From: Gemmatimonadota bacterium
GTDB lineage: Bacteria; Gemmatimonadota; Gemmatimonadetes; JACCXV01; JAHWKZ01
Length of the DNA stretch: 64,000 nt
Assembly (NCBI GenBank): GCA_033722155.1
Contig: JAWVZN010000002.1
Coordinates: 17,503-81,502 of the forward strand
Direction of reading: 5' to 3'
In this document: piece after piece, positions 1-64,000 of the stretch
Position numbering within the stretch: the first letter of the stretch is position 1
How the letters are laid out: each line of letters opens with the position of its first letter
Notes under the pieces: model-generated
What the model saw: the letters and a program-made list of their open reading frames with translations, nothing else
The model's database searches: none
Told to the model about the DNA's origin: nothing
Made by a program: the position numbers and the translations under genes

Positions 1-1462
1 GCCGGAGGAACAGTTCGGTGCCGGGGTCCAGAAGGATGTGGGTGACCCCGTGCTCGCGGAGGAACTCCCAGGTTCTGTCCGGATCGCCATGGAAGGGATA
101 GACGAGGCTGGGACGGCGACTCCAATACCACGCGAAGCTGGGTTTGCGGGCGAGGATCACCGCATCCGGGGCGTTGTCGCCGACCCACTCCGCTGCGAGG
201 AAGTAATCCTGCCATCGAGCGGAGTAGCCGGCGAGATCGCGGCCGTCGAGATAGTCTCGGAGCCGCTTCCACCGATCCGGTGCCTGCAGGGCCGCTCCGG
301 CGAGCAGCACGGCGGCCAGCGCCGCTGCCGCGATCCGGGCGGGCCACACGGTGTCCGCGACCCGGCGGGACAGGTGATCCATCCCCACCAGCGTGTAGAG
401 CCACAGCAGCGGGACCACCGTCAGGAAGAAGCGGTCCCCGATCCAGGGCCACACCGCCAGCAGGGCGAGCGTGATCGCCGCCCAGGCGTCGGCGACGGCG
501 ATCCCGCGGGTCCGAATCGCCCGCACGGCGCCGTAGACGATCAGGCCGGCGCCGACCGGGAGGGCGAGCAGGACGATCGCGTCGGGCGGATCGGCGGGCC
601 AGAAGAGGCGCGGAAGCTCGACGGTGGCGTAATGCCCGACGTTGTGCAGGACCCTGCCGACGAGACCGGCCGCCCCGATCGACGGGCTCTCCGGGTTCTG
701 GGGATTCGAGGCGAGCAGCTGGTCGAGGTACCCGCCCGTCTCCGGAGGGCCCTGGCGCGTCCAGAGGATCCACGGGAGCGTGCCGAGGACGGCGACCGCC
801 GCGGCCGCGCCGGCGCGCTTCCACAGCCCGTGGATCGCGGGCACGATCGCCGCCGCGAGGAGGAGGGCGGCGCCGGGGATCCGGACGTAGAACGCGGCGA
901 CCGCGATCGCACAGGCCCCGATCCATCGCGGGTCGATCTCCCCGCCGGGCTCCTCCCCTCCCTCTTGGTCGCTCGGAGCGTGCCCATCCGCGAAGGCCCA
1001 CAGCGCCACCATCACGATCGCGGTGAACGCCATGTCCGAGAGGACCCAGTGGGTGTAGGCGAGGAACACCGGATAGAGGCCGACCAGCCACACCGCCGCC
1101 GCGGCGGCCCAGCCGGGCACCGCGGGGTCCCTCCGGGCCAGCGCCCACACCGCCCACAGCAGGACTCCCCCCGCCGCGATCGAGCCGAGCTTGAGCGCCA
1201 TCATCGAGCCTCCGGACAACCAGTAGAGGGGCACCAGGAGGAGCGGGAATCCCGGGGGGTACTGCGTCTCGGGAGGGGCGCCGGGATGGACGAGGTCGAC
1301 GTAGCCACGTCCCTCGCCCAGGGCCTTCGTCAGAGCGTAGTAGGCGGCGTTGTCGCCTCCGGTGAAGAGGAAGGGGTCGAAGAGGGCCAGCGCGAGGACG
1401 AGCGAGACGAGGCCGCCCGCGAGCGCCCAGGCGGCGGGAGCGTTGCGCGGCTTCCCGGTCAC
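1..1462 (-). CDS. ArnT/PMT-family (GT39/GT83-like) integral-membrane glycosyltransferase, N-terminal ~487 aa; the 3' end runs off the left edge of the window
   Basis: The codon-aligned antisense of the listed + ORF 38..1621 reads as a multi-TM protein (…FPLLLVPLYWLSGGSMMALKLGS…, …YLDGRDLAGYSARWQDYFLAAEWVGDNAPDAVILARKPSFAWYWSRRPSLVYPFHGDPDRTWEFLREHGVTHILLDPG…) with high GC3. A GTG start at 1460-1462 overlaps the upstream TGA (GTGA). There is no stop inside the window, so it is absent from the ORF track. Confidence 0.6.
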   Translation of the reverse strand, partial: MTGKPRNAPAAWALAGGLVSLVLALALFDPFLFTGGDNAAYYALTKALGEGRGYVDLVHPGAPPETQYPPGFPLLLVPLYWLSGGSMMALKLGSIAAGGVLLWAVWALARRDPAVPGWAAAAAVWLVGLYPVFLAYTHWVLSDMAFTAIVMVALWAFADGHAPSDQEGGEEPGGEIDPRWIGACAIAVAAFYVRIPGAALLLAAAIVPAIHGLWKRAGAAAAVAVLGTLPWILWTRQGPPETGGYLDQLLASNPQNPESPSIGAAGLVGRVLHNVGHYATVELPRLFWPADPPDAIVLLALPVGAGLIVYGAVRAIRTRGIAVADAWAAITLALLAVWPWIGDRFFLTVVPLLWLYTLVGMDHLSRRVADTVWPARIAAAALAAVLLAGAALQAPDRWKRLRDYLDGRDLAGYSARWQDYFLAAEWVGDNAPDAVILARKPSFAWYWSRRPSLVYPFHGDPDRTWEFLREHGVTHILLDPGTELFLR

Positions 1463-2415
1463 GCGCGGGGATCGCCGTCGCCCGGACCGCGCCTCAGGCG
1501 GCGTTCGAGGATCTCCACGCGATCGCGGACGTGGGCGATCGCCTCGCCCAGGAACCCCATGGCGAAGAAGAGGGTGCCGAGGGTGACGAGCAGGACGACC
1601 AGGTACAGCAGCGGACGGTAGCCCTGGTCGAGCACGAAGCGGTAGTACACCGCGACCCCTCCGACCGCGAGTCCGGCCACCCCCATCGCCGTTCCGAGCG
1701 CTCCGAAGAGGATCAGCGGCTTGCGCATGAAGGACACCAGCGTCTTCACCGCCACCAGGTCCAGCGTTCCCACGACGACGCGGCCGAGCCCGGAGTACTT
1801 CGCCTCCCCCCGCCGACGTGGATGGAGGTCGATCGGGATCTCGTCGATCCGGTATCCGCGATCGTGCGCCAGCACGACGAAGAAGCGGTGCCAGTCGTGG
1901 CGGAGCGGGATCTCGTAGAGGAGGTCCCGGCGGAACGCCTTCATCGAGTTGAGGTCGTGCACGGGAACGTCGAACAGGGTGCGGGAGAGGCGGTTGTAGA
2001 TCTTCGAGACGAACCGTTTCTCGTACGGCCCCTGCTTCCAGCCGGTGACCACGTCGTTCCCCTCGGCGAGCTTCTCGAGGAAGCGGGGGATCTCCTCGGG
2101 CGAGTGCTGCAGGTCGGCGTCGTACAGGACGATCCATCCGCGGTCGGTGGCGTCGACGCCGGTCAGCAGCGCCTCGGTCTTGCCGCGGTTCCTCCGGTGC
2201 CGGAGAACCCGCACCGGGGCCGGAAACGAGCCGGCCTCGCTCCTCGCGGCCTCGGCGGTGCCGTCCTCCGAGCCGTCGTCGACGAGGATCACCTCGCCCT
2301 CCAGTCCGTGCTTCCGCCACGTCTGTGCCATGGCGTCGAACAGCGGACCCATGTTCTCCACCTCGTCGTAGGCGGGAATCACGACGGCGAAATCGCTCTC
2401 GATCGGTCGGTCCAT
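1459..2415 (-). CDS. GT2-family polyprenyl-phosphate glycosyltransferase (Dpm1/GtrB/ArnC-like), 318 aa
   Basis: This is the C-terminal part of minus ORF 1459..3741, beginning MDRPIESDFAVVIPAYDEVENMGPL…VILVDDGSEDGT…YDADLQH…, with two C-terminal TM helices. The ATG at 2413-2415 was confirmed in the sequence, and the N-terminal 440 aa of the listed ORF is arginine-rich antisense junk. Confidence 0.85.
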   Translation of the reverse strand: MDRPIESDFAVVIPAYDEVENMGPLFDAMAQTWRKHGLEGEVILVDDGSEDGTAEAARSEAGSFPAPVRVLRHRRNRGKTEALLTGVDATDRGWIVLYDADLQHSPEEIPRFLEKLAEGNDVVTGWKQGPYEKRFVSKIYNRLSRTLFDVPVHDLNSMKAFRRDLLYEIPLRHDWHRFFVVLAHDRGYRIDEIPIDLHPRRRGEAKYSGLGRVVVGTLDLVAVKTLVSFMRKPLILFGALGTAMGVAGLAVGGVAVYYRFVLDQGYRPLLYLVVLLVTLGTLFFAMGFLGEAIAHVRDRVEILERRLRRGPGDGDPRA

Positions 2416-2453
2416 TCCGGGCTCCGAATGTAGCTGTCGCATCGAATCGGGCG

Positions 2454-3569
2454 CTACGAGACCTCGGAGGCGGTCAGGAGAACCTCGCGGGTCTCCGCCG
2501 CGGCGCGCTCCCAGGTGTATCCACGGGCACGCTCGATCGCGCGCTCCTCCATGGCGGCCCGACGGGCCGGCTCCCCGATCGTGGTCTCCATCGCGGCGGC
2601 GATCGCGTCGACGTCCCCGTGGGGCACCAGCAGGCCCGTCTCCCCGTCCACCACCGTGTCCCGCAGGCCGGGGGCGTCGCTCACGATGGCGATCGTCCCC
2701 ACGCGCTGCGCCTCGATCGAGGCGAATCCCCACCCCTCCTTGGGGCTGGTGTAGAGCACCGCCCACGCCCGACGCAGCAAGGTCCACTTCTCCTCCTCCT
2801 CCACCCATCCGGGAAACGCGATCCGGCCGTCCAGGCCCAGCCGGTGGGCCCGCCTCTGCAGCGAGGCCCGGCGGTCCCCGTCCCCGGCCACCACCAGCCG
2901 CGCCTCCGGGTGGCGACCGGCGAGGCGGGCGAAGCCGTCGATCACGAGATCGATCCGCTTGTACCGCTTCAGCCGCCCCAGATAGAGGAAGAGGGGCTCG
3001 TCCGCCTTCGGATGCGCCAGGATCGGCGCCTCGTCGAGCGCGGGCAGGCCGTTGGGGATCACCCGGATCCGCTTCTCGTCGATCCCCCGATCCACGAGGT
3101 CGGCGGCGGTCGACGGCGAGACGGCGACGAACGGGCTGTCCCGGTACACGGCGGGAATCGGGAGCTCGCTCAACCGGAGGTAGGCGCCGAACAGCGGGTT
3201 CGTCTCCGAGAAGATCGTCCGGCCGAAGAGGTGATGCACCAGGGCGACCACCGGCGGCTCGACGAAGAGCGGGGAGAAGAACGGCACCTTGTTCAGATCG
3301 TCGACGACGACGTCGTAGTCGTTCCGGCGCAGGACCCTCCGGTACACCCCGGGCACGACGTAGTTGAACACCGCGCGGTTCCCGCCGCGGCGGATCACGT
3401 TGATCCCCTCGAGACGCTCCTCGTCGGGCGCGCCGTCGTGGCCGACGCACAGGAGGTCCACCCGGTCGCCGGCCGCGGCGATTCGGGAGAACACCTCCCG
3501 GAGGTGGACCTCGGCTCCCCCCGCGTCCGGATGGGTCCAGTCCTGCCAGTTGACCACGAGGATCCGCAC
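2454..3569 (-). CDS. GT4-family glycosyltransferase (GT-B fold), ~371 aa
   Basis: C-terminal part of ORF 2454..4514: VRILVVNWQDWTHPDAGGAEVHLREVF…EGWGFASIEAQRVGTIAIVSDAPGLRDTVVDGETGLLV. The GTG start at 3567-3569 is preceded by a GGGGGGAGGGG SD-like run, and the rest of the listed ORF is junk. Confidence 0.8.
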   Translation of the reverse strand: MRILVVNWQDWTHPDAGGAEVHLREVFSRIAAAGDRVDLLCVGHDGAPDEERLEGINVIRRGGNRAVFNYVVPGVYRRVLRRNDYDVVVDDLNKVPFFSPLFVEPPVVALVHHLFGRTIFSETNPLFGAYLRLSELPIPAVYRDSPFVAVSPSTAADLVDRGIDEKRIRVIPNGLPALDEAPILAHPKADEPLFLYLGRLKRYKRIDLVIDGFARLAGRHPEARLVVAGDGDRRASLQRRAHRLGLDGRIAFPGWVEEEEKWTLLRRAWAVLYTSPKEGWGFASIEAQRVGTIAIVSDAPGLRDTVVDGETGLLVPHGDVDAIAAAMETTIGEPARRAAMEERAIERARGYTWERAAAETREVLLTASEVS

Positions 3570-3574
3570 CGCGG

Positions 3575-4357
3575 CTACCCCTCCCCCCCGTACGGCTCGG
3601 GGTTCCGGGCCACGACCCCGATCGTGTGCGCCACCCAGCGGGAGGCGCGGGGGGCGAGAAGACGCTCGCGGACGGCCCGCCGAAGCCGGCGCACCGGCGC
3701 GATCGACGGGGGGCGCCGGGGCAGGGACGCGCCCGCCGCACCGGCGAGCTCGCGAATCAGGCGGTAGCCGAGGCTCGGGACCATCCAGTCCCCGTAGGTG
3801 TCCACGATCTCCCAGCCCGCCTCGCGGACCGTCCTCTCGAGCTCGGCGATGGTGAACTCCGTCTCCCACCCCGCGAACCACCGGTCGGCCCTCAGGGCCG
3901 CGCGCTTCAGGAGGGTCCAGGGATGGTAGGTCTGGGGCACGTCCGCGAGCAGCAGGCCGCCGGGCGCGGTCACCCGCCGGTTCTCGACGAGGAACGGAAG
4001 CGGGTTGCCGAAGTGCTCGAGGACCCCCTGGTGGAAGACGGCGTCGAAGACGCCGTCGGCGAACGGGAGATGGAAGCCGTCCCCGCCGACGATCCCCCGA
4101 CCGGTCAGGGCGGGTGCGGCGGCGGACACCAGCTCGAGCGCGGCCGGGCTGGAGTCGAGCGCCACCGCCCGATGTCCTCGGGCCGCGAGGGCGGCGGTGT
4201 CGCGTCCGGTGCCGGCGCCGATCTCGAGCACCCGCTTCTCCGGAGCCCCGAGCCAGGCGACCAGCGTCTCGAGGACCCGGGGGCTGGAGGGATACACCTC
4301 GTCGAGCTCCCCCTTCGAGGCCCAGAAGCGGGTCCAGGGATCGGCGGAACGCTCCAC
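3575..4357 (-). CDS. Class I SAM-dependent methyltransferase, 260 aa
   Basis: ORF 3575..4357 carries the Rossmann SAM motif VLEIGAGTGRDTAALAARGHRAVALD and …DAVFHQGVLEHF…. Confidence 0.8.
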   Translation of the reverse strand: MERSADPWTRFWASKGELDEVYPSSPRVLETLVAWLGAPEKRVLEIGAGTGRDTAALAARGHRAVALDSSPAALELVSAAAPALTGRGIVGGDGFHLPFADGVFDAVFHQGVLEHFGNPLPFLVENRRVTAPGGLLLADVPQTYHPWTLLKRAALRADRWFAGWETEFTIAELERTVREAGWEIVDTYGDWMVPSLGYRLIRELAGAAGASLPRRPPSIAPVRRLRRAVRERLLAPRASRWVAHTIGVVARNPEPYGGEG

Positions 4358-4362
4358 GGCCG

Positions 4363-5127
4363 CTACCGTCCGCTCGCCAGCCGCCGCGCCTCGAAATCGG
4401 GCATCCCGCTCTCCCGGATCGCCCGCTGGGCGCCCTCGAGGTCGTACTCGAGGCGGGCGAGCGAAAGGCGGGCGTGGTCGGGATCGAACGCGGCCACCGC
4501 GGCGCGCGGATCACGGTCGCGGGGTTGCCCCACCGCTCCGGGATTGACGAGGTACGGCCCCTCTCCGTCGAGGTCGACCTCCCCGTCGGCGGGAAGGCGC
4601 AGGGTCTCGACCCCCCCGCCGTCCCGCCTCCAACCGGATCGGACGTGGGTGTGGCCGAGAAAGCCCCATCGGGCGCCGCGCTCCGCCAGGGCGTCGAGCT
4701 CCACGCCCGCCGCGCGAGCCCCGGTCACGTACTCGAAGGCGTCGGGGTCGGCGAAGCCGCTGTGGGCGAGCCACACCCCGCTCTCCTCCCCTTCCACGGT
4801 GGCCGGCAGCGAGGCGAGCCACCCCATGGCGTCGTCGTCGAGCAGTTCCGCCTGGCGTTCGATCGCCGCCCGGGCATGGGGGTTGAACCACTCGCGGAGG
4901 GCCGGATCCACGACGGCGGCGTCGTGGTTGCCCCGCACCGTGGCCGCGCACGTTTCGCGGATCCGCTCCACGCACGCCGCCGGATCGCCGCCGTATCCCA
5001 CCACGTCGCCCATGCAGTAGATCGGCTCCGCCCCCCGCTCCTCGAGCCACGCCAGCGCGGCATCGAGCGCCTGGAGGTTGGCGTGGACGTCCGCGAGAAG
5101 GCCTAGCGGCCGGGTTCGAACTCCCAT
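4363..5127 (-). CDS. Metallophosphoesterase (calcineurin-like, YfcE/MJ0936-type), 254 aa
   Basis: Trimmed from ORF 4363..5343 to MGVRTRPLGLLADVHANLQALDAALAWL…CMGDVVGYGGDP…GNHD…GHTH, with the ATG at 5125-5127 confirmed. Confidence 0.75.
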   Translation of the reverse strand: MGVRTRPLGLLADVHANLQALDAALAWLEERGAEPIYCMGDVVGYGGDPAACVERIRETCAATVRGNHDAAVVDPALREWFNPHARAAIERQAELLDDDAMGWLASLPATVEGEESGVWLAHSGFADPDAFEYVTGARAAGVELDALAERGARWGFLGHTHVRSGWRRDGGGVETLRLPADGEVDLDGEGPYLVNPGAVGQPRDRDPRAAVAAFDPDHARLSLARLEYDLEGAQRAIRESGMPDFEARRLASGR

Positions 5128-5135
5128 GCCCCGGC

Positions 5136-5558
5136 TCAGGACGGGATCAGGTCGAGCCGGTGGGCGAGGGCGTCGAGGATCCCGTTGACGAAGCGGGGGG
5201 AGTCGGCGCCCCCGTAGCGCTTCGCGAGCGTGATCGCCTCGTCGATGGACACCTTGAAGGGGACGTCGTCGAAGTGGAGGAACTCGGCGGTGGCGATCCG
5301 CAGCACGTTGCGATCGATAATCGCCATGCGGTGGACCTCCCACCGCTCCGCGCTCTCCTCCAGGAGGGAATCGATCTCGCCGAGCCGGTCGGCGATCACG
5401 CCGATCAGCTCCTCGGCGAACTCGCGCACGTCGGCGTGGATGCTGCGCCGCTCGAAGAACCCCTCGGCCTCCTCGCGGAGCTCCGGCCGTCGGTCGCGCA
5501 TCTCCCAGGCGTACAGGATCTGGAGGACCCAGCGGCGGGCCTTGCTGCGTGCCTTCAC
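5136..5558 (-). CDS. nusB: Transcription antitermination factor NusB
   Basis: 140-aa ORF: MKARSKARRWVLQILYAWEM…; it overlaps ribH by an ATGA junction. Confidence 0.9.
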   Translation of the reverse strand: MKARSKARRWVLQILYAWEMRDRRPELREEAEGFFERRSIHADVREFAEELIGVIADRLGEIDSLLEESAERWEVHRMAIIDRNVLRIATAEFLHFDDVPFKVSIDEAITLAKRYGGADSPRFVNGILDALAHRLDLIPS

Positions 5559-6067
5559 GCGTACCCGAATCCCCGCACCGGGCCGGTGCTGCGCCCGCGG
5601 AGCCGGTCGAAGAGCGCGCTCTGGAGAAGGGCGGCGCGGGCGGCTTCGCCGCCCTTGTCGCCGCGGGCGGGATCCGCCCGTTCGACCGCCTGCTCCAGGG
5701 TGTCGGTGGTGAGCACGCCGAAGGCGAGGGGGACGTCGATCTCGTTGGCGAGCCTCTGCAGCGATCGGGTCACCGCGTGCGCGAGGACGTCGAAGTGGGG
5801 GGTCTCTCCCCGGACCACCGCTCCCAGGGCGACGATCGCGTCGAGGGGGTCGGGACCGGCGGCGAGCACCTCGCGGCAGGCGGGAGAGAGCTCGAAGGCG
5901 CCGGCGACGTGGTGCTCGACGACATCGCCGTCGTCGACCCCGGCCTCCACCAGCGCGGTCCGCGCCCCGGCGGCGAGCTGCGAGGTGACCTCGTCGTTGA
6001 AGCGGGCCACGACGAGCGCCACGCGGCGCCCGGTCCCGTCCACCTCGAGTTCCGGCGCCTCGCCCAT
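5555..6067 (-). CDS. ribH: 6,7-dimethyl-8-ribityllumazine synthase
   Basis: 170-aa ORF: …RRVALVVARFNDEVTSQL…HFDVLAHAVTRSLQRL…. Confidence 0.9.
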   Translation of the reverse strand: MGEAPELEVDGTGRRVALVVARFNDEVTSQLAAGARTALVEAGVDDGDVVEHHVAGAFELSPACREVLAAGPDPLDAIVALGAVVRGETPHFDVLAHAVTRSLQRLANEIDVPLAFGVLTTDTLEQAVERADPARGDKGGEAARAALLQSALFDRLRGRSTGPVRGFGYA

Positions 6068-6074
6068 GGGGCTC

Positions 6075-7312
<1,238 letters not shown>

Positions 7313-7316
<4 letters not shown>

Positions 7317-7903
7317 TCCCGAAACTCCATGAAACGCTTAAGGTAACGCGCGATCACATCATACTCTACGTTAACGCCGTCTCCGGGCGCGCGATCCGAG
7401 AGGTTCGTCGCCTCCCAGGTGTGGGGAACGATGGAGAGCCGGGCTCCCTCCCCGGTGAGATCGAGCACGGTCAGGCTGACGCCGTCGACGGCGATCGAGC
7501 CCTGCGCGGCGACGAGCGGCCGCCCGGAAGCGGGCAACGACAGCTCAATGTACCGGTTCTCCCCCCGCCGTTCAATCGATCGCACGGTGGCCACGGCGTC
7601 GACGTGGCCGAGCACGAAGTGGCCTCCGAGCCGGTCGCCGACGGCGAGGGAACGCTCGAGGTTCACCACCCGGCCAATCTCGTAGTCGCCGATGGCCGTC
7701 CGCTTCACCGTCTCCCGGACCGCCTCGGCGACGAAGGCCCCCTCCTCGACGTCCACCGCGGTGAGACAGCAGCCGTCGACGGCGACAGACTCCCCCACCT
7801 CCAGAGGCTCCTCCCAGGGCGTGGCGACCTCGAGCCGGCGTCCCTTCTCGAGGGCCTCGACCGCGCGGACCGTTCCGGTGGACTCCACGATTCCGGTGAA
7901 CAC
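7313..7903 (-). CDS. ribE: Riboflavin synthase alpha chain
   Basis: 196-aa ORF: MFTGIVESTGTV…VDGCCLTAV…; its stop overlaps the ribBA start (ATGA at 7313-7316). Confidence 0.9.
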
Positions 7904-7929
7904 GGGGTCAGTCTACCACGTCGGGGGCC

Positions 7930-9045
7930 TCACAGCGACGGCGCCGGTCGGCCGGTGACGAGGCCGTCGCGGCCGATCGAGGACCACTCGGGATCCTCCA
8001 GGGCGAATCGCGGGACGGGTCCGGCCGGAGAGAAGACGGGGAGCGCCCCCTCGCCGACGTCGCCGTCCGGGGCGAGAAAGAGGGACCACCGATCGGCGAG
8101 TCCGGCCACCATCAGGCCGGCCGCCAGGGTCGGGCCGGGCTCGACGAGGACCCCGGACACGCCCCGTTCGGCCAGATCCGCCGCCACCGCTCCCAGGTCC
8201 AGGCCCCGCCTCGAGACCTCGGTGGGGACCACCTCGACGCCGCGATCCCGCAGCGCCTCGGCCCGCTCGCCGGAGGCGCGACAGTAGATCACGGTCGGGA
8301 CGCGGTCGGAGGTCTCGGCGATCCGGGAGTCGGCGGGGGTACGGAGGTGGGAGTCGAGGACGACCCGGAGGGGCTGCACCTCCGGCCACGGCGCCTCCGC
8401 AGGGTCGTCCGGCGCCCCGTCGGGAGGCGGCCACTCCCGCACCGTCAGCTCGGGATCGTCGATCATGACGGTGCCGACGCCCACCAGCACCGCCCGGTGG
8501 CGACGCCGCATCCGGTGGACGTGGGCGCGGGCCTCGGGGGAGGTGATCCACCCGGGGCCGCCGACCCCGCGGGTGAGGTGGCCGGAGAGGGTCTGGGCGG
8601 TCTTCAGGTGGAAGAGGGGCCGCCCCGTCCTCTCGAGGTGGAGCCACGCTTCGACGAGCCTCATGGCGGCGGCCTCCTCGACGCCGGCCACGACCTCCAC
8701 GCCGACCTTCCGGAGCCGCTCGGCGCCTCCCCTCCCGGCGTGGGGATCGGGGAGGGCGTAGACGAGGCGGGCGATTCCCGCCTCCGCGAGCGCGTCGGCA
8801 CAGGGAGGAGTGCGACCGTGATGGGCGCACGGCTCCAGGGTGACCACCGCGGTCGCTCCCCGGACGTCGCGTCCCTCCCGGGCGGCGGCCTCGAGCGCCA
8901 CCGCCTCCGCGTGGGGCTCGCCCGCCCGGGCGTGCCACCCCTCCCCGAGCACCTCCCCCTCGCCGTCCACGAGCACGCACCCGACCATCGGGTTGGGAGA
9001 GGTGGCGCCGCCCCCCCGCTCGGCCAGCGCGAGGGCGCGCCGCAT
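7930..9045 (-). CDS. ribD: Bifunctional diaminohydroxyphosphoribosylaminopyrimidine deaminase / 5-amino-6-(5-phosphoribosylamino)uracil reductase
   Basis: Trimmed from ORF 7930..9474 to MRRALALAERGGGATSPNPMVGCVLV…HAEAVAL…TLEPCAHHGRTPPC…; the ATG at 9043-9045 was confirmed and the upstream 143 codons are antisense junk. Confidence 0.85.
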   Translation of the reverse strand: MRRALALAERGGGATSPNPMVGCVLVDGEGEVLGEGWHARAGEPHAEAVALEAAAREGRDVRGATAVVTLEPCAHHGRTPPCADALAEAGIARLVYALPDPHAGRGGAERLRKVGVEVVAGVEEAAAMRLVEAWLHLERTGRPLFHLKTAQTLSGHLTRGVGGPGWITSPEARAHVHRMRRRHRAVLVGVGTVMIDDPELTVREWPPPDGAPDDPAEAPWPEVQPLRVVLDSHLRTPADSRIAETSDRVPTVIYCRASGERAEALRDRGVEVVPTEVSRRGLDLGAVAADLAERGVSGVLVEPGPTLAAGLMVAGLADRWSLFLAPDGDVGEGALPVFSPAGPVPRFALEDPEWSSIGRDGLVTGRPAPSL

Positions 9046-9071
9046 GGGAGCCCGCCACCGAGCGGCGCGGC

Positions 9072-10163
9072 TCACCCGGACACCTTCCACGCGACTCCTT
9101 CGCCCTCGATCACGGACCCGATCCGCGCCACCCGTTCGCCGGTCTCCGCCATCCCCGCGGTGATCCGATCGACCGCGGATGGGGCGACGACGAGACAGAA
9201 GCCGATCCCCATGTTGAACACCCGGACCATCTCCCCGTCGCCGATCCCGCCGGCCTCCGCCAGCCACCGGAAGACGGGCGGCACCTCCCACGCGGAGGGA
9301 TCGATCCGGGCGCCGAGCCCCTCGGGGAGGGCCCGCGGAAGGTTCCCGGAGAAGCCACCGCCGGTGACGTGGGCGGCGGCGCGGAGGTCGGGGTCGTCGA
9401 GCAGGGGCTCGACGGCGTCCCGATAGGAGCGGTGAACCGCGAGCAGGACGTCGGCCCAGGAGGCCTCCCCCCACGGAACGGTCTCCTCCAGGCGCTTCCC
9501 TTCCCGTTCCAGCACGATCTTGCGCGCCAGGGTGTAGCCGTTGGTGTGGAGGCCGCTGGACGGCAGCGCGAGGATCGCGTCACCGGGCTCGGCGCGTCCC
9601 CAACGCTCGAGCCGGCCACGGGGGGCGATCCCGACCGCGAAGCCGGCGAGGTCGTAGCCGTCCGGGGGATACACGCCGGGCATCTCGGCGGTCTCGCCGC
9701 CGAGGAGCGGGATCCGGTTGGCCCGGCAGCCGCGGGCGAAGCCTTCCACCAGCGCGAGGGTCGTCTGCTCGCGGAGCTCGCCGGCCGCGATGTAGTCCAG
9801 GAAGAGCAGCGGGCGCGCTCCCGAGGCGAGGAGGTCGTTCACGCAGTGGTTCACCAGGTCCTCTCCGATGGTGTCGTGGCGGTCGGCGGCCTGCGCCACC
9901 AGCACCTTCGTCCCCACGCCGTCGGTCGTCGCCACCAGGACCGGCTCCGCCTCCGGGAGGGAGCCGATGTCGAAACACCCCCCGAAGCCTCCCGGGCCCC
10001 CGAGGACTTCCGGGCCGAGCGTTTCCTCGACCAGGGCGCCGAGCCTCCGCTTCAGGCGGTCGGCCACGGCGAGATCCACGCCGGCCTCGGCGTAGGCCGG
10101 CGCGTCTCCTCCGTCCGCCGGGCCCCTCCCGGCCGGCCGGGGCTCGCCGGGAGCCTCAGGCAT
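9072..10163 (-). CDS. purM: Phosphoribosylformylglycinamidine cyclo-ligase (AIR synthetase)
   Basis: 363-aa ORF: …VATTDGVGTKVLVA…GGETAEMPGVY…. The N-terminal ~25 aa may be an extension, so the exact start is uncertain. Confidence 0.8.
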   Translation of the reverse strand: MPEAPGEPRPAGRGPADGGDAPAYAEAGVDLAVADRLKRRLGALVEETLGPEVLGGPGGFGGCFDIGSLPEAEPVLVATTDGVGTKVLVAQAADRHDTIGEDLVNHCVNDLLASGARPLLFLDYIAAGELREQTTLALVEGFARGCRANRIPLLGGETAEMPGVYPPDGYDLAGFAVGIAPRGRLERWGRAEPGDAILALPSSGLHTNGYTLARKIVLEREGKRLEETVPWGEASWADVLLAVHRSYRDAVEPLLDDPDLRAAAHVTGGGFSGNLPRALPEGLGARIDPSAWEVPPVFRWLAEAGGIGDGEMVRVFNMGIGFCLVVAPSAVDRITAGMAETGERVARIGSVIEGEGVAWKVSG

Positions 10164-11082
10164 CGAGGAGCAGGGGCACGTGGTCGAAGTGGGTGAGCTC
10201 CTTGAACTCGAGGAAGCGCCGCTCGATGTCGCGGGGGGAGAGCGAGGCCAGCCGGTCGACGGAGAACGACTCGCAGCAGAACGATCCCATCGCGGAGCCG
10301 TAGATCGTGGCCCGGCGCAGGCCCTCCGTGGTGAGGTCCTCGAGCGAGGCCAGGGTGCCGAGGAAGCCCCCGGCGAAGGCGTCGCCGGCGCCGGTGGGGT
10401 CCACGATGTTCTCCAGCGGCAGCCCCGGAACCGCGAAGCGGCCGTCCGGGCCGAAGGTGATCGCCCCGTGCTCCCCCTTCTTCACCACGACGAGGCGCGG
10501 GCCCCAGGAGAGGATCCTCTCGCCGGCGAGGCGCAGGTTGGGCTCTTCGGCCAGCTCGCGGGCTTCGGAGTCGTTGATCAGCACGAGCTCCACCCGTTCG
10601 ATCACCTCCCGCAGCTTCCGGGGGGTGTTCTCGATCCAGTAGTTCATCGTGTCGAGCGACGTCGTGCGCGGCTCCGCCACCTGCTCGAGCACCCGCAGCT
10701 GCAGTCCCGGATCGATGTTGGCGAGGAACACGTGATCGGTGTCGCGGAAGGAGTCGGGGATCTCGGGATCGAAGTCGGCGAAGACGTTCAGATCCGTGTA
10801 CAGGGTCTCGCGGGCGTTGAAGTCGAACCCGTAGCGGCCGCCCCACCGGAAGGTCCTCCCCTCGGCCGTCTGGAGGCCGGAGAGGTCGAGACCGTGGGAG
10901 ACGAGCAGCTCGACATGCTCGTCGGGAAAGTCGGTGCCCACGACGCCCACGACGCGGACGTCGGTGAAGTAGGAGGCCGCCAGGCCGAAGTAGACGGCGG
11001 CGCCCCCGAGGGCGTCCTCGCGGGACCCGAACGGCGTCTCCACGTCGTCGAGCGCGACCGATCCTACCACGAGAAGCGACAT
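10156..11082 (-). CDS. PfkB-family carbohydrate/nucleoside kinase (ribokinase-like)
   Basis: 308-aa ORF: MSLLVVGSVALDDVETPFG…VDPTGAGDAFAGGFL…; it has an 8-nt overlap with the purM start. Confidence 0.75.
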   Translation of the reverse strand: MSLLVVGSVALDDVETPFGSREDALGGAAVYFGLAASYFTDVRVVGVVGTDFPDEHVELLVSHGLDLSGLQTAEGRTFRWGGRYGFDFNARETLYTDLNVFADFDPEIPDSFRDTDHVFLANIDPGLQLRVLEQVAEPRTTSLDTMNYWIENTPRKLREVIERVELVLINDSEARELAEEPNLRLAGERILSWGPRLVVVKKGEHGAITFGPDGRFAVPGLPLENIVDPTGAGDAFAGGFLGTLASLEDLTTEGLRRATIYGSAMGSFCCESFSVDRLASLSPRDIERRFLEFKELTHFDHVPLLLDA

Positions 11083-11116
11083 CGCGGGGCTCCCGGCTCG
11101 AGAGGGGCGGTGGGGG

Positions 11117-12775
11117 TCACATCGACTCCGGCGCGTCGAGGCCGAGGAGGCCGAGAAGCTCGCGAATCGCCCGCTGCGTGGCCCTGGCGAGCGCCAGCCG
11201 GGCGCGGGCGAGGCCCTCGTCGTCGACCAGGAATCGTCGGGCGTGGTACCACAGGTGGAAGCGCCGGGCGAGTTCCTCCAGGACGTCGGTGATCCGATGG
11301 GGCTCGAGCGCGTCGGCGGCGTCGGCGACCACCTCGGGGAGCTCGTCGAGGGCCCGCATCAGGGCGAGCTCCTCCTCGGCGACGAGCCGGTCGAGGGTGT
11401 CGGGGAGCCCCCCGCTCCCCGCCGGGTCCAGGTCGGGACGCTCCAGGCGGTCGAACACGCCGGCGATCCGGGCGTGGGCGTACTGCACGTAGTAGACGGG
11501 GTTCTCCTCGCTCTGGCGCCGGGCCAGGTCGAGGTCGAAGGTCATGTGGGTGTCCCCCTTGCGCATCAGCAGGAAGTAGCGCGTCACGTCGACCCCGATG
11601 TCGTCCAGCAGCTCCCGCAGGGTCACCATCCGGTCCGCCCGGGTGGAGAGGCGCACCTCGCGGCCCTCCTCCACCAGGCTGATCTGCTGATAGATCACGG
11701 GCCTCAGCCACCCCGGAGGCACGCCCAGCGCCCGCAGCGCGGCCTCCATGCGCACGGCGTAGCTGTGATGATCGGCGCCCCACACGTCGACGGCGACGTC
11801 GAAGCCCCGCTCCCGCTTGTCGCGGTGGTAGGCGATGTCGGGCAACAGGTAGGTGGGGCGTCCGGTGGACTTCACGAGAACCCGGTCGTCGGTGTCGCCG
11901 TAGGCGCTGGCCCGGAACCACGTCGCTCCCTCGTCCTCGTACACGACCCCGTTCTCCCGGAGCGCATCGAGGGTCGCCTCGATCCGGCCGTTCTCGTAGA
12001 GAGAGGACTCGTTGAACCACCGGTCGAACTCCACCCGGAAGCGGGCGAGATCCTCCCGGATCCACCGCTTGATCCGCTCTCCCGCGAAGTCGCGGAAGAC
12101 CGCGAGGCAATCCTCCGGCGGAACGTCCCGGTAGGCCTCGCCCCGCTCCTCCGCCATCTCGTCGGCCAGCTCTCCGATGTAGTCTCCCCGGTACCCTTCC
12201 TCGGGAAACGGATAATCGGGATCCCACCGGCGCTGGTAGCGGGCGTGGACGGAGGCGCCCAGGAGGTCCATCTGGCGCCCGGCGTCGTTGAAGTAGTACT
12301 CCCGCACCACGTCGGCGCCCTGCGATTCGTAGAGGGCGGCGATCGCGTCGCCGAGGGCGGCGTTGCGGGCGTGGCCGACGTGGAGCGGCCCGGTCGGGTT
12401 GGAGCTGACGAACTCCACGTTCACCCGGAGCTCCGACAGCCGGTCCGAACCGAGATAGCGGGAGGGGTCGTCGAGGATCCTCTCGACCACCCCCCGCAGC
12501 CAGGCGGGAGCCATCGTGGCGTTGAGGAAGCCCGGGCCGGCGACGTCGAGCCCGGCCCACCGGTCGGGATCGAGCTCGAGCGCCCCGGCGAGCTCGTCGG
12601 CGATCTCGCGCGGGGAGCGTCCGAGGCGGCCGGCGAGCTGCATCGCCACCGGGCTCGCCCAGTCCCCGTGATCGGGATCCCTGGGACGCTCGACGAGGAT
12701 CTCCTCTACGGCCCACCCCCGCTCGGCGCAGGCGGTCGCGATCGCGGCGCGCAGCTCCTCCCGCGGGCGGATCAC
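11117..12775 (-). CDS. argS: Arginine--tRNA ligase
   Basis: Trimmed from ORF 11117..13351. The HIGH motif …SSNPTGPLHVGHARNAALGD… is present and the protein ends …APESM. The GTG start at 12773-12775 overlaps the upstream TGA (GTGA), giving 552 aa. Confidence 0.9.
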   Translation of the reverse strand: MIRPREELRAAIATACAERGWAVEEILVERPRDPDHGDWASPVAMQLAGRLGRSPREIADELAGALELDPDRWAGLDVAGPGFLNATMAPAWLRGVVERILDDPSRYLGSDRLSELRVNVEFVSSNPTGPLHVGHARNAALGDAIAALYESQGADVVREYYFNDAGRQMDLLGASVHARYQRRWDPDYPFPEEGYRGDYIGELADEMAEERGEAYRDVPPEDCLAVFRDFAGERIKRWIREDLARFRVEFDRWFNESSLYENGRIEATLDALRENGVVYEDEGATWFRASAYGDTDDRVLVKSTGRPTYLLPDIAYHRDKRERGFDVAVDVWGADHHSYAVRMEAALRALGVPPGWLRPVIYQQISLVEEGREVRLSTRADRMVTLRELLDDIGVDVTRYFLLMRKGDTHMTFDLDLARRQSEENPVYYVQYAHARIAGVFDRLERPDLDPAGSGGLPDTLDRLVAEEELALMRALDELPEVVADAADALEPHRITDVLEELARRFHLWYHARRFLVDDEGLARARLALARATQRAIRELLGLLGLDAPESM

Positions 12776-13098
12776 GATCCGTTCGCCCCGTCCCCGCCGC
12801 CTCCGTCGGCTGCGTTCTTCCCCTCCGTTTCGGACGATCCGGAGTCCTTCGCGTCCGACGGGCCGCCCGACGCCTTCTTCCTCTCGGACTCCGCCTTCGA
12901 CCGGTACTCCTCGCTCCGGTAGTCGGTGGCGTAGAACCCCTCGCCCTTGAAGAGGAAGCCGGCGCCTCCCGAGATCCGGCGGCGCGCGCGCTTCCCGCAG
13001 GAGGGGCATTTCCGGGTACGGGCGCGGTCGTCCATCTTCTTCAGGAACCGCTCGAACTCGTGTCCGCAGGACGGGCATTCGTACACGTAGGTGGGCAT
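12772..13098 (-). CDS. FmdB-family putative regulatory zinc-ribbon protein with an acidic Gly/Ser-rich tail, 108 aa
   Basis: C-terminal part of ORF 12772..14817: MPTYVYECPSCGHEFERFLKKMDDRARTRKCPSCG…. The ATG at 13096-13098 was confirmed, with a GGAG SD upstream. Confidence 0.7.
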   Translation of the reverse strand: MPTYVYECPSCGHEFERFLKKMDDRARTRKCPSCGKRARRRISGGAGFLFKGEGFYATDYRSEEYRSKAESERKKASGGPSDAKDSGSSETEGKNAADGGGGDGANGS

Positions 13099-13181
13099 GG
13101 GCGTCGCTCCGTCTCCCGGGGCGGAATGCAGGAACGGGACCCCAATATCGCCGGCGAGCGGCCCGATACCAAGGGGGAGGG

Positions 13182-14855
13182 TCAGCCGGCGGTGGCGTCG
13201 GTCCAGGTCCCGGCGACCTCGCGGAAGACGTCGGCGATCTCGCCCACGGTGGCCCCGGAGGCGCACGCGTCGCGGATGACCGGCAGCAGGTTCTCCTCGC
13301 CTCTCGCCGCCTCGCCGAGCCGCTCCAGGGCGGCCTCGACCACCGCCGCATCCCGCCGCTCGCGCCACTCCGAGAGGCGACTTCGCTGCCGAGCGGCCGG
13401 TTCCTCGACGTCGGGGATCTCGATCCGCGCTTCGGGATCGCCGGCCGCCTCCCACCGGTTCACCCCGACCACCACCTCCTCCCCCTCCTCGACCCTCCGC
13501 TGGTGCGCATACGCCTCGCGCTCGATCTCGTCGCGAAAGAAGCCGGACTCGATGGCGGCGACCGATCCCCCCATCCCGTCGATCCGCTCGAGGTAATCGC
13601 GGATCCGCCCCTCGAGATCGGCGGTCAGCCGCTCCACGTACCACGATCCTCCCAGCGGATCGGCGGTGGCGGAGGCGCCGCTCTCGTGGGCGAGGATCTG
13701 CTGCGTCCTCAGCGCCAGCCGCGCGCTCTCTTCGCTCGGCAGCGACAGCGCCTCGTCGTAGGCGTTCGTGTGGAGGCTCTGGGTGCCCCCGAGCACGGCG
13801 GCGAGCGCCTGGACGGTCACCCGCACCACGTTGTTCAGCGGCTGCTGCGCCGTGAGGGTCGCGCCGTCGGTCTGGGCGTGGAACCGGAGGCGGGCCGCGG
13901 CGGGATCGGTCGCGCCGAAGCGGTCCAGCACGAGCTCCGACCAGATCCGGCGCGCCGCGCGGAACTTGGCGACCTCCTCGAAGAGATCGTTGTGGACCCC
14001 GAAGAAGAAGGAGAGGCGCCCCGCGAAGCGGTCGACGTCGAGCCCCGCCTCGCGGGCGGCCTCCACGTAGCAGATCGCGTTGGCGAAGGTGAACGCCACC
14101 TCCTGGGCGGCGGTCGCGCCCGCCTCGCGGATGTGGTAGCCGGAAATCGATATCGGGTTCCAGCGAGGGGTGCGCCGGGCGCACCACGCGAACGAGTCGA
14201 CGATCAGCCGGAGGCTGAACTCCGGCGGATAGATGTAGGTGCCGCGGGCCACGTACTCCTTGAGCACGTCGTTCTGGATCGTGCCGCGGAGCCGCTCCAG
14301 CTCCCCCCCCTTCTCCTCGGCGACCAGGGTGTAGAGGGAGAGCAGGGTGGTCGCGGTGGCGTTGATCGTCATCGAGGTGGAGACCTCGTCGAGCGGAATC
14401 CCCTCGAACAGGCGACGCATGTCGTCGAGGGTGTCGATCGCGACCCCCACACGGCCTACCTCGGCCTCGGCCCGGGGGTGGTCGGAGTCGTATCCCATCT
14501 GGGTGGGCAGGTCGAAGGCCGTGGAGAGGCCGGTCTGTCCCTGTTCGAGCAAATAGCGGAACCGGGCGTTCGTCTCGGCGGCGGTTCCGTAACCGGCGTA
14601 CTGGCGCATCGTCCAGAGACGCCCCCGGTACATGTTCGGATGGATGCCGCGGGTGTAGGGGGGCGAGCCCGGGAAGCCGATCTCCTCCACGGCGTCGACG
14701 TCGGCCACGTCCTCGGGAGCGTAGCACGGCTGGATCGCGTGCCCGCTCGTGGTCTCGAACCGCGCCTCCCGCTCCGGATGTCGCTCCCGGTGCGGATCCA
14801 GGGCCTCCGCCTCCCACTCCTCCTTGGAGCGCGGGCGCCGATCGCCGTCGCTCAT
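13182..14855 (-). CDS. Methylmalonyl-CoA mutase family catalytic subunit (substrate-binding barrel only, no B12-binding domain), 557 aa
   Basis: Trimmed from ORF 13182..15299 to [19 protein letters not shown]…[60 protein letters not shown]…. The ATG overlaps the upstream TGA (ATGA). Confidence 0.85.
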
Positions 14856-15412
14856 GGCTCCTCCCCTCCCTCCTCCCCGTCGGCGGGCGGCTCGATCCGG
14901 CAGATCGCGGCGTCGCGCTCGACGGCGTCTCCCTTCGAGACGGACACCTCCCGCACCACGCCGCCGATCGGCGCGGAGATCTCGTTCTCCATCTTCATCG
15001 CCTCGATGATCGCGATTCCGTCGCCCGGCGCCACCTCGTCGCCCTCGCCCACCTCCAGGGCGAGGACGAGCCCGGGCATCGGCGCGCGGACCTCCGTACC
15101 GGCCCCGGCGGCTCCTCCCCGGATCCCGAGCTCGTCGAGCCTGTGCTCCGATTCGGTCGTCACCCGGAGCGGGTGGGTCGAGCCGGCGAGCCGCAGGGTG
15201 CCGGCGCCGTCGGTGGACGGCTCCCACAGGAACCGGGTCGGTCGCCGGTCCGCCCACACCCGGTGCGCTCCGGGGCCCGGGACGAGCCGCCAGGTCCACC
15301 GCTCCCCATCGGCGGCGACCTCCGCGACCCAGGCTTCCTCCTCCGGCCGGAGGCGCACCCGCCAGCTCTTCCCGTCGGGCGCACTCACCCAGTAGGTGCG
15401 CTGCCCCCTCAC
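14852..15412 (-). CDS. Biotinyl/lipoyl-attachment domain protein (BCCP-like) with a Trp-rich N-terminal domain of unknown function, ~186 aa
   Basis: C-terminal part of ORF 14852..16645: …[49 protein letters not shown]… (AMKM biotinylation motif). The GTG start at 15410-15412 overlaps the rlmD TGA (GTGA). Confidence 0.7.
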
Positions 15413-16764
15413 CGTGCCCTCTCGCGCTCCAGGACCATCACCGCCTCCACGTGGGAGGTCTGCGGGAACAGGTCGAAGGCCCTCGTGGCGAGGATCTTCC
15501 ACTCCGGTCCGAGCCGGCGGACGTCGCGGGCGAGCGTGGTGGGATCGCAGGAAACGTACACGATCCGCCGCGCGGAGGAGCGGTGAATGGACGCCAGAGC
15601 CCGGCGGGGGACGCCCGCGCGGGGCGGGTTCAGCACCACGGCCGCGGGGCGGGGACGCCCCCAGTCGATCCGGTCGGCGGGAAGCTCGAGGACGTGGGCG
15701 CGCTCCTCGTCCACCCGGGCGGTGTTGGCCCGGAGGTCGCTGGCGGCGCCGGGGTGGGCCTCCACCGCCGTGACGCGGGCCCCCCGCTCCAGCAGGTCGC
15801 ACGCGGTGATCCCCACCCCGGCGTAGCCGTCCACGATCCGGTCGCCCTCGCGGGGGTCGAGCGCTTCCAGGACCGCGTCGTAGAGGACCGTGGCGGACTC
15901 GAGATCCGCCTGCAGGAAGCTGTCGAACCCCACCCGCAGGGGGCGGCCGCGGTACTCGAAGGAGGTCTCGAGCCTGGGAGCCGAGCCGGAGAGTTCGAGC
16001 GTGCCGCGATCGGAGTCCCATCGCCCCCAGGTGGCGGGGACGCCGGCCTCGGCGGCGCACGCTCCGGCGATCTCCCGCGCGCCGGCGCAATCCTCCGCGA
16101 AGACGCCGGCCTGGAGGATCTCGTCCGGAAGCACCCGCACGGCGAGGCGGCCCCGGGACGGTGGACCGGGCTCCCCCGGGGAGCGCGCGAGGGCGCCCAG
16201 CCCGGACCCGAGCCCGCGGACCAGGGGGGCGATCGCCCGGTTGCCCCGTTCCGCGAAGATCGGGCAGGCGGGCACCTCCACGATCGCGTCCGGATCGTGC
16301 GCGGCGTGGAACCCCACCACGGGGAGCTCCTCCTCGAGGCGCCAGCTGAGGACGACCCGGTCCCGGTAGTGCCACGGCGTGGCGGCGGCCTCGCAGACCG
16401 GGGCGTCGGCGAGCGGTCGGTCGGCGATGCGCTCGAAGGCATCGCTCACCGCGCGCGCTTTCGCGTCCCGCTGGGCGACAGGATCGAGATGCTGGAGCTG
16501 GCAGCCGCCGCAGGTGCCGAAGACGGGGCAGCCGGGCTCCACGCGGCGGGGTCCGGGCTCGAGGACCTCGTCCAGCCGGGCCCTCGCCCAGGTCGGATTC
16601 CGCTCGGTCACCGTGGCCCGCACCCGGTCGCCGGGTGCGGTCCACGGGACGAACAGGACGAAGCCGTCCACCCGCGCCACTCCGTCTCCCCCGTAGGCGA
16701 GCCGATCGACGCCCGCCTCGACGACCTCGCCCTCGCGGGGACCGCCCTCGGGCGCGCCGCTCAT
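15409..16764 (-). CDS. rlmD: 23S rRNA (uracil-C5)-methyltransferase RlmD/RumA family, 451 aa
   Basis: C-terminal part of ORF 15409..17586: MSGAPEGG… with a TRAM domain, the Fe-S cysteines [14 protein letters not shown] and a methyltransferase core (…[10 protein letters not shown]…LNPPRAG…). The ATG at 16762-16764 was confirmed. Confidence 0.8.
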
Positions 16765-18269
16765 CGGAGGCCCGTCCAGCGGGCGCCCCGCCGCCACGCG
16801 TCGCGTCCCCCGGACGGCGCCGGACGGGGACGCGACGCGCCGGGCGGCCCGAGATGGGTCCGCAGCGCGGCCAGCGCGGCGGCCAGTGGAGCGTCGGCGT
16901 CCCTTCGCTGCTCCATCCGCTCGACCACGCGATCGGCGTGGCGCTCGAGCCACGCGGTGTGGGTCCGCCCCTCGCGCACCGCGGGATCCTCCAGCAGGGC
17001 GCGGTGGAACGCGACGTTGGTGGTGAGTCCTCCGACGATCGTCTCCTCCAGCGCCCGGGCCTGGCGGGCGAGGGCCTCCTCGCGGGTCCGGCCCCACACG
17101 ATGCACTTGGCGAGGAGCGGGTCGAAGTGGGACGTCACCTCCACCCCGGCGGCGATGCCGCTGTCGAACCGGACTCCGGGCCCGGCCGGCTCGCGGTAGG
17201 CGGTCACGGTGCCGGTGTCCGGCAGGAACCCGCCGGCCGGATCCTCGGCCGCGATCCGGCACTCGACGGCGTGGCCGCGCAGGGAGACGTCCTCCTGGGT
17301 GATCGGCAGGGGCTCGCCGGCGGCGATCGCCAGCTGGAGGGCCACCAGGTCGAGTCCCGTGACCCACTCGGTCACCGGGTGCTCCACCTGGAGCCGGGTG
17401 TTCATCTCCAGGAACCAGAACGATCCGTCGGGCGCCAGCAGGAACTCCACCGTGCCGGCGCCGACGTAGCCGACCGCCTCCGCCGCCCGGACCGCCACCG
17501 CCCCCATCTCGCTCCGCGTCTCCTCGTCGAGGCCGGGAGCGGGGGCCTCCTCGAGGATCTTCTGGTGGCGGCGCTGCAGGGAGCACTCCCGCTCCCCGAG
17601 GTGGATCGTCCTCCCGTCGCCGTCGGCGACGACCTGGATCTCGACGTGGCGGGCCTCGGGAAGGTACGTCTCGAGATAGAGGGCGGGATCACCGAAGGCG
17701 CTCTTCGCCTCGCCGGACGCCCCCCTGAAGGCCGCAGCCAGCTCCTCGGGCCCGCTCACGACCCGCATGCCCTTCCCCCCCCCGCCGGCCGCCGCCTTCA
17801 GGAGGACGGGGTAGCCGATCTCCTCCGCGCGCCGCTCGGCCTCCCCGGCGTCGCCGACCGCGTCCACCGAGCCCGGGATCACCGGCACCCCGCTCCGCTC
17901 CATGGTGCGACGGGCGGCGGTCTTCTCGCCCATCGCCCGGATCGCGTCCGCGGGCGGGCCGATCCACGTGAGCCCGGCGTCGGAGACGGCCCGGGCGAAC
18001 TCCGCGTTCTCCGCGAGGAAGCCGTATCCGGGATGGACCGCGTCGGCCTCGAGCGCCCGGGCGGCGTCGATCAGGGACGCGATCGCCAGATAGGCCCGCC
18101 GGGGATCCTCCGCGAGGATCCCCAGGGCGCGATCGCACGCCCACACGTGGGGCGCGTCGCGGTCGACCTCCGCGTAGACGGCCGCGCTGCCGATCCCGGC
18201 CTCCCGGCACGCCCGCGCGATCCGCACCGCGATCTCCCCACGGTTGGCGATCAGCACCCGCCGGATCAT
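16761..18269 (-). CDS. accC: Biotin carboxylase (acetyl/propionyl-CoA carboxylase BC subunit), 502 aa
   Basis: ORF: MIRRVLIANRGEIAVRIARACREAGI…YPVLLKAAAGGGGKGMRVV…EMNTRLQVEHPVTE…. Its stop overlaps the rlmD start (ATGA). Confidence 0.9.
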   Translation of the reverse strand: MIRRVLIANRGEIAVRIARACREAGIGSAAVYAEVDRDAPHVWACDRALGILAEDPRRAYLAIASLIDAARALEADAVHPGYGFLAENAEFARAVSDAGLTWIGPPADAIRAMGEKTAARRTMERSGVPVIPGSVDAVGDAGEAERRAEEIGYPVLLKAAAGGGGKGMRVVSGPEELAAAFRGASGEAKSAFGDPALYLETYLPEARHVEIQVVADGDGRTIHLGERECSLQRRHQKILEEAPAPGLDEETRSEMGAVAVRAAEAVGYVGAGTVEFLLAPDGSFWFLEMNTRLQVEHPVTEWVTGLDLVALQLAIAAGEPLPITQEDVSLRGHAVECRIAAEDPAGGFLPDTGTVTAYREPAGPGVRFDSGIAAGVEVTSHFDPLLAKCIVWGRTREEALARQARALEETIVGGLTTNVAFHRALLEDPAVREGRTHTAWLERHADRVVERMEQRRDADAPLAAALAALRTHLGPPGASRPRPAPSGGRDAWRRGARWTGLR

Positions 18270-18290
18270 GCTAGGGCCCGGTCCGGATCC

Positions 18291-19835
18291 TCACAGCGGG
18301 ATGTTCCCGTGCTTCTTCTCGGGGTTCGCGTCCCGCTTCGTCGCCAGCGCCGCCAGGCCCGCGACCAACCGCGGGCGGGTGTCGGCGGGATCGATCACGG
18401 CGTCGACGTATCCCCGCTCGGCGGCGATGTAGGGGTGGGCGAAACGCTCGCGAAACTCCTCGGTGCGCTCCTCGATCACCCGCTCGGCGTCGTCGGAGTC
18501 GGCGATCTCCTTCTTCCACAGGATCTCGACCGCGCCCTTGGGACCCATGACGGCGATCTCGGCCGACGGCCACGCGAGGTTGAGGTCGCCGCGGATGTGC
18601 TTCGAGCTCATCACGTCGTAAGCGCCGCCGTAGGCCTTTCGCAGGATGACCGTGAGCTTGGGCACCGTCGCCTCGCAGTAGGCATACAGCAGCTTGGCCC
18701 CGTGGCGGATGATCCCCGCCCACTCCTGGCTCGTGCCGGGCAGGAACCCCGGGACGTCCACGAAGGTGACCAGCGGCACGTTGAAGGCGTCGCAGAACCG
18801 GACGAACCGGGCGCCCTTGATCGAGGCGTCGATGTCGAGCACGCCGGCGAGCACGGACGGCTGGTTCGCGACCACCCCGACCGAGCGGCCGTCCAGCCGG
18901 GCGAACCCGACGACGATGTTCCGCGCGAACCGCTCCTGCACCTCCAGGAACGACCCCCGGTCCATCACCTCCCCGATCACGTCGTGCACGTCGTACGGCT
19001 TGTTCGGGTTCTCGGGAACCACGCCCCGCAGGGCGGGTTCGACCCGGTCCGGGTCGTCGTCCGGCTCGACCGCGGGCGGATCCTCCGCGTTGTTCGAGGG
19101 AAGGTAGGAGAGCAGGCGCCGGATCCCGTCGAGGCACGCCGCCTCGTCGGGAAAGGCGAAGTGGCCCACGCCGCTGTCCGAGGCGTGGACGGCGGCCCCG
19201 CCCAGATCCTCGAAGGAGACCTCCTCGTGGGTGACGGTCTTCACCACGTTCGGCCCCGTCACGAACATGTAGCTGGTCCCCTCCACCAGGCAGACGAAAT
19301 CGGTGATCGCCGGCGAGTACACGGCGCCTCCGGCGCACGGGCCGAGGATCGCGCTGATCTGGGGGACGACCCCGCTGGCGAGCGTGTTGCGCAGGAAGAT
19401 CTCGGCGTAGCCGCCCAGGGAGGCCACGCCCTCCTGGATCCGGGCGCCGCCGGAGTCGTTGAGCCCGATCACCGGAGCCCCGACCTTCGTCGCCAGGTCG
19501 ATCACCTTGCAGATCTTCTCGGCGTGCGCCTCCGAGAGCGAGCCGCCGAAGACGGTGAAGTCCTGGCTGAACACGCAGACGGTGCGGCCGTCGATCGTCC
19601 CGTGACCGGTGACGACGCCGTCGCCGGGGATCTTCCGCTCCTCGAGCCCGAACTCGCGGGCCCGGTGGGTGACGAACATGTCCAGCTCCACGAACGACTC
19701 GGGATCGAGCAGAAGGTCGAGCCTCTCGCGTGCGGTGAGCTTCCCCTTCTCGTGCTGGGCCTCGATCCGGTCGGGCCCGCCCCCCTGCCGCGCCCGCTCC
19801 TGCCGCTCGCGAAGCTCCTCCAGCCGCTCCTTCAC
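18291..19835 (-). CDS. pccB: Propionyl-CoA carboxylase beta chain / methylmalonyl-CoA carboxyltransferase
   Basis: 514-aa ORF: …[19 protein letters not shown]…[19 protein letters not shown]…[19 protein letters not shown]…. Confidence 0.9.
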
Positions 19836-19848
19836 CCCGTCCCCCTCC

Positions 19849-21594
19849 TCACCACTCCACCGCCTCCGGCTCGGCCGCCTCGATCCGGTGTACCACCACC
19901 GCCCGGCGGATCCCGTCCGGCGTGAACCGGAAGAGCGCCGACGCGCCGCGGTACGGTTCGGTGGCTCCCGGCGACTCCTCGAGCGGGAAGCGCTCGACCG
20001 CCAGCCGGGTGGCGTCGTAGCCCCAGGCCGCGATCCGGTTCGTGGGGGGGCCGCCGTATCGGTCGGCGTACCGCTCGGAGAAGGAGTTCCAGCGGGTCAC
20101 CCGGGGATCCCTGCTGAAGGTGTCGGCGAAGTAGCCGCGCAGGAAGCCTCGCCCCTGTCGGAAGAAGTCGGTGTCGTTCCACGCGTCCGTTCCGAGGGGG
20201 AGGATCGTCCCCAGCTCGAAGAACGCCATCTGGTTGAGGATCCGGAGGGCCTCATCGGGCCGGTTGGTGGACAGGAAGACCCCTTGGGCCTGCGACCGGA
20301 CGATCGCTCCGAGATGCTCGGTGAACTCGGTGGTGCCCGGCCGGTAGTCGCGCCGGATCGCCACCCGTCCCCCCACGCTCGCGACGGCGGAGGCGAACGC
20401 GTCCGCTTGGATCCGTCCGTAGGGGTTGTCCACGGCGAGGATCGCGAGGCGGCGCTTCTCGAGGGTGCGGGCGGCGTACATGCCGATCGTATGCCCGATC
20501 GATCCGTCCAGGGCGTTGACCGTGAAGACGTTGGGGTCGACCTCGAGCAGGTTGGCGTCGGTCGCGGTCGGGCTCACCATGGGAACTCCCTCCTGGCTGG
20601 CGATCCGGGCGGTCCGGAGGGCGATCTCGCTGACCAGGGGACCCAGGATCGCCTGCACCCGATCCCGGCGGGCGAGCGAGCGCACGATCTCGGCGATCGA
20701 GTCCGGATCGCTGGAGGAGAAGCGCACCTCGAGGTCCACCGGGGTCCGGCGACCCTCGTTCACGTCCTCGAGCGCCAGCTCGATCCCCCGCCGGATCTCG
20801 TCGGCGACCCGGGCGAAGCGGCCGTCCTCGGGCGCGATGAACCCGAGCCGGGGCCTTGCTCCCGCGGCGCGCGGACCCGTCTCCGGACCCGCCAGCCTGC
20901 CCGCTTCGGCGATCACCTCGCCGGGAAGGGCGGGCAGCCCGCTCACGCGGCGGGCGAGCTCCCGGGCGCGGGCGGTGTCGCCGTCCGCGTAGGCCCAGCG
21001 CGAGGCCTGAAGGTAGAAGGGGGCCAGGAAGTTGCGCGGGGGGCGGACCCCGACGGCCCGCTCGATGGCCGAGCGGGGGAGGCGGTCGAGCAGGTCGCGG
21101 CTCAGGTCGAGGAACTCCTCGATCCGCTCGGGCGAGGCCTCGCGGATCTCGAGGGCGGCATCGAGGCTCGCCTGGAATTCCCGGACCCCGTACCGGCTGT
21201 TGGCGAGCAACAGGGCCGCGCTCTCCCGGAACGGAAGGACGGAGCCGAGCGACAGGTAGCGGTCGAGTTCGGCGGCCGCGGAGGCGTCCTCGCCGAGCTG
21301 GTAGAGGGTTCGGCCGCGCCAGTAGAGCGCGAGCCCGGAGACCTCGCTGGCGGGATACTCCTCGACCACGCGGGTGAAGAGTTCCAGCGCGGTCTCGTGG
21401 TCGCCGATCCGGGCCGCGTCGACCCCGCGTTCGTAGGCGTCCCTCGCCTCCGCGGCGGCCGCGCGGGTGATCGGAGCGTCGCTCAGGGTCGGGCCGGCGG
21501 GCCCCCGGGCGGAGACGCACCCGATCGCCAGCGCCGCGGCGAGCGTCGCGCTCCACGCCAGACAGGCCGCCGGGTTTCGCCACCGGAAAGGCAC
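19849..21594 (-). CDS. LpoA-like lipoprotein: N-terminal TPR-like region plus C-terminal periplasmic-binding-protein (LivK-like, type 6) domain, ~581 aa
   Basis: Trimmed from ORF 19849..22170. The lipoprotein signal is [26 protein letters not shown]; TPR-like helices follow, then …[25 protein letters not shown]…[30 protein letters not shown]…. No ATG is available, so the GTG at 21592-21594 is assumed. Confidence 0.65.
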
Positions 21595-21623
21595 GGTCCG
21601 CCCCGTGGCCCGTCGAGCGGAGC

Positions 21624-23549
21624 CTACTCTTGGCTCTCCTCTTCTTCCTCGGACGTCTCCTCGCCCGCCAGCTCGGACTTCACCTCGGCGAGGGCGTCGG
21701 CCATCTGGGTGGTGGGGCGCTCCCGGCGCCGACGAGGCCGCTCCGGCTGCGGCGCCGGCTCCTCTGGGATCTCCCCCCGCTCGCGATGGCCCGGAATGTC
21801 GATCACGGAGAGCACGATTCGACGGTTCTCGGGATCGGACTCGATCACCTTCAGGACGAGCGTGTCGCCCTCGTCGAATTTGTCGGACGGCGCGTCGAGG
21901 TTCCGGTAGCCGAGCTGGGAGATCGGGACGAACCCCTCGACCTCTCCCTCGAGGTCGACGACGACGCCCTTGTCGAGCAGGCGGATGATCTCCCCCTCCG
22001 TCTCCACCCCGACCGCGTACTTCTCGGCGAGCTTGGGCCAGGGATTCTCCTTCAGGTCCTTGATCGACAGGGAGATCCGCTTGTTCTCGGTGTCGATGTT
22101 CAGGATCTCCACCTTCACCGTCTCCCCCTTGCGGACCACCTCGCTGGGATGGTGGATCCGGCGGGTCCACGACATGTCGCTGATGTGGACCAGGCCGTCG
22201 ATCCCCTCCTCGATCTCCACGAAGGCGCCGAAGCTCGTGAGGTTCCGGACCTTTCCGGAGATGACCGAGCCCGGCGGGTACTTCTCCGCCAGCGTCTCCC
22301 AGGGATCGTCCTCGATCTGCTTCATGCCGAGGGAGATCTTCTCCTCCTCCTCGTTCACGTTGAGGACGACCGCCTCGATGATGTCGCCGATCGACACCAC
22401 CTTGGACGGGTGCTTGATGTGCCGGGTCCAGCTCATCTCGCTGATGTGGACCAGCCCCTCGACCCCCTTCTCGAGCTCGACGAAGGCGCCGTAGTTCGTG
22501 ATGGAGACGACGCGGCCGTGCACCCGCGAGCCGACCGGGTACTTCTCGGTCACGTTGTCCCAGGGGTAGGGCTGGAGCTGCTTCAGCCCGAGGGAGATAC
22601 GGTTGTTCTCGAGGTCGAGGTCCAGGATCTTCACCTCGAGCTCGTCACCGATCGACACCAGCTCCGAGGGATGCCCGACGCGGCCCCACGACATGTCGGT
22701 GATGTGGAGCAGGCCGTCGGCCCCGCCGAGGTCGATGAAGGCCCCGAAGTCGGTGATGTTCTTCACCACGCCCTTGCGGACCTGGCCGACCGCGATCTCG
22801 TCCAGCAGCCGCTCGCGCTTCTGCTCGCGGATCTGCTCGAGGATCATCCGCCGGCTCACCACGATGTTCCGGCGACGCTTGTTGAGCTTGATGATCTTGA
22901 ACTCCATCGTCTGGCCGATCAGGGCGTCGATGTCCGGCACCCGGCGCAGAGCGATCTGGCTTCCGGGCAGGAAGGCGTCCACGCCGAACAGGTCGACGAT
23001 CACTCCGCCCTTGATCTTGCGGGCCAGCTGCCCCTGGACGATCTCGCCGGAGTCGTAGGCCTGGCGGATCTTGTCCCACACCTTGTAGAAATCGGCCTTC
23101 TTCTTCGACAGGACGACCCGGCCGTCCTCGTCTTCCAGGTTCTCGAGGAAGACGTCCACCTCGGCCCCGACCTCCTTGGAGTCGGTCGGCTTGAACTCCT
23201 CGATCGGAACGACCCCCTCGCTCTTGAACCCGACGTCGAGCACGACCACCGCGTCGTCGATGCGCAGGATCCGGCCGGTGACGATCTGGCCTTCCTGGAT
23301 GTCCTGGATCGACTCCTCGTACATGCCGAGGAGCGCCTCGTATTCGTCGAGCGAGTACTCGTCCTCGTCGAACAGGTCGGGGCGGATGTTGACGGCCTCC
23401 GCGGAGCGCTCGATCTCTTCGTCGAGCAGCTCGTCGGCGGGCTTTTCGTCGACCGGGAGCTCTTCCTCCTGCGTGGTCGACTCGTCGGTGAGGGTCGCGG
23501 TGGGGGTGGAGGTCTCGTCCTCCGTCGGGTGGTCCTTGGTGTCGGTCAT
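21624..23549 (-). CDS. rpsA: 30S ribosomal protein S1 (six S1 repeats)
   Basis: 641-aa ORF with repeated S1 motifs (…GRVVSITNYGAFVEL…, …GKVRNLTSFGAFVEI…) and Lys-rich, expression-type codon usage. Confidence 0.95.
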   Translation of the reverse strand: MTDTKDHPTEDETSTPTATLTDESTTQEEELPVDEKPADELLDEEIERSAEAVNIRPDLFDEDEYSLDEYEALLGMYEESIQDIQEGQIVTGRILRIDDAVVVLDVGFKSEGVVPIEEFKPTDSKEVGAEVDVFLENLEDEDGRVVLSKKKADFYKVWDKIRQAYDSGEIVQGQLARKIKGGVIVDLFGVDAFLPGSQIALRRVPDIDALIGQTMEFKIIKLNKRRRNIVVSRRMILEQIREQKRERLLDEIAVGQVRKGVVKNITDFGAFIDLGGADGLLHITDMSWGRVGHPSELVSIGDELEVKILDLDLENNRISLGLKQLQPYPWDNVTEKYPVGSRVHGRVVSITNYGAFVELEKGVEGLVHISEMSWTRHIKHPSKVVSIGDIIEAVVLNVNEEEEKISLGMKQIEDDPWETLAEKYPPGSVISGKVRNLTSFGAFVEIEEGIDGLVHISDMSWTRRIHHPSEVVRKGETVKVEILNIDTENKRISLSIKDLKENPWPKLAEKYAVGVETEGEIIRLLDKGVVVDLEGEVEGFVPISQLGYRNLDAPSDKFDEGDTLVLKVIESDPENRRIVLSVIDIPGHRERGEIPEEPAPQPERPRRRRERPTTQMADALAEVKSELAGEETSEEEEESQE

Positions 23550-23573
23550 GAAGGGGGGGCTTCCGGGTTCCGG

Positions 23574-23611
23574 TCAAAAAGAGCCCCGTTCCGGAGTGAT
23601 CCGGCCCGGGG
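23574..23611 (-). terminator. Intrinsic-terminator-like hairpin plus U-tract between cmk and rpsA (minus-strand RNA)
   Basis: The minus-strand RNA folds as CCCCGGGCCGGAUCACUCCGGAACGGGGC (outer CCCCG/CGGGG stem, inner CCGG/CCGG stem) followed by CUCUUUUUG, leaving about 25 nt before the rpsA ATG. Confidence 0.45.
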
Positions 23612-23639
23612 ACGTGTACGGATTCACGAGAGGAAGAAG

Positions 23640-24404
23640 CTACCCGCCACGTCTCTGCGCTGTCAAGTCGCCACCGGGCTTCACGATAGGCGGCAGGGGA
23701 CCCGCGCTCTCGGGGAGCTCGTCGCGACGCTCGGAGATCCGGTGGATCACCCGTGCCACCGTGGTCTCCACGTCGATGTCGCTCGTGTCGATCCGCACCG
23801 CGTCGGGAGCCATCGAGAGGGCTCCCGTGGGCCGCGCCCGGTCGGCCCGGTCCCGCTCGGCGAGGCTCTGCTCGTAGCTCGCCAGGACCGCGGGGTCCTC
23901 GGCCCGCTCGGGCTCGGCCTCCCGGGCCCGGCGTCGGGCCCGCTCCACGAGCGAGGCGTCGAGATACACCTTCAGGAAGGCGTCGGGAAAGACCACCGTA
24001 CCGATGTCGCGGCCGTCCACCACGGCCGGCTCCCCGTCCACCCGGTCCCGCAGGGCCTCGTTCACGATCTCCCGCAGGTCGGGGTCGTCGGCGACGCGGG
24101 AGACGATGCGGGTGACCGCCGGCAGCCGGATGGTGTCGGTCACGTCCTCGCCGTCCAGCCGGGTATGGACCCGCCCCCCGGAGAGCTCCTGCTCGGTCTC
24201 GGAGGAGGCGAGCTCGTCCCGCAGGCGGGCGCGATCCGCTTCGTCCTCGAGATCGATCCCCTCCCGCAGCGCGATCAGAGCCGCGACCCGGTAGAAGGCG
24301 CCGCTGTCCACGTAGCGCCAGCCGAGACGTCGGGCGACCTCTCGGGCCGTGGTGGACTTCCCGGTCCCGGCCGGCCCGTCGATCGCCACCACCGGAGAGC
24401 TCAT
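23640..24404 (-). CDS. cmk: Cytidylate kinase
   Basis: Trimmed from ORF 23640..25430 to MSSPVVAIDGPAGTGKSTTAREVARRLGWRYVDSGAFYR…. The ATG at 24402-24404 overlaps the upstream TGA (ATGA). Confidence 0.9.
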   Translation of the reverse strand: MSSPVVAIDGPAGTGKSTTAREVARRLGWRYVDSGAFYRVAALIALREGIDLEDEADRARLRDELASSETEQELSGGRVHTRLDGEDVTDTIRLPAVTRIVSRVADDPDLREIVNEALRDRVDGEPAVVDGRDIGTVVFPDAFLKVYLDASLVERARRRAREAEPERAEDPAVLASYEQSLAERDRADRARPTGALSMAPDAVRIDTSDIDVETTVARVIHRISERRDELPESAGPLPPIVKPGGDLTAQRRGG

Positions 24405-25597
24405 CCGGCGACGGACGCGATCGGCCGGTCGAGCTCCATCCCGTCGAGGGCCGCGAGCACGCGGTCCCGGAGCTCGAACACGGCAGGCGGAGGCTCCTCC
24501 GGGGGGGCCAGCGCGTCGGGCACGGACGCTCCGCAGCCGGGACACGGATAGGTGGCGGTCTTCGGCGCCGCCGGAACCACCGAGCGAGCTTCGCACCCGT
24601 CGCACACGAGCAGGGCCTTGCGGCCCGACTCCTTGCCCCGCTTGGCGACGGGCGATCCCTCGATCTCGACGATGTCGAGCGAGAAGTCGACGGTCGCGGC
24701 GGCGGAGATCCGGGTGCCGACACCGTATCCGTCGGCGAGGGGGTTGAGCCGCTCGATCGCACGCTCGTCGATCCCGCCCGAGACGAAGAACTCGACCCCC
24801 TCGAACCCGCGCCGGTCGAGTTCCCAGCGGGTCTCCCGCATCAGCTGCAATAAGTCGCCCCGCCGGGAGCCCGGGGTGTCGAACCGGATCCCCGCGAGAC
24901 GCTCCTCCAGCGCCTCGGCGACCCGGAGGGCCTCGAACTTCTCGTCCTGGAAGGTGTCGATCAGGACGATCGTGGGGACATCGTCCCCGAAGGCCTCGTC
25001 GAAGGCGCGGGCCGTCCGCACGGTGTCGCCCAGGATCAGGACGAGGGCATGCGGCATCGTCCCGGTCGGCTCGACCCCGATCCGCTCGGCGGCGGCGATC
25101 GCGCTCACGCCGTCGCACCCTCCCAGGTAGGCGGCCCGTTCGATCATGGGGGTGATGGCGGGATGCATCCGCCGGGCTCCGAAGGAGAGCACGGTCCGCT
25201 CGCCCGCGGCGATACGGCAGCGGGCGGCCGCGGTGGCCACTCCGGAGGCCTGGCAGATCAAGCCCAGCAGCGGGGTCTCGAGCTCGGCGAAGCTCCGGTA
25301 GCGCCCCTCGACCGTCAGGACGGGCTCCCGCGGGCCGAAGGGCGATCCCTCCGGAAGCGCCCGGAGCCGGGCGTCCTTCCGGGGCTCGAGCAGGGCCCTC
25401 GCTTCGTCGGTCCCGGCGAGGATCGCCCACGGCCAGCCGTCCGGGAGGGACTTGGCGCGCACCTCCACGACGACGTGGGGGTCGACACCCTCCCGCTCGA
25501 GCACTTCGAGCGTGCGGTCGAAGTACACGTCGGTGGTGCGGCCGCGCAGGATCGCGTCGGGGGTGGAGACGTGAAAGGGGTCGGCGAAGTCGTTCAT
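24401..25597 (-). CDS. Nicotinate phosphoribosyltransferase-family protein with a C-terminal CxxC-CxxC zinc ribbon
   Basis: ORF 24401..25636: …DVYFDRTLEVLEREG…FGARRMHPAITPMIERAAYLGGCDGVS…VLIDTFQDE…, ending …LLVCDGCEARSV…TYPCPGCGA. The listed start is TTG; the internal ATG at 25595-25597 (MNDFADPFH…) is preferred. Confidence 0.7.
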   Translation of the reverse strand: MNDFADPFHVSTPDAILRGRTTDVYFDRTLEVLEREGVDPHVVVEVRAKSLPDGWPWAILAGTDEARALLEPRKDARLRALPEGSPFGPREPVLTVEGRYRSFAELETPLLGLICQASGVATAAARCRIAAGERTVLSFGARRMHPAITPMIERAAYLGGCDGVSAIAAAERIGVEPTGTMPHALVLILGDTVRTARAFDEAFGDDVPTIVLIDTFQDEKFEALRVAEALEERLAGIRFDTPGSRRGDLLQLMRETRWELDRRGFEGVEFFVSGGIDERAIERLNPLADGYGVGTRISAAATVDFSLDIVEIEGSPVAKRGKESGRKALLVCDGCEARSVVPAAPKTATYPCPGCGASVPDALAPPEEPPPAVFELRDRVLAALDGMELDRPIASVAG

Positions 25598-25660
25598 CGG
25601 GCGAGGGAGGTTACCGCGGGGTCGGGCCCGCTTCAAGACGGCCGCGCTCCCGGAGGGACC

Positions 25661-26626
25661 CTACAGCCACCCCCGCCGACGGAAGAACCACAGCAGGCTC
25701 CCCGCCACCGCGAGCATCACCCCCCACACCGCGAAGTAGCCGTACCGCCAGCCGAGCTCGGGCATGTACTCGAAGTTCATGCCGTAGACTCCGGCGATGA
25801 AGGTGAGCGGAAGCATGATGGTGGCGAAGATCGTCAGGACCTTCATCACCTCGTTGAGACGCTGGCTCACCACCGAGAGATAGGCGTCGAGCGCGCCCGT
25901 GAGGAGGTCGCGGTACCCGTCGGCCACCTCCACGAGCCGGTAGGAGGAGTCGTAGAGGTCGCGGTAGAAGGTCACCGTGGCCGGGTCGATCTCCTCGTAC
26001 TCCCCGCGGCCGAGACGGGAGAACACCTCCCGGTGCGGGTCGAGGGTGCGCTTGATCTCGAGCGAGCGCCGCTTGGCGGCGAGGATCCGATCGAGCGTCT
26101 CGTCCGACGGGTCGGCGAACAGCTCCTCCTCGATCTTCTCGATCTCCCCGTCGACGGTCTCGAGAGCCGGGAAGTAGAACTCCACCATCCGGTCGAGGAT
26201 CTCGTACAGGAGGTAGTCCAAACCGCGAAAGCGGGCCCGTCCTCCGGCGGCGTACTTGTCTCGGATCGCTCCGACGCTGCGAAGCGGGGCGCGATGGTAC
26301 GTCACCAGGAAGCCCGGACCGAGGAACGCGGCCAGCTTCAGGGTGCGGAGTTCGTCCTCCGGAGCGGCGAAGTCGATTCCGCGAAAGATCAGGAAGAGGT
26401 AGGGGCCGAAGTCCTCCACCTTGGGCTGGTGCTCGGGGGTGAGGCAATCCTCGATGGCGAGAGGGTGAAACCCGAAGGGCTCCTCGAGGATCGCGAACTC
26501 CTCGTCGGTGGGGGCCTGGAGGTCGAGCCAGAGCCGTGACCCGTCGTCCGGGGGCCATGCGGCCGAATCGAACCGTTCGGCGAGCCGGGGCGGACCCTCC
26601 GGGTGGAGCCAGACCGCCGTCAGCAC
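25661..26626 (-). CDS. corA: Magnesium/cobalt transporter CorA
   Basis: 321-aa ORF ending …YGMNFEYMPEL…WRYGYFAVWGVMLAVAGSLLWFFRRRGWL (GMN motif plus two C-terminal TM helices). Confidence 0.85.
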   Translation of the reverse strand: MLTAVWLHPEGPPRLAERFDSAAWPPDDGSRLWLDLQAPTDEEFAILEEPFGFHPLAIEDCLTPEHQPKVEDFGPYLFLIFRGIDFAAPEDELRTLKLAAFLGPGFLVTYHRAPLRSVGAIRDKYAAGGRARFRGLDYLLYEILDRMVEFYFPALETVDGEIEKIEEELFADPSDETLDRILAAKRRSLEIKRTLDPHREVFSRLGRGEYEEIDPATVTFYRDLYDSSYRLVEVADGYRDLLTGALDAYLSVVSQRLNEVMKVLTIFATIMLPLTFIAGVYGMNFEYMPELGWRYGYFAVWGVMLAVAGSLLWFFRRRGWL

Positions 26627-26642
26627 GGAGGGCCCGCGTCCG

Positions 26643-27227
26643 TCAGGTGGAGCAGTGGACGCACCGGAAGGTGGTCGGGAGCTCCTCGAGACGGTTCTTC
26701 GGGATCTTCCGGCCGCACGCCCGACACACCCCGTACTCGCGGGCGTCGATCAACTCGAGGGCCGTCCGGATTCGCTTCAGCTCGTCGGTCTCGCGCTCCT
26801 CGAGCCGGAGGAGGATGTCCCGGTCCTTCTCCTCCTGGGCGCGCTCCTCCAGTTCACGGCTGGTGCTCTCGTCGAGCTCGGCGAGCTCCTCCCGAAGCTC
26901 GTCGAGCCGCTGGCTCACCCGGACCCGTTCCTCCAGCAGCCGCTTGCGGAACCGCTCGTAGAAGGCGTCCCCCCGGTCGATCTTCTCCCGTTTCCCCGCC
27001 CCCTCTCCCCACGCGCCGTCGGGCTCGGTCTCCAGGGTGGGCTCCCGGGTCCCCGGAGGAGCGTCCTCGTTCGCTCCCGGCTCGCGCCGGGTGGTCTTCT
27101 CGCCCGCGCGTCCCGGGATCCGCTTCGCCTCCTCGTCCTCGATCTCGCGGGCGTCGCGCTCCACGCGCTCCCTCTTCTCCTCTTCCTCGTCCTCGCCACC
27201 GGCGCGATCGCGCCTCTCGTCCGCCAT
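26643..27227 (-). CDS. DksA/TraR-family C4 zinc-finger protein with a highly charged low-complexity N-terminal extension
   Basis: 194-aa ORF with the C-terminus …DAREYGVCRACGRKIPKNRLEELPTTFRCVHC; the N-terminal ~80 aa are rich in E/R/D. Confidence 0.7.
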   Translation of the reverse strand: MADERRDRAGGEDEEEEKRERVERDAREIEDEEAKRIPGRAGEKTTRREPGANEDAPPGTREPTLETEPDGAWGEGAGKREKIDRGDAFYERFRKRLLEERVRVSQRLDELREELAELDESTSRELEERAQEEKDRDILLRLEERETDELKRIRTALELIDAREYGVCRACGRKIPKNRLEELPTTFRCVHCST

Positions 27228-27300
27228 GAGACCTCCCTCGCTCTAGGATTCCGGTCCTGGATGATAGCCGACCGTCCCCGCCCCGGGCAACCGGGGACGC

Positions 27301-27822
27301 CTATCGCCAGGGCCCGGGGATCGCCTCGAGCCACCGCCACCAGACCGGCCTCCCGTCCGGCCCCTCGTCGGCCTCGGGAGCGAGGACCTCCTCCACGTCG
27401 GAGCCGACCACCACGGTGACGTCCAGGATCAGCGTCGAGTCGGGCTCGGACCGGATCGGCACCCCGCGCAGGGAGCTCGCGACGTCTCGTGCGGGCCGGA
27501 CGTTCCCCACCCGGTCGATCACGACCGTGCGGGACCGGCCGAACGAGTCGGCGTTGCCGAACTCGACCACGTCGTAGCCGCGATCGCGCAGGTAGTCGGT
27601 CATCCGGGCGGCCGCTCCGGGCTCTCCCGAGCCGTTCAGCACCTGTACCCGGATCCGGGCCCGCTCGGCGGGGGGCATGGGCGCCCGAACCGATTCCCGA
27701 TCCTCCCTCTCGGGCCCGTCGCTCGGGTTCTGGTGCTGGAGCCAGGTGGACATCACGAAGCCTCCAAGGATGAGGGCGAACAGGCTGATCGCCCCCGTCT
27801 CGAGACAGCCGCGGAGGTTCAC
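27301..27822 (-). CDS. LytR_C-domain membrane protein (LytR/CpsA/Psr C-terminal-domain-like), ~173 aa
   Basis: C-terminal part of ORF 27301..28299: …GAISLFALILGGFVMSTWL… (TM) then …RIRVQVLNGSGEPGAAARMTDYLRDRGYDVVEFGNADSF…TVVI…. The GTG at 27820-27822 forms a GTGA overlap with the upstream stop. An alternative ATG start lies at 27853-27855. Confidence 0.6.
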   Translation of the reverse strand: MNLRGCLETGAISLFALILGGFVMSTWLQHQNPSDGPEREDRESVRAPMPPAERARIRVQVLNGSGEPGAAARMTDYLRDRGYDVVEFGNADSFGRSRTVVIDRVGNVRPARDVASSLRGVPIRSEPDSTLILDVTVVVGSDVEEVLAPEADEGPDGRPVWWRWLEAIPGPWR

Positions 27823-28427
27823 GAGGTCTCCGTCCACGCGTTCCAGGCCCGCCATCCGTCGGGGTGGACGGGGCGCCCCCGGTCGAGCACCCACCGCAGG
27901 CGGAGACCCAACACGGTGCGGGCCGACCGGTGGAGCCCGGCCTCGCCCTCGGCCGCGCGCTTCCGCAGCGAGGCGGCGTCGACGACTTCGGAGAAGCTCC
28001 GCGTCGGCTCGGCGAAGTCGGCGACGTAGAGCAGCTTGCCGATCCTTCCCCACGCCGGATGGGCGGTCGGATGGTGGCGGACCGCGGCGAGCACGCGGGG
28101 GTCGGTCTCTCCGCGGCGGCGGGCCCAGACGGCGGCCGCCTGGGCGTGGAGCAGCTCGGGGGCGTAGGCCGCGGCCCAGGGATCGGGCTCCTCCCCCGCG
28201 TCGAGGATCGCCTTCCGCCACGCGTCGGGCCCGTCCGGCTTGCGGGCGTCGTGATACCACGCCGCCCGCTCCACGGCGTCCCGGTCGGAGAGGGACCAAC
28301 CGGCGTCGGCCGCGATCGCGAGGACGGTCTCGGCCACCGATTCGACGTGCCTCAGGCGGTCCCCCTCCAGCCGGGAGCGCACGGAAGCGCGCAGCGGGGC
28401 GGCGGCCGGGCCCTCAGTCCGCTCCAC
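27819..28427 (-). CDS. HD-domain hydrolase, YqeK-like (bis(5'-nucleosyl)-tetraphosphatase family)
   Basis: 202-aa ORF: …RHVESVAETVLAIAADAG…AAWYHDARKPDG… (HD motif). Confidence 0.6.
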   Translation of the reverse strand: MERTEGPAAAPLRASVRSRLEGDRLRHVESVAETVLAIAADAGWSLSDRDAVERAAWYHDARKPDGPDAWRKAILDAGEEPDPWAAAYAPELLHAQAAAVWARRRGETDPRVLAAVRHHPTAHPAWGRIGKLLYVADFAEPTRSFSEVVDAASLRKRAAEGEAGLHRSARTVLGLRLRWVLDRGRPVHPDGWRAWNAWTETS

Positions 28428-29463
28428 GACGGACGAAGGCCTTGACGATCGCGCCGTTGGGGATCGTCGTCCGCACGAGGTGGTTCCACCCCCGCAGCTC
28501 GGCTCCCCGGCCGACGTGGGAGTCGACGATCCGGCTGAAGGGGCCGATCACGGCCTCCCGACCGACGGTGGAGGCCCCCTCGATGAGCACGTCGGGGTAG
28601 ACGACCGTGTCCGGTCCGATGTCCACGTCGGCGTCGACGAGGGTCGTCTCCGGGGCGAGGAAGGTGACGCCCCGGGCCATGAGCCGCCGTCGGATCCGCC
28701 GCCGGATCACCCCCTCGACCTCGGCGAGCTGGGCGCGGTCGTTCACTCCGGTCATCTCCCGCGGGTCCTCGAGCTCCGACACCCGGGCGTGGCGGCCCCG
28801 CTCGGCGAGAAGCCCCACCACGTCGGTCAGGTACTCCTCCCCCTGAACGTTCTCGGGCTCGAGCTCGGCGAGCAGCGGCTCCACCACCGGCCAGTCGAAG
28901 CAGTACACGCCGGCGTTGACCAGGCGTATCTCCCGCACCTCGGCGTCGGCGTCCGCCTCCTCCACGATCCTCAGGATCCGCCCGTCGTCCACGATCACGC
29001 GGCCGTAGCCGGAGGGGTCCTCGAGGCGGGCCGCGAGCAGGGTCGCCGGGGCGTCCTCCTCCCGGTGCAGCGCGACGAGCTCCTCCAGGGTGTCGGCGGA
29101 GAGCAGCGGGGTGTCGCCGCAGCACACGAACACGTCTCCCTCGAAACCGTCCAGGCGGGGCGCCGCGCAACGGAGGGCGTGGCCGGTGCCCCGCTGGTCC
29201 TCCTGGACCGCGAACCGGATGCCCGACACGGAGGCGAGCGCTTCCCTCACCCTCTCCTCCTGGAAGCCGATCACGCACACGATCGGTTCGGCCTCCAGCG
29301 CCCGAACGGAGGAGAGGACGTGATGGATCATGGGACGGCCCGCCAGCGGGTGGAGAACCTTGACGAGCCGGGACCGCATGCGGGTTCCCTCCCCCGCGGC
29401 CAGAACCACGGCGGCCAGACCCCGGTCGCGGCCCGACGGCTCAGCCACCGGAACGCTCCCCAC
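28414..29463 (-). CDS. Sugar-phosphate nucleotidyltransferase with a C-terminal left-handed beta-helix (GlmU N-terminal-like, lacking the acetyltransferase tail)
   Basis: 349-aa ORF: …GLAAVVLAAGEGTRMRS…VIGFQEERVREAL… followed by hexapeptide repeats. The listed start is GTG at 29463, and an alternative GTG lies at 29446-29448 (8-nt overlap with panC). Confidence 0.7.
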   Translation of the reverse strand: MGSVPVAEPSGRDRGLAAVVLAAGEGTRMRSRLVKVLHPLAGRPMIHHVLSSVRALEAEPIVCVIGFQEERVREALASVSGIRFAVQEDQRGTGHALRCAAPRLDGFEGDVFVCCGDTPLLSADTLEELVALHREEDAPATLLAARLEDPSGYGRVIVDDGRILRIVEEADADAEVREIRLVNAGVYCFDWPVVEPLLAELEPENVQGEEYLTDVVGLLAERGRHARVSELEDPREMTGVNDRAQLAEVEGVIRRRIRRRLMARGVTFLAPETTLVDADVDIGPDTVVYPDVLIEGASTVGREAVIGPFSRIVDSHVGRGAELRGWNHLVRTTIPNGAIVKAFVRRGAD

Positions 29464-30313
29464 GGGGGTCGAGGAGAGCGTTGTCGATGAGCCGGACCGG
29501 GCCCACGCGGGCGGCCACGGCGGCGACGCAGGGGCCCTCCACCGTGTCGACCCGGACGAACCGGTCCCGGTCCACCACCGCGGCGTATTCCGGCTCCACC
29601 CCCGGGGCGTCCTCGAGCGAGCGCCGCATCGCGTCCTCGAGGCGCGTTCCGTCCCGCTCCCCGAATCGGAAAAGCTCCCGGACGCGCTCCAGAGTCCGGG
29701 GGATGGCCAGGGCCCGCTCGCGCTGATCGGGCGAGAGGCGGACGTTCCGGCTCGACGCGGCGAGGCCGTCCGGCTCCCGCACCGTCGGAGCGACCTCCAG
29801 CTCGACCGGGAAGTCGAGGTCGGCGATCAGCCGCCGCACCGCCGCCGCCTGCTGGGCGTCCTTCCGCCCGAACACCGCGACGTGGGGCTCGACCACGTGG
29901 AACAGCTTGGTGACCACGGTGAGGACCCCGTCGAAGTGGCCCGGCCGGGCGGCCCCCTCGAACCCCTCGGTGATTCCCCGCATCGTGACCGAGGCGAGCG
30001 GCGGCTCCGGGTACATCTCCTCGACGGAGGGGGCGAAGACGAGATCCACCCCTCTCCCGCCGGCGAGATCCAGGTCCCGGTCCAGGTCGCGGGGATACGC
30101 TTCCAGGTCGCTCTCGGAGTCGAACTGGGTGGGGTTGACGAAGATCGACAGCACGAGACGGTCTGCGAGCCCCCGGGCGAGGTCCACGAGAGAGAGGTGA
30201 CCCTCGTGAAGGTATCCCATCGTGGGAACGAGCGCGATCCGGTCGCCGCGTCGCCGGGACGCGTCCAGGGACTCGCGGCAGGCGGCGACCGTCCTCGCGA
30301 GCTCCGGCCTCAC
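29441..30313 (-). CDS. panC: Pantoate--beta-alanine ligase
   Basis: Trimmed from ORF 29441..30583. VRPELARTVAACRESLDASRRRGDRIALVPTMGYLHEGHLSL…. GTG start overlaps the panB TGA (GTGA). Confidence 0.9.
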   Translation of the reverse strand: MRPELARTVAACRESLDASRRRGDRIALVPTMGYLHEGHLSLVDLARGLADRLVLSIFVNPTQFDSESDLEAYPRDLDRDLDLAGGRGVDLVFAPSVEEMYPEPPLASVTMRGITEGFEGAARPGHFDGVLTVVTKLFHVVEPHVAVFGRKDAQQAAAVRRLIADLDFPVELEVAPTVREPDGLAASSRNVRLSPDQRERALAIPRTLERVRELFRFGERDGTRLEDAMRRSLEDAPGVEPEYAAVVDRDRFVRVDTVEGPCVAAVAARVGPVRLIDNALLDPRGERSGG

Positions 30314-31107
30314 GGATACGATTCGGCCTCGTCGGGGAAGCGCCCCTGTCGCACATCGTCCACGAACCGGCCGAGGGCCTCCTCGATGCTCGCCCCGAGG
30401 TCCGCGTAGCGGCGCACGAACCGGGGCCGGAAGTCCGGCGTGAGGCCCAGCAGGTCCGGGGTGACCAGGACCTGACCGTCGGTCTCCGGCCCGGCTCCGA
30501 TGCCGATCGTCGGAACCGGCGAGTCCGCGGTCACCGTGGCGGCCAGGTCGCGCGGAATCTTCTCGAGCACGAGCGCGAAGCAACCGGCATCCGCCAGCGC
30601 GCGCGCGTCGGCCTCCAGCCGCGCCGCCGAGTCGGGCTCGTCGGCCTGGAGCCCGTAGCCGCCGAAGGCGTGCACGGATTGCGGGGTGAGCCCGAGATGC
30701 CCCATCACCGGGATACCCGCGGCCACCAGCCGCTCCACGGTGGGGGCGAGCCGCTCCCCGCCCTCGATCTTGACGGCCTGGGCCCCGGTCTCCTTCAGCA
30801 CCCGGCCGGCGTTGCGGAGGGTGTCCTCCGGGGAGACCTGGAAGGTGAGGAACGGCATGTCAACGACGACGAGGCAGTCGGGGGCCCCGCGCCGGACCGC
30901 GCGGGCGTGGTAGAGGATGTCGTCGAGGGTGACCGGAAGGGTCGTGGGGTGGCCGGCGAACACCTGCCCCACCGAATCGCCCACGAGGATCCCGTCCACG
31001 TCCGCTTCGGACACGTAGCGGGCGAGAAGCCAGTCGTAGGCGGTGAGGAACACGATCCGCTCCCCGGCCTCCTTCTTCTCGCGGAGGGTGCGGACCGTCT
31101 CGCTCAC
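30310..31107 (-). CDS. panB: 3-methyl-2-oxobutanoate hydroxymethyltransferase
   Basis: Trimmed from ORF 30310..31497. VSETVRTLREKKEAGERIVFLTAYDWLLARYVSEADVDGILVGDSVGQV…. GTG start overlaps the folK TGA (GTGA). Confidence 0.9.
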   Translation of the reverse strand: MSETVRTLREKKEAGERIVFLTAYDWLLARYVSEADVDGILVGDSVGQVFAGHPTTLPVTLDDILYHARAVRRGAPDCLVVVDMPFLTFQVSPEDTLRNAGRVLKETGAQAVKIEGGERLAPTVERLVAAGIPVMGHLGLTPQSVHAFGGYGLQADEPDSAARLEADARALADAGCFALVLEKIPRDLAATVTADSPVPTIGIGAGPETDGQVLVTPDLLGLTPDFRPRFVRRYADLGASIEEALGRFVDDVRQGRFPDEAESYP

Positions 31108-31550
31108 CGCGTCGGCTCGGGCTCGGGAAGCCACGCCTCGGGCGCTCCCGCGCGAAGACACAGCTCCAGGAAGAAATCGCGCTCGGCCAGCCGGGGATGT
31201 GGGACGGTCAGGCCGGACTCGTCGACGGCGCGCCCGCCGTACAGGAGAAGATCGAGATCGATCGTGCGGGGCCCCCGGGGGGGACCGGCGGAGCGATCCC
31301 TGCCCAGGTCGCGCTCGATTTCCAGGCAGGCGCCGAGCAGCTCCCCCGGCTCGAGCGCGGTGTCCACCCCCAGGACCTGGTTGAGGAAGCGGGCCTGGTC
31401 GGCCACGTCGACCGGATCGGTCTCGAGCACCTCGGAGCAGGCCACGAGTCGCGTGGAGTCCCGCTCCATGACCGCTCGCCGCGCGAGCGCCAGCCATCGC
31501 ACCCGGTCGCCGACGTTGGATCCGAGGCTGACGTAGGCGCGGGCGATCAC
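31104..31550 (-). CDS. folK: 2-amino-4-hydroxy-6-hydroxymethyldihydropteridine pyrophosphokinase
   Basis: Trimmed from ORF 31104..31616. VIARAYVSLGSNVGDRVRWL…IDLDLLLYG…. GTG start overlaps the folB TGA (GTGA). Confidence 0.85.
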   Translation of the reverse strand: MIARAYVSLGSNVGDRVRWLALARRAVMERDSTRLVACSEVLETDPVDVADQARFLNQVLGVDTALEPGELLGACLEIERDLGRDRSAGPPRGPRTIDLDLLLYGGRAVDESGLTVPHPRLAERDFFLELCLRAGAPEAWLPEPEPTR

Positions 31551-31903
31551 GGCCTCTCGATCTCCACCTCGATCGTCTCGACCGGGCCCGGCAGCGCCGC
31601 CCACGGCTTCCGGCATCGAACCGTCACCCCGTCCACCCCGTCCAGCGCCAGCACCGCGTCGGCGATCCGAGCCGCGAGGGTCTCGAGCAGGTGGGGCTCT
31701 GTGGACGTGGCCACTTCCGCCGCCGCGTCGTAGAGCGTGCGGTAGTCGATCCCGTCGGCGAGCCGGTCGGTGGTCGCGGGCCTCCGCAGATCTGTCGCCA
31801 CCTCGAGGTCCACCTCCAGCGGCTGGGGATTCTCCCGCTCGTGCGGCAGGTCGCCCAGGATGGTGAAGAAGCGGAGACCGCCGAGTCGGAGCACGTCGCC
31901 CAC
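31547..31903 (-). CDS. folB: Dihydroneopterin aldolase
   Basis: 118-aa ORF with a GTG start: …VLRLGGLRFFTILGDLPHERENPQPLEVDLEV…. Confidence 0.85.
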   Translation of the reverse strand: MGDVLRLGGLRFFTILGDLPHERENPQPLEVDLEVATDLRRPATTDRLADGIDYRTLYDAAAEVATSTEPHLLETLAARIADAVLALDGVDGVTVRCRKPWAALPGPVETIEVEIERP

Positions 31904-31908
31904 CGCCT

Positions 31909-34900
31909 CTACGGGATAACCAGGGCGCGGACGGAGCGCGTCTCCCCGCCGGCGACGAGCCGGATCACGTACACCCCCGGCGGAACCGGCACGCCCCGTT
32001 CGTCGCGGCCGTCCCAGCTCACCGCCTGCTCACCGCTCACCGTGCCCCCCGCCCGCAATTCGCGGACCCGTCGGCCGAGCACGTCGTAGACGGCGAGGTC
32101 GATCTGGACGGCGTCCTCTGCCGGCCCGGGATCGGGGACCGAGAAGCGGATCGTCGTCGATTGGCCGAGCCGGATGGGGTTCGGGAAGTTCTGCTCGAGC
32201 ACGAGCTCCCCCCCGGGCGCCGGCGGCTCCGGGGGCTCGGTCCCGAGGACCCGGCGGAAGTAGGCGTCGCGCGCCGCGATGGCCGCCTGCTGGAGCGCCT
32301 CCAGGTTCTCCCCCGCCACCAGGGCGACGGCCACCGTGTCGGTCGCCCCCGCCTCGATCGAGATCGGTCCCACCCCGATCACCTGCCACAGATCCTGGGG
32401 CTGGCCCACGCTCGTGTTCGTCTGTCCGCTCGCGAGGGCGTCCCACTTCTCGGCGTCGGAGAACTCCCCGCCGAAGGGATCGGGCGCCTCGGCCCGCTCC
32501 GGGGCGCGGTCGGCCAGCGGGTCGCCGAGTTCGCTCTCGAGGACCTCCTCGCGCCGCAGGACCGCGTAGGTGATCTGCCCCAGCGAGACGTCGTCGAGCC
32601 ACACGACCCCCAGAACCGGCTGGCCCGCTCGGGGGCCCTCTACGAACCCGAGCCGGTGTACGGGATCCCACCCCGCGATCTCGGAGGGCTCTCCGTCGGC
32701 CCCCGGCAAATCCCAGTCCGCGAACAGGCCGAGCCGCGCCCCCTCGATCGGGCGCTCGGCGGTGTTGGCCACGGCGTACTGGAGGAGTACGAACGCGTCC
32801 TCTCCGGATTCCCCGAAGGCGAAGGACTCCTGGCGGACCCGCAGACCCAGCGGCTCGATCTTCTTTCGGTCGTCGTAGCCCGTGGTGATCCGCTGGCCGC
32901 CGGCCGCCTGGTCGATGGCGATCGGGAAACCGAACAGGGGGATCCAGTCGGAGGCGTTCTGGGTGTCCTCGCCGTAGGGGATGTCGTCCGAGACCCGCTC
33001 GCGACCGGTCCCGGCCATGAAGCTCGCGTGGAAGAGCCAGTTCGGGCTGTCCGGCGGGAAGCGGAAACCATCCCCCCGCAGGGTGAAGCCGCCCTGATGG
33101 AGGCCGGTGTAGTAGCCGAGCCCGCCGAAGTTGTTGACCGAGAGCCGGACTCGGCCCCGGTCGTGGGTGGCGAAGCCGCCGGGGATCGGCTCGCCCGCCT
33201 TCAGCACCAGCGGGAACGGTCCGATCGCGGCTCCGTCGACCACCATCTCCAGGCGTACCGGCGAGCCGGGCGGGATGCCGGGATCGAGCCGGATCTCGAA
33301 GGCGTCCCCGTCGGCCGGGCCGAAGAACTCCCCCGTCCCCGCCGCGGCGAGATCCACGGTCGCCCGGCTCACGGTGACGCCGGGGGTGGGACTGGAGAGC
33401 GTGGCCGTGGACGGGCCGATCGCGGGCCCGTGGTTGGTGAGGCGGGGGACGATCGCGTGGGATCCGCCGGGCCGGATCACCAGGGTTTCCTCGGGCTGGG
33501 CGGGGACGAGCTTGCCCGCGGGCGCGTCGGCCGGACGGAAGCCGACCAGCCGGGCGAACGGCTCGCTCGGGCGGTCGACCCGGGCCACGGCCGCCGCGGC
33601 GTCGACCAGGCCGTGGCCGCTCCGGTTGTCGTCGCCCGCCGCGCCCAGATCGCGCGCGGTCTCCAGCACGATCGCCTTCGCCCTCTCCGGGGTGATCCTC
33701 GGATCCTTGGACCGCATCAGAGCGAACACCCCGCCAACCATCGGCGTAGCGAAGGAGGTGCCGGTCAGCAGGGTGAATTCGTTGAAGCGGTTCCGGGTGG
33801 TGACGGAGAGGCCGGGGGCGACCACCTCCGGCTTCGTGGCGTGCGGGCCGCCGCACTGCGAGGGCCCCTGCCCGCTGCTCGTCAACACCTGGTTCTGGCC
33901 GTCGACGGCGCCCACCGCGAAGGCGTTCACGGGCGAGTCGGCCCGGTTGGCGGGCGAGGTGACGCCCCGCCCGCCCTCGTTGCCGGCCGACCACACCACG
34001 ATCGCCCCCGCCGCCTCCAACGCATCGATGGCCTCGTCGAAGATCGGGTCGCACCGGATCCGGTTGCTCGCGGGATCCACGTCGGTGAGACCGTACGAGT
34101 TGCTCACGACGTCGGGGACGTCCGTGGCCGTCGAGGGATCCCCGTCGGGGTCCGCGAGCCACTGGAGGGTCTTGAGGGCGTTGGATACGAAGCCCTCGTC
34201 GTCCTGGAACACGTCGCCGGCGATCCAGGTCGACTCGAAGGCCACGCCGAAGCTTCGTTCCCCGCCGGTCATCACTCCCATCGACGCGGTTCCGTGGCCG
34301 TTGGAGAGGGCGGTGTCGTCGTCCTTCGGGAAGACCGTGAGTGCGATCGGGGCGTACCAGGAGGCGTCGCTGCCCGCGAAGCGTCCCCGCCAGCGATCCC
34401 CGAGCGTATCGTCCTCTCCGTTCACGCCGGTGTCGGTGTTGGCAACGATCGCGCCCTGGCCGAAGATCCCCCGCTCCCACACCTCGGCGACTCCGATCCG
34501 GACCAGCTCCTCGACCGGGGCCCGGCCTGCGTGCACCGCCCGTCCGTCCGGGCCCGCAGCCGCTCTCCCGAGCGCCAGCCGGCGGTCCTCCACCACCCGG
34601 GCGATCGCGGGGTGCGCCTCCAGCGCCCCGATCCGGGCCGGATCCACCATGGCGACCACCGCGTTCACAAGCCACAACCGGTCGAGCTCCTCGAAGGCGC
34701 CCTCCGCGCGAGCCGCCGAGAGGGGGGCGCGCGCCGCCACGAGCGACGTCTCGTGGATCGATCGGAGGTCGCGCACGAGCCGCTCGTGGCGGAGCTCCAG
34801 GGTCGGCGCCGAGATCGCCCGGGCCAAGGCCTGCTCCCGCGACGGGTGGTCGGTGAGGCGGACGATCACCCGGACTCGATCCCCGTCCGTCGGGAGGGGC

Positions 34901-34968
34901 GTGTCCATCGCCGACGCCGTTCCCAACGCGAGAAGCCCCGCGAGCGCGAGCGTCCCCCCGCGCCTCAC
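31909..34968 (-). CDS. Secreted S8-family subtilisin-like serine protease with a T9SS-type (Por) C-terminal sorting domain, 1019 aa
   Basis: ORF with a signal peptide (MRRGGTLALAGLLALGTASA) and the S8 catalytic triad (…ANTDTGVN… Asp, …NGHGTASMG… His, …GTSFATPMV… Ser). The C-terminal ~90 aa read LEQNFPNPIRLGQSTTIRF…LAVYDVLGRRVRELR…WDGRDERGVPVPPGVYVIRL…. The GTG start overlaps the upstream TGA (GTGA). Confidence 0.85.
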   Translation of the reverse strand: MRRGGTLALAGLLALGTASAMDTPLPTDGDRVRVIVRLTDHPSREQALARAISAPTLELRHERLVRDLRSIHETSLVAARAPLSAARAEGAFEELDRLWLVNAVVAMVDPARIGALEAHPAIARVVEDRRLALGRAAAGPDGRAVHAGRAPVEELVRIGVAEVWERGIFGQGAIVANTDTGVNGEDDTLGDRWRGRFAGSDASWYAPIALTVFPKDDDTALSNGHGTASMGVMTGGERSFGVAFESTWIAGDVFQDDEGFVSNALKTLQWLADPDGDPSTATDVPDVVSNSYGLTDVDPASNRIRCDPIFDEAIDALEAAGAIVVWSAGNEGGRGVTSPANRADSPVNAFAVGAVDGQNQVLTSSGQGPSQCGGPHATKPEVVAPGLSVTTRNRFNEFTLLTGTSFATPMVGGVFALMRSKDPRITPERAKAIVLETARDLGAAGDDNRSGHGLVDAAAAVARVDRPSEPFARLVGFRPADAPAGKLVPAQPEETLVIRPGGSHAIVPRLTNHGPAIGPSTATLSSPTPGVTVSRATVDLAAAGTGEFFGPADGDAFEIRLDPGIPPGSPVRLEMVVDGAAIGPFPLVLKAGEPIPGGFATHDRGRVRLSVNNFGGLGYYTGLHQGGFTLRGDGFRFPPDSPNWLFHASFMAGTGRERVSDDIPYGEDTQNASDWIPLFGFPIAIDQAAGGQRITTGYDDRKKIEPLGLRVRQESFAFGESGEDAFVLLQYAVANTAERPIEGARLGLFADWDLPGADGEPSEIAGWDPVHRLGFVEGPRAGQPVLGVVWLDDVSLGQITYAVLRREEVLESELGDPLADRAPERAEAPDPFGGEFSDAEKWDALASGQTNTSVGQPQDLWQVIGVGPISIEAGATDTVAVALVAGENLEALQQAAIAARDAYFRRVLGTEPPEPPAPGGELVLEQNFPNPIRLGQSTTIRFSVPDPGPAEDAVQIDLAVYDVLGRRVRELRAGGTVSGEQAVSWDGRDERGVPVPPGVYVIRLVAGGETRSVRALVIP

Positions 34969-35762
34969 AGCAGCTCCAGCTGGATGTCGGAGTAGCCGCC
35001 GGCGACGATCCGGCGGAGGCTGGCGAGACCGGTCTCGATCGGCATCTCGATCACCTTGAGCGCGTCCGGGGCGTACCGGAAGATCGCTTCGAAGGTCGCG
35101 CGCCAGTCGACCGCCCCTTCACCGATCGGGAGGTGCTCGTCGGAGAAGCCGTCGGTGTCGTGCAGATGGATCTCACGAACCGCCTCCCCGAGCGCCGGCC
35201 ACCACGCGTCGGGTTCGACCGAGCCGTAGATGTGGGTGTGGGCGACGTCGAGGGTGAAGCCGACGTGGCGGGCGTCGAGCTGGTCGCGGAGATCGAGCAG
35301 GATCCCGGGGTTCGGCTCGAACATGTTCTCCAGCAGGATCGTCACCCCCGCGTCGGAGGCGAGGTCCACCATCCGTTCCCACACCTCCAGCGAGAGGGCG
35401 AGCCATCCCGGGAAGGCCGACGCCGGCAACAACGGCAGGTAGCCGGTGTGAAACGTCATCTGGCGAGCGCCCAGCGCTCCACCGACCCCGATGGCCCGCT
35501 CCCAGCAGCGACGGGTGTGTTTGCGGATCACCGCGTCGAGGCTGCCGGGATTGAGGTCGAAGATCGGGGCGTGGACGGAGACCTCGATTCCCCGCTCCGC
35601 GAGCTGGTCGCCGAGCCGGCGGATCGCGGTCGTCCGCTCCAGGTTCAGCAGCCACTCGGTGTCGTAGAGCGCGACCTCGATTCCCACGTCTTCCTCCGCC
35701 AGCACGTCGATGTGCCGGCCGACTTCCGGGAACGACGTGCTGAGCGCGAACCGCTTGGCCAA
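34965..35762 (-). CDS. Sugar phosphate isomerase/epimerase (xylose-isomerase-like TIM barrel)
   Basis: 265-aa ORF: …ILLENMFEPNPG…LDVAHTHIYG…IHLHDTDGFSDEHLPIGEGAVDW…. Confidence 0.75.
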   Translation of the reverse strand: MAKRFALSTSFPEVGRHIDVLAEEDVGIEVALYDTEWLLNLERTTAIRRLGDQLAERGIEVSVHAPIFDLNPGSLDAVIRKHTRRCWERAIGVGGALGARQMTFHTGYLPLLPASAFPGWLALSLEVWERMVDLASDAGVTILLENMFEPNPGILLDLRDQLDARHVGFTLDVAHTHIYGSVEPDAWWPALGEAVREIHLHDTDGFSDEHLPIGEGAVDWRATFEAIFRYAPDALKVIEMPIETGLASLRRIVAGGYSDIQLELL

Positions 35763-35870
35763 CTCGCCTGCCTCGAGGTCGCCGCGGCCGTCCGGAGCCG
35801 CGAGATGGAGAGGGTCGGGGATCTGAACTCGTGATGACCGGCCGGCAATTTACGGTTCGGAGAACGGGCG

Positions 35871-36674
35871 TCAAACACGATCCAGCGCGTCCCTCAACTC
35901 GGCGATCCACTCCGCGGCGGCCTCGGGGCCCTCCCGGTCGAGCCGCTCGACGTAGGCGGTCCCCACCACGATTCCGTCCCCGATCAGGGCGGCTCGCCGA
36001 GCGGAGTCGGCGTCGCCGATCCCGAAGCCCACCACGATCGGGAGCGCCGTTTCTTCCCGCAGCACCTCCACCTGCTCCGCGAGCCGTTCGTCCGCTCCCG
36101 CTCCCTCCCCGGTCACCCCGGTACGGGCGATCAGATAGACGAACCCCTCGGAGAGGCGGGCCAGGACGCGAAGGCGCTCCGTCGGCGTGGTGGGGGCGGC
36201 CAGCCGGATCAGCGGCAACCCCCGGGCGGCGAAACGGGCGGAGACCTCCGCCCCTTCGTCGAACGGCAGATCGGCGATCAGTACGCCGGCGAAGCCGGCG
36301 TCGGCGCACTCGGCGGCGGCCCGGTCGACGCCGCGGGCCCAGAGGGGGTTGAGGTAGGTGAAGAGCACCAGCGGCGGGCGGGTGTTCACGGCGTAGGCGG
36401 CGCAGATCTCCAGGGCGTCCTCCAGCGTGACGCCTCCCGCGATCGCCCGCTGGCTGGCGGCTGCGATCACCGGGCCGTCCGCGAGAGGGTCCGAGAAGGG
36501 GATCCCGAGCTCGACGGCGTCGGCGCCGGCCTCCGCCAGGGCCTCGAGGGCCGGAAGCGTCGTGTCCCGGTCGGGGAACCCGGCGGTGAGGTACGGGATC
36601 AGCAGTTTCCGGCCGGCGTCCCGTGCCTCGGCCAGGCGGGCGCCCATCGGGCTCGGATCCACCATCGCGCTCAT
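35871..36674 (-). CDS. trpA: Tryptophan synthase alpha chain
   Basis: Trimmed from ORF 35871..37406 to MSAMVDPSPMGARLAEARDAGRKLLIPYLTAGFPD…AVELGIPFSDPLADGPVI…VGFGI…. The ATG at 36672-36674 overlaps the upstream TGA (ATGA). An alternative start is M10 at 36647. Confidence 0.9.
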   Translation of the reverse strand: MSAMVDPSPMGARLAEARDAGRKLLIPYLTAGFPDRDTTLPALEALAEAGADAVELGIPFSDPLADGPVIAAASQRAIAGGVTLEDALEICAAYAVNTRPPLVLFTYLNPLWARGVDRAAAECADAGFAGVLIADLPFDEGAEVSARFAARGLPLIRLAAPTTPTERLRVLARLSEGFVYLIARTGVTGEGAGADERLAEQVEVLREETALPIVVGFGIGDADSARRAALIGDGIVVGTAYVERLDREGPEAAAEWIAELRDALDRV

Positions 36675-38101
36675 TCCGGGAGGAAGTGGCGGCCGACGTC
36701 GATCCCGTAGCGACCGGGATCCAGCACCTTGATGATCGTCCGGACGTACTCCCCGCCCCGGTCCCGCTCGGCGAGATCCACCACGGGCCCCTCGATACGG
36801 TTCCCCTGGTGGTCGGCGATCAGCCTGGCGTGCGGCCTGTCGAGCCGGTCGGGACCCGGGCTCCGAGCCGTCACCACGGCCAGCTCCAGGGTGTCGAGCA
36901 GCGCCAGGGTGCCCGGCGGGTACACGCCGAGCATGCTCACGAACGCCTTCAGCAGCACCGGATCGTAGCGGGTTCCCGACCACTTCATCATCGCCTCGAT
37001 CATCTCGGGCGGGCTGATGGGATCGGTCTTGTATACCCGGGGCGTGGTCCCCGCGTCGAAGGTGTCGCAGATGGCGACGATCCTGCTGAAGAACGTCAGC
37101 TTCCTCGGCGCGAACAGCTCCGGATAGCCCGACAGGTCCACGTTGAGGTGGTGCTCGAAGGCGACCAGCATCTCCCGCAGGGGAATCCGCCCGGTCGGCC
37201 GGCGCTCGATCAGGTGGTGGACCCCGTAGCGCACGTGGTTCTGCATCTCCTCCCACTCCTCGTGCTCGAGCGAGCCCGCCTTCTTCAGGATCTCCAGGGG
37301 CACGTCCACCTTGCCGATGTCGTGCATCAGCGCGCACAGGCCGAGATCGTACAGCTCGAAGCGCGAGAGCCCGATCCGTTGTCCCAGCGAGATCGAGAAG
37401 ACGCACACGTTCACCGAGTGGGTGAACGTCGGTTCGTCGTAGTCACGGAGATTCGTCAGCCCGACCAGCAGCGTCTCGTCGTCGAGCACCTGATCCACGA
37501 TCGACTGCACCGCCCGCTTGACCTGGTCGGTGCGGACGGCCCGCCCCGCACGAAGGCTCTCCATGAAATCGCGGGTCACCGCCACCCCGTGCCGGTAGGT
37601 GCGCTCGGCCCGCGCCCGGGCGTCGGGGTCCTCGACGAGGGTCTCCGTCGTCTCCTCGCGCAGCGGGAGCACCCGCACGCCCTCCACTCCCGCCTCCCCC
37701 AGTCGTCGAGCGGTTCGCTCCACCGAGCCCGCGTCCCCTCCCTCGAGACGCCCCACGACGTAGGCGAACCGGGCCGTCTCGTCGGGATCGAGCGGTCGAG
37801 TCCACTCGAACCCGCCCACCTCCAGAGATTGGAAGAATCGGAGCAGGTTCTGGTGGACGGTGTAATGGCGCAGCTCGCTGCGGACGCGCGAGCCGTTCAC
37901 GAGCACCGTATCCTGGCCCGTCTCGAGGCGGGCCCATCCGTCGATCTGCCACAGCTCCGAGAGGGTCCGGGAGAGCCGCTCGGCGGAGGCGCGGAGGGTG
38001 TCGTTGCCCGGCTCGTACAGCTGGCCCGAGCGAAACGCGACCAGGAGGTTCTGGACCAGCTCGCGGCCGAGCGCCAGAAGCGGCTGGGACACCTCCATCA
38101 T
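36671..38101 (-). CDS. HD-GYP domain phosphodiesterase (c-di-GMP family) with an uncharacterized ~200-aa N-terminal domain, 476 aa
   Basis: Trimmed from ORF 36671..39376 to [30 protein letters not shown]…. It has the HD motif …CALMHDIGKVDVP… and the GYP motif …HHLNVDLSGYPE…. The ATG overlaps the upstream TGA (ATGA). Confidence 0.85.
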   Translation of the reverse strand: MMEVSQPLLALGRELVQNLLVAFRSGQLYEPGNDTLRASAERLSRTLSELWQIDGWARLETGQDTVLVNGSRVRSELRHYTVHQNLLRFFQSLEVGGFEWTRPLDPDETARFAYVVGRLEGGDAGSVERTARRLGEAGVEGVRVLPLREETTETLVEDPDARARAERTYRHGVAVTRDFMESLRAGRAVRTDQVKRAVQSIVDQVLDDETLLVGLTNLRDYDEPTFTHSVNVCVFSISLGQRIGLSRFELYDLGLCALMHDIGKVDVPLEILKKAGSLEHEEWEEMQNHVRYGVHHLIERRPTGRIPLREMLVAFEHHLNVDLSGYPELFAPRKLTFFSRIVAICDTFDAGTTPRVYKTDPISPPEMIEAMMKWSGTRYDPVLLKAFVSMLGVYPPGTLALLDTLELAVVTARSPGPDRLDRPHARLIADHQGNRIEGPVVDLAERDRGGEYVRTIIKVLDPGRYGIDVGRHFLPE

Positions 38102-39768
38102 CGGCCTCCCGTGGCGGCGCTCCCGTCCCACGATCCGAGGACCTGGCGAGCGGTCCGGCGGACCAGCGCGTGCTTGTGCTCGGTCGCCTCCTCGACCGCC
38201 TCGTGGGCCTCCTCCGTGCCGGTGGCGCCGAGCCCCACGACGACACACGCCAGCTCCTCCGGATCGGCGCTCCGGAACAGGCCGCTGCGGCGCTCCAGCC
38301 GCTTGATCAGGTCCTTCACCACCCGTTCTCCACCGAGCGCCCCGTACGCCTCGAAGACGAGCCGCTGCTCGGTCGGAGGACGCTCGCGCCATCCGTCGCT
38401 CTCCACGATCTCGGAGATCCGGGGCAGAGCCGGCGCGTAGCGATGCGCTACCAGATGGCGCAGGGCGTAGAGGCGGACCGTCGGATCGGGATCGTCCACC
38501 GTCCCCGCCACGACCTGGAGGGAGCGTCCGCCCCCGAACTGCTTGAGGGCCTGGAGGGCGTCGCGGCGCACTTCGGCGTCGGAGGAGTCGAGGCAGCGCG
38601 CCAGGCCGTCGATCAGCCGGGGGTCGCCGAGATGGCCGGCGAGCCAGGCCGCCGCGGAGGCGAGCCGGGGATCGTCGCTCCCGAGCGCCTCCGACAGCTC
38701 GTCTATGCGCTCGCGCCCCAGCTCGGCCAGCGCCCCGGCGATGGCGGAGTGCTGAAACAGCTTCTTCAGGTCCCCGACGAGGGCGAGCAGCCGGATCGGG
38801 TCCTCGCGCCCGAAGGTCCGGTAGTAGCCGGCCGCGACCTGCTCCTCGACCGAACCCGATTCCACGGCGTCGGCCAGCCGGCCGAGCACCGGCTCGGAGA
38901 GGGCGGCCTCGCGCATCCGGGCGAAGGCGATCCGTCCCCGCTCTCCGCACCCATCGCTCTCGAGGTACGGGACGAACAGCTGGTGGAGCTTCCGGATCTC
39001 GTCCCAGGAGCCCTCGTCGAGGAGGCGCTCCTGCATCTCCGCCAGGGCCTCCAGCAGGGGGATGGGTTCCTGCCGCACCGGGTGGATCAGCAGCTCCCGG
39101 AGGCAGGTGAGCCCCTCGTGGAGGAGCCCCCGGCTCCGCTCGGCCTCCAGCTCCGCCTGGAGGGAGGCCATGTCCTCGTCGTCGAGGAAATAGAGGGTCC
39201 CGTCGAAATCGGACACGGGGCCCCTCGGGTCCTCGGCCGCGGCCCGATCCTCCGGATCCAGCTCGATCCGTCCCTTGTCCTCGTGCTCGTCCCGCTCCGC
39301 GGACGGCGGCACCCACTCCGCGTCCTTCAGGTCCTCGACGAAGGTGTAGCGGAGGTGGGTGAAGCTCTCCTGCCACAACCTCCCGATCAGGCCCTCATCG
39401 CGCTCCTCCTCCGTCTCCCGGGCGGATCGCGCGAGATGGTCGAGGAAGGCGGCGAGCTCGGAGCGAGCGAGTCCGGTGTAGAAGATCACCTTGCGGACAC
39501 CCTCCCGGTGGAGGGAGCGGGGAAGCGACTCCCTTCCCTCCTGGCGGTAGACCACCGTGTCGTCGACCGCTAGCGCGTCCTCCTCGACCTCGAGCTCGAT
39601 GGTCCCGTGGAGGTCGAGGAGGCTCCCGATCCTCCCGGTCGCCCGCTCCTCGATGTCCCGCCGCTCGGGGTGATCCGCGTCGTAGAGCCGACGCGCCTTG
39701 AACGCACGGACGAGCTCCTGCACCAGCTCGGAGGCGGACTCCGCGTAGTCGGTGCGCTCGGGGCTCAT
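38098..39768 (-). CDS. HEAT-repeat (PBS-lyase-like) protein whose N-terminal domain is homologous to that of the adjacent HD-GYP protein, 556 aa
   Basis: Trimmed from ORF 38098..40728 to [38 protein letters not shown]…. HEAT repeats occur, for example …[31 protein letters not shown]…. A strong SD, GGAGGGAGGAGG, lies immediately upstream of the ATG, which overlaps the trpB TGA (ATGA). Confidence 0.75.
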
Positions 39769-40955
39769 CCTCCTCCCTCCCTCTCGCGCCGGGCCACCGC
39801 CTCCACGTCCTTGTCGCCGCGCCCCGAGAGGCAGACGAGCACCCGGGAATCCGCCTCGATCGGGCACCCGTCCCGCCGCAGGAAGGCGATCGCGTGGGCG
39901 CTCTCCAGGGCGGGGATGATGCCCTCCAGCTCGCCGAGCAGATGGAAGGCGTCGAGGGCCTCGTCGTCGGTGACCGCGTCGTAGGCGACCCGTCCCCGCT
40001 CCTTCAGCTCCGAGTGCTCCGGTCCCACCCCGGGATAGTCCAGCCCGGCGGAGACGGAGTGGGCGCCCAGGACCTGACCGTCGCCGTCCTGCAGGAGATA
40101 GCTCAGGGCTCCGTGGAGAACCCCGGGGCGGCCCTTCGAGAGGGTCGCCGCGTGGCGTCCGTCGAGCCCCTCTCCGGCGGCCTCCACGCCGTACAGCTCG
40201 ACCGGGTCGTCGAGAAAGGCGTGGAACACCCCGATCGCGTTCGACCCGCCGCCGACGCACGCCACGATCGCGTCGGGCAGCTCCCCCCACCGCTCCCGGC
40301 ACTGGCTCCGGGCCTCCCGCCCGATCACCGCCTGCAGCTCGCGCACGATCAGGGGGTAGGGGTGGGGTCCGACCACGGAGCCGATCACGTAGTGGGTGGT
40401 GTCCACGTTCGTCACCCAGTCGCGGATGGCGGCGTTGGTGGCGTCCTTCAAGGTTCTCGTCCCGTCGTCGACCGCCACGACCTCGGCTCCCAGCAGCTCC
40501 ATCCGGTACACGTTGAGGGCCTGCCGGCGGGTGTCCTCGCGGCCCATGTAGACGACGCAGTCGAGCCCGAAGCGCGCGCACGCGGTGGCGGTGGCGACCC
40601 CGTGCTGTCCGGCGCCCGTCTCGGCGATGATCCTCCGCTTCCCCATCCGCAGCGCGAGCAGCACCTGTCCGAGGGTGTTGTTGATCTTGTGGGCCCCGGT
40701 GTGGTTGAGGTCCTCGCGCTTGAGCCACACCCCGTAACCGGTCTCCCGGGAGAGGCGGGGCGCCTCGGTGAGCGGGGAGGGTCGGCCGACGTAGTCGGCG
40801 AGGAGCGCGTCGAGGCTCGAGCGGTAGGCCGGATCGCGGGCCGCCTGCTGCCAGGCGCTCTCGAGCTCGTCGAGGGCGGCGATCACCGTCTCGGGCACGA
40901 AGCGGCCGCCGAAGGCGCCGAAATACCCCCTGGGGGTCGTCCCGGGGCGGCTCAT
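39765..40955 (-). CDS. trpB: Tryptophan synthase beta chain
   Basis: Trimmed from ORF 39765..41582 to [23 protein letters not shown]…[11 protein letters not shown]…. The ATG overlaps the trpF TGA (ATGA). Confidence 0.95.
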
Positions 40956-41608
40956 CGTGACGGCCCCGGCTTCCGGGCGACCTCGCGGGCGGCCCGCACG
41001 AAGGCGCGGATCTTCGCCGGGTCCTTCCTGCCGGGAGCGTCCTCGAGACGGCTGGACGCGTCGACCCCGTCGGGCGCTACGACCTCGATCGCGCGGCGCA
41101 CGTTCCCCGGCCCCAGCCCGCCCGCCAGGACGAGCGGTACCGTTCGCCGTGCCGGGGGCCACCGCGTGGCCAGTCGCTCCCACGGCAGGGTGTCCCCGGT
41201 GCCCCCCCGACCTGCCTCGCCGGCGTCGAGAAGGACGGCGTCGGCCGCCGACTCCCACGGCTCCAGCCGGGCGGAGCCGCCGCTCCAGGGGACGGCCTTC
41301 CACACCGGCCGGCCGGTGGCGCGCCGCGCCTCCCGGCACAGCTCGGGGCTCTCGGCGCCGTGGAGCTGGAGCGCCGCCAGATCGAGGTCGGCGGCGAGGC
41401 GCTCGAGCTCGGCGATCCGCGGGTCCACGAACACCCCCACCCACGACGCCTCCACGTCGCCGACCAGGCGCGCGGCCTGCCCGGGCGTGACCCGACGGAC
41501 CGACGGGGCGAAGACGAGCCCCAGGTAATCGGCTCCCGCCTCGACTGCGGCTCGCGCGGACGCGGGATCGGAGATCCCGCACACCTTCACGCGAAGCTCC
41601 CCCGTCAC
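40952..41608 (-). CDS. trpF: Phosphoribosylanthranilate isomerase
   Basis: C-terminal part of ORF 40952..42505. [33 protein letters not shown]…. GTG start overlaps the trpC TGA (GTGA). Confidence 0.85.
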
Positions 41609-42432
41609 GGGCCCGAGCCCCCCGCTTCCACCAGGGCGGCCAGAGCCGCCCCGGGCCGGGGGGATCGCATCAGGTGCTCCCCCACGAGCACGGCGTCCGC
41701 ACCGGCGTCGCGCGCCCGAGCGACGTCCTCCGGCCCGCTCACGCCGCTCTCCGCGACGAGGATGACCGAGTCCCCGAGTCGCTCCCGCAACCCGGCCACC
41801 GTGGCCAGGCCTCGGGGAAGGGACACCTCCAGGCTCCGCAGGTCGCGGGCGTTCACCCCGATCACCTCGGGATCGATCGCCGTCGCCCGATCGGCCTCCT
41901 CCTCCGCGTGGATCTCCACCAGCAGGCCCAGACCGGCCTCCTCCGCCGCGGCGGCGATCGCCTCGAGGGCTGCATCGTCGACCGCGGCCACGATCAGGAG
42001 CGCGGCGTCGGCCCCGGCGGCGCGGCTCTCCCACACCTGCCACGGATCCACGAGGAAGTCCTTTCGAAGGACCGGCACCGCGGCCGCCGGCGCGACCGCC
42101 TCCAGGTCCGCCAGCGCCCCGTCGAACGCGGCGTCCGTGAGGACGCTGACGGCGGCGGCTCCCCGCTCGGAGTAGAGGCGGGCCCGGGCGGCGACGTCCA
42201 CTTCCACGGCCAGGTCGCCCGCCGACGGGCTTCGCCGCTTGATCTCGGCGATGACCGCGGTGCCCGGCCCGCGCAGCGCTTCCGCCCACGGTCGCGCCGG
42301 CGAGCGCTCGGCCGCCTCCCCCCGGAGCTCGGCCACGGAACGGGCCCCTCTCTCCCGCCTCACCGCGGTACGCTTCCGGCGCACCGCCTCGGCGAGAAAC
42401 CGGGATTTGACTTTCGGCGTATCTTCGGTCAT
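41605..42432 (-). CDS. trpC: Indole-3-glycerol phosphate synthase
   Basis: ORF 41605..42486 trimmed to the ATG at 42430-42432: [21 protein letters not shown]…[15 protein letters not shown]…. Confidence 0.85.
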
Positions 42433-42504
42433 CTTGGCGTTCGTTGGAGGCCGGTGTGCGCGTCGGCCCGAGCGGTGGAGTCGCATCCAGACATGGGCGG
42501 GACA

Positions 42505-43110
42505 ATGAATCTAACCAAGCGCCAGCGTGAAATCTACGACTACATCAAGTCCTTCCTCGAGGAGCGGGGATATGCGCCCAGCCTGGAGGAGATCGGGGCT
42601 CACTTCGGCCTCTCCTCGGTCGCCACGGTGCACGAGCACCTGGCGAACCTGGAGGCGAAGGGCGTGCTGCGGCGCGATCCGAACCGCAGCCGGGCCGTCG
42701 AGCTCACCCGTCCGGGCCTCACCGACGCGGTCGAGCTGCCGCTGCTCGGGCGAGTCGCCGCCGGCGAGCCGCTCGAAGCGATCGCCGACAACGAGACGAT
42801 CGCGGTGCCCGAGGAGATGCTCGGCCGCGGCGAGACCTTCGCCCTCCGGGTGAGCGGGGACTCGATGATCGACGAGCACGTGGCCGACGGAGACTATCTC
42901 ATCGTGGAGCGGCGGGAGACGGCCCGGGACGGCGAGCGCGTGATCGCCCTGATCGACGGAGAGCGGGCGACCTTCAAGACCTTCCGCACCGAGGGCGACG
43001 GCCGGATCCGGCTGCAGCCCGCCAACGACCGGCACGCGCCGCAGGTGTACGAGGCGGACCGGGTGCGGGTCCAGGGCGTCGCGATCGGGGTGCTGCGGAA
43101 GTACCGCTGA
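42505..43110 (+). CDS. lexA: LexA repressor (S24 peptidase)
   Basis: C-terminal part of + ORF 41674..43110: MNLTKRQREIYDYIKSFLEERGYAPSLEEIG… (wHTH) and …LRVSGDSMID… (catalytic Ser). An alternative ATG lies at 42493. Confidence 0.9.
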   Translation: MNLTKRQREIYDYIKSFLEERGYAPSLEEIGAHFGLSSVATVHEHLANLEAKGVLRRDPNRSRAVELTRPGLTDAVELPLLGRVAAGEPLEAIADNETIAVPEEMLGRGETFALRVSGDSMIDEHVADGDYLIVERRETARDGERVIALIDGERATFKTFRTEGDGRIRLQPANDRHAPQVYEADRVRVQGVAIGVLRKYR

Positions 43111-43136
43111 CAGGCCGAGACGTTTTCGACAACCCG

Positions 43137-44198
43137 CTAGGACGCCTCCCGCGAGAGTTGCCGGGAAAGGTCCACGAGCGCCTTCAGGGTCTCCACGGCC
43201 GCCCCCGACGCGATCGTCTCCCGGGCTCTCTCCACCCCTTCGCGAAGGCCGTCCGCCACTCCGGCCACGAACAGGGCGGCGCCCGCATTGGCGGCGGTGA
43301 TCGCCTCCTGTGCCGCGGTCCCCTTCCCCGCCAGCACCGACGCCAGGATCCGCGCGTTCTCCGCCGGATCGCCTCCGGCGAGCTGCTCGGGATCGTGTGG
43401 CTCGATGCCCAGGTCGCCCGGCTCCACCACGTCGGTCGTCACCGCGTCCTGCCGCACGCTCGCCACGATGGTGGGGCCGGAAACCGAGATCTCGTCGAGC
43501 CCCTCGCGGCCGTGCACCACCAGCGCGTGCTCGCTTCCGAGCTCGTGGAGGACGCCGGCCATCAGCTCCACCACGTCGGGCCCCGGGACCCCGATCACCT
43601 GCCGGGTGGCGCCGGCGGGATTGGTGAGGGGGCCCAGCAGGTTGAACACCGTCCGGATCGCGATCTCGCGCCGGGCCCCGATCGCGTGACGCATCGCGGG
43701 GTGGAACCGGGGCGCGAAGAGGAAGCCGATCCCGATCTCGTCGATGCAGCGCCCCACCCCCTCGGGCGGCAGGTCGATGGCGACCCCCAGCGACTCGAGC
43801 ACGTCGGCCGAGCCCGAGCGGGAGGAGGCCGCCCGGTTGCCGTGCTTGGCGACGGCGACCCCGGCCGCTGCGGTGACGAAGGCGGCCGTCGTGGAGATGT
43901 TGAAGGTGCCGGAGAAGTCGCCACCGGTCCCGCAGGTGTCGACCAGGGGGGCGCGCTCGGTCTCGACTCTCTGTGCGCGGGAGCGCATGACACGGGCGGC
44001 CCCGGCGATCTCCCCGGGGGTCTCCCCCTTCGTGCGGAGCGCCGCCAAAAGCGCCGCGATCATGATCGCGGTCGTCTCCCCGTCCATGACGGTGGCGAAC
44101 AACGCCTCCGACTCCGCGGCGGTGAGATCGCGCCCCTCCGTCAGCGTGCGAAGGCACGTCCGGGGATCGCCCTCCGCCCGCCGGGCGGCCGGGCTCAC
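43137..44198 (-). CDS. trpD: Anthranilate phosphoribosyltransferase
   Basis: In ORF 43137..45950. VSPAARRAEGDPRTCLRTL…DTCGTGGDFSGTFNISTTAAFV…. GTG start overlaps the transporter TGA (GTGA). Confidence 0.9.
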   Translation of the reverse strand: MSPAARRAEGDPRTCLRTLTEGRDLTAAESEALFATVMDGETTAIMIAALLAALRTKGETPGEIAGAARVMRSRAQRVETERAPLVDTCGTGGDFSGTFNISTTAAFVTAAAGVAVAKHGNRAASSRSGSADVLESLGVAIDLPPEGVGRCIDEIGIGFLFAPRFHPAMRHAIGARREIAIRTVFNLLGPLTNPAGATRQVIGVPGPDVVELMAGVLHELGSEHALVVHGREGLDEISVSGPTIVASVRQDAVTTDVVEPGDLGIEPHDPEQLAGGDPAENARILASVLAGKGTAAQEAITAANAGAALFVAGVADGLREGVERARETIASGAAVETLKALVDLSRQLSREAS

Positions 44199-45487
44199 TC
44201 CTTCGCTTCGCTCGTCCAAACCGGCTCTTCCCCCCCGGCGACGATCGGGGGGTGCGCGGCGAGCTCTCCCTCGGTGGCCGCCACCACGACGGCGCAGGAG
44301 GAGTCGCCGGTGATGTTCAAGGCGGTGCGGCACATGTCGAGGATTCGATCCACGCCGAGGATCAGGGCGATCCCCTCGAGGGGGATGCCGACGGTCTTGA
44401 GGACCAGCGCCAGGGTGATCATGCCGACCCCGGGAACGCCCGCCGCGCCGATCGAGGCGAGAGTGGCGGTGAGCACCACCATCAGCTGCTGCTCGATCCC
44501 GAGCTGGAGGCCGTACACCTGGGCGATGAATATCGTGGCCACGCCCTGGTACAGGGCGGTGCCGTCCATGTTGATCGTCGCCCCGAGCGGGAGCACGAAC
44601 GCGCTCACCTCCTCGCTCACCCCCAGGTTCTCCTCGCACGACTCCATCGTCACCGGGAGCGTGGCGTTCGACGACGAGGTGCTGAAGGCCACGAGCTGCG
44701 CGGGCGCGATCCCTTTGAAGAACGGAACCGGGCTCATTCCGCTGAACAGCTTCACCGCAGCCGGGTAGACGAGGACGCCGTGCACGACGAGGCCCACGAT
44801 CACCACCACCGAGTAGACGACCAGCGTCTTCAGGATCCCCAGGCCGTACTCCCCGATGATCGCCGCGATCAGCGCGAAGACGCCGTACGGGGCGAGCTTC
44901 ATCACCAGGTGGACGAGCTCGATCATGGCGTCGTTGACGGTGTCCATGAAGGAGATCACCGGCTCGGCCTTGGAGCGCTCCAGGTAGGTGAGGGCGATGC
45001 CGAAGACGAGGGCGAAGAAGATCACCTGGAGCATCGTGGCCTCGGCGAGCGCCTCGATCGGGTTCGTGGGGATGATCTCGAGCAGGGTGTCGACCATCGA
45101 GGGCGCCTCTGTGGCCTGCTGGACGTTCACCTCCGCGGCCCCCGCGAAATCCTCGAGGAGCCGATCCTTCACGTCGCCGGCCAGCCGCGCGCCGGGCTTC
45201 ACCAGGTTCGCCAGGGTGAGCCCGATCGTGATGGCGATCGAGGTGGTGACCAGGTAGTACGTCACGGTCTTGAGCCCGATCCGGCCGAGCTTGACCAGGT
45301 CTCCCAGGCTCGCCACCCCCACCAGGATGGAGGCGAAGACGAGGGGCACGACGATCATCGTGATGAGCCGGATGAACGCGTCCCCGATCGGCTTGATGAC
45401 GGCGATCCCGGGCCCGACGAGCAGTCCGGCCACCGCGCCGAGGACGAGTCCGAGCAGGATCTGGGTGTGGAGGGGGATCCGCTTCAC
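44195..45487 (-). CDS. Dicarboxylate/amino acid:cation symporter (DAACS family, GltP/DctA/SstT-like)
   Basis: 430-aa ORF with a GTG start: MKRIPLHTQILLGLVLGAVAG…GTALYQGVATIFIAQ…; it has multiple TM segments. Confidence 0.85.
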   Translation of the reverse strand: MKRIPLHTQILLGLVLGAVAGLLVGPGIAVIKPIGDAFIRLITMIVVPLVFASILVGVASLGDLVKLGRIGLKTVTYYLVTTSIAITIGLTLANLVKPGARLAGDVKDRLLEDFAGAAEVNVQQATEAPSMVDTLLEIIPTNPIEALAEATMLQVIFFALVFGIALTYLERSKAEPVISFMDTVNDAMIELVHLVMKLAPYGVFALIAAIIGEYGLGILKTLVVYSVVVIVGLVVHGVLVYPAAVKLFSGMSPVPFFKGIAPAQLVAFSTSSSNATLPVTMESCEENLGVSEEVSAFVLPLGATINMDGTALYQGVATIFIAQVYGLQLGIEQQLMVVLTATLASIGAAGVPGVGMITLALVLKTVGIPLEGIALILGVDRILDMCRTALNITGDSSCAVVVAATEGELAAHPPIVAGGEEPVWTSEAKE

Positions 45488-45624
45488 GGGCGGCGAACGT
45501 AGCCGGGCGGTGTCGAGCGGGCAACCGCGATTCCCCCGCCGGAGGGACCTCCGAGAGGCATTGCCCGGCCCCCGCGGAAGACGATATCTTTCCGGGAACG
45601 TCGACCCCTCGATCCTTCCAGCCG

Positions 45625-46392
45625 GTGAATCGAATCAAGGCCGTTCTCGAGTACGACGGAACCGCGTATCGCGGGTGGCAGCGCCAGCCGGACGCCACCA
45701 CCGTGCAGGGAACCTGCGAGCGCGCGATCGCGAAGGTCGTGGGAGACCCCGTCGACGTGGTCGCCTCCGGCCGTACGGACTCCGGGGTCCACGCCCGGGG
45801 GCAGACGGTCCACGTGGACGTGGACGCCGGGATCGATCCACCCGACCTGCGGCGAGCCTGGAACGCGTACCTCCCCGACGACGTGTGGGTGCGGGAGCTC
45901 GCTCCCGCCCCGAGCGGCTTCCACGCCCGCCACGACGCACGCGCCCGCACCTACCGCTACTACGTGGCCCACGGGCCACGGGCCCGCTCCCCGTTCGTCT
46001 CCCGCTATCACTGGTCGCTGGATCGTCCGGTCGACTGGGACCGGATCGAGCGCGCCACCGGCCGGCTGACGGGAACCCACGACTTCCGGCGCTTCGCGAA
46101 GGGTTCGAAGCGCGCGAGACGTCGCGCCGGCCGCCCGCCGGGCCGCTGCACGGTGGCCGGGGCCGCCTGGCGTTCCGTTCCGGCCGGACGGATGCTGGAG
46201 ATCACCGCGGACCGGTACCTTCGCCACATGGTTCGCGCCCTGGTCGGAACCCTGATCGACATCGGCCGGGACCGGGTGACGATCGCCGAGCTGGAGCGGG
46301 CGCTCGAGCCCGGCGGCGAGCGGCCGAGTGCGGGCTACGCGCCACCCCGGGGCCTGTTCCTGTGGCGGGTGGAGTACGCGGATGACGCGTAG
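45625..46392 (+). CDS. truA: tRNA pseudouridine(38-40) synthase
   Basis: 255-aa ORF (GTG start): MNRIKAVLEYDGTAYRGWQRQP…SGRTDSGVHARGQ…. Confidence 0.9.
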   Translation: MNRIKAVLEYDGTAYRGWQRQPDATTVQGTCERAIAKVVGDPVDVVASGRTDSGVHARGQTVHVDVDAGIDPPDLRRAWNAYLPDDVWVRELAPAPSGFHARHDARARTYRYYVAHGPRARSPFVSRYHWSLDRPVDWDRIERATGRLTGTHDFRRFAKGSKRARRRAGRPPGRCTVAGAAWRSVPAGRMLEITADRYLRHMVRALVGTLIDIGRDRVTIAELERALEPGGERPSAGYAPPRGLFLWRVEYADDA

Positions 46393-47851
46393 GGGGGAGC
46401 TCCTCGTCACCGCCGTCCTCGTGGCAGCGGTGGCCGCGGGCGCGGGGTGGTGGCTCGGCGCCGACGACGGGGGCGGCCTCGAGCGGGCCCTCAGCGAGAG
46501 CGCCCATGCCCAGACGCCGGAGGGCCTCGACGCCTCCCGCCGCAACGCCATCGTCGCCGCCGCCGACCGGGTCGGACCGGCGGTGGTGTCGGTCAGCGTG
46601 GTCTCCACCCAGGTGGTGCGCGACCGATCGCCGTTCGAGGACCCCTTCTTCCGGGGGTTCGAATTCCTCTTCCCTCCCCGCGAGCGGCTCCGCCGGGTGC
46701 AGGGGCTCGGCTCCGGCTTCGTGGTCTCGCACGACGGCTACGTGGTGACGAACCAGCACGTCGTGGCCGGGGCGACCCGGATCGTGGTGACCCTGCTCGA
46801 CGGGCGGCAGTTTTCCGCCGAGCTCGTCTCCGAGGACCCGGCCACCGATCTCGCGGTCCTGAAGATCGACGCGGAGGACCTCCCGGTGGCGCCGCTCGGC
46901 GATTCCGGGGATCTGCTGATCGGAGAGTGGGCGATCGCGATCGGGAACCCGTTCGGCTACCTCCTCGCCGACCGTCGCCCCTCGGTCACCGTGGGGGTGA
47001 TCAGCGCGATCGGCCGGGACGTCCGACCGCAGGGAGGGGCGGGCCGCGGGCAGGTGTGGTCCAACATGATACAGACCGACGCCGCGATCAATCCCGGCAA
47101 CTCGGGCGGCCCCCTGGTGAACGCGCACGGAGAGGTGGTCGGGGTGAACGCGTTCATCTTCTCCGGGGATGGCGGCGGCTCGATCGGACTTGGCTTCGCG
47201 ATCCCGATCGATCGGGTGAGGCGGGTGCTCTCCGACGTGGTGGCGTTCGGCGAGATTCGCCGCCCGTGGACCGGCGTCCATCTGGTGGCCCCTCCGGCGG
47301 AGGAGGGCCGGGCGCCGCGCGGGGCCCGCGTAGTGAAGGTGGACCCGGGCAGCCCCGCCGACCGCGCCGGGATCCGGCCCGGGGACCGGATCGTCGCGAC
47401 CGACGGCCGTCCCCTCGACTCCCCGATCGAATGGGAGGGGCGGTTGCTGGATCTCCCGAGCGAGGAGTCGCTCACGGTCGAGATCGAGCGGGATCCGCGC
47501 GGAGCCGAGGAGGCGATCCGCTTCGAGGTGGAGGTTCGTCCCGAGGACGATCCGGTTCGGCGCGCCCCCAGGGCGTCGGTCCTGGGCGCCACCTTCCTCG
47601 TCCTCGACGCCACCATCGCCTCGCGGCTGGACGTCGAGAGCGAGCGCGGGCTCTACCTGCTCGATCTGCACTCCCGCTCCCCGCTCCACAGGCTCGACCT
47701 CCGGGAGGGCGACGTATTGATCGCGGTCGATTCGCACCGGCTCGAGGACACCGGCGACGCCGATCGCCTCGAGGAGCTGCTCCGTTCCGGCCGACGCGGC
47801 TCCGTGCTTCTCGAGCGCGACGGCCGGGAGGGACGGATCACCGTATTTTGA
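46382..47851 (+). CDS. HtrA/DegP-family periplasmic serine endoprotease (trypsin-like domain plus PDZ domains)
   Basis: ORF 46328..47851 trimmed to the ATG at 46382: MTRRGELLVTAVLVAAVAAG… (signal/TM), …TNQHVV… (His), …GNSGGPLVN… (Ser), then PDZ-like regions. Confidence 0.85.
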   Translation: MTRRGELLVTAVLVAAVAAGAGWWLGADDGGGLERALSESAHAQTPEGLDASRRNAIVAAADRVGPAVVSVSVVSTQVVRDRSPFEDPFFRGFEFLFPPRERLRRVQGLGSGFVVSHDGYVVTNQHVVAGATRIVVTLLDGRQFSAELVSEDPATDLAVLKIDAEDLPVAPLGDSGDLLIGEWAIAIGNPFGYLLADRRPSVTVGVISAIGRDVRPQGGAGRGQVWSNMIQTDAAINPGNSGGPLVNAHGEVVGVNAFIFSGDGGGSIGLGFAIPIDRVRRVLSDVVAFGEIRRPWTGVHLVAPPAEEGRAPRGARVVKVDPGSPADRAGIRPGDRIVATDGRPLDSPIEWEGRLLDLPSEESLTVEIERDPRGAEEAIRFEVEVRPEDDPVRRAPRASVLGATFLVLDATIASRLDVESERGLYLLDLHSRSPLHRLDLREGDVLIAVDSHRLEDTGDADRLEELLRSGRRGSVLLERDGREGRITVF

Positions 47852-47873
47852 CCCCCGACGAGAGGAGCCTCGC

Positions 47874-48821
47874 ATGAGGGCGCAGGCCCCCGCGGCCCGA
47901 ACCGCCGTCGACCTGCCGCTGGAGCTCGTGCACAGCGGGAAGGTCCGGGAGATGTACCGGATCGGCGACGACGTGCTGATGGTCGCCACCGACCGCCTCT
48001 CCGCCTTCGACATCGTCTTCGACCAGGGGATCCCCGACAAGGGCCGGGTCCTCACCGGGCTCACCGATTTCTGGCTCGACCGCCTCGAGGCCGCGGTTCC
48101 CCACCACCGGATCACCACCGACCTCGACGCCATCGTCGCCGACGTCCCCGGTTTGGAGGACCACGCGGACGCGCTCGAGGGGCGCGTGATGCGGTGCCTG
48201 CGGGCCGAGCCGGTCCGGGTGGAGTGCGTGGTCCGGGGATATCTCGACGGCTCCGGGTGGCGAGAGTACCGGGAGAGCGGCGCGGTGACCGGAATCCCCC
48301 TTTCCGAGGGTCTCGAGCGCGGTGCCGAGCTCCCCGAGCCGATCTTCACGCCCGCCACCAAGGCGGAGGAGGGCCACGACGAGAACATCCCCTTCGACCG
48401 CCTCGTCGAGGCGGTCGGAGGGGACCTCGCCGAGGTTCTCCGCGACCGCTCCCTCGCGCTCTACCGCGAGGCTCGCGACCACGCCGCCGCGAACGGCCTG
48501 ATCCTGGCCGACACGAAGTTCGAGTTCGGCTGGCACGCCGCCCCGGAGAGCGGCGAGCGGCCGCTGCTGCTGATCGACGAGGCGCTCACGCCCGACTCGT
48601 CCCGCTTCTGGGACGCGGAGCGGTGGAGCCCCGGCGGACCGCAGCCGTCGTTCGACAAGCAGCCGGTGCGGGATTTCCTCGAGGCGGAGCGGCGGGCCGG
48701 ACGCTGGGACGGCGAGCCGCCCCTCCCGGACCTCCCCGGGGAGGCGGTGGCGGCGACCCGGGAGCGGTACCGCGAAGCGTATCGGCGGCTGACGGGCTCG
48801 CCCCTGGAGGGGACGGCTTGA
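47874..48821 (+). CDS. purC: Phosphoribosylaminoimidazole-succinocarboxamide synthase (SAICAR synthetase)
   Basis: 315-aa ORF: …LVHSGKVREMYRIGDDVLMVATDRLSAFD…. Confidence 0.9.
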   Translation: MRAQAPAARTAVDLPLELVHSGKVREMYRIGDDVLMVATDRLSAFDIVFDQGIPDKGRVLTGLTDFWLDRLEAAVPHHRITTDLDAIVADVPGLEDHADALEGRVMRCLRAEPVRVECVVRGYLDGSGWREYRESGAVTGIPLSEGLERGAELPEPIFTPATKAEEGHDENIPFDRLVEAVGGDLAEVLRDRSLALYREARDHAAANGLILADTKFEFGWHAAPESGERPLLLIDEALTPDSSRFWDAERWSPGGPQPSFDKQPVRDFLEAERRAGRWDGEPPLPDLPGEAVAATRERYREAYRRLTGSPLEGTA

Positions 48822-49084
48822 GGGCGCGGGTCGAGGTCTTCGTCCAGCTCAAGCCCGGGATGCTCGATCCCCAGGGCGAGACCCTCGAGCACGCGCTCGA
48901 GGCGATGGGATACGAAAGCGTGGAGGGGATGCGGGTGGGCAAGTGGATCACCTTCGACCTCGAGGGAGGCGACCGGGCCGAGATCGAGGCCCGGGTCGAC
49001 GAGATGTGCCGCCGCCTGCTGGCAAACCCGGTGATCGAGCGGTACCGCTTCGAGGTGTCCGCCGACGGAGAGGGGGCGTCGTGA
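48818..49084 (+). CDS. purS: Phosphoribosylformylglycinamidine synthase subunit PurS
   Basis: C-terminal part of + ORF 48194..49084: (TTG)[31 protein letters not shown]…. The TTG start overlaps the purC TGA (TTGA). The protein is about 88 aa. Confidence 0.75.
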
Positions 49085-49779
49085 GCGGGGGTTCGATCGG
49101 GGTGGTCCGCTTCCCGGGCACCAACTGCGACGTGGACGTGTGGGAGGCGATCGCCGGCGTGGAGGGCGCCCGCCCGGTGTGGCTGTGGCACAAGGAGCCG
49201 GACTTGAAGGGCGTCGGCGCGGTGGTTCTCGCCGGTGGCTTCTCCTACGGGGACTACCTGCGCGCCGGCGCGATCGCCCGCTTCAGTCCGATCATGGAGG
49301 AGGTGATCGCCTTCGCGGAGGCGGGGGGTCCGGTTCTCGGGATCTGCAACGGCTTCCAGATCCTCACCGAGGCGGGACTGCTGCCGGGCGCCCTGACGCG
49401 GAACGAGGCCCTCGCGTTCGTGTGCCATCCGCAATGGCTGCGGGTGGAGTCGGCGGACACGCCGTTCACCCGCACCTACGAGGATGGAGCGCTGGTTTCC
49501 TTTCCCGTCGCCCACGCCGAGGGGAACTACGTGGCCGACGAGGGAACGCTGGATCGACTCGAGAGCGAGGGGCGGGTGGTGTTCCGCTACGTCGACGAGA
49601 TGGGGGCGACCACCGGGGCGGCGAACCCCAACGGATCGGCCCGCGGCATCGCCGGGATCGCGAACGAGAGGGGAAACGTGGTGGGGCTCATGCCCCATCC
49701 CGACCGCGCCGTCGAGCGGATGATCGGATCGACCGACGGGCGCGGGGTGTTCGAGGCGCTGGCGGAGGCCGCGGCGTGA
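49081..49779 (+). CDS. purQ: Phosphoribosylformylglycinamidine synthase glutaminase subunit
   Basis: Part of ORF 48943..49779. (GTG)[23 protein letters not shown]…GICNGFQIL…. GTG start at 49081 overlaps the purS TGA (GTGA). Confidence 0.9.
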
Positions 49780-52028
49780 GCCCGGTCACCGCCCTGCGCG
49801 ACGAGCCGGTCACCCCGGATCTCGTCGAGGCCCACGGCCTGTTGCCGGCCGAGTACGAGCGCATCGTCGAGCTGCTCGGCCGCGAGCCGAACGTCACCGA
49901 GCTCGGCGTCTTCAGCCTGATGTGGAGCGAGCACTGCGGCTACAAGTACTCCCGCGCGCGGCTGGCCGAGCTCCCCACCGGGGGGCCGAACGTCCTCCAG
50001 GGCCCGGGCGAGAACGCCGGCGCGGTGGATGTCGGCGACGGCTGGGCGGTGGTGTTCAAGATGGAGAGCCACAACCACCCCTCCGCGGTGGAGCCCTACC
50101 AGGGAGCGGCGACCGGGGTCGGGGGGATCCTCCGCGACGTCTTCACCATGGGGGCGCGCCCGGTGGCCCTGCTCGACTCGCTCCGCTTCGGCGAGCCCGA
50201 CGACCCCCACGTCCGGTACCTCTTCCGCCACGTCGTGCGGGGCGTCGGCGACTACGGCAACTGCGTGGGGGTTCCGACCGTCGGGGGAGAGGTCGTGTTC
50301 GACGACGCCTACCGGGGCAACCCCCTGGTGAACGCGATGTGCGTGGGCACGATCCGCCACGAGGAGCTCACCCGGGCGAAGACGGGCGCGCCGGGCAGCG
50401 CGGTGTACGTCCTGGGGGCGGCCACCGGCCGCGACGGGATCCACGGGGCGAGCCTGCTCGCCAGCTCGGAGCTCTCCGACGACACCGAGGAGAGCCGCCC
50501 GACCGTCCAGGTGGGAGACCCCTTCACCGAGAAGCTGCTGCTCGAGGCGACCCTGGAGCTGATCTCCGCAGGGGTGGTGATCGGGGTCCAGGACATGGGC
50601 GCGGCGGGCCTCACCTCCTCGTCGAGCGAGATGGCGTCTCGCTCCGGCACCGGGATCGAGATCGACGTGGCCCGGGTCCCCCGCCGCGAGACCGGGATGA
50701 CGCCCTACGAGGTGCTGCTCTCGGAGTCCCAGGAGCGGATGCTGGTGGTCGCCGACGAGGAGGCGGAGGAAGAGCTGGTGCGGATCGCCGGGAAGTGGGA
50801 CCTCCCGTGCACGCGGGTGGGCTCGGTGACCGCCGACGGGACCTGGCGCATCCTCGAGGGCGAGGAGGAGGTGTGTTCGATCCCGGTGTCGGCCCTGGTG
50901 GACGAGGTCCCGACGTACGTCCGCGAGGTGGAGCGGCCCGGCTACGTGGACGAGCTCCACGCCTGGAGCCCCGAACCGGGATGGCTCGACGGCCGCGACC
51001 CTCTGGACGACCTCGAGGCGCTCCTGTCCACTCCCACGATCGCCTCGAAGCGGTGGGTGTGGGAGCAGTACGACCACATGGTCCGGACGAGCACGGTGAC
51101 GGGGCCGGGCGCGGACGCGGCCCTGCTGCGGATCCGAGGCACCCGCCGGGCGCTCGCCCTCGCCGTCGACGGCAACGGTCGGTGGGTGTGGTCCGACCCG
51201 TGGCGCGGCGGCGCGCTCGCGGTCGCCGAGGCGGCTCGCAACCTGAGCGCCGTCGGCGCCCGCCCGCTGGCGATCACCGACTGCCTCAACTTCGGCAACC
51301 CCGAGCGGGACGCGGTCTACTGGCAGTTCGTCGAGGCGATCCGCGGCGTCTCCGACGCCTGCCGGGCGCTCGGGACGCCGGTCGTGAGCGGCAACGTCTC
51401 CTTCTACAACGAGTCGCCCCGGGGGGCGATCCACCCTACCCCCACGGTGGGCATGGTGGGGGTGGTCGACGACGTGGAGGCGCGGATCCGCCCCGACGCG
51501 GCGCGCCCCGGCGACGCCCTCGTGGAGATCGGGGGTCGGGGCCGGCATCTGGGCTGCTCCTCGTTCCTGAAGGAGATCGTGGCAACGGTGGCCGGTCGAG
51601 CCCCCGTCGTGGACCTGGAGGCCGAGCGGGCTGTGGGCGAGGCGGTGCGCGAGCTGGCCGGGGCGCGCCTCGTCAGCGCCGTCCGCGACGTCTCGGACGG
51701 GGGGCTCGCCGTGGCCGCCGCGGAGCTGGCGTTCGCCTCGCCCCGGGGCGTGGGCCTGGAGATCGAGCTCGGCGACGGAGAAGTCCCCCACGAAGCCCTC
51801 TTCGGGGAGGACGCCGCCCGGCTGGTGGCGGCGATGGCGGAGGAAGCGGTCGAGCCCGCCCTCGCGGCGCTGGAGGCGGCCGGGGTGGAGGCCCGTGTCC
51901 GGGGCTGGATGACCGACGACGACGAGATCCGGGTGGCCGGGTTCGGGGGGCGGCCCCGACCCGGGCTCGAAGCGGCCTGGAGCGAGGCGATCCCGCGGCT
52001 CATGCACGGAATGGAGGAGCAGCGATGA
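49776..52028 (+). CDS. purL: Phosphoribosylformylglycinamidine synthase subunit PurL (FGAM synthase II)
   Basis: Part of ORF 49140..52028. (GTG)[10 protein letters not shown]…[13 protein letters not shown]…[25 protein letters not shown]…. GTG start overlaps the purQ TGA (GTGA). Confidence 0.9.
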
Positions 52029-53437
52029 GCGGACCGCGAGAGGAGTGCGGCATCGTGGGGGTGATGGGCCACCCCCGGGCGGCGGAGTGGGCGTATCTCG
52101 GCCTGTACGCGCTGCAGCACCGGGGCCAGGAGTCGGCGGGGATCGTGGCCACCGACGGCAAGCGGGTGCGGGCGCACCGCGGCATGGGCCTCGTGAGCGA
52201 GGTCTTCGACGAGGAGGTTCTCGCGCCGCTCGGCGGCGACGCGGCGATCGGCCACAATCGGTACTCGACCACGGGCTCGCCCACGCTCGCCAACGCCCAG
52301 CCGATCCTTGTGAACTATCGGGACGGCTTCCTCGCCGTGGCTCACAACGGCAACCTCGTCAACGCCCGCACGCTGCGCCGACGCCTCGAGCGCTCCGGCT
52401 CCATCTTCCAGTCGACGATGGACACCGAGGTGCTGGTCCACCTGATCGCGGCCGAGCGGGACCCCTCGCGGGACCGCGCCGTTCTCAAGGCGCTCGAGGA
52501 GGTGCGCGGCGCCTACTCGGTGCTGCTTCTCACCCCCGGGTCCCTGTACGCCGCCCGCGATCCCCGGGGCTTTCGGCCGCTCGTCCTCGGCCGCCGCGAC
52601 GGCGCCGTGGTCGTGGCCAGCGAGAGCTGCGCCCTCGACCTGCTGGACGTCCAGCTCGAGCGGGAGCTCGCCCCGGGCGAGACGGTGCGGGTGGAGCGGG
52701 ACGGCCGGGTGGAGACCCTCCGGAGCTCCCCGGCCGACGCCGAGTGCATCTGCGTCTTCGAGCAGATCTACTTCGCGCGCCCCGACTCCGTCCTCTACGG
52801 GATGAGCGTCGACGAGGCCCGGCGCAGGCTGGGCCGGGAGCTCGCCGAGGAGCATCCGGCCACCGGCGCCGACTGCGTCTTCGCCGTCCCCGACTCGAGC
52901 AACTCGGCCGCGCTGGGCTTCTCCGAGGGGAGCGGTCTCCCCTTCGAGCTCGGCCTGATCCGCAACCATTACGTCGGCCGCACCTTCATCCAGCCCGGCC
53001 AGGAGGTGCGCGACTTCCGGGTCAAGGTGAAGTACAACCCGGTGGAGAGCGTGATCGACGGACGGAGCGTGGTGGTGGTCGACGACTCGATCGTCCGGGG
53101 CACCACCTCCAAGGCCCTCGTCGGCCTGGTCCGCGAGGCCGGAGCGCGCGAGGTCCACATGCGGATCGCCTCCCCGCCGCTGCGCCATCCGTGCTACTAC
53201 GGGATCGACATTCCGAGTCGGGAGGAGCTGATCGCGGCCGGGATGTCGGTGCCGGAGATCCGCGACTTCATCGGGGCGGATTCGCTGGGCTACCTCTCGT
53301 TCGACGGCCTCTACCGCGCCGTCGGCGGGGCCGAGCGCCACTGCGACGCGTGCATGAGCGGGAACTACCGCGTCCCGCTCGAGCGCGGCATCGAGGAGAA
53401 GACCGCCTTCGAGACGCCCGAGCTCACCCGCACCTGA
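52025..53437 (+). CDS. purF: Amidophosphoribosyltransferase
   Basis: Part of ORF 49922..53437. [13 protein letters not shown]… (N-terminal Cys nucleophile), PRT motif …[14 protein letters not shown]…, plus C-terminal Fe-S cysteines. ATG start overlaps the purL TGA (ATGA). Confidence 0.9.
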
Positions 53438-53458
53438 CCCCCAGGGAGGAGGAGCGCA

Positions 53459-53934
53459 TGCCGGTCCGCCACCGACGCTACGGCGGCACGCCCCAGACCG
53501 TCCTCGCCGACTGGATCGCAGAGCGAGCCGAGAAGTGGGCGGAGGAGTGGTACGAGGACATCCAGCGTGAGCCCACCACGGCCCGCTACCGCGAATACGA
53601 GGACCGCGACGAGCTGATCCGGGACACCACCGCGCTCTACCACTACCTCTCCCTCTGGCTCCGGACCGGGGAGTGGGACCCGCGGATCGATCCCCACTAT
53701 CGGCGGATCGGCCGCGATCGCCGCGAGGCCGGGTTCCCGCTGAGCGACGTGATCAGCGCCATCCTGGTGGCGAAGCGGCACCTGTGGAACGGGATCATCG
53801 CCGGTCGCCAGCTCTCGATCGCGCTGGAGCTCGAGGTGTCGAAGGCGATCAGCCTCTTCTACGACAAGGCGATCTACCACACGATCCTCGGCTACGAGGA
53901 GCGTCCGGACGCCGAAGGCGACGCGACGGGCTGA
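53459..53934 (+). CDS. Hypothetical protein, 158 aa (possibly an RsbR-N / globin-like sensor-type fold; weak)
   Basis: C-terminal part of ORF 52045..53934: MPVRHRRYGGTPQTVLADWIAERAEKWAEEWYEDIQ…VISAILVAKRHLWNGIIAGRQLSIALELEVSKAISLFYDKAIYHTILGYEE. The ATG at 53459 follows the SD GGGAGGAGGAG. Confidence 0.5.
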
Positions 53935-53952
53935 GCGAAATCCCGCCGGGGC

Positions 53953-54153
53953 TTACTGCTCCCCGCCTCCGTTCCCCTCTCCGGGCGTTTCCGGGGCCTC
54001 GATCTGCACGTCCGCCTCGATGTCGGCCTCCTCTCCGCCCCCGGCCCCGTGGAACGCGCCGCTCATGTACAGGACCGCGGCCAGGATCAGGATGACGATG
54101 ATGATGAGGATGGCGTAGATCCCGCCCTGTCCGTCGGCCTGCTGGTTCGCCAT
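53953..54153 (-). CDS. Small membrane protein, 66 aa (single TM helix, acidic Gly-rich tail)
   Basis: ORF: MANQQADGQGGIYAILIIIVILILAAVLYMSGAF…. It has high GC3, a GGAG SD 7 nt upstream of the ATG, and a TAA stop. Confidence 0.4.
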   Translation of the reverse strand: MANQQADGQGGIYAILIIIVILILAAVLYMSGAFHGAGGGEEADIEADVQIEAPETPGEGNGGGEQ

Positions 54154-54266
54154 CGGGAGCTCCTTGCTCGGGATGCGTCGGCTTCGCGCCCGGGACGGCG
54201 GGGCCGCCGCGGTCGGCGCGCGCTTCCTTCACGTTTCGCGGTTGTTACAAGCCGCGCTTCGCGAAG

Positions 54267-55634
54267 TCAAGCCGGAAGGGGCCGCAGGGTCGCGGTGAAG
54301 TGGCGCAGCACCGGAGCGGTGTCGACGATCTCCATACCGCCGATCTCCTCGCGCCGCTCGAGCACCCGCCGGCACGCCGCCACGACGTACCGCAGGTGGG
54401 CGTCGGTGTAGACCCTTCGGGGCAGCGCCAGGCGCACCAGCTCCAGGCGCGGGTGGCGCACCTCCCCCGTCTCGGAGTCGGGCGCGGCGAACATGAGGCT
54501 GCCGATCTCCACCCCCCGCACGCCTCCCTCCAGGTACAGCTCGCAGGCGAGCGCCTGCGCCGGGAACTCTTCCGGGGGCACGTGCGGGAGGAACCCGGCC
54601 GCGTCGAGGTAGATCGCGTGGCCGCCGGGGGGCTCGAGGATCGGCACGCCGGCGTCGCGCAACCCCTCCGCGAGTGACGCGACCTGCCCGACCCGGTACC
54701 GGAGGTACGCCGGCTCGAGCACCTCCTCCAACCCGCGGGCGATCGCCTCGAGGTCGCGCCCGGCCAGTCCGCCGTAGGTCGGGAAGCCCTCCACCAGGAC
54801 GAGCAGCCGGGTCACCCGCTCGGCCCACTCGTCGTCGTTCAGGGCGAGGAAGCCGCCGATGTTGACCAGGCCGTCCTTCTTGGCGCTCATCGTGCAGCCG
54901 TCGCCCAGGCCGAACATCTCCCGCGCGATCTCCCCCAGGTCGCGGCCTTCTTGCCCTTGCTCGCGCTCCCGCACGAACCACGCGTTCTCGGCGAACCGGC
55001 AGGCGTCGAAGAGGAGCGGGATGCCGTACCCCTCCAGCAGCCCGGCGACCGCCCGGGCGTTGGCGAGCGAGACGGGCTGGCCGCCCCCGGAGTTGTTGGT
55101 GATCGTGAGCATGCAGAAGGGAACGTTGTCGGGCCCCGCCTCCTCGATCGTCTCCCGCAGCCGGTCGAGGTCCATGTTCCCCTTGAAGGGATGGGGGTCG
55201 GCGGGGTCGTACGCCCGCTCGATCACACAGTCGACCGCGCGCCCCCCGTTGTTCTCGATGTTCGCCCGGGTGGTGTCGAAGTGGCTGTTGTTCGGGATCG
55301 TGTCGCCGGGCCCCACCACGCGCGAGAAGAGCAGGTTCTCGGCCACCCGTCCCTGGTGGGTCGGGATCACGTGCTCGTAGCCGAAGATCCCGCGGACGGC
55401 CTCCTCGAAGCGGTAGTAGTTGCGGCTGCCCGCGTACGACTCGTCGCCCAGCATGAGACCCGCCCACTGGACGTCGGACATCGCCGAGGTTCCGCTGTCG
55501 GTGAGCAGGTCGATCGTGACCGCGTCGCTCGGGAGGTTGAACAGGTTGTAGCCCGCCTTCTCGAGCGCGTCCCGGCGCTCGCGGCGCGTCGTCAACGGAA
55601 TCGCCTCCACCGCCTTGATCCGGAACGGCTCCAT
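54267..55634 (-). CDS. Beta-eliminating lyase (tryptophanase / tyrosine phenol-lyase family, PLP-dependent), 455 aa
   Basis: Trimmed from ORF 54267..56027 to MEPFRIKAVEAIPLTTRRERRDALEKAGYNLFNL…CTMSAKKDGLVNIGGFLA… (PLP lysine). Confidence 0.85.
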   Translation of the reverse strand: MEPFRIKAVEAIPLTTRRERRDALEKAGYNLFNLPSDAVTIDLLTDSGTSAMSDVQWAGLMLGDESYAGSRNYYRFEEAVRGIFGYEHVIPTHQGRVAENLLFSRVVGPGDTIPNNSHFDTTRANIENNGGRAVDCVIERAYDPADPHPFKGNMDLDRLRETIEEAGPDNVPFCMLTITNNSGGGQPVSLANARAVAGLLEGYGIPLLFDACRFAENAWFVREREQGQEGRDLGEIAREMFGLGDGCTMSAKKDGLVNIGGFLALNDDEWAERVTRLLVLVEGFPTYGGLAGRDLEAIARGLEEVLEPAYLRYRVGQVASLAEGLRDAGVPILEPPGGHAIYLDAAGFLPHVPPEEFPAQALACELYLEGGVRGVEIGSLMFAAPDSETGEVRHPRLELVRLALPRRVYTDAHLRYVVAACRRVLERREEIGGMEIVDTAPVLRHFTATLRPLPA

Positions 55635-55654
55635 CCCGAAGTCGGCAGGCTCGG

Positions 55655-56047
55655 TCACGTCTCTCCCCCTCGCGAACGGGCGATCCGGACCGCCGCGACG
55701 AGCTCGCGCACCCCCGGCATGGGGTACTGGTAGCCCACCACCCGATACGCCCAGTTCGGCTCGTCGGTGAGGATCTGGGCTCCCAGGAACGTCCGGTGGA
55801 CCTCCAGCACCCGCTCCCACGGGATCCGGCGGTAGCGCCACAGGTACTTCACCCCGAGACCGTTTCGCCCCACCCGGATCGCCGGAGCCACGTAGGCGCC
55901 GAGCCCCAGGCTGAAGAACGACCACAGCAGGATGAACCAGCGGTGCACGAAGAGGTCGATCCAGAAGAGGTAGAGGAAGAAGACGGCGCTGACGAAGAAC
56001 CACGCCTTCAGCAGCCAGCGGACCCACGGGAAGGAGAACTCGATCAC
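55655..56047 (-). CDS. Bacterial PH-domain membrane protein, ~130 aa
   Basis: C-terminal tail of the otherwise-antisense ORF 55655..57967: (GTG)[51 protein letters not shown]… (2 TM) plus …YRRIPWERVLEVHRTFLGAQILTDE…. The GTG start overlaps the rnr TGA (GTGA). Confidence 0.6.
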   Translation of the reverse strand: MIEFSFPWVRWLLKAWFFVSAVFFLYLFWIDLFVHRWFILLWSFFSLGLGAYVAPAIRVGRNGLGVKYLWRYRRIPWERVLEVHRTFLGAQILTDEPNWAYRVVGYQYPMPGVRELVAAVRIARSRGGET

Positions 56048-58185
56048 CCCTCGCCCTTCTTCTCCACCAGCTCGAAGTCGATCTGCCGCAGGTCCTTGTT
56101 CACCCCCGCGACCCGCACCCGTACCGGATCGGCGAGGCGGAAGCGGCGCCCGGTGTTGCGTCCCAGGAGCGCGTACTTCTCCTCGTGGTACTCGTAGTAG
56201 TCGTCGTCGAGCTCGTGCATGTGGACGAGGCCCTCCACGAAGTACTGGTCCAGCCGGACGAAGAGGCCGAACGAGGTCACCCCGCTGACCACCCCGTCGA
56301 ACTCGTCGCCGACGTGGCGCTCCATGAACTGCACCTTCTTGAGGTCCACGGAGTCCCGCTCGGCCTCCACCGCCGCGCGCTCCTGCACCGAGGCGTGCTC
56401 GGTGGCGCGCTCGAGTCGGCTCTCCTCGCCCCCCCGCCGCTCGTCGTCCTTCCACCGCTCGCCCGACTCGATCCGCTTCAGCAGGCGGTGGACCAGGAGG
56501 TCCGGGTAGCGACGGATGGGCGAGGTGAAGTGGGTGTAGTGGTCGGCGGCCAGGCCGAAGTGGCCGATGTTCTCCACCTGGTAGCGGGCCTGCTTCATCG
56601 ATCGGAGGATCACCGTGTTGATCAGCTCCTCCTCGGGCTTGCCGCGCGCCTGCTCGATGACCGCCCCGAACGCCTTCGGGTCGAGCCCGCCGTCCGACTT
56701 CGGCAGCCGGTAGCCGAGCGCCGCCAGGAAGTCGCGGATCTGGTCGAGCTTTTCCGGGGCCGGCCGATCGTGAACCCGGTAGACGAAGGGAACCTGGAGG
56801 CGCGTGGCGTGGCGCGCCACGGTCTCGTTGGCCAGGAGCATGAACTCCTCGATCAGCCGCATCGAATCGAGCCGCACCGACTCCTGGATGTCGATCGGGA
56901 AGCCCTCCGCGTCCAGCTCGACGATCGCTTCGGGCAGGTCGAAGTCGAGACTCCCCCGCTTCACGCGCCGGCCGCGGAGCACCTTGGCGAGGCGGCGCAG
57001 CGTCTGGAGCTCCCACAACAGCTCCTCGTGCTCCGTCCTGGCGGGATCGCTCCGGATCAGCGACTGGGCCTCGTGGTAGGTGAGCCGGTGGCGGCTCCGG
57101 ATCACGGTCTCCGCGAACCGGTGCTTCCGCACCGCCCCTTCGCCGTCCAGGGTGAGGACGATCGAGTACGCCAGCCGGTCCTCGTTCGGGCGCAGCGAGC
57201 ACAGCTCGTTGGAGAGGCGCTCGGGCAGCATCGGGATGACGCGATCCACCAGATACGTGGAGGTGGCCCGCTCGTACGCCTCCTCGTCGATCACGTCGTG
57301 GGGCTCGACGTAGTGGCTGACGTCGGCGATGTGGACGCCGACCTCGAAGAGATCGTCCCCCTTGCGCTCGATCGAGAGGGCGTCGTCGAAGTCCTTCGCG
57401 TCGGTGGGGTCGATGGTGAACGTCGACCGGTCGCGCCAATCCTCGCGCCGCTCGAGCTCGCGGTCGAAGTCGGGCTCGATCGCCCCCGCGGCCCGGATCA
57501 CCTCCTCGGGGAACTCCTCGTCGAGACCGTGGGTCTTGACGATGGAGAGGATGTCCACCCCCGGGGCGTCGGGCGGCCCCAGCACCTCCACCACGCGCCC
57601 CTCGGGATTCTTGGTCCCGTCCCCCCAGTCGTCGATGGCGACGACGACCTTCTCCCCCTCCTCCGCCTGGGCGAGGTCTTCCTCGGCGACGTAGACGTCG
57701 AATCCGAGACGGGGATTGTCGGGAACCACGAAGCCGAACCGCTTGCCCCGCTGCAGCGCCCCGACCACCTCCTCGCGGGCCCGCTCGAGCACCCGGATCA
57801 CGCGCCCCTCGGGGTTGTCCTTGCCGCGATGGCGCTCGATCCGCGCCACCACCCGGTCCCGGTGGGTCGCGCTCCCCACCTTGTCCGGAGGCACGAAGAC
57901 GTCCGGCTTCTCCGTCTTCTTCTCGCGGACGACGAAGCCCGCGCCCTTGCGGGTCATGTCGAGCCACCCGACCACGAGGTTGATCTGCTCGGGGACTGCG
58001 TAGCGCTGCCCCTTGATCTTGTAGATCCGGCCGTCGTCCACGAGGCGGCCGAGGGATCCCTTCAGCTCCTCGTACCGCTCGTTCGGCAGGCCGAGGCCCC
58101 GGGCGATCTCCTTCCGCTTGAGCGGGCGCCGCGCCTCGTCCTCCAGATAGGCGACGATACGATCGTCGAGTTTCCGGTCGCTCAA
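56044..58185 (-). CDS. rnr: Ribonuclease R
   Basis: ORF 56044..58314 trimmed to TTG at 58183-58185: (M)[26 protein letters not shown]…. It has an RNB domain and a C-terminal S1 domain (…[15 protein letters not shown]…). The TTG overlaps the upstream TGA (TTGA). Confidence 0.9.
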
Positions 58186-58349
58186 AACGACTCCGCCTCG
58201 TCGATCAGCATGATCGGGATGTCGTCCTCGATCGGATAGCGGAGGCGGCAGGCCGGACACTCCAGCACCTGCTCCTCCTCCTTGTAGTCGAGCTCCCCCT
58301 TGCACTTGGGGCAAGCGAGGATCTCGAGCAGCTCCTCGTCGAGCGCCAT
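58182..58349 (-). CDS. Trm112-like (UPF0434) small zinc-ribbon protein, 55 aa
   Basis: Translated by hand from the minus strand (not in the ORF track): [55 protein letters not shown]. Confidence 0.55.
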
Positions 58350-58374
58350 GGAACGGCTCCTTTCGTTCGTTCGA

Positions 58375-59283
58375 TTATCGTCGATAGCCGAAGAAGCGGA
58401 GGTCCGACTCGCGCCGAGACCACTTCTTCCGGACCTTCACCCAGAGGGAAAGGTACACGGGCTCCCCGACCAGCGCCTCGATGGCCCGCCGCGCCCGGGC
58501 CCCGATCGCCTTGAGCTTGCTCCCCCCCTTGCCGATCACGATCCCCTTCTGGCTTTCCCGCTCCACGTAGACCGTGGCCCGGATCGCCAGCTTCTCGTCG
58601 GCTCCGGCCGGCTCCCTCCACTCCTCGACCACCACGTGGATGGAGTACGGCAACTCGGCCCCCAGCTCCTCGTAGCACGCCTCCCGGATCCGTTCGGCGG
58701 CGAGGAAACGGAGGCTGCGGTCGGTGAGGTGCTCGGGCGGGTAGAAGAAAGGCTGGCGCGGCAGCCGCTCGCGAGTCGCCTCCACCAGATCCTCCACCCC
58801 CTCCCCGGTCACCGCGCTGACCCGGAAGATCCCGTCCCAATCCGCCACTGCGCCCCACCGCCGTTCGCGGGCGTCCTGCTTCTCGTCGGGCACCTGGTCC
58901 GCCTTCGTCAGCAGCAGGAGGAGCGCGGCCTCGTCCTCCCGGTCGAGCCTCTCGAGAAGCTCCCGCTCCCGCTCCGCCGGCTCGTCGTGGTCCACCAGCC
59001 AGTAGATCGCGTCCACCCCCTCGAGGGATCCCAGGGCCGCGTCGACCATCGCCTCCTGGAGGGGGTCGCGGGGGTCGAGGAGGCCCGGGGTGTCGAGGAA
59101 CACGATCTGCAGGTCCTCCCGGGTGAGGAAGCCCGGGATCCTGTGGCGGGTGGTCTGCTCCTTGGCGGTGACCGCCGCCAGCCGCTCGCCGACGAGCGCG
59201 TTGAGCAGGGTGGACTTGCCCGCGTTCGGGCGCCCGAGGATCGCCACGAACCCCGACCGGGTCTTCGGCTCCACGTCGGCCAT
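58375..59283 (-). CDS. era: GTPase Era
   Basis: Trimmed from ORF 58375..59466 to [32 protein letters not shown]…DTPG…, with a C-terminal KH domain. Confidence 0.9.
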
Positions 59284-59318
59284 CGCGCCGTCAACGTACC
59301 TTCGAGCCGGCGGCTCCG

Positions 59319-59774
59319 TCACTCCGGGATCAAGCCCTTTTCCGCCAGCTCCTCGAGCGCCACGGACGACTTCTCCAAATGCTCCAATCCCATCCCCCGG
59401 AGCACGAACTCCGCCTTGGAGAACTGGACCGCGCCGTACTCCACCACCTGGATCCGGTTTCCCCACGGGTCGCGGAGATCGAGGCTCCCCTCGCTCGCCA
59501 GGATCTCGGCGCCCGTGTCCCTGGCGGCCCGCTCCACCGGCCCCAGCTCGTCCACGACGAGGCCGAAGTGCCGCCCCTGGTCCGGCGGCCCGCCCGGTCG
59601 CTCGGCGAGGGCGACGAACTGGTCGCCCAGGTCGAGGAACGCGTGTCCGGGCGACCGGCCCCTCAGCTCGTAGTCGAAGAGCTTTCCGTAGAAGGCGAGG
59701 GCCTCCTCGACGTCGTCCACCTCGAGTGCCACGTGGTTGATGCCGACCGCGCGGGCGCGGGTGTTTTCGCTCAT
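59319..59774 (-). CDS. VOC-family protein (glyoxalase / bleomycin-resistance / dioxygenase fold)
   Basis: 151-aa ORF: …GINHVALEVDDVEEALAFYGKLF…. Confidence 0.75.
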   Translation of the reverse strand: MSENTRARAVGINHVALEVDDVEEALAFYGKLFDYELRGRSPGHAFLDLGDQFVALAERPGGPPDQGRHFGLVVDELGPVERAARDTGAEILASEGSLDLRDPWGNRIQVVEYGAVQFSKAEFVLRGMGLEHLEKSSVALEELAEKGLIPE

Positions 59775-59932
59775 GGTGCGAGAGACGCTAGGAGGGGCGG
59801 GGGCGGGGCGCCGTAAGACGTCTTCGGGCGCGCTTTCGATCTCGAGGTCTCCACCCAGGGTCCGGATGGACCACCGGCGGGTCGACCCCCTCGAACGTGT
59901 TCGTCACGCCGGAACCGCCCGGCGAGGACGGA

Positions 59933-60008
59933 TGGTGGGCCGCCCAGGAATCGAACCTGGAACCTACGGATTAAGAGTCCGTTGCTCTGCCAGTTGAGCT
60001 AGCGGCCC
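59933..60008 (-). tRNA. tRNA-Lys (anticodon CTT), CCA encoded
   Basis: Minus-strand sequence GGGCCGCTAGCTCAACTGGCAGAGCAACGGACTCTTAATCCGTAGGTTCCAGGTTCGATTCCTGGGCGGCCCACCA. It folds as a cloverleaf with a 7-nt anticodon loop CT-CTT-AA and a T-loop TTCGATT. Confidence 0.85.
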
Positions 60009-60014
60009 GGAACT

Positions 60015-60090
60015 TGGGGTGGGCGAGGGGATTCGAACCCCCGACTCCCAGGACCACAACCTGGTGCTCTACCGCTGAGCTACGCCCACC
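60015..60090 (-). tRNA. tRNA-His (anticodon GTG), G-1 and CCA encoded
   Basis: Minus-strand sequence GGTGGGCGTAGCTCAGCGGTAGAGCACCAGGTTGTGGTCCTGGGAGTCGGGGGTTCGAATCCCCTCGCCCACCCCA. The anticodon loop is TT-GTG-GT, and an extra 5' G(-1) is paired with the discriminator C. Confidence 0.85.
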
Positions 60091-60104
60091 GTGCGGAGGG
60101 ACGA

Positions 60105-60133
60105 AATGTACCATCGTGCCGCCCCTCCATCAA
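60105..60133 (-). promoter_or_regulatory. Putative sigma70-type promoter for the tRNA-His/tRNA-Lys transcript (TTGATG-17-TACATT)
   Basis: The minus strand reads ccaTTGATGgaggggcggcacgatggTACATTtcgtccctccgcac directly upstream of tRNA-His, in the divergent intergenic region before the cyclase gene. Confidence 0.35.
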
Positions 60134-60157
60134 TGGAGCCGAGGGCCGGCCGGCTCT

Positions 60158-62146
60158 ATGTTGGGGCCCATGCGCCTCCCCGTGGATCGAGAGCGGCTCG
60201 CGGTCGGGCTGATCGCCGGCGTGGCGGCCGCCGCCGTGATCGCCGGTCTCGCCCGGACCGAGACCCTCCGGGGCCTGGAGTCCCGGACCGTGGACCTTCG
60301 GCTCCGGACCGAGCGGCTCGTGGAGGGCGGCGGGGTGGCCGACTCCTCGATCGTGATCGTGGACGTCGACAACGAATCCCTCCGCCGCTACCGCGACCGA
60401 CTCGGCCGGTGGCCGTGGCCTCGAAGCGCGTTCGCCGGCGTTCTCGACTTCCTCGCCGTGGGCGAGCCCCGGCTGGTGGCCTTCGACATCCTCTTCTCCG
60501 AGCCCGACCTCTCCCGCCCCGGCGCCGACTCGGTGTTCCAGCGCGCGGTGGCGGAGGGACCGCCCACGATCCACGCGGCGGTCTTCGACGAGCCGCTCGA
60601 CGTCCCCCGCTCGCCCGCGGGTGAGCCGCCGAGGGGGCTGCCGCGCTTCGCCCTCCCCCTTCCCGGCCCCCTTCCTCCCTGGCTGGAGCAGGGCGTTCCG
60701 GCGTTCGCGCTCGTCGACGCCCCGCTGCCGGGGCTGCTGGAGGAAGCCGCCGGGGTGGGCGCCATCAACCGCTCGACCGACCCCGAGGGCGAGGAGGGCC
60801 GAGAGGCCCTCCTCTTCCGCCACGCCGGACGGGTGTATCCCGGCTTCGCCCTGGCCGTCGCTGTCGGCGGCCGCGATGGATACTCCAGGCTCGAGCTCGC
60901 CGGGCGCCGGCTCCTGCTGGATGGAAGGCCGATTCCCCTGGAGGACGGCCGCTTCCGCCCCCACTGGCGAGGCTCCTACACCGATCGTCCCTTTCGCGTG
61001 GTGCCCGCCTGGCGGCTCCTGAACGCCTACGCCCGCCTGGCGCGAGGCGGGGACCCCGGCGTCGACCCGGAGAGCTTCGCGGGAGCCGACGTCCTGATCG
61101 GAAGCAGCGCCACCGGGGTGAGCGATCTCCTGTCGGGCGCGTTCGGCTCGCTGGAGCCCGGCGTCTACCTGCAGGCGACCCTCCTCGACACGCTACGCTC
61201 CGGGGACTATCTCCGCTCTCCGCCCGGGGGCGCGGCCCTGGCGGCGACCCTCCTGGTGATCCTCCTCGCCGGGCTCGGGAGCGCGATTCCCCGCGGCGTG
61301 GTCGCGGGCGGCGCCGTGGCGGCCGGGTTCCTCGTCGCGGTCGTGTCTACGGCCCTTGCGGCCTTTCTCGCCGGCGGATGGATCCTCCCGATGGCGGCCC
61401 CCGTATCGGGGGTGGTTCTCGCCTGGGGCGGCGCGATGGCCGGCAACTACCTGACCGAGGGGCGCCGCCACCGCGAGACCCGCGACGCCTTCGGAAAGTT
61501 CATCCCCCCGGACATCGTCCGCGAGATCTCCGCCGAGAGGGGAGGCGTCCACCACCGGATCGAGCGGAAGGAGCTCACGATCCTCTTCAGCGACATCCAG
61601 AACTTCACCACCCTCTCCGAGGACCTCTCACCCGAGCAGGTGGTCGAGACCCTGAACGAGTACCTGACGGAAATGGTCGAAGTCGTCTTCCGTCACCGCG
61701 GGACGCTCGACAAGTACGTCGGCGACGGGGTGATGGCGTTCTTCGGAGCCCCCCTGGAGGATCCCGACCACGCCCTCCACGCCTGCCGCGCGGCGCTCGC
61801 CATGCAGGAGAGGCTCGCCGAGTTGAACGCGCGATGGGAAGCGGAGGGACGTCCCTGCCTGGCGATCCGGGTCGGCATCCACACCGGCCCGGTCGTGATC
61901 GGCTTCATCGGCCACGAAAGGCGGCGCATGGACTACACGGTGATCGGAGACGCGGTGAACCTCGCGAGCCGGATCGAGGGGTTGAACAAGGAGTGCGGGA
62001 CCTCGATCCTCCTCTCCGAGTCGACCGCCGACCGGGTGGAGGAGGCCCTCTCCGTCGTTCCGATCGGCGAGCGAACGGTGCGCGGACGCCGGGGGGCGGT
62101 ACGGGTCTTCTCACTGGATTCCGCCACCGCCCCGGCATTATCTTGA
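60158..62146 (+). CDS. CHASE2-sensor adenylate/guanylate cyclase (class III)
   Basis: The listed ORF 60014..62146 starts inside the tRNA genes, so the start is trimmed to ATG 60158 ([31 protein letters not shown]…, N-terminal TM; alternative ATG 60170). It has a periplasmic CHASE2 region, TM helices and a cyclase domain (…[16 protein letters not shown]…[13 protein letters not shown]…). Confidence 0.85.
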
Positions 62147-62153
62147 GGGTCCG

Positions 62154-62954
62154 ATGAAGCGCCTGTCCAGCTTCCTCTTCCCGGCGGTCCTTTCCGTCCT
62201 TCTCGCCTCGCCGGCCGCGGCCCAGGAGGAGCTCTCGGCGGCCCTCGAGGGCCGCCGCGGCGCGATCCCCGACGATCCGCGAGCGTTCCAGGAGACGTGG
62301 CTCGTGCCTTCCGAGGGGAAGGCGGCCGCCGGACCCGAGCAGACCGAGTTCGGCGGCCGTGTCCGGGTGTATCAGGAGCGTCCACGGGAGCGGATCGAGA
62401 TCTTCGAGGTCGAGGGCGGGGAGTTGGGCGATCCCGTCGTGATCGTCGGCGACGGGACGCGGTACTGGCTCGTGACCCCGGTCGGGGCGAGCCCGCTTCT
62501 CGAGACCGAGCCGGCCGCCGACCCCTTCGTACGGAGGGTGCTCGCGGGTCCCGCCGGGGACGCCGAGCCGCACCGGATCGTCCCGGCGGAAGGCGGAATC
62601 GCCGCCGTGGTCCTCCGCCACTCCCTCGCCGGGGAGTTCGACGCCGACGAGGCGTTCGCGCTCGAGCTCCCCCGCGGCGGATCCGGCGTTCTGGAGACGA
62701 CGGTCTCGAGCTTCAGCGCCGCCGGAGACCCCGAGGTGGTGGCCTCGGCGGGCGCGCGCGGGGTCGACCGGGTCCGCACCGCCAGCGGAACGATCGCCGT
62801 CACCCCCGACCCCGGCGCGGTGGCGTGGATGGAGGAGGAGCTCGCCGTTCCCACGCTCGAGCTGGAGCGCTTCCGTCGAGAGGCACGCCTGGCGCCCTAC
62901 GACGTGCTCCCTTCCGTGGAGCAGGCGCCGTCCGACCCGGAGGCGGGCCGATGA
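62154..62954 (+). CDS. Secreted hypothetical protein, 266 aa (signal peptide; possibly a LolA/RseB-like fold)
   Basis: ORF: MKRLSSFLFPAVLSVLLASPAAAQEE…; it lies 8 nt downstream of the cyclase stop. Confidence 0.55.
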   Translation: MKRLSSFLFPAVLSVLLASPAAAQEELSAALEGRRGAIPDDPRAFQETWLVPSEGKAAAGPEQTEFGGRVRVYQERPRERIEIFEVEGGELGDPVVIVGDGTRYWLVTPVGASPLLETEPAADPFVRRVLAGPAGDAEPHRIVPAEGGIAAVVLRHSLAGEFDADEAFALELPRGGSGVLETTVSSFSAAGDPEVVASAGARGVDRVRTASGTIAVTPDPGAVAWMEEELAVPTLELERFRREARLAPYDVLPSVEQAPSDPEAGR

Positions 62955-63835
62955 TCGGACGGGGCGTCCGCGCCCTCGTGACGGCCCTGCTCGTCCTGCT
63001 CCTGGCGGCCCCCGCGGCCCGCGCGCAGATCTTCGGCGAGATCCAGGAGAAGGTGCAGGACGCCGCCGAGAAGGTGCAGCAGGCCCGGAAGTACGGCGCC
63101 GCGGTGGTGCCGATCAGCACCGGGCAGGAGATCGAGATCGGCCGCGGGATCGCGGCCACCCTCGCCGGAGCCTACGGCGTCGACCGCGACCCCGAGCTCA
63201 CCCGCTACGTCAACCTGGTCGGCTCCGTGGTCGCGTCGGTCGATCCCCGGCCCGGCATCGCCTACCGCTTCGCCGTCCTCGACACCGACGCCGTGAACGC
63301 CTTCGCCGCCCCCGGCGGGTACGTCTTCGTGACCCGCGGAGCCCTCGCCGCGATGGAGGACGAGGCGACGCTGGCCGCGGTGCTCGCCCACGAAGTGGGC
63401 CACGTCGACGCCCGCGACGTGGTGGAGGAGATCCAGAGCCGGGCCCGGACCGCGCTGGGCATCGAGGAGGCCGCCGAGGCGGTGGACGTGACCGGCGAGG
63501 AGTACCTCACCAAGGCGGTGGAGACGGGCGCCACCGCGCTCTTCATGGGCCTCTCCCGGGAGGACGAGCTGGAGGCCGACCGCTTCGCGGTCGAGCGGCT
63601 CGCCGCCGTCGGCTACGATCCGGACGGCCTGCTCCGATTCCTCGAGGCGCTGGAGGAGCGCTCCGGCGATGAGGACGTCTCGCTGCTCGAGAAGACCCAC
63701 CCGGACGCCTCCGACCGGATCGACGAGGCGGAGGAGGTGGTCGAGGATCTGCCGGACGAGCGTCGGGAGGGCGTGGTGGCCGAGGCCCGGTTCCGCCGCG
63801 CCCTGGAGGAAGACACCGCGACCCCGGGTTTCTAG
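62951..63835 (+). CDS. M48-family zinc metallopeptidase (signal peptide, HEXXH), 294 aa
   Basis: C-terminal part of ORF 62297..63835: MIGRGVRALVTALLVLLLAAPAARAQ…AVNAFAAPGGYVFVTRGAL…LAHEVGHV…. The ATG overlaps the upstream TGA (ATGA). Confidence 0.8.
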   Translation: MIGRGVRALVTALLVLLLAAPAARAQIFGEIQEKVQDAAEKVQQARKYGAAVVPISTGQEIEIGRGIAATLAGAYGVDRDPELTRYVNLVGSVVASVDPRPGIAYRFAVLDTDAVNAFAAPGGYVFVTRGALAAMEDEATLAAVLAHEVGHVDARDVVEEIQSRARTALGIEEAAEAVDVTGEEYLTKAVETGATALFMGLSREDELEADRFAVERLAAVGYDPDGLLRFLEALEERSGDEDVSLLEKTHPDASDRIDEAEEVVEDLPDERREGVVAEARFRRALEEDTATPGF

Positions 63836-64000
63836 CGCGATCGGGGCTCGCCGGGCTCCCGCACCGCTCCCACCTCCATATCGCATTCGGGGAGATCCGC
63901 CAGCAGATCCATCCCGTACGCCGACGAGGGCGTCACCGCTCCCGCCGGCGGATCCTCGAGGAGGCGCCGCACGCACTCCACGGAGGAGACGGCGGTGAAC
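63832..64000 (-). CDS. Possible 3' end of an unidentified minus-strand gene entering from the right edge
   Basis: Minus frame …FTAVSSVECVRRLLEDPPAGAVTPSSAYGMDLLADLPECDMEVGAVREPGEPRSR* has very high GC3 and ends in a TAG overlapping the M48 stop (CTAG). No function is assignable. Confidence 0.3.
   Translation of the reverse strand, partial: FTAVSSVECVRRLLEDPPAGAVTPSSAYGMDLLADLPECDMEVGAVREPGEPRSR

Follow-up and report, generated by a model that had tools for sequence, protein, structure and literature searches.

Frequent four-nucleotide stop/start overlaps between co-directional genes in a compact, GC-rich Gemmatimonadota genome segment

The DNA segment analysed in this study (hereafter the window; 64 kb in total length) has a GC content of 72%, and the gene model, obtained with a self-trained gene caller without any overlap bonus term, comprises 61 genes with a coding density of 97.2%. 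The start codons of these genes are ATG (32), GTG (26) and TTG (3), while TGA constitutes 77% of the stops and G occupies 42% of the third codon positions. Neighbouring genes lie on the same strand in 55 of the 60 adjacent pairs. A minus-strand array of 40 consecutive genes (genes 1–40, hyp519 to trpC) spans positions 2–42336 (approximately 42 kb) and runs on leftwards by 7 genes on the near-identical scaffold_496, which gives 47 genes and approximately 49 kb. A single giant operon covering the whole 42–49 kb was considered and rejected, since the array is interrupted by gaps of 63–113 nt, located ahead of a QRPTase-like gene, a dksA-like gene, a Zn-ribbon gene, rpsA and a XylIso-like gene.

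A preliminary description of this DNA had listed 26 tetramers in which a start codon overlaps the preceding stop codon by 4 nt (−4 overlap), and each of them was found in place. Five (48818, 49081, 49776, 52025 and 62951) read as written, and the remaining 21 are reverse complements (TCAC, TCAT or TCAA), i.e. junctions of minus-strand genes, the strand of which had been left unstated. At 5555–5558 the junction was confirmed and the tetramer, listed as ATGA, had to be corrected (plus-strand letters TCAC, i.e. GTGA). As true −4 junctions 25 of the 26 stood and one (27819) probably did not, while an additional one (55655–55658) had been absent from the list; the −4 overlap is therefore found in 26 of the 55 co-directional pairs (47%) (Table 1). 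All 26 accepted junctions join same-strand neighbours, with the frame relation verified pair by pair, and the longest chain consists of six genes. Outside the window, the pattern recurs at 4 of 6 further junctions of the left extension. The claims that many genuine 4-nt overlaps involve non-ATG starts (GTG and TTG, 26 and 3 of the 61 genes) and that functionally unrelated genes are chained were both borne out: an rlmD-like TRAM methyltransferase gene stands between the biotin carboxylase and BCCP/methylmalonyl-CoA mutase genes, and an S8 protease gene is joined in this way to one for a xylose-isomerase-like TIM barrel.

Table 1. Stop/start tetramers at gene junctions of the window, given in the sense of the genes (upstream gene first). 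"Same" denotes an automated call that uses the −4 start.
Positions	Strand	Tetramer	Genes	Automated call	Other observations
1459–1462	−	GTGA	GT2 glycosyltransferase, hyp519	Same	Sole candidate start; no SD (dG −2.6)
5555–5558	−	GTGA	ribH, nusB	Same	NusB profile position 2 at residue 6
7313–7316	−	ATGA	ribE, ribBA	Same	Coding change-point exact; DHBP_synthase profile position 1 at residue 11
12772–12775	−	GTGA	Zn-ribbon protein, argS	Same, exact 552-aa product	Arg_tRNA_synt_N profile position 2 at residue 7
14852–14855	−	ATGA	BCCP-like, methylmalonyl-CoA mutase	Same	GGAGG 4 nt upstream, dG −16.1
15409–15412	−	GTGA	rlmD-like methyltransferase, BCCP-like	Same	Coding change-point
16761–16764	−	ATGA	biotin carboxylase, rlmD-like methyltransferase	Same	TRAM profile position 4 at residue 11
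24401–24404	−	ATGA	QRPTase-like, cmk	Same	Cytidylate_kin profile position 1 at residue 6; no SD
27819–27822	−	GTGA	HD gene (stop), before LytR_C gene	Uses 27855	Probably not the LytR_C start
30310–30313	−	GTGA	panB, panC	Same	Pantoate_ligase profile position 2 at residue 5; −4 in 2/3 relatives
31104–31107	−	GTGA	folK, panB		ATGA in three relatives; Pantoate_transf profile position 3 at residue 4
31547–31550	−	GTGA	folB, folK	Same	HPPK profile position 1 at residue 6; −4 in 3/3 relatives
34965–34968	−	GTGA	xylose-isomerase-like TIM barrel, S8 protease	Same	Signal peptide MRRGGTLALAGLLALGTASA
36671–36674	−	ATGA	HD_5 protein, trpA	Same	ATGA in 5/5 relatives
38098–38101	−	ATGA	HEAT-repeat protein, HD_5 protein	Same	In-frame NTGA in 8/8 relatives; GGAGG upstream
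39765–39768	−	ATGA	trpB, HEAT-repeat protein	Same, exact product	−4 in 9/9 relatives; dG −15.5
40952–40955	−	ATGA	trpF, trpB	Same	In-frame ATGA or GTGA in 8/8 relatives
41605–41608	−	GTGA	trpC, trpF	Prefers GTG 41590	Aligned with the sole start (a GTG) of 8 relatives
44195–44198	−	GTGA	dicarboxylate symporter, trpD	Same	GTGA in 3/3 relatives
48818–48821	+	TTGA	purC, purS	Same	GGAGG 7 nt upstream; PurS profile position 2 at residue 5
49081–49084	+	GTGA	purS, purQ	Same	Relatives keep NTGA; dG −15.5
49776–49779	+	GTGA	purQ, purL		Sole candidate start; GGAGG 7 nt upstream; relative L012 has GTGA at −4
52025–52028	+	ATGA	purL, purF	Same, exact product	Cys at residue 8
55655–55658	−	GTGA	bPH-like protein, beta-eliminating lyase	4-nt overlap	Change-point; GGAG 4 nt upstream
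56044–56047	−	GTGA	RNase R, bPH-like protein	Same	Sole candidate start
58182–58185	−	TTGA	Trm112-like, RNase R	Same	Sole candidate start
62951–62954	+	ATGA	hyp266, next hypothetical gene	Same	Exact change-point; GGAGG 7 nt upstream

The overlaps are real and far commoner than composition or chance allows. A frame permitting NTGA was found in 39 of the 55 pairs against 18.3 expected (p = 1.4e-8; this test is independent of start choice), and a −4 candidate was present at 29 of the 55 junctions, where base composition predicts 6.9 (p = 9e-13). Under a weaker null model, in which the start is drawn uniformly among the available candidates, 24 were seen and 17.2 expected (z = 3.1). With regard to the base preceding TGA, A was enriched approximately 7-fold (10 vs 1.4 expected, p = 1e-6), T was seen 6 times (1.8 expected) and C was depleted 2.6-fold (9 vs 23.4, p = 2e-5), while G showed no significant deviation (21 vs 19.3). 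Since G before TGA is at background, GTGA alone proves nothing, and a given GTGA junction could have arisen from composition by coincidence, with the gene in fact starting at another position, as is probably the case at 27819. The GTGA tetramer occurs 418 times in the window; the dominance of TGA stops and the G-rich third positions that accompany high GC account for the excess of GTGA over ATGA and for the frequent GTG starts.

At the −4 junctions the Shine-Dalgarno (SD) dG averaged −8.65, and internal sites used as controls averaged −5.33 (p = 3e-5). Values of dG ≤ −6 were obtained at 18 of 24 junctions (vs 40% of control sites) and of dG ≤ −8.4 (strong SD) at 12 of 24 (vs 19%), i.e. about half of the −4 overlaps are preceded by a strong SD inside the end of the upstream gene. 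Because GGAGG motifs are embedded there, the upstream C-termini are rich in Gly and Glu, which together account for 36.5% of the six terminal residues (vs 18.1% in the proteome, p = 4e-8). The dG scan of 24 junctions detected no SD at three of them (hyp519, cmk and trpA). Strong SDs at half of the junctions could also drive independent de novo initiation without coupling.

The junctions were evaluated with the self-trained gene model, Pfam boundaries, automated calls (made independently on a 99.8%-identical assembly and covering 25 of the 26 listed junctions, with the purQ/purL junction at 49776 outside their coverage) and nine relatives. Taken together, these indicate that translation of the downstream gene does begin at the overlapping codon at 25 of the 26 listed junctions and at 55655. 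It might be argued that gene callers, and the preliminary description as well, favour −4 starts, the true ones being other ATG or GTG codons downstream or upstream. Indeed, Prodigal does not demand an RBS where genes overlap by 1 or 4 bp (PMC2848648), alternative starts exist near several junctions, the −4 start at 27819 is probably wrong, and ribD (9072) and era (59319) have a −4 candidate that the automated caller does not use. We regard such an artefact as very unlikely, since our caller, lacking an overlap term, still places change-points on the junctions and seven junctions offer one possible start only. Moreover, downstream starts are ruled out by Pfam domains, which begin within 4–15 residues of the proposed starts in nusB, ribBA, argS, rlmD-like, cmk, panC, panB, folK, trpA, trpF, trpD, purS and purQ (in panC, the Pantoate_ligase alignment excludes every downstream alternative), by the S8 protease signal peptide, which is present only with the −4 start and abolished by downstream alternatives, and by the PurF Cys, which lies upstream of every alternative start and which we take to be the catalytic N-terminal nucleophile of this family. 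Orthologue N-termini also align to the −4 starts. The score of the downstream frame upstream of the start was negative at all 24 accepted junctions scored (mean −7.6). At 27819 the score over the 11 codons that precede 27822 is +3.65, and LytR_C probably does not start here; ATG 27855, which gives a 37-nt overlap, is the likelier start.

As had been predicted in the preliminary description, naive longest-ORF calling over-extends genes massively (median 50 codons; at least 100 codons in 27 of the 61 genes). The consequence drawn from this, that automated annotation is likely to contain many wrong starts, was contradicted by the comparison with the automated calls, which also use the −4 start in 22 of the 25 junctions that they cover and yield product lengths matching our model for nearly all 61 genes. 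Two probable errors of 6–9 codons were found, of which only one is an over-extension: panB appears 9 codons too long and trpF 6 codons too short. The automated panB start at GTG 31134 was rejected, as the 9-codon extension scores −4.3 and three relatives carry ATGA at 31104; the automated trpF start at GTG 41590 was likewise discarded, its equivalent being ATC in relatives, eight of which have as sole start a GTG six codons ahead of a conserved [IV]K[IV]CG, aligned with 41608. Prodigal explicitly takes account of the difficulty of start prediction at high GC and has a built-in rule for 1- or 4-bp overlaps (PMC2848648). Long spurious ORFs and numerous candidate starts are found here as well; the difference is that the problem is already handled, with residual errors of 6–9 codons. 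Four-base overlaps are thus already dealt with by standard gene callers.

In a metagenome-derived sequence with 72% GC, it is conceivable that indel errors of sequencing or assembly shifted the frame and thereby broke up longer fused genes at the junctions. This explanation, raised in the preliminary description as a possible refutation, is effectively refuted itself: independent assemblies from ENA and Logan contain 24 of the 27 junction 35-mers without any difference, nine other MAGs have the same junctions, and both sides of each junction encode complete, separately known protein families.

The comparison of orthologous junctions in the nine relatives (45–80% amino acid identity) revealed that approximately 53 of 63 keep the −4 arrangement, with ATG, GTG and TTG exchanged; at purC/purS, for instance, the TTGA of the window is replaced by ATGA or GTGA at the same position in 6 of 6 relatives. 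Judging from these alignments, the −4 overlaps are conserved across family-level relatives despite start-codon turnover. The htrA/purC, trpA/XylIso and S8/folB pairs are separated by gaps here and also in relatives, with CTGA or an out-of-frame arrangement, and trpC/trpF shows one clear gain or loss of overlap in the clade.

The junctions are very probably genuine, standard −4 overlaps that link co-directional and presumably co-transcribed genes in a genome of 72% GC that is highly compact (97% coding). As an overlap leaves no room for a terminator, the overlapping genes would share one transcript, with internal promoters possible. Translational coupling by termination-reinitiation is the likely mechanism, as we infer from work on model organisms: a ribosome ending at the upstream UGA would move back by one base and re-initiate on the overlapping start, the embedded SD would help to hold the terminating ribosome, and translation would thus be coupled along chains of as many as six genes. 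In E. coli and H. volcanii, 14 overlapping gene pairs were demonstrated to use termination-reinitiation (PMC6728339), which needs overlaps or very short distances (PMC10666635). Many of the chained genes are unrelated, and therefore the stoichiometry argument is inapplicable to them.

Alternatively, where most stops are TGA, third positions are rich in G and alternative frames contain few stops, starts may simply drift onto the nearest NTGA, so that the overlaps are a functionless by-product of composition and compaction and each gene initiates independently. The background rate of G before TGA, the abundance of GTGA in the window, the 97.2% coding density, the strong SDs at half of the −4 starts (which could support de novo initiation), the chaining of unrelated genes and the reported lability of overlaps across bacteria (10.64898/2026.09.10.750558) would all fit. 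This neutral origin is nonetheless improbable, given that composition yields less than a quarter of the junctions with a −4 candidate, that A is enriched and C depleted before TGA, that the frame bias is strong and that the same junctions are kept in distant relatives while their start codons change; the SD-less hyp519, cmk and trpA are also hard to square with independent initiation in an SD-using genome.

The novelty implied by the preliminary description was not upheld, as the −4 overlap is the commonest kind across 49 phyla; the class is already known, and only its local density is high. Compared with the −4 pairs of Huber et al. 2019 (PMC6728339) and 2023 (PMC10666635), the junctions share the ATGA/GTGA tetramer and the frame relation, the SD inside the upstream gene in roughly half of the pairs or more, a small −8 class (with two members here) and many pairs without a role as complex subunits. 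They differ in that −1 overlaps are absent from the 55 co-directional pairs, GTGA outnumbers ATGA and TTGA occurs twice; moreover, coupling was demonstrated there and is a likely mechanism here. In the preprint of Sukhodolsky et al. 2026, in which short overlaps were surveyed in 3,998 bacterial genomes (10.64898/2026.09.10.750558), canonical motifs also dominate and orthologous clusters also show several motifs per junction (here ATGA, GTGA and TTGA). However, ATGA and GTGA make up 24% and 3.8% of unidirectional overlaps in that survey, while GTGA accounts for 14 of 26 here, and short overlaps are described there as evolutionarily labile in general, whereas most junctions are kept in the clade studied here.

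The −4 overlap at 47% of co-directional pairs, with 49% of genes in overlapping pairs, compares with approximately 15% as a typical value, approximately 30% as the mean of the Aquificae and 16.7% over the whole genome of Gemmatimonas aurantiaca, of which the window has about three times the density. We put forward, as a tentative and rather doubtful extrapolation, that −4 overlaps may occur at approximately 45–50% of co-directional junctions throughout the genome in this lineage, above any reported phylum mean, with stably conserved chains of at most six genes, functionally unrelated ones among them, and with the −1 overlap, which usually ranks second, completely absent. If true, the lineage would rely on termination-reinitiation to an extreme degree and would be naturally suited to testing whether coupling has any role other than in subunit stoichiometry.

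In model bacteria, the trp and pur operons are classical examples of translational coupling via stop/start overlaps, and the trp and pur genes of the window are likewise chained in this manner. In contrast to the classical trp operon, trpB and trpA lie apart here, with the HEAT-repeat and HD-domain genes between them and all four genes joined by ATGA.

The window has a GC content of 71.7%, at which a six-frame listing (198 ORFs with a 100-aa minimum) was uninformative. Genes were delimited with a codon-usage log-odds model, self-trained on the window and devoid of any overlap term, which retained, within each stop-to-stop ORF, the stop-terminated segment with the highest score. This caller tiled the window into 61 genes with a coding density of 97.2%; genes 1–40 (2..42336) are, without exception, on the minus strand. 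This array comprises more than one operon, as it is broken by gaps of 63–113 nt. Pfam searches recognized housekeeping functions: (i) the rib operon with nusB, (ii) argS, (iii) rpsA, cmk and corA, (iv) lexA and trpD, (v) methylmalonyl-CoA mutase, propionyl/acetyl-CoA carboxylase subunits and, between these genes, an rlmD-like TRAM methyltransferase, (vi) folB-folK-panB-panC, (vii) an S8 protease gene behind a xylose-isomerase-like TIM-barrel gene (XylIso), (viii) trpC-trpF-trpB followed by a HEAT-repeat gene, an HD_5 gene and trpA, (ix) purC-S-Q-L-F and (x) RNase R, era and a CHASE2 cyclase.

The preliminary description had listed 26 tetranucleotides at which a start codon overlaps the stop codon of the preceding gene by 4 nt (ATGA, GTGA or TTGA; −4 junctions). 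All 26 are present at their positions, but the strand had been left out and one was mislabelled: only 5 of the 26 read as written on the plus strand, the other 21 being TCAC, TCAT or TCAA (GTGA, ATGA and TTGA of the minus strand), and 5555-5558, listed as ATGA, is in fact TCAC, i.e. GTGA. Four independent lines of evidence indicate that these are mostly true gene boundaries. Coding change-points found by the self-trained caller fall on the junctions or a few codons away, and at 7 junctions the overlapping codon is the sole possible start. In 13 genes (nusB, ribBA, argS, rlmD-like, cmk, panC, panB, folK, trpA, trpF, trpD, purS and purQ) Pfam profile positions 1–5 align 4–15 residues from the proposed start, and matches this near the N-terminus make downstream starts impossible for these genes. 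Only with GTG 34968 as its start does the S8 protease carry a canonical signal peptide (MRRGGTLALAGLLALGTASA), and residue 8 of PurF, upstream of all alternative starts, is a cysteine, which we take to be the catalytic N-terminal nucleophile known in the PurF family.

Independent support came from scaffolds of the ENA metagenome assembly ERZ28654005 (XULI22-1), which are 99.8% identical to the window (36 mismatches in 21,659 bp). Exact-sequence look-ups matched for the argS, HEAT, purF, corA, trpA and GT2 products; those with the panB, purL and rpsA products gave no match; the public assembly carries 36 SNPs in 21.7 kb relative to the window, and for panB the caller also chose another start. 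The automated gene calls stored with these scaffolds cover 25 of the listed junctions and place an identical 4-nt overlap at 22 of them; they also add one that had been overlooked (55655-55658). The 35-mers spanning the junctions are identical across independent assemblies in 24 of 27 cases, which rules out sequencing errors as their source. The final tally is 26 true −4 junctions (14 GTGA, 10 ATGA and 2 TTGA) among 55 co-directional gene pairs (47%); the two TTGA junctions supply the TTG starts of purS and rnr. Two further candidates, 9072-9075 (AIRS-like to ribD) and 59319-59322 (glyoxalase to era), were ambiguous and were not accepted, since ATG 9045 and ATG 59283, respectively, are the better starts according to automated calls and coding scores alike.

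Three starts were disputed between the list and the automated calls. For trpF, eight relatives offer a single possible start, a GTG lying six codons ahead of a conserved motif, [I/V]K[I/V]CG; this GTG aligns exactly with 41608. At the position of the automated start, GTG 41590, the relatives read ATC. The listed junction at 41605 is thus correct. The junction of panB at 31104 is likewise favoured, since ATGA stands at the folK stop in three relatives, the extra nine codons of the automated call have a negative coding score (−4.3) and the Pfam match to the short form begins at its residue 4. The automated calls are therefore probably 9 codons too long for panB (31134 versus 31107) and 6 codons too short for trpF (41590 versus 41608). 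The third case was decided the other way: in the LytR_C frame, the 11-codon stretch preceding GTG 27822 has a score of +3.65, whereas the corresponding stretch scores below zero at every one of the 24 accepted junctions (mean −7.6, maximum −0.7). This favours the automated ATG 27855, with a 37-nt overlap, and the GTGA at 27819 is probably a coincidence and not a −4 junction.

The excess of −4 junctions over chance was assessed in a manner independent of start calls, by taking the reading frame of each downstream gene, which its own stop fixes, and comparing it with the upstream stop. Of the 55 pairs, 39 have the frame that permits NTGA, where 18.3 were expected (p=1.4e-8). Under a composition null (TGA as 77% of stops, a third-position base other than C in 49%, and a one-in-three chance of the right frame), 29 junctions had a −4 candidate versus 6.9 expected (p=9e-13). 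The base preceding TGA was A in 10 cases (1.4 expected, p=1e-6), T in 6 (1.8 expected) and C in only 9 (23.4 expected, p=2e-5), while G, with 21 cases against 19.3 expected, showed no significant excess. Therefore, ATGA and TTGA are informative alone, while chance alone would place GTGA at stops in this genome, so that other evidence is needed. The preliminary description had not set GTGA apart, and 27819 shows the risk; with G at 42% of third codon positions, readers of such sequences should call GTGA junctions only with frame, coding and comparative evidence. A null in which starts are drawn uniformly from candidates within ±45 nt gave only z=3.1; it under-tests the signal because many junctions have one candidate, and more is learned from the frame and composition nulls.

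The overlaps are also conserved. Nine relatives (species-representative genomes, all Gemmatimonadota MAGs) share a nearly identical gene order with the window across more than 20 kb, at protein identities of 45–56% for the HEAT-repeat protein and 53–83% for the others. An in-frame NTGA at the homology-projected start is kept at about 53 of 63 orthologous junctions, with a varying codon: purC/purS has TTGA in the window and ATGA (three) or GTGA (three) in relatives, XylIso/S8 has GTGA in the window and TTGA in the relative locus L010, and the TTG start of XylIso aligns with GTG in four relatives. Junctions that are gaps in the window are gaps in relatives too, and htrA/purC and S8/folB have CTGA at the upstream stop in all of them. 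One junction has changed state, namely trpC/trpF, with a spacer of about 48 nt in relatives and a 4-nt overlap in the window. In six relatives (L008, L010, L012, L013, L015 and L016) this spacer carries a conserved AT-rich stretch (CTTGTACTTTTCTCGAC) directly before the GTG start, which could be an internal promoter. The same region shows an unusual arrangement, in that the tryptophan synthase subunit genes are not adjacent: trpB and trpA are separated by the HEAT-repeat gene (556 aa) and the HD_5 gene (476 aa, HD-GYP-like), all four linked by ATGA overlaps, and this order occurs in every Gemmatimonadota relative covering the site (L008–L016).

The longest chain of consecutive −4 junctions joins six genes (trpC-trpF-trpB-HEAT-HD_5-trpA), followed by purC-S-Q-L-F (five genes) and three chains of four genes each. 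Judging by precedent, a ribosome ending at UGA would most likely re-initiate on the overlapping start; experiments on 14 E. coli and Haloferax volcanii pairs demonstrated this step (PMC6728339), which was shown to depend on overlaps or very short spacers (PMC10666635). Predicted anti-Shine-Dalgarno (SD) pairing is stronger at −4 starts than at internal control positions (mean −8.65 versus −5.33 kcal/mol, p=3e-5), reaching −8.4 or lower at 12 of 24 starts, with essentially none at three (cmk, trpA and hyp519). Because of embedded GGAGG, the last six residues of the upstream proteins are rich in Gly+Glu (36.5% versus 18.1% in the proteome, p=4e-8), a bias absent at other genes. At the half of junctions with a strong SD, initiation driven by the SD independently of the upstream gene is a possible alternative to re-initiation. 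The local flavour of the overlaps (GTGA commoner than ATGA, GTG as 43% of starts) is a consequence of the high GC content: with TGA stops and codons that end in G, GTGA is the overlap that arises most easily.

The −4 overlaps belong to a thoroughly described, already known class: in 1,695 species of 49 phyla this distance (ATGA or GTGA) is by far the commonest unidirectional distance, followed by −1 and −8 (PMC10666635). Overlapping co-directional pairs amount to about 15% in most groups and 30% in Aquificae (PMC6728339), and to 16.7% genome-wide in Gemmatimonas aurantiaca, whereas 30 of 61 genes in the window (49%) are in such pairs (p=5e-9 versus 0.167, p=0.001 versus 0.30). Sequence left of the window has 4 of 6 junctions at −4. 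This is a high local density in a 64-kb operon-rich patch, and a genome-wide property is not demonstrated. The class composition also differs from a survey of 3,998 genomes, in which ATGA and GTGA make up 24% and 3.8% of unidirectional overlaps (10.64898/2026.09.10.750558), since GTGA exceeds ATGA in the window. Moreover, −1 overlaps (TGATG, TAATG, TAGTG) are absent from its 55 co-directional junctions, against 26 at −4, while in H. volcanii they are the second commonest class (about 100 versus 354 at −4). Raw best-segment boundaries suggested −1 overlaps at 3575 and 31909, where no start codon is present. Two −8 overlaps fit the third known class. A literature search for Gemmatimonadota and overlapping genes returned nothing relevant. 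The unusually high density and the lack of −1 overlaps are here properties of the window; should the density prove genome-wide, this lineage would make a useful extreme case in which to study how unrelated genes are translationally coupled, which would extend known biology quantitatively with no new mechanism.

The observed overlaps are accurately described, robust statistically and conserved in evolution; the anticipated consequence for annotation fared less well. Longest-ORF calls do over-extend N-termini (median 50 codons, at least 100 codons in 27 of 61 genes), but real callers work otherwise: Prodigal was built for the high-GC problem and lifts its RBS requirement at 1- or 4-bp overlaps (PMC2848648). 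Many wrong automated starts had been predicted, yet the stored calls match the model nearly everywhere, with two probable errors of 6 and 9 codons. Gene starts at −4 overlaps in this uncultured high-GC Gemmatimonadota lineage can be trusted. The practical value is modest and includes flagging the probable start errors of panB and trpF in the automated calls and of LytR_C in the original list.

Coordinates of further features in the window
Feature	Position	Strand	Remark
−8 overlap	10156-10163		
−8 overlap	29441-29448		
rlmD/TrmA-like TRAM methyltransferase gene	15409-16764	−	
ribosomal protein S1 gene	21624-23549	−	641 aa, six S1 domains
tRNA-Ala(cgc)	32968-33059	+	92 nt; ARAGORN; antisense within S8 protease gene; most likely a false positive
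trpB to trpA	35871-40955	−	
tRNA-Lys + tRNA-His	59933-60089	−	genuine

An Rfam scan for non-coding features of the window returned two tRNAs and nothing else; the tRNA-Ala(cgc) prediction, absent from the Rfam results, is most likely a false positive. The rlmD/TrmA-like gene lies between biotin carboxylase and BCCP-like genes of an acyl-CoA carboxylase/methylmalonyl-CoA mutase cluster and has −4 overlaps with each neighbour. Left of the window, the near-identical scaffold_496 (L017, 10954-19296) carries 7 further genes on the same strand (GT4, methyltransferase, YfhO-like, LPG_synthase_TM, GT2 and DapF among the products), which form a glycan-synthesis cluster with window genes 1–5; at its middle is a hypothetical protein of 519 aa without a Pfam hit. 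In ribosomal protein S1, about 85 acidic, low-complexity residues extend the N-terminus ahead of the S1 domains, and an acidic tail follows them at the C-terminus.

Follow-up and report, generated by a model that had tools for sequence, protein, structure and literature searches.

The results point towards a housekeeping operon encoding a three-subunit propionyl-CoA carboxylase (PCC), the large subunit of a methylmalonyl-CoA mutase (MCM) and an unrelated RNA m5U methyltransferase, which would be co-transcribed and translationally coupled and in which the methyltransferase would be a trapped gene; we give this reading a probability of roughly 0.75. The five genes lie on the minus strand of the window, the whole 64-kb stretch of DNA that was analyzed, in the order pccB, biotin carboxylase (BC), methyltransferase, biotin carrier and mutase (Table 1). 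Their coordinates, lengths and 4-base stop/start overlaps were confirmed, the overlaps by direct reading; the gap between pccB and BC is 21 bases, and no terminator-like sites were found on the minus strand inside the operon. The start codon of the carrier orthologues occupies the identical position in the family alignment, the public annotation holds the identical 451-aa methyltransferase call (P0121, 100% identity), and a 186-aa carrier almost identical to that of the window is on public record (P0001, 99%). Since the arrangement recurs in more than 10 independent assemblies, an assembly artefact is excluded. The initial annotation had described a carboxylase whose carboxyltransferase (CT), BC and carrier are encoded by separate genes, which the domain matches of the individual genes bear out, and a RumA/RlmD-type gene lying between BC and carrier and translationally coupled to both, in agreement with the ATGA and GTGA overlaps read in the sequence.

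Table 1. Features of the carboxylase-mutase operon (window positions)
Feature	Coordinates	Strand	Length	Assignment or evidence
pccB	18291..19835	-	514 aa	Carboxyl_trans, E = 1e-199; PCC carboxyltransferase (beta) subunit
Biotin carboxylase (BC)	16761..18269	-	502 aa	Biotin_carb_N, CPSase_L_D2, Biotin_carb_C
BC tail (residues ~447-502)	16764..16931	-		Ala-rich BT helix and hook
RumA/RlmD-type [4Fe-4S] SAM-dependent RNA uracil-C5 methyltransferase	15409..16764	-	451 aa	TRAM and tRNA_U5-meth_tr
Biotin carrier (BT-BCCP)	14852..15412	-	186 aa	Biotin_lipoyl, residues 107-173
Predicted BT-domain beta-barrel, Trp-rich region (carrier residues 1-~95)	15128..15412	-		Profile, AlphaFold and Foldseek
BCCP (biotinyl) domain	14888..15103	-		Biotin_lipoyl, E = 9e-18; K140 codon 14993-14995 in EAMKMEN
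Methylmalonyl-CoA mutase large (substrate-binding) subunit	13182..14855	-	557 aa	MM_CoA_mutase, E = 4e-216
ATGA overlap, BC stop / methyltransferase start	16761..16764	-		Direct reading
GTGA overlap, methyltransferase stop / BT-BCCP start	15409..15412	-		Direct reading
ATGA overlap, BT-BCCP stop / mutase start	14852..14855	-		Direct reading

BC and the carrier together amount to a whole PccA, severed in the hook loop of its BT (BC-CT interaction) domain, in which a barrel of eight strands surrounds a helix and which also has a hook loop (PMC4673880). The BC domain proper (residues 1-443; 615 bits against NF006367, cutoff 597) is followed by a C-terminal tail, and the alignment to MCC alpha (3u9s_A) reaches residue 494, about 50 residues beyond the BC domain. 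The last ~55 residues carry an Ala-rich BT helix (PLAAALAAL) and a Trp-containing hook with a conserved (S/A)-W-(R/K)-x-x-G-R, both matching the carrier barrel; the helix and the W-x-x-x-G-R motif are conserved in an alignment of 15 split-type BC tails. Joined end to end, BC and carrier (688 aa in all) run colinear with fused PccA (667-670 aa), the junction falling after the helix and the BC tail lining up with the PccA helix region. In a single-sequence AlphaFold model of a fusion of BC tail and carrier, which is of low confidence (pLDDT 40.6), the tail is predicted to be helical.

The N-terminal 100 residues of the carrier include 7 Trp and gave no Pfam match on their own; the Trp-rich half had been considered unlike known BCCP linkers, a claim that did not hold. 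The carrier-family profile (positions 5-173) aligns end to end with residues 513-680 of PCC alpha 3N6R_A and also matches human PCCA residues 564-728 (E about 1e-30 in both cases). The stretch of PCC alpha so matched comprises the barrel of the BT domain and the BCCP, the barrel portion of the profile corresponding to BT residues 513-~610. In the AlphaFold model of the carrier (pLDDT 91.5, and above 90 in the BT-barrel part), residues 5-86 form eight strands and residues 87-94 a helix, followed by the BCCP; in a Foldseek search with this model, every top PDB match was a BT-BCCP fragment of PCC alpha (E about 1e-11). PF18140 (PCC_BT) was detected in 9 of the 38 members of the carrier family, and also in the carriers of loci L085 and L004, but was not reached in the window carrier even at E<=1, so that the family profile and the model are the basis for assigning the BT domain to the latter. 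Taken together, these results argue that the Trp-rich half is the eight-stranded barrel of the PCC alpha BT domain, an ordinary part of PccA, which essentially disposes of a novel linker. The biotin-attachment lysine K140 lies in AMKM, and all family members share E137, A138, M139, K140, M141, E142 and N143.

The methyltransferase gene lies precisely where the two PccA halves meet, fused PccA was found in Alphaproteobacteria and Gaiellaceae, and the order of pccB, pccA halves and mcm resembles that of operons in other phyla (L039, L014). These observations would fit an insertion of the methyltransferase gene into a fused pccA of the Gemmatimonadota ancestor, cutting it in two. However, we regard such an origin of the split as very unlikely, as the identical cut, with no gene inserted at it, is seen in Anaerolineales (L039), Caldilineaceae (L073), Zixibacteria (L057) and Ignavibacteriales (L033), where BC ends after the helix and W-x-x-x-G-R and the carrier starts at strand 1, and Flavobacteriia share the split point with the gene order reversed. 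Furthermore, published phylogeny considers three-subunit CoA carboxylases ancestral and the BC-BCCP fusion derived (PMC3199775).

Propionyl-CoA is the presumed substrate, given the homology of the subunits and the adjacent mutase. The best solved relatives of PccB are PCC beta subunits (1VRG, 6YBP_A, 3N6R_B and 1XNY; E about 1e-205 to 1e-218). Nevertheless, a promiscuous acetyl/propionyl (acyl)-CoA carboxylase such as those of archaea and actinobacteria, or an enzyme acting on another acyl-CoA, could be envisaged instead of a dedicated PCC: the best solved BC matches are the Chloroflexus biotin carboxylase (8hz4_A) and MCC alpha, CT, with 829 bits, stays short of the curated cutoff (999) of TIGR01117, the NCBIfam model that fits it best, and many three-subunit carboxylases are bifunctional (PMC3199775). 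We consider this rather unlikely in view of the CT, whose best solved relatives are PCC beta throughout (E about 1e-217), of the best carrier-profile matches, which are PCC alpha, and of the translational coupling of the carrier gene to an MCM-type mutase.

The protein encoded between BC and carrier has all the features expected of a genuine RumA/RlmD-type Fe-S RNA m5U methyltransferase. It passes the RlmD equivalog cutoff of TIGR00479 (rumA; 213.9 bits vs 183.55) and fails that of the narrower PRK13168 (201 bits vs 458). Its match to E. coli RumA (1UWV) comprises two separate stretches, with residues ~191-281 unaligned, and the Cys cluster, FxQ, SAM motif, PPRAG, catalytic Cys and Glu are conserved. 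Within 23 clade members, down to 35% identity, C79, C85, C88, C167, F283, Q285, D312, G316, G318, P380, P381, R382, G384, C406 and E440 are invariant. Because all m5U RNA methyltransferase hallmarks are present and invariant in the clade, a chemistry other than m5U is unlikely. The most likely target is 23S rRNA. No extra domain or clade-specific insertion was found in the protein (451 aa vs 433 aa in RumA). Its gene has a GC3 of 0.92, matching the neighbouring genes, and a methyltransferase equally distant (35% identity) sits elsewhere in an unrelated gene context.

The gene order is odd but stable throughout Gemmatimonadota, its parts being otherwise well known. The BC-methyltransferase-carrier triad is unbroken in the window and in nine further loci (L001, L003, L013, L023, L030, L085, L086, L087 and L088), even where pccB is missing upstream (L086) or the mutase downstream (L085 and L088), and among the loci compared the methyltransferase lies between BC and carrier only in those of Gemmatimonadota. 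The flanks of the triad vary more than the triad itself, as a functional link between methyltransferase and carboxylase would likewise predict. In such a link, selection would keep the methyltransferase between BC and BCCP as an assembly or scaffold factor, as a regulator of the operon mRNA, or through a ribosome modification linked to propionate/branched-chain catabolism. The persistence of the triad as the most stable core of the neighbourhood and the 4-base overlaps that recur on both sides of the methyltransferase in several lineages are in favor of it. Still, we find this very improbable: the m5U hallmarks, TRAM RNA-binding domain and Fe-S cluster included, are strictly conserved in a protein that has gained no additional part, split PCCs of other phyla have the identical junction without a methyltransferase, and the L004/L051 lineage tolerates a 5.5-kb opposite-strand cassette between methyltransferase and carrier. 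Besides, sandwiching between two inseparable genes accounts for the stability without any functional link. No supporting evidence for moonlighting of the methyltransferase was found, nor any literature on a methyltransferase-carboxylase link.

Most likely, then, the methyltransferase gene serves a housekeeping role and became trapped between the BC and carrier genes, which need to stay together. It would have moved into the intergenic BC|BT-BCCP junction a single time, early in the evolution of the phylum, and been kept in place because its removal by rearrangement risks separating the co-expressed BC and BT-BCCP genes. With the alpha chain divided at the hook loop into two polypeptides, the BT domain would have to form in trans, with the BC helix inserting into the carrier barrel. 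The domain so rebuilt would link BC with BCCP and attach the two to the PccB hexamer, and biotinylated K140 would shuttle CO2 from BC to CT, yielding methylmalonyl-CoA, which would reach the mutase via an epimerase.

MM_CoA_mutase is the only domain of the mutase (TIGR00641, 726 bits), and neither a B12-binding domain nor an epimerase or MeaB was found in the 64-kb window with probes that matched such genes in other loci. The initial description of a mutase without B12 domain was thus correct, and the epimerase and B12-binding small subunit would have to be encoded elsewhere in the genome. The absence of a nearby B12 subunit gene has a precedent in Metallosphaera sedula, where the subunits of a split MCM are encoded by the unlinked genes Msed_0638 and Msed_2055 (Han et al. 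2012, as cited in PMC6759758). This split MCM and HcmA/HcmB (4R3U) likewise have a large subunit of ~555 aa with the substrate barrel only, their B12-binding subunit being encoded separately and not necessarily nearby. Unlike HcmA, which has I, D and Q, the window mutase has active-site residues of MCM type rather than HCM type (RQ-Y-AG, ST-A-FD, VA-R-GTY).

Compared with the alpha6beta6 PCC (3N6R; human PCC 7YBU), the window enzyme keeps the linear order of BC, BT (helix, hook and eight-stranded barrel) and BCCP with AMKM, and its CT is about 60-70% similar to PCC beta. In contrast, its alpha chain is divided by an unrelated 1.36-kb gene, and its Trp-rich barrel has diverged beyond what Pfam PCC_BT recognizes. 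The C-terminal, Ala-rich BC helix of two-subunit pyruvate carboxylase lies buried in a barrel from another subunit, and deletion of this helix abolishes the holoenzyme (PMC5059739). The Methylobacillus flagellatus enzyme (5KS8; PMC5059739) resembles the window proteins, for which trans assembly may be proposed by analogy, in that BC ends in a small-residue helix and the barrel polypeptide also carries the BCCP. However, its barrel is built from two beta subunits, with four strands each, and this partner carries the pyruvate CT domain, whereas in the window one polypeptide would provide all eight strands and CT is the separate PccB. E. coli RumA/RlmD (1UWV, 2BH2), which forms m5U at U1939 of 23S rRNA, shares with the window methyltransferase the TRAM domain, the CxxxxxCxxC...C Fe-S ligands, FxQ, DxxxGxG, PPRAG, the catalytic Cys in VSC(N/D)P and the general-base Glu, but the window gene is embedded in a carboxylase operon. 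The closest parallel in subunit sizes (BC about 500 aa, BCCP about 165-185 aa, CT about 515 aa) and split point is offered by the three-subunit acyl-CoA carboxylases of Chloroflexota, Zixibacteria, Ignavibacteriota and Bacteroidota. AccC/AccB/PccB of Sulfolobales is a three-subunit acyl-CoA carboxylase of like subunit sizes and split. In the loci of those four phyla, BC directly adjoins the carrier gene, in either order, whereas among the loci compared only those of Gemmatimonadota have a methyltransferase between them.

The window derives from the metagenome-assembled genome of a Gemmatimonadota bacterium. The five minus-strand genes proposed in the initial annotation were recovered at the positions listed in the table, with unambiguous domain assignments, and the ATGA, GTGA and ATGA stop/start overlaps at the last three junctions could be seen directly in the sequence; pccB, encoding the carboxyltransferase (CT), is separated from the biotin carboxylase (BC) gene by a gap of 21 bases. 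On the minus strand, no terminator-like site was found inside the five-gene cluster, all sites of this kind being located on the plus strand, and a promoter scan, weakly informative at the 72% GC of the window, gave no match. Very long open frames are also present on the plus strand opposite the real genes, such as one of 1096 aa at 16635-19925 across BC and pccB; these antisense frames are the usual by-product of such a base composition and not genes.

Genes of the carboxylase-mutase cluster, with positions in the window
Gene	Position	Strand	Product length
pccB	18291-19835	minus	514 aa
Biotin carboxylase (BC)	16761-18269	minus	502 aa
RumA/RlmD-like methyltransferase (MT)	15409-16764	minus	451 aa
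Biotin carrier	14852-15412	minus	186 aa
Acyl-CoA mutase	13182-14855	minus	557 aa

A long one-strand block with short gaps, common to distant Gemmatimonadota, surrounds these genes in the window (about 9000-23600, minus strand) and in three of the compared genome loci (L001, L003 and L087), in the order rpsA, TPR/PBP_6 protein, pccB, BC, MT, BT-BCCP, mutase, Zn ribbon, argS, pfkB-family kinase and purM. The wider neighbourhood is a conserved housekeeping block, including rpsA, argS, purM and, in some lineages, rplM and rpsB. An assembly chimera was rejected because the same arrangement is present in more than ten independent assemblies.

The Trp-rich N-terminal half of the carrier had been considered unlike known BCCP linkers, but the domain search led to the BT domain of the propionyl-CoA carboxylase (PCC) alpha subunit, PccA, through which BC and CT interact. 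In this domain, eight antiparallel strands form a barrel around a long helix, which is connected to strand 1 by a "hook" loop (PMC4673880). A Pfam search of the window carrier alone gave no match in the N-terminal half, PCC_BT (PF18140) included, even at E<=1, and this half was therefore placed by means of a family profile and a structure model. The family comprises more than 100 sequence clusters, nearly all of about 175 aa, whose organism-named members belong to Gemmatimonadota. The closest solved relatives of its 38-member profile (A1) are PCC alpha subunits (E about 1e-30), with profile positions 5-173 aligning to residues 513-680 of 3N6R_A and positions 10-174 to residues 564-728 of human PCCA, a stretch that covers BCCP and the C-terminal portion of the BT domain. 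AlphaFold, run on A1, gave a model (mean pLDDT 91.5) in which residues 5-86 form eight beta-strands and residues 87-94 a short helix, after which a linker of low confidence leads to a BCCP fold; the model's top Foldseek matches in the PDB were all PCC alpha BT-BCCP regions (6YBQ, 8PN7, 8XL3, 7YBU and 3N6R; E 1e-11 to 1e-9). Profile alignment, model and Foldseek search thus agree on an eight-stranded antiparallel BT barrel. Furthermore, PF18140 matched nine of the 38 carrier relatives (best E=3e-6), as well as the carriers of loci L085 and L004. The BCCP domain itself was detected with Biotin_lipoyl (E=9e-18), and its EAMKMEN motif is invariant in the family. As judged from profile and model, the Trp-rich half is the BT-domain barrel of PccA, and Gemmatimonadota proteins of about 175 aa annotated as "biotin/lipoyl-containing" or "hypothetical" represent the BT-BCCP half of this subunit.

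BC apparently supplies the remainder of the BT domain. The BC protein contains Biotin_carb_N, CPSase_L_D2 and Biotin_carb_C (E from 1e-38 to 1e-73); the BC domain proper stops at residue 443 of 502, and the alignment with MCC alpha (3u9s_A) reaches residue 494. In the tails of 15 aligned split-type BC proteins, an Ala-rich hydrophobic helix (PLAAALAAL in the window) is always present, followed near the C-terminus by a conserved (S/A)-W-(R/K)-x-x-G-R motif, also found in all 15. Joined together, BC and carrier amount to 688 residues and are colinear with fused alphaproteobacterial PccA (667-670 residues), the junction falling in the loop after the Ala-rich helix, that is, the hook. BC, BT and BCCP are distributed over two ORFs, with a 451-aa gene between them, and the system is therefore a three-subunit variant and not a canonical PccA. 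In the two-subunit pyruvate carboxylase, the C-terminal Ala-rich helix of the BC subunit is fully enclosed by a barrel from the partner subunits, and deletion or mutation of this helix abolishes the holoenzyme (PMC5059739). On the basis of this precedent and of the colinearity of tail helix and hook with PccA, we infer that the BC tail helix inserts into the carrier barrel. An artificial fusion of BC tail and carrier modelled by single-sequence AlphaFold without an alignment had a pLDDT of 40.6, too low to bear on the packing of the helix in the barrel. For annotation purposes, an "acetyl-CoA carboxylase biotin carboxylase" of about 500 aa encoded beside a carrier gene would bear the other piece of the BT domain. 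A PccB-like CT gene adjoins the split PccA genes, and propionyl-CoA carboxylation with PccB as partner is predicted.

We compared the gene order at 80 genome loci encoding carrier relatives, on each of which the five proteins were mapped and the reading frames checked. The genome-collection scan was seeded by the EAMKMEN peptide alone and limited to 600 stretches, and the matches listed were mostly from Bacteroidota, with few from Gemmatimonadota, so that they constitute an outgroup sample and not a census. Fused PccA was found in Alphaproteobacteria and in one Gaiellaceae genome. Split genes with BC directly followed by BT-BCCP were present in Anaerolineales (L039), Caldilineaceae (L073), Zixibacteria (L057) and Ignavibacteriales (L033), and the order BT-BCCP, BC, pccB in Flavobacteriia. 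None of these outgroup loci, fused or split, had an MT gene in its flanks. In contrast, the order BC-MT-carrier was observed in every Gemmatimonadota-type locus with enough flanking sequence, with the exception of the L004 lineage: the window, L001, L003, L013, L023 (Longimicrobiales), L030 (Gemmatimonadales), L085, L086, L087 and L088; the short contig L002 carries MT-carrier-mutase. The split is widespread, and the inserted MT gene is specific to Gemmatimonadota. According to a published phylogeny, the three-subunit form of these carboxylases is ancestral and the BC-BCCP fusion derived (PMC3199775); since the three-subunit form is so regarded, the most economical history would be a single early insertion of MT into a pre-existing BC/BT-BCCP junction.

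The surroundings of this triad are more variable than its interior. The only break seen was that of the L004/L051 lineage: in L004 (2456-7863), a phosphate-type cassette of five genes on the opposite strand, encoding a response regulator, a histidine kinase, Porin_O_P and two PBP_like_2 proteins, separates MT from the carrier with BC-MT still joined, and in L051 (96-2472) the same porin gene lies upstream of the carrier. In L086, restriction-modification-like and HEPN genes occupy the place of pccB upstream of the triad: directly upstream of BC (1-4436) lies a gene for a 1279-aa Eco57I/MmeI-type methyltransferase-nuclease fused to a nucleotidyltransferase domain, followed by a HEPN gene and a small unknown gene, in what looks like a defence island inserted beside the triad. 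The spacing between pccB and BC rises to about 1.1-1.4 kb in L023, L030 and L085, where in L085 one extra gene is present. Downstream, rplM-rpsI-rpsB-tsf(-pyrH-frr) replace the mutase in L085 (7842-12002) and L088 (9078-11254), whose carboxylase genes thus lie beside translation genes in a second, different arrangement.

The position of MT within a carbon-metabolism operon had been taken as a possible sign of moonlighting or of a misassigned function. The protein is 100% identical to a "TRAM domain-containing protein [Gemmatimonadota bacterium]" in NCBI/ENA (P0121), encoded on a 95-kb contig. It has an N-terminal TRAM domain (PF01938, residues 11-64, 39 bits against a cutoff of 21) and passes the curated RlmD equivalog TIGR00479 (213.9 against 183.55 bits), although it falls below the narrower PRK13168 model (201 against 458). 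In the alignment with E. coli RumA (1UWV), the cluster motif P-x-C-P-x-F-G-x-C-G-G-C-Q-x-Q-H with the fourth Cys (CPI), F-x-Q, the D-x-x-x-G-x-G SAM motif (D312-x-Y-x-G-x-G in MT), PPRAG, the catalytic Cys in VYVSC(N/D)P-x-TLARD and the base in H-(L/V)-E are all conserved. Thus C79, C85, C88 and C167 match the [4Fe-4S] cysteines of RumA and are invariant in 23 relatives, as are the catalytic C406 (VSCDP) and the base E440; F283, Q285, D312, G316, G318, P380, P381, R382 and G384 are also invariant in these 23 clade members, which extend down to 35% identity. With 451 aa compared to the 433 aa of RumA, there is no added domain. Nor does MT evolve faster than its operon partners, since its identity between the window and L001/L003 (54-57%) falls within the range of the operon (pccB 81%, mutase 75%, BC 63-65%, carrier 43-50%). 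An equally distant homologue (35%) is encoded beside mutS2 on another contig (L089), in unrelated surroundings, so that the Gemmatimonadota MTs are not an unusually divergent branch. A recent horizontal transfer was rejected because the GC3 of MT (0.92) is the same as that of its neighbours and the insertion is common to Longimicrobiales and Gemmatimonadales. To judge from these residues, MT looks like a working, ordinary RumA/RlmD, with nothing here suggesting a different chemistry; its putative target would be the RlmD site U1939 in 23S rRNA, with U747 and tRNA U54 as alternative candidates.

An ordinary MT gene probably persists at this place because it is flanked by two genes whose co-expression is selected, and it would then illustrate how operon evolution can freeze an unrelated gene in place by its neighbours. 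The conserved order could also be read as the mark of a dedicated accessory of the Gemmatimonadota carboxylase, kept between BC and BCCP by selection since the origin of the phylum and not by entrapment. Such an accessory might act as a chaperone or bridge when the BT domain assembles in trans. It might instead bind the operon mRNA through its Fe-S/TRAM module and so set the BC:BCCP stoichiometry, or couple ribosome modification to propionate flux. A functional link of this kind would be interesting if true, but we consider it very unlikely. The BC-MT-carrier order is a handy synteny marker for Gemmatimonadota; in the literature searched on rlmD with biotin carboxylase and on Gemmatimonadota PCC and methylmalonyl-CoA mutase (MCM), we found no description of it.

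As initially annotated, the mutase lacks a B12 domain and consists only of the substrate-binding (beta/alpha)8 barrel (PF01642, E=4e-216; TIGR00641, 726 bits). Scanning the 64-kb window for the DxHxxG motif revealed no B12-binding domain, and a tblastn probe for this domain found none in the window, L001-L004, L013, L023 or L030, while matching seven other loci. Similar probes, which matched other loci, detected no epimerase or MeaB in the window. The B12 small subunit is presumed to be encoded outside it. The best solved match of the mutase is HcmA, the large subunit of 2-hydroxyisobutyryl-CoA mutase (4R3U, 562 bits), with classical MCMs at about 479 bits. Nevertheless, at three positions that distinguish the two enzymes the mutase has Tyr, Ala and Arg (contexts RQ-Y-AG and VA-R-GTY), where HcmA has Ile, Asp117 and Gln, and for this reason it is assigned to the MCM type and its identity as a 2-hydroxyisobutyryl-CoA mutase was rejected; we take the Tyr and Arg to correspond to MCM Tyr89 and Arg207. 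A common "split large subunit" lineage is the probable reason for the higher HcmA score. Unlinked genes for large and small MCM subunits are known (Msed_0638 and Msed_2055; Han et al. 2012, as cited in PMC6759758). In the window, the mutase is followed by a small gene of the Zn_ribbon_8 (FmdB-like) type (12772-13098, minus strand), whose product has a CxxC...CxxC ribbon and a tail rich in Ser, Gly, Glu and Lys. All Gemmatimonadota loci with a mutase carry this gene after it (L001, L003, L004, L086 and L087), whereas the loci without a mutase lack it (L085 and L088), and its product may be a mutase-linked small protein.

In our working model, a single transcript would be translated from gene to gene through the overlapping stop/start codons, yielding PccB, BC with its tail, MT, BT-BCCP and the large subunit of the mutase. 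The helix-in-barrel BT domain would hold BC and BT-BCCP together, with the hook touching the PccB hexamer, and biotinyl-K140 would ferry CO2 from BC to CT. Epimerisation of the resulting methylmalonyl-CoA and its rearrangement to succinyl-CoA would involve partners whose genes lie elsewhere, and MT would act separately on RNA. Altogether, the "unknown" carrier domain is a known one, the split is common, the mutase arrangement has precedents and MT is ordinary-looking; what is conserved across the phylum is the gene order. The BC-MT-carrier order is a small new synteny fact and not a new system, and it reveals no new enzyme chemistry. Nonetheless, BC and carrier may offer a natural system for the two-chain assembly of a PCC BT domain, by analogy with the two-subunit pyruvate carboxylase, the nearest parallel to an assembly of this kind.

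What the first reader, a model, noticed from the sequence alone, without database searches (positions are those of the whole stretch)
36671..39768. HEAT-repeat protein and HD-GYP phosphodiesterase with a shared N-terminal domain, inserted and translationally coupled between trpB and trpA
What the sequence shows: trpB and trpA are almost universally adjacent and coupled. Here two genes sit exactly between them, joined at every junction by 4-nt ATGA overlaps: trpB-HEAT at 39765-39768, HEAT-HD-GYP at 38098-38101, and HD-GYP-trpA at 36671-36674. The two inserted proteins have clearly homologous N-terminal domains of about 200 aa (HEAT: [63 protein letters not shown]; HD-GYP: LGRELVQNLLVAFRSGQLYEPGNDTLRASAERLSRTLSELWQIDGWARLETGQDTVLVNGSRV). 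One is fused to PBS-lyase-type HEAT repeats and the other to an HD-GYP (c-di-GMP phosphodiesterase-type) domain; the HD and GYP motifs are present, so the phosphodiesterase is probably active. Inference: this is a paralogous sensor/partner pair whose expression is stoichiometrically locked to tryptophan synthase, possibly linking tryptophan or indole status to cyclic-dinucleotide signalling. The shared domain resembles in architecture the uncharacterized N-terminal domains found on many HD-GYP proteins (DUF3391-like, from memory). I am not aware of a described trp operon carrying such an insertion.
Basis: partly seen in the sequence, partly recalled or inferred. Interest (0 to 1): 0.85.

Follow-up and report, generated by a model that had tools for sequence, protein, structure and literature searches.

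The report
HEAT/HD-GYP signalling pair inside trp operon
Two overlapping genes, a HEAT-repeat protein and an apparently active HD-GYP cyclic-di-GMP phosphodiesterase that share a previously undescribed N-terminal domain, sit between trpB and trpA in nearly all Gemmatimonadota loci sampled. The same pair occurs without any trp genes in other phyla, so it is a self-standing signalling module and a direct tie to tryptophan is unproven.

Summary
On the minus strand, trpC, trpF, trpB, the HEAT gene, the HD-GYP gene and trpA are joined by 4-nt GTGA/ATGA overlaps. The flanking genes are bona fide trpB and trpA.

The two inserted proteins share a homologous N-terminal domain of about 135 aa, not about 200 aa (hhalign 96%, E 4e-9; same AlphaFold topology). 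It is not DUF3391 and has no Pfam or PDB relative. The HD-GYP domain keeps every metal ligand, HHxxxDxxGYP and the RxYK c-di-GMP specificity motif.

The arrangement is not an assembly artefact. Of 55 GTDB Gemmatimonadota loci that I could score on at least one flank, 46 show trpB-HEAT-HDGYP-trpA. That holds even where the HEAT proteins are only 26-30% identical, and the overlaps are conserved.

The pair does not depend on tryptophan genes:
- At least four Gemmatimonadota lineages lost every trp gene at this locus but kept the pair.
- Nitrospirota and Nitrospinota carry the same overlapping pair in unrelated neighbourhoods.
- Some "Deltaproteobacteria" MAGs fuse both halves into one protein.

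Best reading: an old, widespread, probably heteromeric HEAT-adaptor/HD-GYP module that became fixed inside the trp operon in ancestral Gemmatimonadota. It is co-expressed with tryptophan synthase, but a direct Trp/indole link is unproven.

The parts
43137..44201 (-). trpD (anthranilate phosphoribosyltransferase); start codon approximate
   Evidence: Pfam Glycos_transf_3 at 318 bits plus Glycos_trans_3N
42505..43110 (+). lexA, in the opposite orientation between trpD and trpC; divergent from the trpC..trpA operon
   Evidence: Pfam LexA_DNA_bind plus Peptidase_S24. The position is conserved in the related loci.
42413..42428 (-). CCGAA-N6-CCGAA direct repeat (CCGAAGATACGCCGAA, followed by AGTCAA) in the lexA / operon divergent control region; candidate LexA operator
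   Evidence: It is the only copy in the 64-kb window (0.09 expected). Of 107 exact copies in 964 kb of related loci, 96 lie in this intergenic region. It is retained in the trp-less loci.
41605..42432 (-). trpC (indole-3-glycerol-phosphate synthase); start uncertain because the repeat element overlaps the first codons
   Evidence: Pfam IGPS at 231 bits
40952..41611 (-). trpF (PRA isomerase); GTGA overlap with the trpC stop
   Evidence: Pfam PRAI at 130 bits; sequence
39765..40955 (-). trpB (tryptophan synthase beta); ATGA overlap with the trpF stop
   Evidence: TIGR00263 at 593 bits against a cut-off of 392; sequence
38098..39768 (-). Gene for the 556-aa N-domain/HEAT-repeat protein; ATGA overlap with the trpB stop
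   Evidence: Identical to NCBI MDX1622535.1.
39340..39759 (-). Shared N-terminal alpha/beta domain in the HEAT protein (residues about 4-143)
   Evidence: hhalign 96% probability. AlphaFold pLDDT above 90 with topology H-H-E-E-E-H-E-H-H-E. No Pfam match.
38179..38751 (-). HEAT repeats (residues about 340-530)
   Evidence: PF13646 HEAT_2 at 64 bits, three stretches
36671..38101 (-). Gene for the 476-aa N-domain/HD-GYP phosphodiesterase; ATGA overlap with the HEAT stop
37667..38092 (-). Shared N-terminal alpha/beta domain in the HD-GYP protein (residues about 4-145)
   Evidence: hhalign. AlphaFold gives the same topology as the HEAT copy. Joint alignment A4.
36929..37432 (-). HD-GYP catalytic domain (residues about 224-391) with H228, H260-D261, K264, K274, H289, E316-H317-H318, D322, G325-Y326-P327, D346/D349 and R355-x-Y357-K358
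36722..36907 (-). C-terminal beta-rich domain of the HD-GYP protein (residues about 399-460); no family assigned
   Evidence: AlphaFold strands E399-402, 407-412, 424-429, 440-442 and 456-460. No Pfam hit.
35871..36674 (-). trpA (tryptophan synthase alpha); ATGA overlap with the HD-GYP stop and no obvious Shine-Dalgarno sequence
   Evidence: TIGR00262 at 221 bits against a cut-off of 102; sequence
35847..35874 (-). The only sigma-70-like promoter match on the operon strand, right after trpA and upstream of the next gene; marks the likely end of the transcription unit
   Evidence: This is a consensus match only.

Best explanation
What is shown:
- The two inserted genes are one conserved two-gene module: [N-domain]-[helical linker]-[HEAT repeats] plus [N-domain]-[S-helix]-[HD-GYP]-[small beta domain].
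- The module is old and widespread. It occurs as a gene pair in Gemmatimonadota, Nitrospirota and Nitrospinota, and as single fused polypeptides in some deltaproteobacterial MAGs.
- In Gemmatimonadota it lies between trpB and trpA, and stop and start codons overlap at every junction.

What is inferred:
- The two proteins assemble about 1:1 through their homologous N-terminal domains. The HEAT solenoid would act as an adaptor or regulatory subunit.
- The HD-GYP subunit would be an active metal-dependent phosphodiesterase. In this clade it is most likely specific for c-di-GMP (RxYK motif).
- The module entered the trp operon in the ancestor of the sampled Gemmatimonadota and has stayed there.
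- The cell therefore makes the module from the same mRNA as tryptophan synthase, by termination-reinitiation.
- TrpA translation has become dependent on translation of the HD-GYP gene.
- The relation to tryptophan is most likely only shared expression (PDE level follows trp-operon transcription). It is probably not a physical or ligand-level link, because the module survives loss of the trp genes and works in other contexts elsewhere.
For: Module identity:
- HEAT_2 and HD_5/HD hits.

Shared domain:
- BLASTP E 7e-5 and hhalign 96%, E 4e-9.
- Matching high-confidence AlphaFold topologies.
- A joint profile finds 7,422 cluster representatives.

Obligate pairing:
- HEAT is followed by HD-GYP in every locus long enough to show it, with a 4-nt overlap in 68 of 69.
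- The pair overlaps by 8 nt in Nitrospinota and 11 nt in Nitrospirota, and both partners carry the N-domain there.
- Natural fusions of 1,393-1,795 aa carry N-domain, HEAT, N-domain and HD in that order.
- Overlapping unidirectional pairs are tightly coupled and often encode heteromer subunits (PMC10666635, title and abstract).

Embedding is ancestral and stable:
- 46 of 55 loci scorable on at least one flank show trpB and trpA on either side, on both deep branches of the HEAT+HD-GYP tree.
- No promoter-like or terminator-like site lies inside trpC..trpA on the coding strand.

Independence from trp:
- Trp-less loci keep lexA, HEAT and HD-GYP in at least four separate tree positions.
- The pair sits in non-trp contexts in other phyla.

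Outgroup control:
- In all 18 metagenome loci found with TrpA as query that show both genes, trpB and trpA are directly adjacent.
Against: - No transcript, protein or enzymatic data exist. Heteromer formation is inferred only from shared domains, overlaps and fusions, and no multimer model could be run.
- The position between trpB and trpA has been kept in species whose HEAT proteins are only 26-30% identical. That is more than simple inertia would easily explain and could reflect selection for a real trp link.
- The HD-GYP domains of the fused deltaproteobacterial forms lack the GYP motif, so those relatives may be receptors rather than enzymes.
- Orthologues in the Gemmatimonadaceae-type clade carry RxYQ instead of RxYK. 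This motif change has been associated with cGAMP preference, so the substrate may differ between clades.
- The locus set was collected with the HEAT protein as bait, so Gemmatimonadota that lack the pair were not sampled.
Confidence: 0.6

Rival explanations
1. The pair is functionally tied to tryptophan synthase. The N-domains would sense Trp, indole or a pathway intermediate, or bind TrpA/TrpB, so that cyclic-dinucleotide levels report tryptophan status. The locked stoichiometry would then be the selected feature.
For: - The exact position between trpB and trpA is conserved, with overlapping codons, in 46 loci on both deep branches.
- trpB and trpA are otherwise directly adjacent in all 18 outgroup loci.
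- trpA has no Shine-Dalgarno sequence of its own and starts inside or at the stop of the HD-GYP gene.
Against: - At least four lineages lost all trp genes at the locus and kept the pair.
- The same pair in Nitrospirota and Nitrospinota, and the fusions, are never next to trp genes.
- No known Trp- or indole-binding fold was detected in the N-domain.
Confidence: 0.15
2. The pair is a neutral hitchhiker. It landed between trpB and trpA once and is merely trapped, because overlapping start and stop codons make excision deleterious for TrpA expression. The co-expression would have no adaptive meaning.
For: - Non-trp genes of unknown function between trpB and trpA are known in Burkholderia and Flavobacterium and have been discussed as possible 'morons' (PMC2395257).
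- The pair is self-sufficient elsewhere.
Against: - Both proteins are under clear purifying selection, with invariant catalytic residues and 23 invariant columns in the HEAT family.
- The pair is kept when the trp genes are lost, so it is not just tolerated.
- This reading does not conflict with the module being functional. It differs from the best explanation only on whether co-expression matters.
Confidence: 0.15
3. The relevant partner in Gemmatimonadota is lexA rather than trp. The operon that carries the pair is always divergent from lexA, and the shared control region holds conserved CCGAA-N6-CCGAA direct repeats. These have the spacing of the alphaproteobacterial LexA box GTTC-N7-GTTC. 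On this reading the HEAT/HD-GYP module, and with it the trp genes, belong to the SOS regulon.
For: - The lexA-divergent arrangement and the repeat are present in 56 loci, including every trp-less locus with lexA on the contig.
- 96 of 107 exact motif copies in 964 kb lie in that intergenic region, and the window has a single copy.
- Direct-repeat LexA boxes with this spacing are documented (PMC4951493).
- The right half of the motif survives although the trpC codons it overlapped are gone in the trp-less loci.
Against: - No other SOS gene promoter could be checked, so the motif is not shown to be a LexA site. It may regulate lexA only.
- The only repeated extra copy lies inside a coding region.
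- There is no lexA next to the pair in the other phyla.
Confidence: 0.2
4. The arrangement is an assembly or annotation artefact: a chimeric MAG contig or frameshifted genes.
For: The window comes from a metagenome-assembled genome.
Against: - The same order and the same overlaps appear in more than 60 independent assemblies from different studies, including contigs of 0.9-4 Mb.
- All ORFs are intact and full length relative to their homologues.
Confidence: 0.01

Closest known systems
Bd1817 / PA4108 / VC2497 family (DUF3391-HD-GYP c-di-GMP phosphodiesterases)
   Different: The N-terminal domain has a different topology. It starts with two long helices followed by a small sheet, whereas DUF3391 has four beta-strands and then two helices. 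It fails the Pfam threshold. It also comes with an obligate HEAT-repeat partner carrying the same domain. Unlike Bd1817, the GYP motif is intact.
PmGH (4MCW) and PA4781 / DvhD: structurally characterised active HD-GYP phosphodiesterases
   Same: All metal ligands (H, HD, H, EHH, D), the Lys of HDxGK, the GYP Tyr and the RxYK pair align residue for residue.
   Different: The sensor domains are GAF, REC or PAS there and a novel domain here. The KPG motif is KAG here. The extra C-terminal beta-rich domain (residues 399-460) is not present in those structures.
Non-trp genes inserted between trpB and trpA in Burkholderia, some Flavobacterium and a Sargasso Sea contig (Xie et al. 2003 as cited in Kagan et al. 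2008, PMC2395257)
   Same: Foreign gene(s) of unknown role interrupt the otherwise near-universal trpB-trpA adjacency inside an otherwise normal trp operon.
   Different: The phylum and the gene content differ. Here two genes form a recognisable signalling module, are joined to both neighbours by overlapping codons, and are conserved across a whole phylum. The paper gives no evidence that those other inserts are related.
PBS-lyase-type HEAT-repeat proteins (NblB, CpcE/F)
   Same: The C-terminal third matches HEAT_2 and weakly matches NblB and CpcE models over about 90 residues.
   Different: Scores are far below the equivalog cut-offs (36.6 against 300). There is no phycobilisome context, and the N-terminal 335 residues are unrelated.
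Fused N-domain/HEAT/N-domain/HD proteins of deltaproteobacterial MAGs (for example TNE50701.1, 'HD domain-containing protein')
   Same: The modules occur in the same order as the two genes here, within one polypeptide.
   Different: They are 1,393-1,795 aa long with a Pro-rich N-terminal extension of about 270-620 aa. The HD domain keeps HDxGH but lacks GYP. They are never next to trp genes, and two paralogues lie in tandem in L079.

Membership tests
HD-GYP domain (class II c-di-GMP phosphodiesterase) | HD-superfamily metal ligands: H, HD, H, (E)HH, D | tested here: met
   H228, H260-D261, H289, E316-H317-H318 and D346/D349 are invariant in 17 family members. They align to the corresponding PmGH residues.
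HD-GYP domain (class II c-di-GMP phosphodiesterase) | HHExxDGxGYP signature with the GYP tyrosine | tested here: met
   EHHLNVDLSGYP at residues 316-327. D322, G325, Y326 and P327 are invariant.
HD-GYP domain (class II c-di-GMP phosphodiesterase) | Substrate-binding KPG and RxY[K/R] motifs (Galperin and Chou 2021) | tested here: met
   R355-V-Y357-K358 is present. The KPG motif reads K274-A-G, and K274 is invariant. Gemmatimonadaceae-type orthologues have RxYQ.
HD-GYP domain (class II c-di-GMP phosphodiesterase) | HD-GYP fold including the C-terminal helices | tested here: met
HD-GYP domain (class II c-di-GMP phosphodiesterase) | Hydrolysis of c-di-GMP (or cGAMP/pGpG) | not testable with these tools
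   Needs purified protein and an enzyme assay.
DUF3391 (PF11871) / Bd1817 family N-terminal domain | Match to PF11871 at the gathering score | tested here: not met
   17.1 bits against a cut-off of 27.8. Only residues 149-193 match, to profile positions 91-135 of 136. There is no hit at all in the HEAT protein's residues 1-335 or in 14 homologues.
DUF3391 (PF11871) / Bd1817 family N-terminal domain | Four beta-strands followed by two long helices | tested here: not met
HEAT repeat proteins (PF13646 HEAT_2) | Tandem HEAT repeats above the Pfam threshold | tested here: met
   64 bits against 27.7, with three stretches in residues about 340-530.
Phycobilin lyase / NblB (PBS-lyase HEAT) equivalogs | Score at the NCBIfam equivalog cut-off | tested here: not met
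   NblB scores 36.6 against 300 and CpcE 21.2 against 330.
Tryptophan synthase genes (trpB, trpA) | Equivalog-level match of the flanking genes | tested here: met
   TIGR00263 scores 593 against 392. TIGR00262 scores 221 against 102.
Translationally coupled operon | Stop/start overlaps of 1 or 4 nt at the junctions, conserved in relatives | tested here: met
   (49 of 57, 68 of 69, and overlaps at most HD-GYP>trpA junctions). Actual coupling and co-transcription cannot be tested here.
LexA operator of the direct-repeat type (GTTC-N7-GTTC) | Direct repeat with 11-bp period in the lexA promoter region, conserved across the clade | tested here: inconclusive
   TTCGG-N6-TTCGG on the lexA strand is conserved in 56 loci. 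Binding by LexA and presence at other SOS promoters were not tested.

The most novel reading that the evidence does not exclude
In Gemmatimonadota the N-domain pair has been recruited as a sensor of tryptophan-pathway status, by binding indole, Trp, IGP or serine, or by docking on the TrpA/TrpB complex. On this reading, making HEAT and HD-GYP in fixed proportion to tryptophan synthase converts amino-acid supply directly into c-di-GMP level. That would be the reason the trpB-trpA junction has been held open for the whole history of the phylum.
Probability: 0.12. Interest if true: 0.85.

Novelty: new variant of a known kind. Interest (0 to 1): 0.6.

Why it matters
Three things would follow if this holds.

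1. It defines an undescribed, large family. The N-domain profile finds 7,422 cluster representatives at E no higher than 1e-3. The family consists of HD-GYP proteins with an obligate HEAT-repeat partner and a new shared domain that is absent from Pfam and the PDB. HD-GYP enzymes are the less understood class of c-di-GMP phosphodiesterases, and most of their sensor domains are unassigned.

2. It gives a rare, phylum-wide exception to one of the most conserved gene adjacencies known, trpB-trpA. Natural 'deletion experiments' (the trp-less lineages) and natural fusions already constrain the interpretation.

3. It offers directly testable hypotheses in cultivable Gemmatimonas species: heteromer formation, PDE activity, and coupling of TrpA translation to the inserted genes.

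The possible LexA operator in front of the operon would also be the first proposal I am aware of for an SOS box in this phylum.

Tried and rejected
- DUF3391 assignment of the shared domain: rejected.
- PDB sequence search with the N-domain profile: only spurious short hits.
- Defence-system reading: PADLOC gave nothing beyond a generic HEAT match.
- RNA leader, attenuator or riboswitch for the operon: Rfam found only two tRNAs in the window.
- Alternative output domains on the N-domain. Ten mid-length hits were only truncated HEAT-type proteins. Only the best 150 of 7,422 hits could be inspected.
- P0357 (1,007 aa, a HEAT+HD-GYP 'fusion' in a high-GC organism). Its junction reads like out-of-frame sequence, so I discounted it as a frameshift artefact.
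- An extra CCGAA repeat copy in four loci lies inside a GAF-protein coding region and gives no regulon evidence.
- An unbiased census with TrpA as bait in metagenomes returned only 36-47%-identical TrpAs from other lineages. They serve as an outgroup, not as a census of Gemmatimonadota.
- Literature searches for this pair, for the arrangement in Gemmatimonadota and for a Gemmatimonadota LexA box found nothing.
- My first trpC and trpD coordinates were in the wrong frames. They were corrected.

Full report
**1. The observation.**
The window is about 72% G+C. On the minus strand it carries trpD, then lexA on the opposite strand, then trpC, trpF, trpB, a 556-aa gene, a 476-aa gene and trpA. An AP_endonuc_2 (xylose-isomerase-like) gene and a 1,019-aa S8 peptidase follow.

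Reading the junctions directly shows ATGA at 39765-39768, 38098-38101 and 36671-36674, exactly as reported. The same device joins trpF to trpB (ATGA, 40952-40955) and trpC to trpF (GTGA). GGAGG-type Shine-Dalgarno sequences precede the HEAT and HD-GYP starts, and none is obvious before trpA.

The flanking genes are genuine. trpB scores 593 bits on TIGR00263 (cut-off 392) and trpA scores 221 bits on TIGR00262 (cut-off 102). The inserted proteins match HEAT_2 (64 bits, residues about 340-530) and HD_5/HD (61 and 38 bits, residues 224-382).

**2. The shared domain.**
BLASTP aligns residues 14-73 of both proteins at 32% identity, E 7e-5. Family profiles built from 20 HEAT-type and 17 HD-GYP-type homologues align with 96% probability, E 4e-9, over 134 columns.

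AlphaFold models built on those alignments give the same high-confidence topology for residues about 1-145 of both proteins. The order is two long helices, a small beta-meander, helix, strand, two helices, strand. A joint alignment is nearly gap-free. The homology is therefore real, but the domain is about 135 aa rather than about 200 aa.

No Pfam family, no PDB sequence and no PDB structure matches the domain. The structure searches were dominated by the helical middle region of the model, so this negative is weak.

**3. The enzyme.**
All HD-GYP metal ligands are present and conserved in the family: H228, H260-D261, H289, E316-H317-H318 and D346/D349. So are the HDxGK lysine, D322, G325-Y326-P327 and K274. 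All align to PmGH, V-cGAP3 and PA4781.

**4. Conservation of the arrangement.**
The exact HEAT protein is NCBI MDX1622535.1 from a Gemmatimonadota MAG. A scan of one genome per GTDB species with the HEAT alignment returned 74 loci, all from MAGs. Nearly all are labelled Gemmatimonadota, and a few are labelled only 'bacterium'.

tblastn with the window's proteins shows the order lexA(-) ... trpF-trpB-HEAT-HDGYP-trpA in the great majority. This includes loci whose HEAT protein is only 26-30% identical. Of 55 loci scorable on at least one flank, 46 have both trpB and trpA, 7 lack both (with two more lacking trpB where the trpA side is cut off), and the rest are cut by contig ends.

The overlaps are conserved:
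- trpB>HEAT: 4 nt in 49 of 57 loci.
- HEAT>HD-GYP: 4 nt in 68 of 69 loci.
- HD-GYP>trpA: 4 nt in 10 of 54 loci. In most others the nearest candidate trpA start lies 17-32 nt upstream of the HD-GYP stop.

No promoter-like or terminator-like site lies within trpC..trpA on the coding strand. One promoter-like site follows trpA. As an outgroup control, all 18 metagenome loci retrieved with TrpA that show both genes have trpB directly next to trpA. An assembly artefact is excluded.

**5. The pair is a self-standing module.**
Three lines of evidence detach it from tryptophan.

(a) About ten Gemmatimonadota loci read lexA(-) | HEAT | HD-GYP | AP_endonuc_2 | S8 peptidase, with no trpD, trpC, trpF, trpB or trpA. 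On a neighbour-joining tree of HEAT+HD-GYP these fall in at least four separate places. One is nested inside a trp-containing clade, and both deep branches contain the embedded form. The embedded state is therefore ancestral. The trp genes were lost from the locus repeatedly, and the pair was kept.

(b) A profile of the N-domain finds 7,422 cluster representatives among 1.84 billion. The same two-gene unit occurs in Nitrospinota, overlapping by 8 nt, between carAB and futalosine-pathway genes. It also occurs in Nitrospirota, overlapping by 11 nt, after tatA-tatC and convergent with a GAF-GGDEF cyclase. Both partners carry the N-domain in each case.

(c) Proteins of 1,393-1,795 aa from deltaproteobacterial MAGs carry N-domain, HEAT, N-domain and HD in one chain. 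This is a Rosetta-stone argument that the two products act together.

Overlapping unidirectional pairs are known to be tightly translationally coupled and enriched for heteromer subunits (PMC10666635).

**6. Most likely mechanism.**
Shown:
- The domain composition and the intact catalytic site.
- Obligate pairing and overlap across phyla.
- Fusions.
- Embedding in the trp operon across the sampled Gemmatimonadota, and independence from the trp genes.

Inferred:
- The two N-domains mediate a roughly 1:1 HEAT:HD-GYP complex.
- The HEAT solenoid acts as an adaptor or regulator of an active c-di-GMP phosphodiesterase.
- In Gemmatimonadota the complex is produced from the trp mRNA by termination-reinitiation, and TrpA synthesis now depends on translation through the insert.
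- Phosphodiesterase abundance follows trp-operon transcription.

I put 0.6 on this package. The rivals are a real ligand or physical link to tryptophan synthase (0.15), pure hitchhiking (0.15) and LexA/SOS control of the operon (0.2, not exclusive with the best explanation).

**7. Regulation, noticed on the way.**
The divergent region between lexA and the first operon gene contains a conserved direct repeat, CCGAA-N6-CCGAA. It lies at window 42413-42428, and many Gemmatimonadaceae-type loci have two tandem copies.

It is the only copy in the window, with 0.09 expected. Of 107 exact copies in 964 kb of related loci, 96 lie at this spot. It is retained in the trp-less loci although it overlaps what were the first trpC codons. 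On the lexA strand it reads TTCGG-N6-TTCGG, with the 11-bp period of the alphaproteobacterial LexA box GTTC-N7-GTTC (PMC4951493). Whether LexA binds it, and whether it controls the operon as well as lexA, is untested.

**8. Comparison with what is known.**
The catalytic part is a standard HD-GYP and passes all sequence and fold criteria. The N-terminal domain fails both DUF3391 criteria. The HEAT part is generic HEAT_2 and fails the phycobilin-lyase and NblB equivalogs.

Non-trp genes between trpB and trpA have been reported in Burkholderia, Flavobacterium and a Sargasso Sea contig (PMC2395257). The interruption itself therefore has precedent. The content, the overlaps and the phylum-wide conservation do not, as far as the searched literature shows.

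**9. Verdict.**
I rate it a new variant of a known kind: an HD-GYP phosphodiesterase subfamily with an obligate HEAT partner and a new shared domain, fixed inside the trp operon in Gemmatimonadota. Interest is 0.6.

Noticed in passing
window 42413-42428 (minus strand), and the lexA-upstream regions of L001-L078: A conserved direct repeat CCGAA-N6-CCGAA, often in two tandem copies, lies in the divergent lexA / operon control region. It has the spacing of the GTTC-N7-GTTC LexA box. This is a candidate SOS operator for Gemmatimonadota.
   Followed up: partly
window 42505-43110 (+): lexA sits in the opposite orientation between trpD and trpC. This placement is conserved across the Gemmatimonadota loci and survives in lineages that lost all the trp genes around it.
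   Followed up: partly
HD-GYP residues 355-358 (window about 37028-37039); alignment A2: The substrate-specificity motif is RxYK in the window's clade but RxYQ in Gemmatimonadaceae-type orthologues (P0191, P0200, P0207, P0222, P0229). This change has been associated with a shift towards cGAMP.
   Followed up: no
window 36722-36907 (minus strand): The HD-GYP protein ends in a conserved beta-rich domain of about 80 aa (YPPGT..LLDT.E.AVV ... RP..R) with no Pfam assignment.
   Followed up: no
L080/L081 7001-9091: The Nitrospinota HEAT-type partner (696 aa) carries two tandem copies of the N-domain (residues 13-144 and 155-287).
   Followed up: partly
L079 1659-10413; L083 1207-5913: Deltaproteobacterial MAGs encode fused N-domain/HEAT/N-domain/HD proteins of 1,393-1,795 aa. 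They have a Pro-rich N-terminal extension and an HD domain that keeps HDxGH but lacks GYP. Two paralogues lie in tandem in L079.
   Followed up: partly
L084 11145-12545 and L085 11305-12702: In Nitrospirota the pair lies after tatA-tatC and a 92-aa ORF. It is convergent with a GAF-GGDEF diguanylate cyclase and secA.
   Followed up: no
window 31909-35762 (minus strand): A 1,019-aa S8 peptidase (its orthologues carry a FlgD_ig-type C-terminal domain) and an AP_endonuc_2 / xylose-isomerase-like gene follow trpA. They are conserved neighbours in the window's clade, including the trp-less loci.
   Followed up: no
window 37000-37499: G+C drops to 0.64 over the HD-GYP catalytic region, against 0.70-0.75 around it.
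   Followed up: no
window 59936-60089 (minus strand): Two adjacent tRNA genes; these are the only Rfam matches in the window.
   Followed up: no
HEAT protein residues 185-215 (window about 39124-39216): An invariant motif (T)LYFLD(D/E)ED..L..E...E (Y193, L195, D196, E210) follows a disordered acidic linker. It is conserved from this clade to the 26%-identical relatives. It may be a docking motif.
   Followed up: no
L004 4166-6004: In one 4-Mb Gemmatimonadota genome trpF and trpB are called as a single 612-aa fusion upstream of the HEAT gene.
   Followed up: no

Follow-up and report, generated by a model that had tools for sequence, protein, structure and literature searches.

A conserved trp cluster split by lexA in Gemmatimonadota and its predicted LexA operator

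Why should the gene of an SOS repressor lie on the opposite strand in the midst of tryptophan genes, and what brings a symporter and two further non-trp genes into their company? These questions arise from a 64-kb stretch of DNA from a Gemmatimonadota bacterium (JAWVZN010000002.1:17503-81502 of GCA_033722155.1; hereafter the window, or W), in which we called genes by Pfam and NCBIfam scans together with start-codon and GC3 analysis. Scans and junctions confirmed the gene order of the original prediction. On the minus strand, the gene of a DAACS/SDF cation symporter (44195..45487; 430 aa; Pfam SDF, 467 bits) precedes trpD (anthranilate phosphoribosyltransferase, 43137..44198; 353 aa; TIGR01245, 428 bits), and the GTG start of trpD overlaps the TGA stop of the DAACS gene as GTGA (junction GGAGTGAGC), so that the predicted coupling overlap is real. 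Embedded antisense, lexA (42505..43110, plus strand; 201 aa; Pfam LexA_DNA_bind and Peptidase_S24) converges on trpD. The spacer between the two stop codons measures exactly the 26 nt originally claimed (43111..43136), and no intrinsic terminator was found in it. Beyond lexA, a six-gene unit on the minus strand begins with trpC (indole-3-glycerol-phosphate synthase, 41605..42432; 275 aa; Pfam IGPS, 230 bits, and start analysis) and continues with trpF (PRA isomerase, 40952..41608; Pfam PRAI) and trpB (tryptophan synthase beta, TrpB1-like, 39765..40955; 396 aa; Pfam PALP; 70-79% identical to relatives). The genes of a HEAT-repeat protein (38098..39768; 556 aa; Pfam HEAT_2) and an HD-GYP protein (36671..38101; 476 aa) follow, and trpA (tryptophan synthase alpha, 35871..36674; 267 aa; Pfam Trp_syntA, 249 bits) is the last gene. 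Every junction of this unit is a 4-nt overlap, GTGA between trpC and trpF and ATGA at the others.

The cluster is bounded upstream by truA (tRNA pseudouridine synthase I, 45625..46392, plus strand; Pfam PseudoU_synth_1), which diverges from the DAACS gene and is the same neighbour in nearly all related loci. At the other end a sigma-70-like promoter, TTGACG-16-TAAATT (35847..35874, minus strand), lies at the end of trpA and serves the next gene, which encodes a xylose-isomerase-like TIM barrel (34965-35762; Pfam AP_endonuc_2). Among the ORFs of the 64-kb window, no Chorismate_bind or class-I GATase match was found. The claimed absence of trpE and trpG from the window was thus upheld, and neither gene belongs to the two trp units delimited by truA and the promoter after trpA. 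A canonical trp operon consists of seven contiguous genes on one strand, trpEGDCFBA. The cluster departs from it in three respects: the window lacks trpE/G, trpD and trpC are separated by lexA on the opposite strand, and two genes come between trpB and trpA.

We then compared the order with that of related loci, which are numbered L001 onwards. The core, that is trpD, convergent lexA, trpC to trpB, HEAT, HD-GYP and trpA, recurs in dozens of contigs of Gemmatimonadota, even where the HEAT protein is only 27-30% identical. L082 and L083 keep it, including trpF, at only 29%. The full order with the DAACS gene occurs in L002, L164 and L167, and more than 40 further contigs show it without that gene. 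Independent assemblies of Gemmatimonadota thus share the order, which rules out chance juxtaposition and assembly artefacts. Across 82 loci, HEAT was followed by HD-GYP in 72 of 72 cases, trpB preceded HEAT in 64 of 74 and trpA followed HD-GYP in 39 of 49, while the 78 trpD loci of other phyla contained no lexA, HEAT or HD-GYP insert. As judged from these comparisons, the odd gene order is real and an ancient hallmark of Gemmatimonadota. It gives this soil phylum, which is little studied and for the most part uncultured, a genomic signature that defines it. At least five lineages lack any trp gene yet keep lexA-HEAT-HD-GYP, and these type II loci occupy five or more places in the HEAT tree; L142, L128 and L165 still carry remnants of trpB or trpF. 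The resulting adjacency of lexA and HEAT-HD-GYP needs no selection for linkage, as deletions alone produce it.

Too little weight had been given in the original prediction to the HEAT/HD-GYP pair, which is translationally linked to trpB on one side and to trpA on the other. The HEAT protein begins with an alpha/beta domain of about 145 aa, continues with a helical part and ends in HEAT repeats (AF2 model, pLDDT 85). Its family comprises about 104 homologues, labelled Gemmatimonadota wherever they carry a label. In the HD-GYP protein, a domain homologous to the N-terminal domain of the HEAT protein precedes the HD-GYP catalytic domain and a small C-terminal beta domain. The HD and GYP motifs are present, the metal-binding H/D/E residues are invariant and the fold matches. 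All metal-ligand and GYP residues are shared with known HD-GYP c-di-GMP phosphodiesterases (PmGH 4mcw, PA4781 4r8z, Bd1817 3tm8, V-cGAP3 5z7c). Compared to these enzymes, the window protein differs in its N-terminal domain of about 145 aa, which the HEAT protein encoded upstream also has and which shows DUF3391 only as a weak trace, in the extra beta domain and in the location of its gene between trpB and trpA. Most likely, the pair forms a cyclic-di-GMP phosphodiesterase module whose function is independent of tryptophan synthesis, because both genes are kept wherever trp genes were lost; the two proteins may act as a complex. Repeated trp loss thus serves as a clean natural experiment, pointing to a tryptophan-independent function despite translational chaining between trpB and trpA.

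lexA is no pseudogene; the gene is intact: TIGR00498 matches at 201 bits (cutoff 110.95), PF01726 (N-terminal wHTH) at 80 bits and PF00717 (C-terminal S24 peptidase) at 94 bits. The self-cleavage site VAAGEP (A86-G87) and the Ser/Lys dyad in GDSM (S120) and TFK (K158) are all present, and more than 100 orthologue clusters share 73-100% identity. Alignment of lexA upstream regions located its promoter at 42407..42435 on the plus strand, with a -35 element TTGACT (42407-42412), a 17-nt spacer and a -10 element CATCTT (42430-42435) that overlaps the trpC start codon on the opposite strand. The lexA promoter and 5' UTR fill the 72-nt interval between lexA and trpC.

Within the promoter spacer lies a predicted LexA operator, TTCGGCGTATCTTCGG (42413..42428, plus strand), recognised by motif conservation as a TTCGG-N6-TTCGG direct repeat with an 11-bp period. 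On the other strand, the same bases fall within trpC codons 2-7, an overlap between lexA control region and trpC start to which the original prediction had also given too little weight. The exact repeat occurs once in the 64-kb window. It was found upstream of lexA, in the -35/-10 spacer, in 51 of the 51 related loci examined (47/47 and 4/4). Of 99 exact matches in 972 kb (about 1.8 expected), 98 were at this position; the scanned sequence contained no second SOS gene (recA, uvrA, imuAB/dnaE2) and the motif was seen only at lexA promoters. Since the repeat is equally conserved in trp-less loci, it is an element of lexA, not of a trp regulator. TTCGG-N6-TTCGG is therefore predicted, on sequence grounds, to be the LexA box of the phylum. 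This is a concrete, testable candidate LexA-binding motif for Gemmatimonadota, of which the literature searched gave no earlier report. In 33 type-I loci, no trpC start lies more than 13 nt past box 1 (the median is 8 nt), and the distance from the lexA ATG to the trpC start has a median of 59 nt. Given the position of the operator in the lexA promoter spacer and in trpC codons 2-7, transcription into the trpC operon must cross it.

The product of the DAACS gene carries the complete GltPh-type acidic-amino-acid signature, SSSNATLP at 271, NMDGT at 306, GVPGVG at 350 and DRILDMCRTALN at 380, and alignment to 9bgz showed the SDF fold with HP1 SSS, NMDGT, HP2 GVPG and the TM8 motif. DRILDMCRTALN supplies the equivalents of D394/R397/T398/N401, the TM8 D..R T..N motif, which binds alpha-amino and side-chain carboxylate groups. 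The best solved relative is PDB 9bgz, 'Aspartate transporter' (E 2e-124), with GltPh at about 1e-94; similarity to GltPh, GltTk and 9bgz is full-length and extends over the HP1, NMDGT, HP2 and TM8 substrate- and ion-site motifs. In contrast to these transporters, the protein scored under the NCBIfam cutoff for E. coli GltP (NF008440, 319.5 bits versus 638). It also fell below the cutoff for SstT (NF010151, 125.7 bits versus 308). The assignment is thus at family level, and aspartate or glutamate is the predicted substrate. Upstream, a conserved pattern suggests a promoter at 45496..45524 (minus strand), TTGCCC (45524-45519), a 17-nt spacer and TACGTT (45501-45496), ending 8 nt before the GTG start; in W, L002 and L081, a TTGCnn-N17-TACGTT element precedes the start codon by 8-10 nt. 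The predicted mRNA is therefore leaderless or nearly so, with no space for a leader peptide or attenuator, and an Rfam search of 42300-45800 (E<=1) gave no T-box or leader match. Thus, the suggested search for leader peptides, T-boxes or attenuators yielded no Trp-responsive leader, TRAP sites included. Among the loci compared, the symporter gene was present only in W, L002, L081, L164, L165 and L167. It was missing from L001 and from every trp-containing locus outside the window's clade, was kept in L081 and L165, both without any trp gene, and was absent together with the trp genes in L166, a double dissociation across loci. The symporter is probably a recent, clade-specific passenger inserted between truA and trpD, without an obligate link to tryptophan.

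How might these parts work together? We consider it probable that two trp transcription units flank an autoregulated lexA, as the Gemmatimonadota version of a split trp cluster that is inherited and phylum-wide. Unit 1 would be a leaderless mRNA made from the TTGCCC-N17-TACGTT promoter and carrying the symporter, putatively of GltPh-type Asp/Glu specificity, and trpD. Unit 2, trpC-trpF-trpB-HEAT-HD-GYP-trpA, would yield six proteins, probably from one mRNA by coupled translation because the six cistrons are chained by ATGA/GTGA overlaps. lexA would be transcribed divergently from unit 2 under the predicted operator in its promoter spacer. With the trpC start codon within the operator or a few bases from it, RNA polymerase entering trpC would start on, or pass, LexA-occupied DNA. 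Directly observed are gene content, overlaps, conservation, motif specificity and the position of the operator relative to the trpC start; that the TTCGG repeat binds LexA and that unit 2 is under LexA control we infer. In the working model that we consider most likely, LexA would repress lexA and unit 2 together, setting a LexA-buffered basal level, and its cleavage after DNA damage would raise expression of tryptophan synthesis and HD-GYP. A convincing trpC promoter was not located in the window's clade. A trp-strand TAnnnT -10 element overlapping the lexA -10 is present in L141, L148 and L122 and absent in L092, L107, L083 and L109. Co-regulation with lexA is not universal, for one sub-clade seems to express HEAT-HD-GYP from a promoter-like element inside trpB, without dependence on the lexA region. 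LexA-repressed tryptophan synthesis is also physiologically odd, which speaks against the model. On balance, the whole account of split cluster, passenger symporter, coupled unit 2 and LexA co-repression has a better than even chance of being correct.

Three other explanations were weighed against it. One long transcript could run from the DAACS/trpD promoter antisense through lexA into trpC and on to trpA. Transcription of trp and lexA would then be antagonistic through collision and antisense pairing, with operator-bound LexA as a roadblock. The terminator-free 26-nt spacer fits such read-through, as do the abutting or overlapping convergent ends in relatives (a 4-nt overlap in L001, a 7-nt gap in L002), the 57-72-nt lexA-trpC intervals without a recognisable independent trpC promoter and a precedent in Staphylococcus aureus (PMC11034616, PMC7154746). 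However, Rho-dependent termination could still separate the units, and about 200 nt lie between trpD and lexA in L083. Furthermore, trp-less lineages keep HEAT-HD-GYP without an upstream trpD promoter, L166 even without the DAACS gene, which requires a local promoter in these lineages at least. We therefore regard read-through as unlikely. Slightly less likely still is a frozen accident, in which lexA and HEAT-HD-GYP were neutral "morons" in an ancestral trpDCFBA operon, inherited vertically, with a LexA-independent unit 2 promoter and an operator overlap of no regulatory effect. Burkholderia and Flavobacterium also have non-trp genes in their trp operons, among other places between trpB and trpA, with no known role (PMC2395257). 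The sub-clade with its apparent trpB-internal promoter and the origin of the adjacency as a by-product of deletion would agree with neutrality. Yet trpC begins no more than 13 nt from the operator even in lineages with only 27-30% HEAT identity, while other intergenic distances vary, and the 4-nt overlaps that link the six genes persist. In addition, operator position effects are well established, and a repressor sitting at +5 to +20 of a gene will very probably affect how it is transcribed.

The least probable, and already disfavoured, is the original model that the trpD-coupled symporter imports anthranilate, serine or tryptophan and so compensates for the absent trpE/trpG. The GTGA overlap, the retention of this position in L002 (as CTGA) and L164 and the lack of trpE/G in the window speak for it. 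Against it stand the residues of the binding site, which are those of Asp/Glu carriers down to the arginine partner of the side-chain carboxylate, and the SstT score, well under its cutoff. The gene is also missing from most trp-bearing Gemmatimonadota loci and kept in trp-less ones. Being clade-restricted and varying independently of the trp genes, the symporter gives no support for a tryptophan-related substrate, and location of trpE/G elsewhere in the genome is the commonest split trp organisation (PMC2395257). A tempting mis-annotation as a tryptophan-pathway importer is thereby corrected.

Returning to LexA co-repression, a bolder reading is possible, which we put forward tentatively. LexA might directly gate both tryptophan synthesis and the HEAT/HD-GYP phosphodiesterase through the shared control region, wiring DNA damage to tryptophan supply and second-messenger signalling, and TTCGG-N6-TTCGG might represent a LexA motif of the phylum not described before, convergent with the alphaproteobacterial architecture. 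If true, this would be a rare case of SOS repressor control of amino-acid biosynthesis and c-di-GMP turnover, exerted from an operator that sits within the opening codons of a divergent gene.

Several known systems resemble parts of the locus. As in the S. aureus menE-menC-MW1733-ytkD noncontiguous operon/excludon (PMC11034616, PMC7154746), an opposite-strand gene lies between related co-directional genes, and convergent ends lack a terminator. Unlike there, the embedded gene is a global repressor with its own operator at the start of the downstream unit, and the spanning transcript is hypothetical. The alphaproteobacterial LexA box, GTTC-N7-GTTC as cited in PMC4951493, likewise is a direct repeat and not a palindrome, has a TTC core and an 11-bp periodicity, and overlaps the core promoter of lexA; in most Gemmatimonadota lineages the sites are in tandem, as they are in many lexA promoters. 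However, the Gemmatimonadota unit is TTCGG with a variable base before TTC, the phylum is unrelated, binding is predicted from sequence and the operator falls within the beginning of a divergent coding sequence. With the split trp operons of Xie et al. 2003, as cited in Kagan et al., the cluster shares trpE/G located elsewhere, co-transcribed unrelated genes, inserts between trpB and trpA (in Burkholderia and Flavobacterium) and truA as a recurrent neighbour. Unlike in those operons, the inserts here are a HEAT/HD-GYP pair chained by 4-nt overlaps, and an opposite-strand lexA splits trpD from trpC in an arrangement that is phylum-wide and survives trp loss. The cluster is thus a variant of known trp operons with inserted non-trp genes, and the variant itself is new.

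Since the G+C content of the window is about 72%, gene calling relied on third-position GC and Pfam, not on ORF length. Every gene of the original prediction was recovered. The minus strand carries an SDF-family (DAACS) symporter gene (44195-45487), trpD (43137-44198), trpC (41605-42432), trpF (40952-41608), trpB (39765-40955), genes for a 556-aa HEAT-repeat protein (38098-39768) and a 476-aa HD-GYP protein (36671-38101), and trpA (35871-36674), while lexA (42505-43110) occupies the plus strand between trpD and trpC. Start and stop codons overlap by 4 nt at all six same-strand junctions (GTGA at DAACS/trpD and trpC/trpF, ATGA at the remaining four). An anthranilate synthase had been reported as missing, and Pfam analysis of every coding-like ORF in the window indeed detected neither trpE nor trpG. 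The cluster is bounded upstream by the divergent truA (45625-46392) and downstream by a sigma-70-like promoter at the trpA end that serves the next gene. Thus, the absence is not mere truncation at the window edge, and the boundaries argue against trpE/trpG lying just outside in the same operon.

Comparison with related genomes revealed that the placement of lexA among trp genes recurs throughout Gemmatimonadota loci. A genome-collection scan with TrpD as query yielded two Gemmatimonadota MAGs, the closest relatives, and 78 loci from other phyla, all 78 with a plain trpD-C-(F)-B-A order without inserts. One related locus, L002, reproduced the entire order of the window, DAACS included. For the HEAT family we found about 104 full-length homologues, labelled Gemmatimonadota wherever the source names a label. 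A metagenome scan with the HEAT alignment added 80 further loci. Among all 82 loci, HEAT was followed by HD-GYP in 72 of the 72 informative cases and HD-GYP by trpA in 39 of 49, while the upstream neighbour of HEAT was trpB in 64 and lexA in 9 of 74. In the loci L082 (a 4-Mb contig) and L083, HEAT is only 29% identical, yet the order is kept (truA< trpD> <lexA trpC> trpF> trpB> HEAT> HD-GYP> trpA>). This arrangement is therefore ancient and a characteristic feature of the phylum. The position of trpF varies: the trpC-trpB gap is below 250 nt and leaves no room for it in L089, L091, L095 and many other Gemmatimonadota loci, and the gene call at L082 8166-10004 is a 612-aa PRAI+PALP protein, so several lineages have evidently moved trpF elsewhere, lost it or fused it to another gene.

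The embedded repressor gene is not a pseudogene, a condition that would have weakened the original prediction. Its product scored 201 bits against TIGR00498 (cutoff 111), has the A86-G87 cleavage site together with S120 and K158, and belongs with more than 100 LexA orthologue clusters of 73-100% identity. Aligning the lexA upstream regions revealed an invariant direct repeat, TTCGG-N6-TTCGG, found without mismatch in 47 of 47 loci and in four more that were added later. Two tandem copies are present in most lineages: the first sits in the spacer separating a TTGnnn -35 from a TAnnnT -10, the second immediately after the -10. Only the first copy occurs in the clade of the window (42413-42428 in the window, flanked by TTGACT and CATCTT). 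We found 99 exact matches versus about 1.8 expected in the 972 kb of Gemmatimonadota DNA scanned, which contains no second SOS gene (recA, uvrA, imuAB/dnaE2). Ninety of these lie at the lexA promoter, eight at the same position on contigs whose end removes lexA, and one elsewhere, within the coding sequence of a GAF protein (L155:4265). The motif is as well conserved in loci that have lost the trp genes as in trp-bearing loci, so it belongs to lexA, and we interpret it as the predicted LexA operator of the phylum. A one-mismatch copy, TTCGGCCTCTCCTCGG, at 42604-42619 (+), about 100 nt past the ATG within lexA, may be a chance occurrence or a weak secondary operator. A tblastn search of PLSDB plasmids with LexA returned no Gemmatimonadota replicon.

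Among 33 loci with trp genes, the trpC start codon lies between the inside of the first box and at most 13 nt beyond it (median 8 nt), and the lexA ATG is a median of 59 nt from the trpC start. In the window, the box doubles on the opposite strand as codons 2-7 of trpC, whose ATG overlaps the lexA -10. Such tight spacing leaves no space for an independent trpC promoter, and polymerase transcribing trpC must thus start on or cross the predicted LexA-binding DNA. The most economical reading is that LexA would co-repress lexA and the divergent trpC-F-B-HEAT-HD-GYP-trpA unit, and that DNA damage would de-repress both.

We weighed two other ways of supplying trpC transcripts. A symmetric bidirectional promoter, in which the -10 elements overlap on both strands, was rejected as a general solution: it fits L141, L148 and L122, does not fit L092, L107, L083 or L109, and is not clearly applicable to the window; we keep it only as a possibility. 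Alternatively, the cluster could be a noncontiguous operon (PMC11034616, PMC7154746), with read-through from the trpD promoter running antisense across lexA and feeding the trpC unit. No convincing trp-strand promoter was found in the window's clade. The convergent lexA/trpD spacer measures exactly the 26 nt claimed; it contains no hairpin-plus-T-run terminator, and a scan for consensus promoters and terminators found nothing in it. That scan gave fewer terminator-like matches than shuffled sequence, the sole one (42388-42404) being within trpC and directly adjoining the lexA -35. We regard read-through as rather unlikely and favour co-repression by LexA. In many DAACS-less loci (truA-trpD intergenic regions of L141, L140, L144, L158, L136 and L139), a perfect TTGACA -35 of the trpD promoter is separated from the -10 by a conserved inverted repeat of the form CCCG-TTTTT-CGGG or similar. 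The repeat is absent from the window's clade and is possibly an operator for some regulator.

At least ten loci read truA< <lexA HEAT> HD-GYP>, with trpD, trpC-trpB and trpA all missing. These loci occupy at least five separate positions in a neighbour-joining tree of HEAT proteins, and decayed trpB or trpF pieces are kept in L142, L128 and L165. Repeated loss of the trp genes thus spared lexA, HEAT and HD-GYP, and to judge from this retention the HEAT/HD-GYP pair, although chained between trpB and trpA, must have some function independent of tryptophan synthesis. What first looked like a conserved promoter in trp-less loci proved to be a surviving trpB fragment. One Gemmatimonadota sub-clade encodes the trpB residues H-Y-I-I by CAC TAT ATT ATC, codons that are AT-rich for a genome with 70% GC; the result is GTCAC-N18-TATATT, which is present in trp-bearing (L089:5457, L092, L095, L097:2588, L117:9047, L132:769) and trp-less loci (L094:9870, L118:2406, L126:8466, L128:9869, L129:9843, L142:9483, L162:5291). 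This fragment is the best-preserved piece of decayed trpB in the trp-less relatives, which suggests an internal trpB promoter driving HEAT-HD-GYP in that sub-clade. The trpB gene of the window has CAC TAC GTG ATC there and lacks the element. Directly after trpA, a xylose-isomerase-like TIM-barrel gene (34965-35762, minus strand) is conserved in position in the window's clade and still adjoins HD-GYP in the trp-less loci L081, L165 and L166; the similarity of its product to CbiR, a cobamide-remodelling phosphodiesterase, is weak and below threshold.

Every metal-ligand and GYP residue of the HD-GYP protein is conserved across the family, and the protein matches PmGH, PA4781, V-cGAP3 and Bd1817 by sequence and fold. 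AlphaFold models of HEAT and HD-GYP (pLDDT 85 and 80) both contain an N-terminal alpha/beta domain of about 145 residues, and an alignment of the two N-termini covers the same positions in both (32% identity, E 7e-5). The domain is widespread in fusion with HEAT repeats, with 975 representative clusters and HEAT_2 in 35 of the 40 sampled. Pfam gave only a sub-threshold DUF3391 trace for the domain, and Foldseek retrieved only generic alpha-Rep/armadillo repeats for the HEAT model. From the common domain and the conserved HD-GYP residues we propose that the two proteins may act together as a cyclic-di-GMP phosphodiesterase module.

The DAACS gene is confined to the window's clade, in which all four combinations with trp genes occur: both in the window, L002, L164 and L167, trp genes without DAACS in L001, DAACS without trp genes in L081 and L165, and neither in L166. 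Its best solved relatives are aspartate transporters (9bgz, E 2e-124; GltPh, about 1e-94), NCBIfam ranked GltP first with SstT far below cutoff, and the HP1, NMDGT, HP2 and TM8 D-x3-R-T-x2-N motifs are conserved. In structures of GltPh, these residues contact aspartate through its amino group and its side-chain carboxylate. In the window, L002 and L081, a conserved promoter, TTGCnn-N17-TACGTT, ends just 8-10 nt short of the start codon, which implies a leaderless mRNA without space for an attenuator. Leader peptides, T-boxes and attenuators had been suggested as worth seeking; Rfam detected no T-box, riboswitch or leader in the whole window at gathering threshold or in 42300-45800 at E<=1. A candidate leader peptide, a 25-codon uORF at 45562-45485 (-), MPLGGPSGGGIAVARSTPPGYVRRP*, whose TGA stop overlaps the GTG start of DAACS, was rejected: it has no Trp codons and low GC3, lacks conservation in L002 and L081, and probably remains untranslated. 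The DAACS gene is best interpreted as that of a predicted Asp/Glu symporter, inserted between truA and trpD and now sharing the trpD promoter. The aspartate-type residues and the independent variation therefore do not support the proposed uptake of anthranilate, serine or tryptophan; of the earlier interpretation, the atypical cluster with its embedded lexA stands and the pathway-linked transporter does not. In L001, the truA-trpD spacer (9820-10040) still shows 21 nt matching the DAACS promoter of the window, 14 nt identical to the region of the DAACS start and a short ORF with weak similarity to residues 233-263 of DAACS, a suggestive but weak sign of a deletion that left a remnant.

About 9 kb from the trp cluster, a tryptophanase-family gene (54267-55640, minus strand) scored 667 bits against NF009709 (cutoff 285), with tyrosine phenol-lyase as an alternative below its cutoff; a beta-eliminating lyase that degrades Trp or Tyr is therefore encoded close to the genes for tryptophan synthesis. 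Further nucleotide-signalling genes, a CHASE2-sensor adenylate/guanylate cyclase (59975-62146, plus strand) and a DksA-type zinc-finger protein (26643-27242, minus strand), have no apparent link to the cluster. ARAGORN called a 92-nt tRNA-Ala(CGC) at 32968-33059 (+) within an opposite-strand subtilase (S8) gene; Rfam at gathering threshold gave no confirmation, so the call is probably a false positive.

The comparative genomics is solid, and the regulatory reading provides a clear, testable hypothesis and a candidate new LexA motif for the phylum. Like the alphaproteobacterial LexA box GTTC-N7-GTTC, as cited in PMC4951493, the predicted Gemmatimonadota motif is a direct repeat built on a TTC core, with an 11-bp period; the literature searched contained no description of a Gemmatimonadota LexA motif. 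Split trp operons without trpE/G are well documented, as are trp operons with unrelated genes, including trpB-trpA inserts in Burkholderia and Flavobacterium (PMC2395257, PMC6614838). New in comparison are the identity of the inserts, the opposite-strand gene of a global repressor inside the cluster with its predicted operator on the trpC start, the conservation over the whole phylum, and the survival of the non-trp genes through repeated losses of trp.
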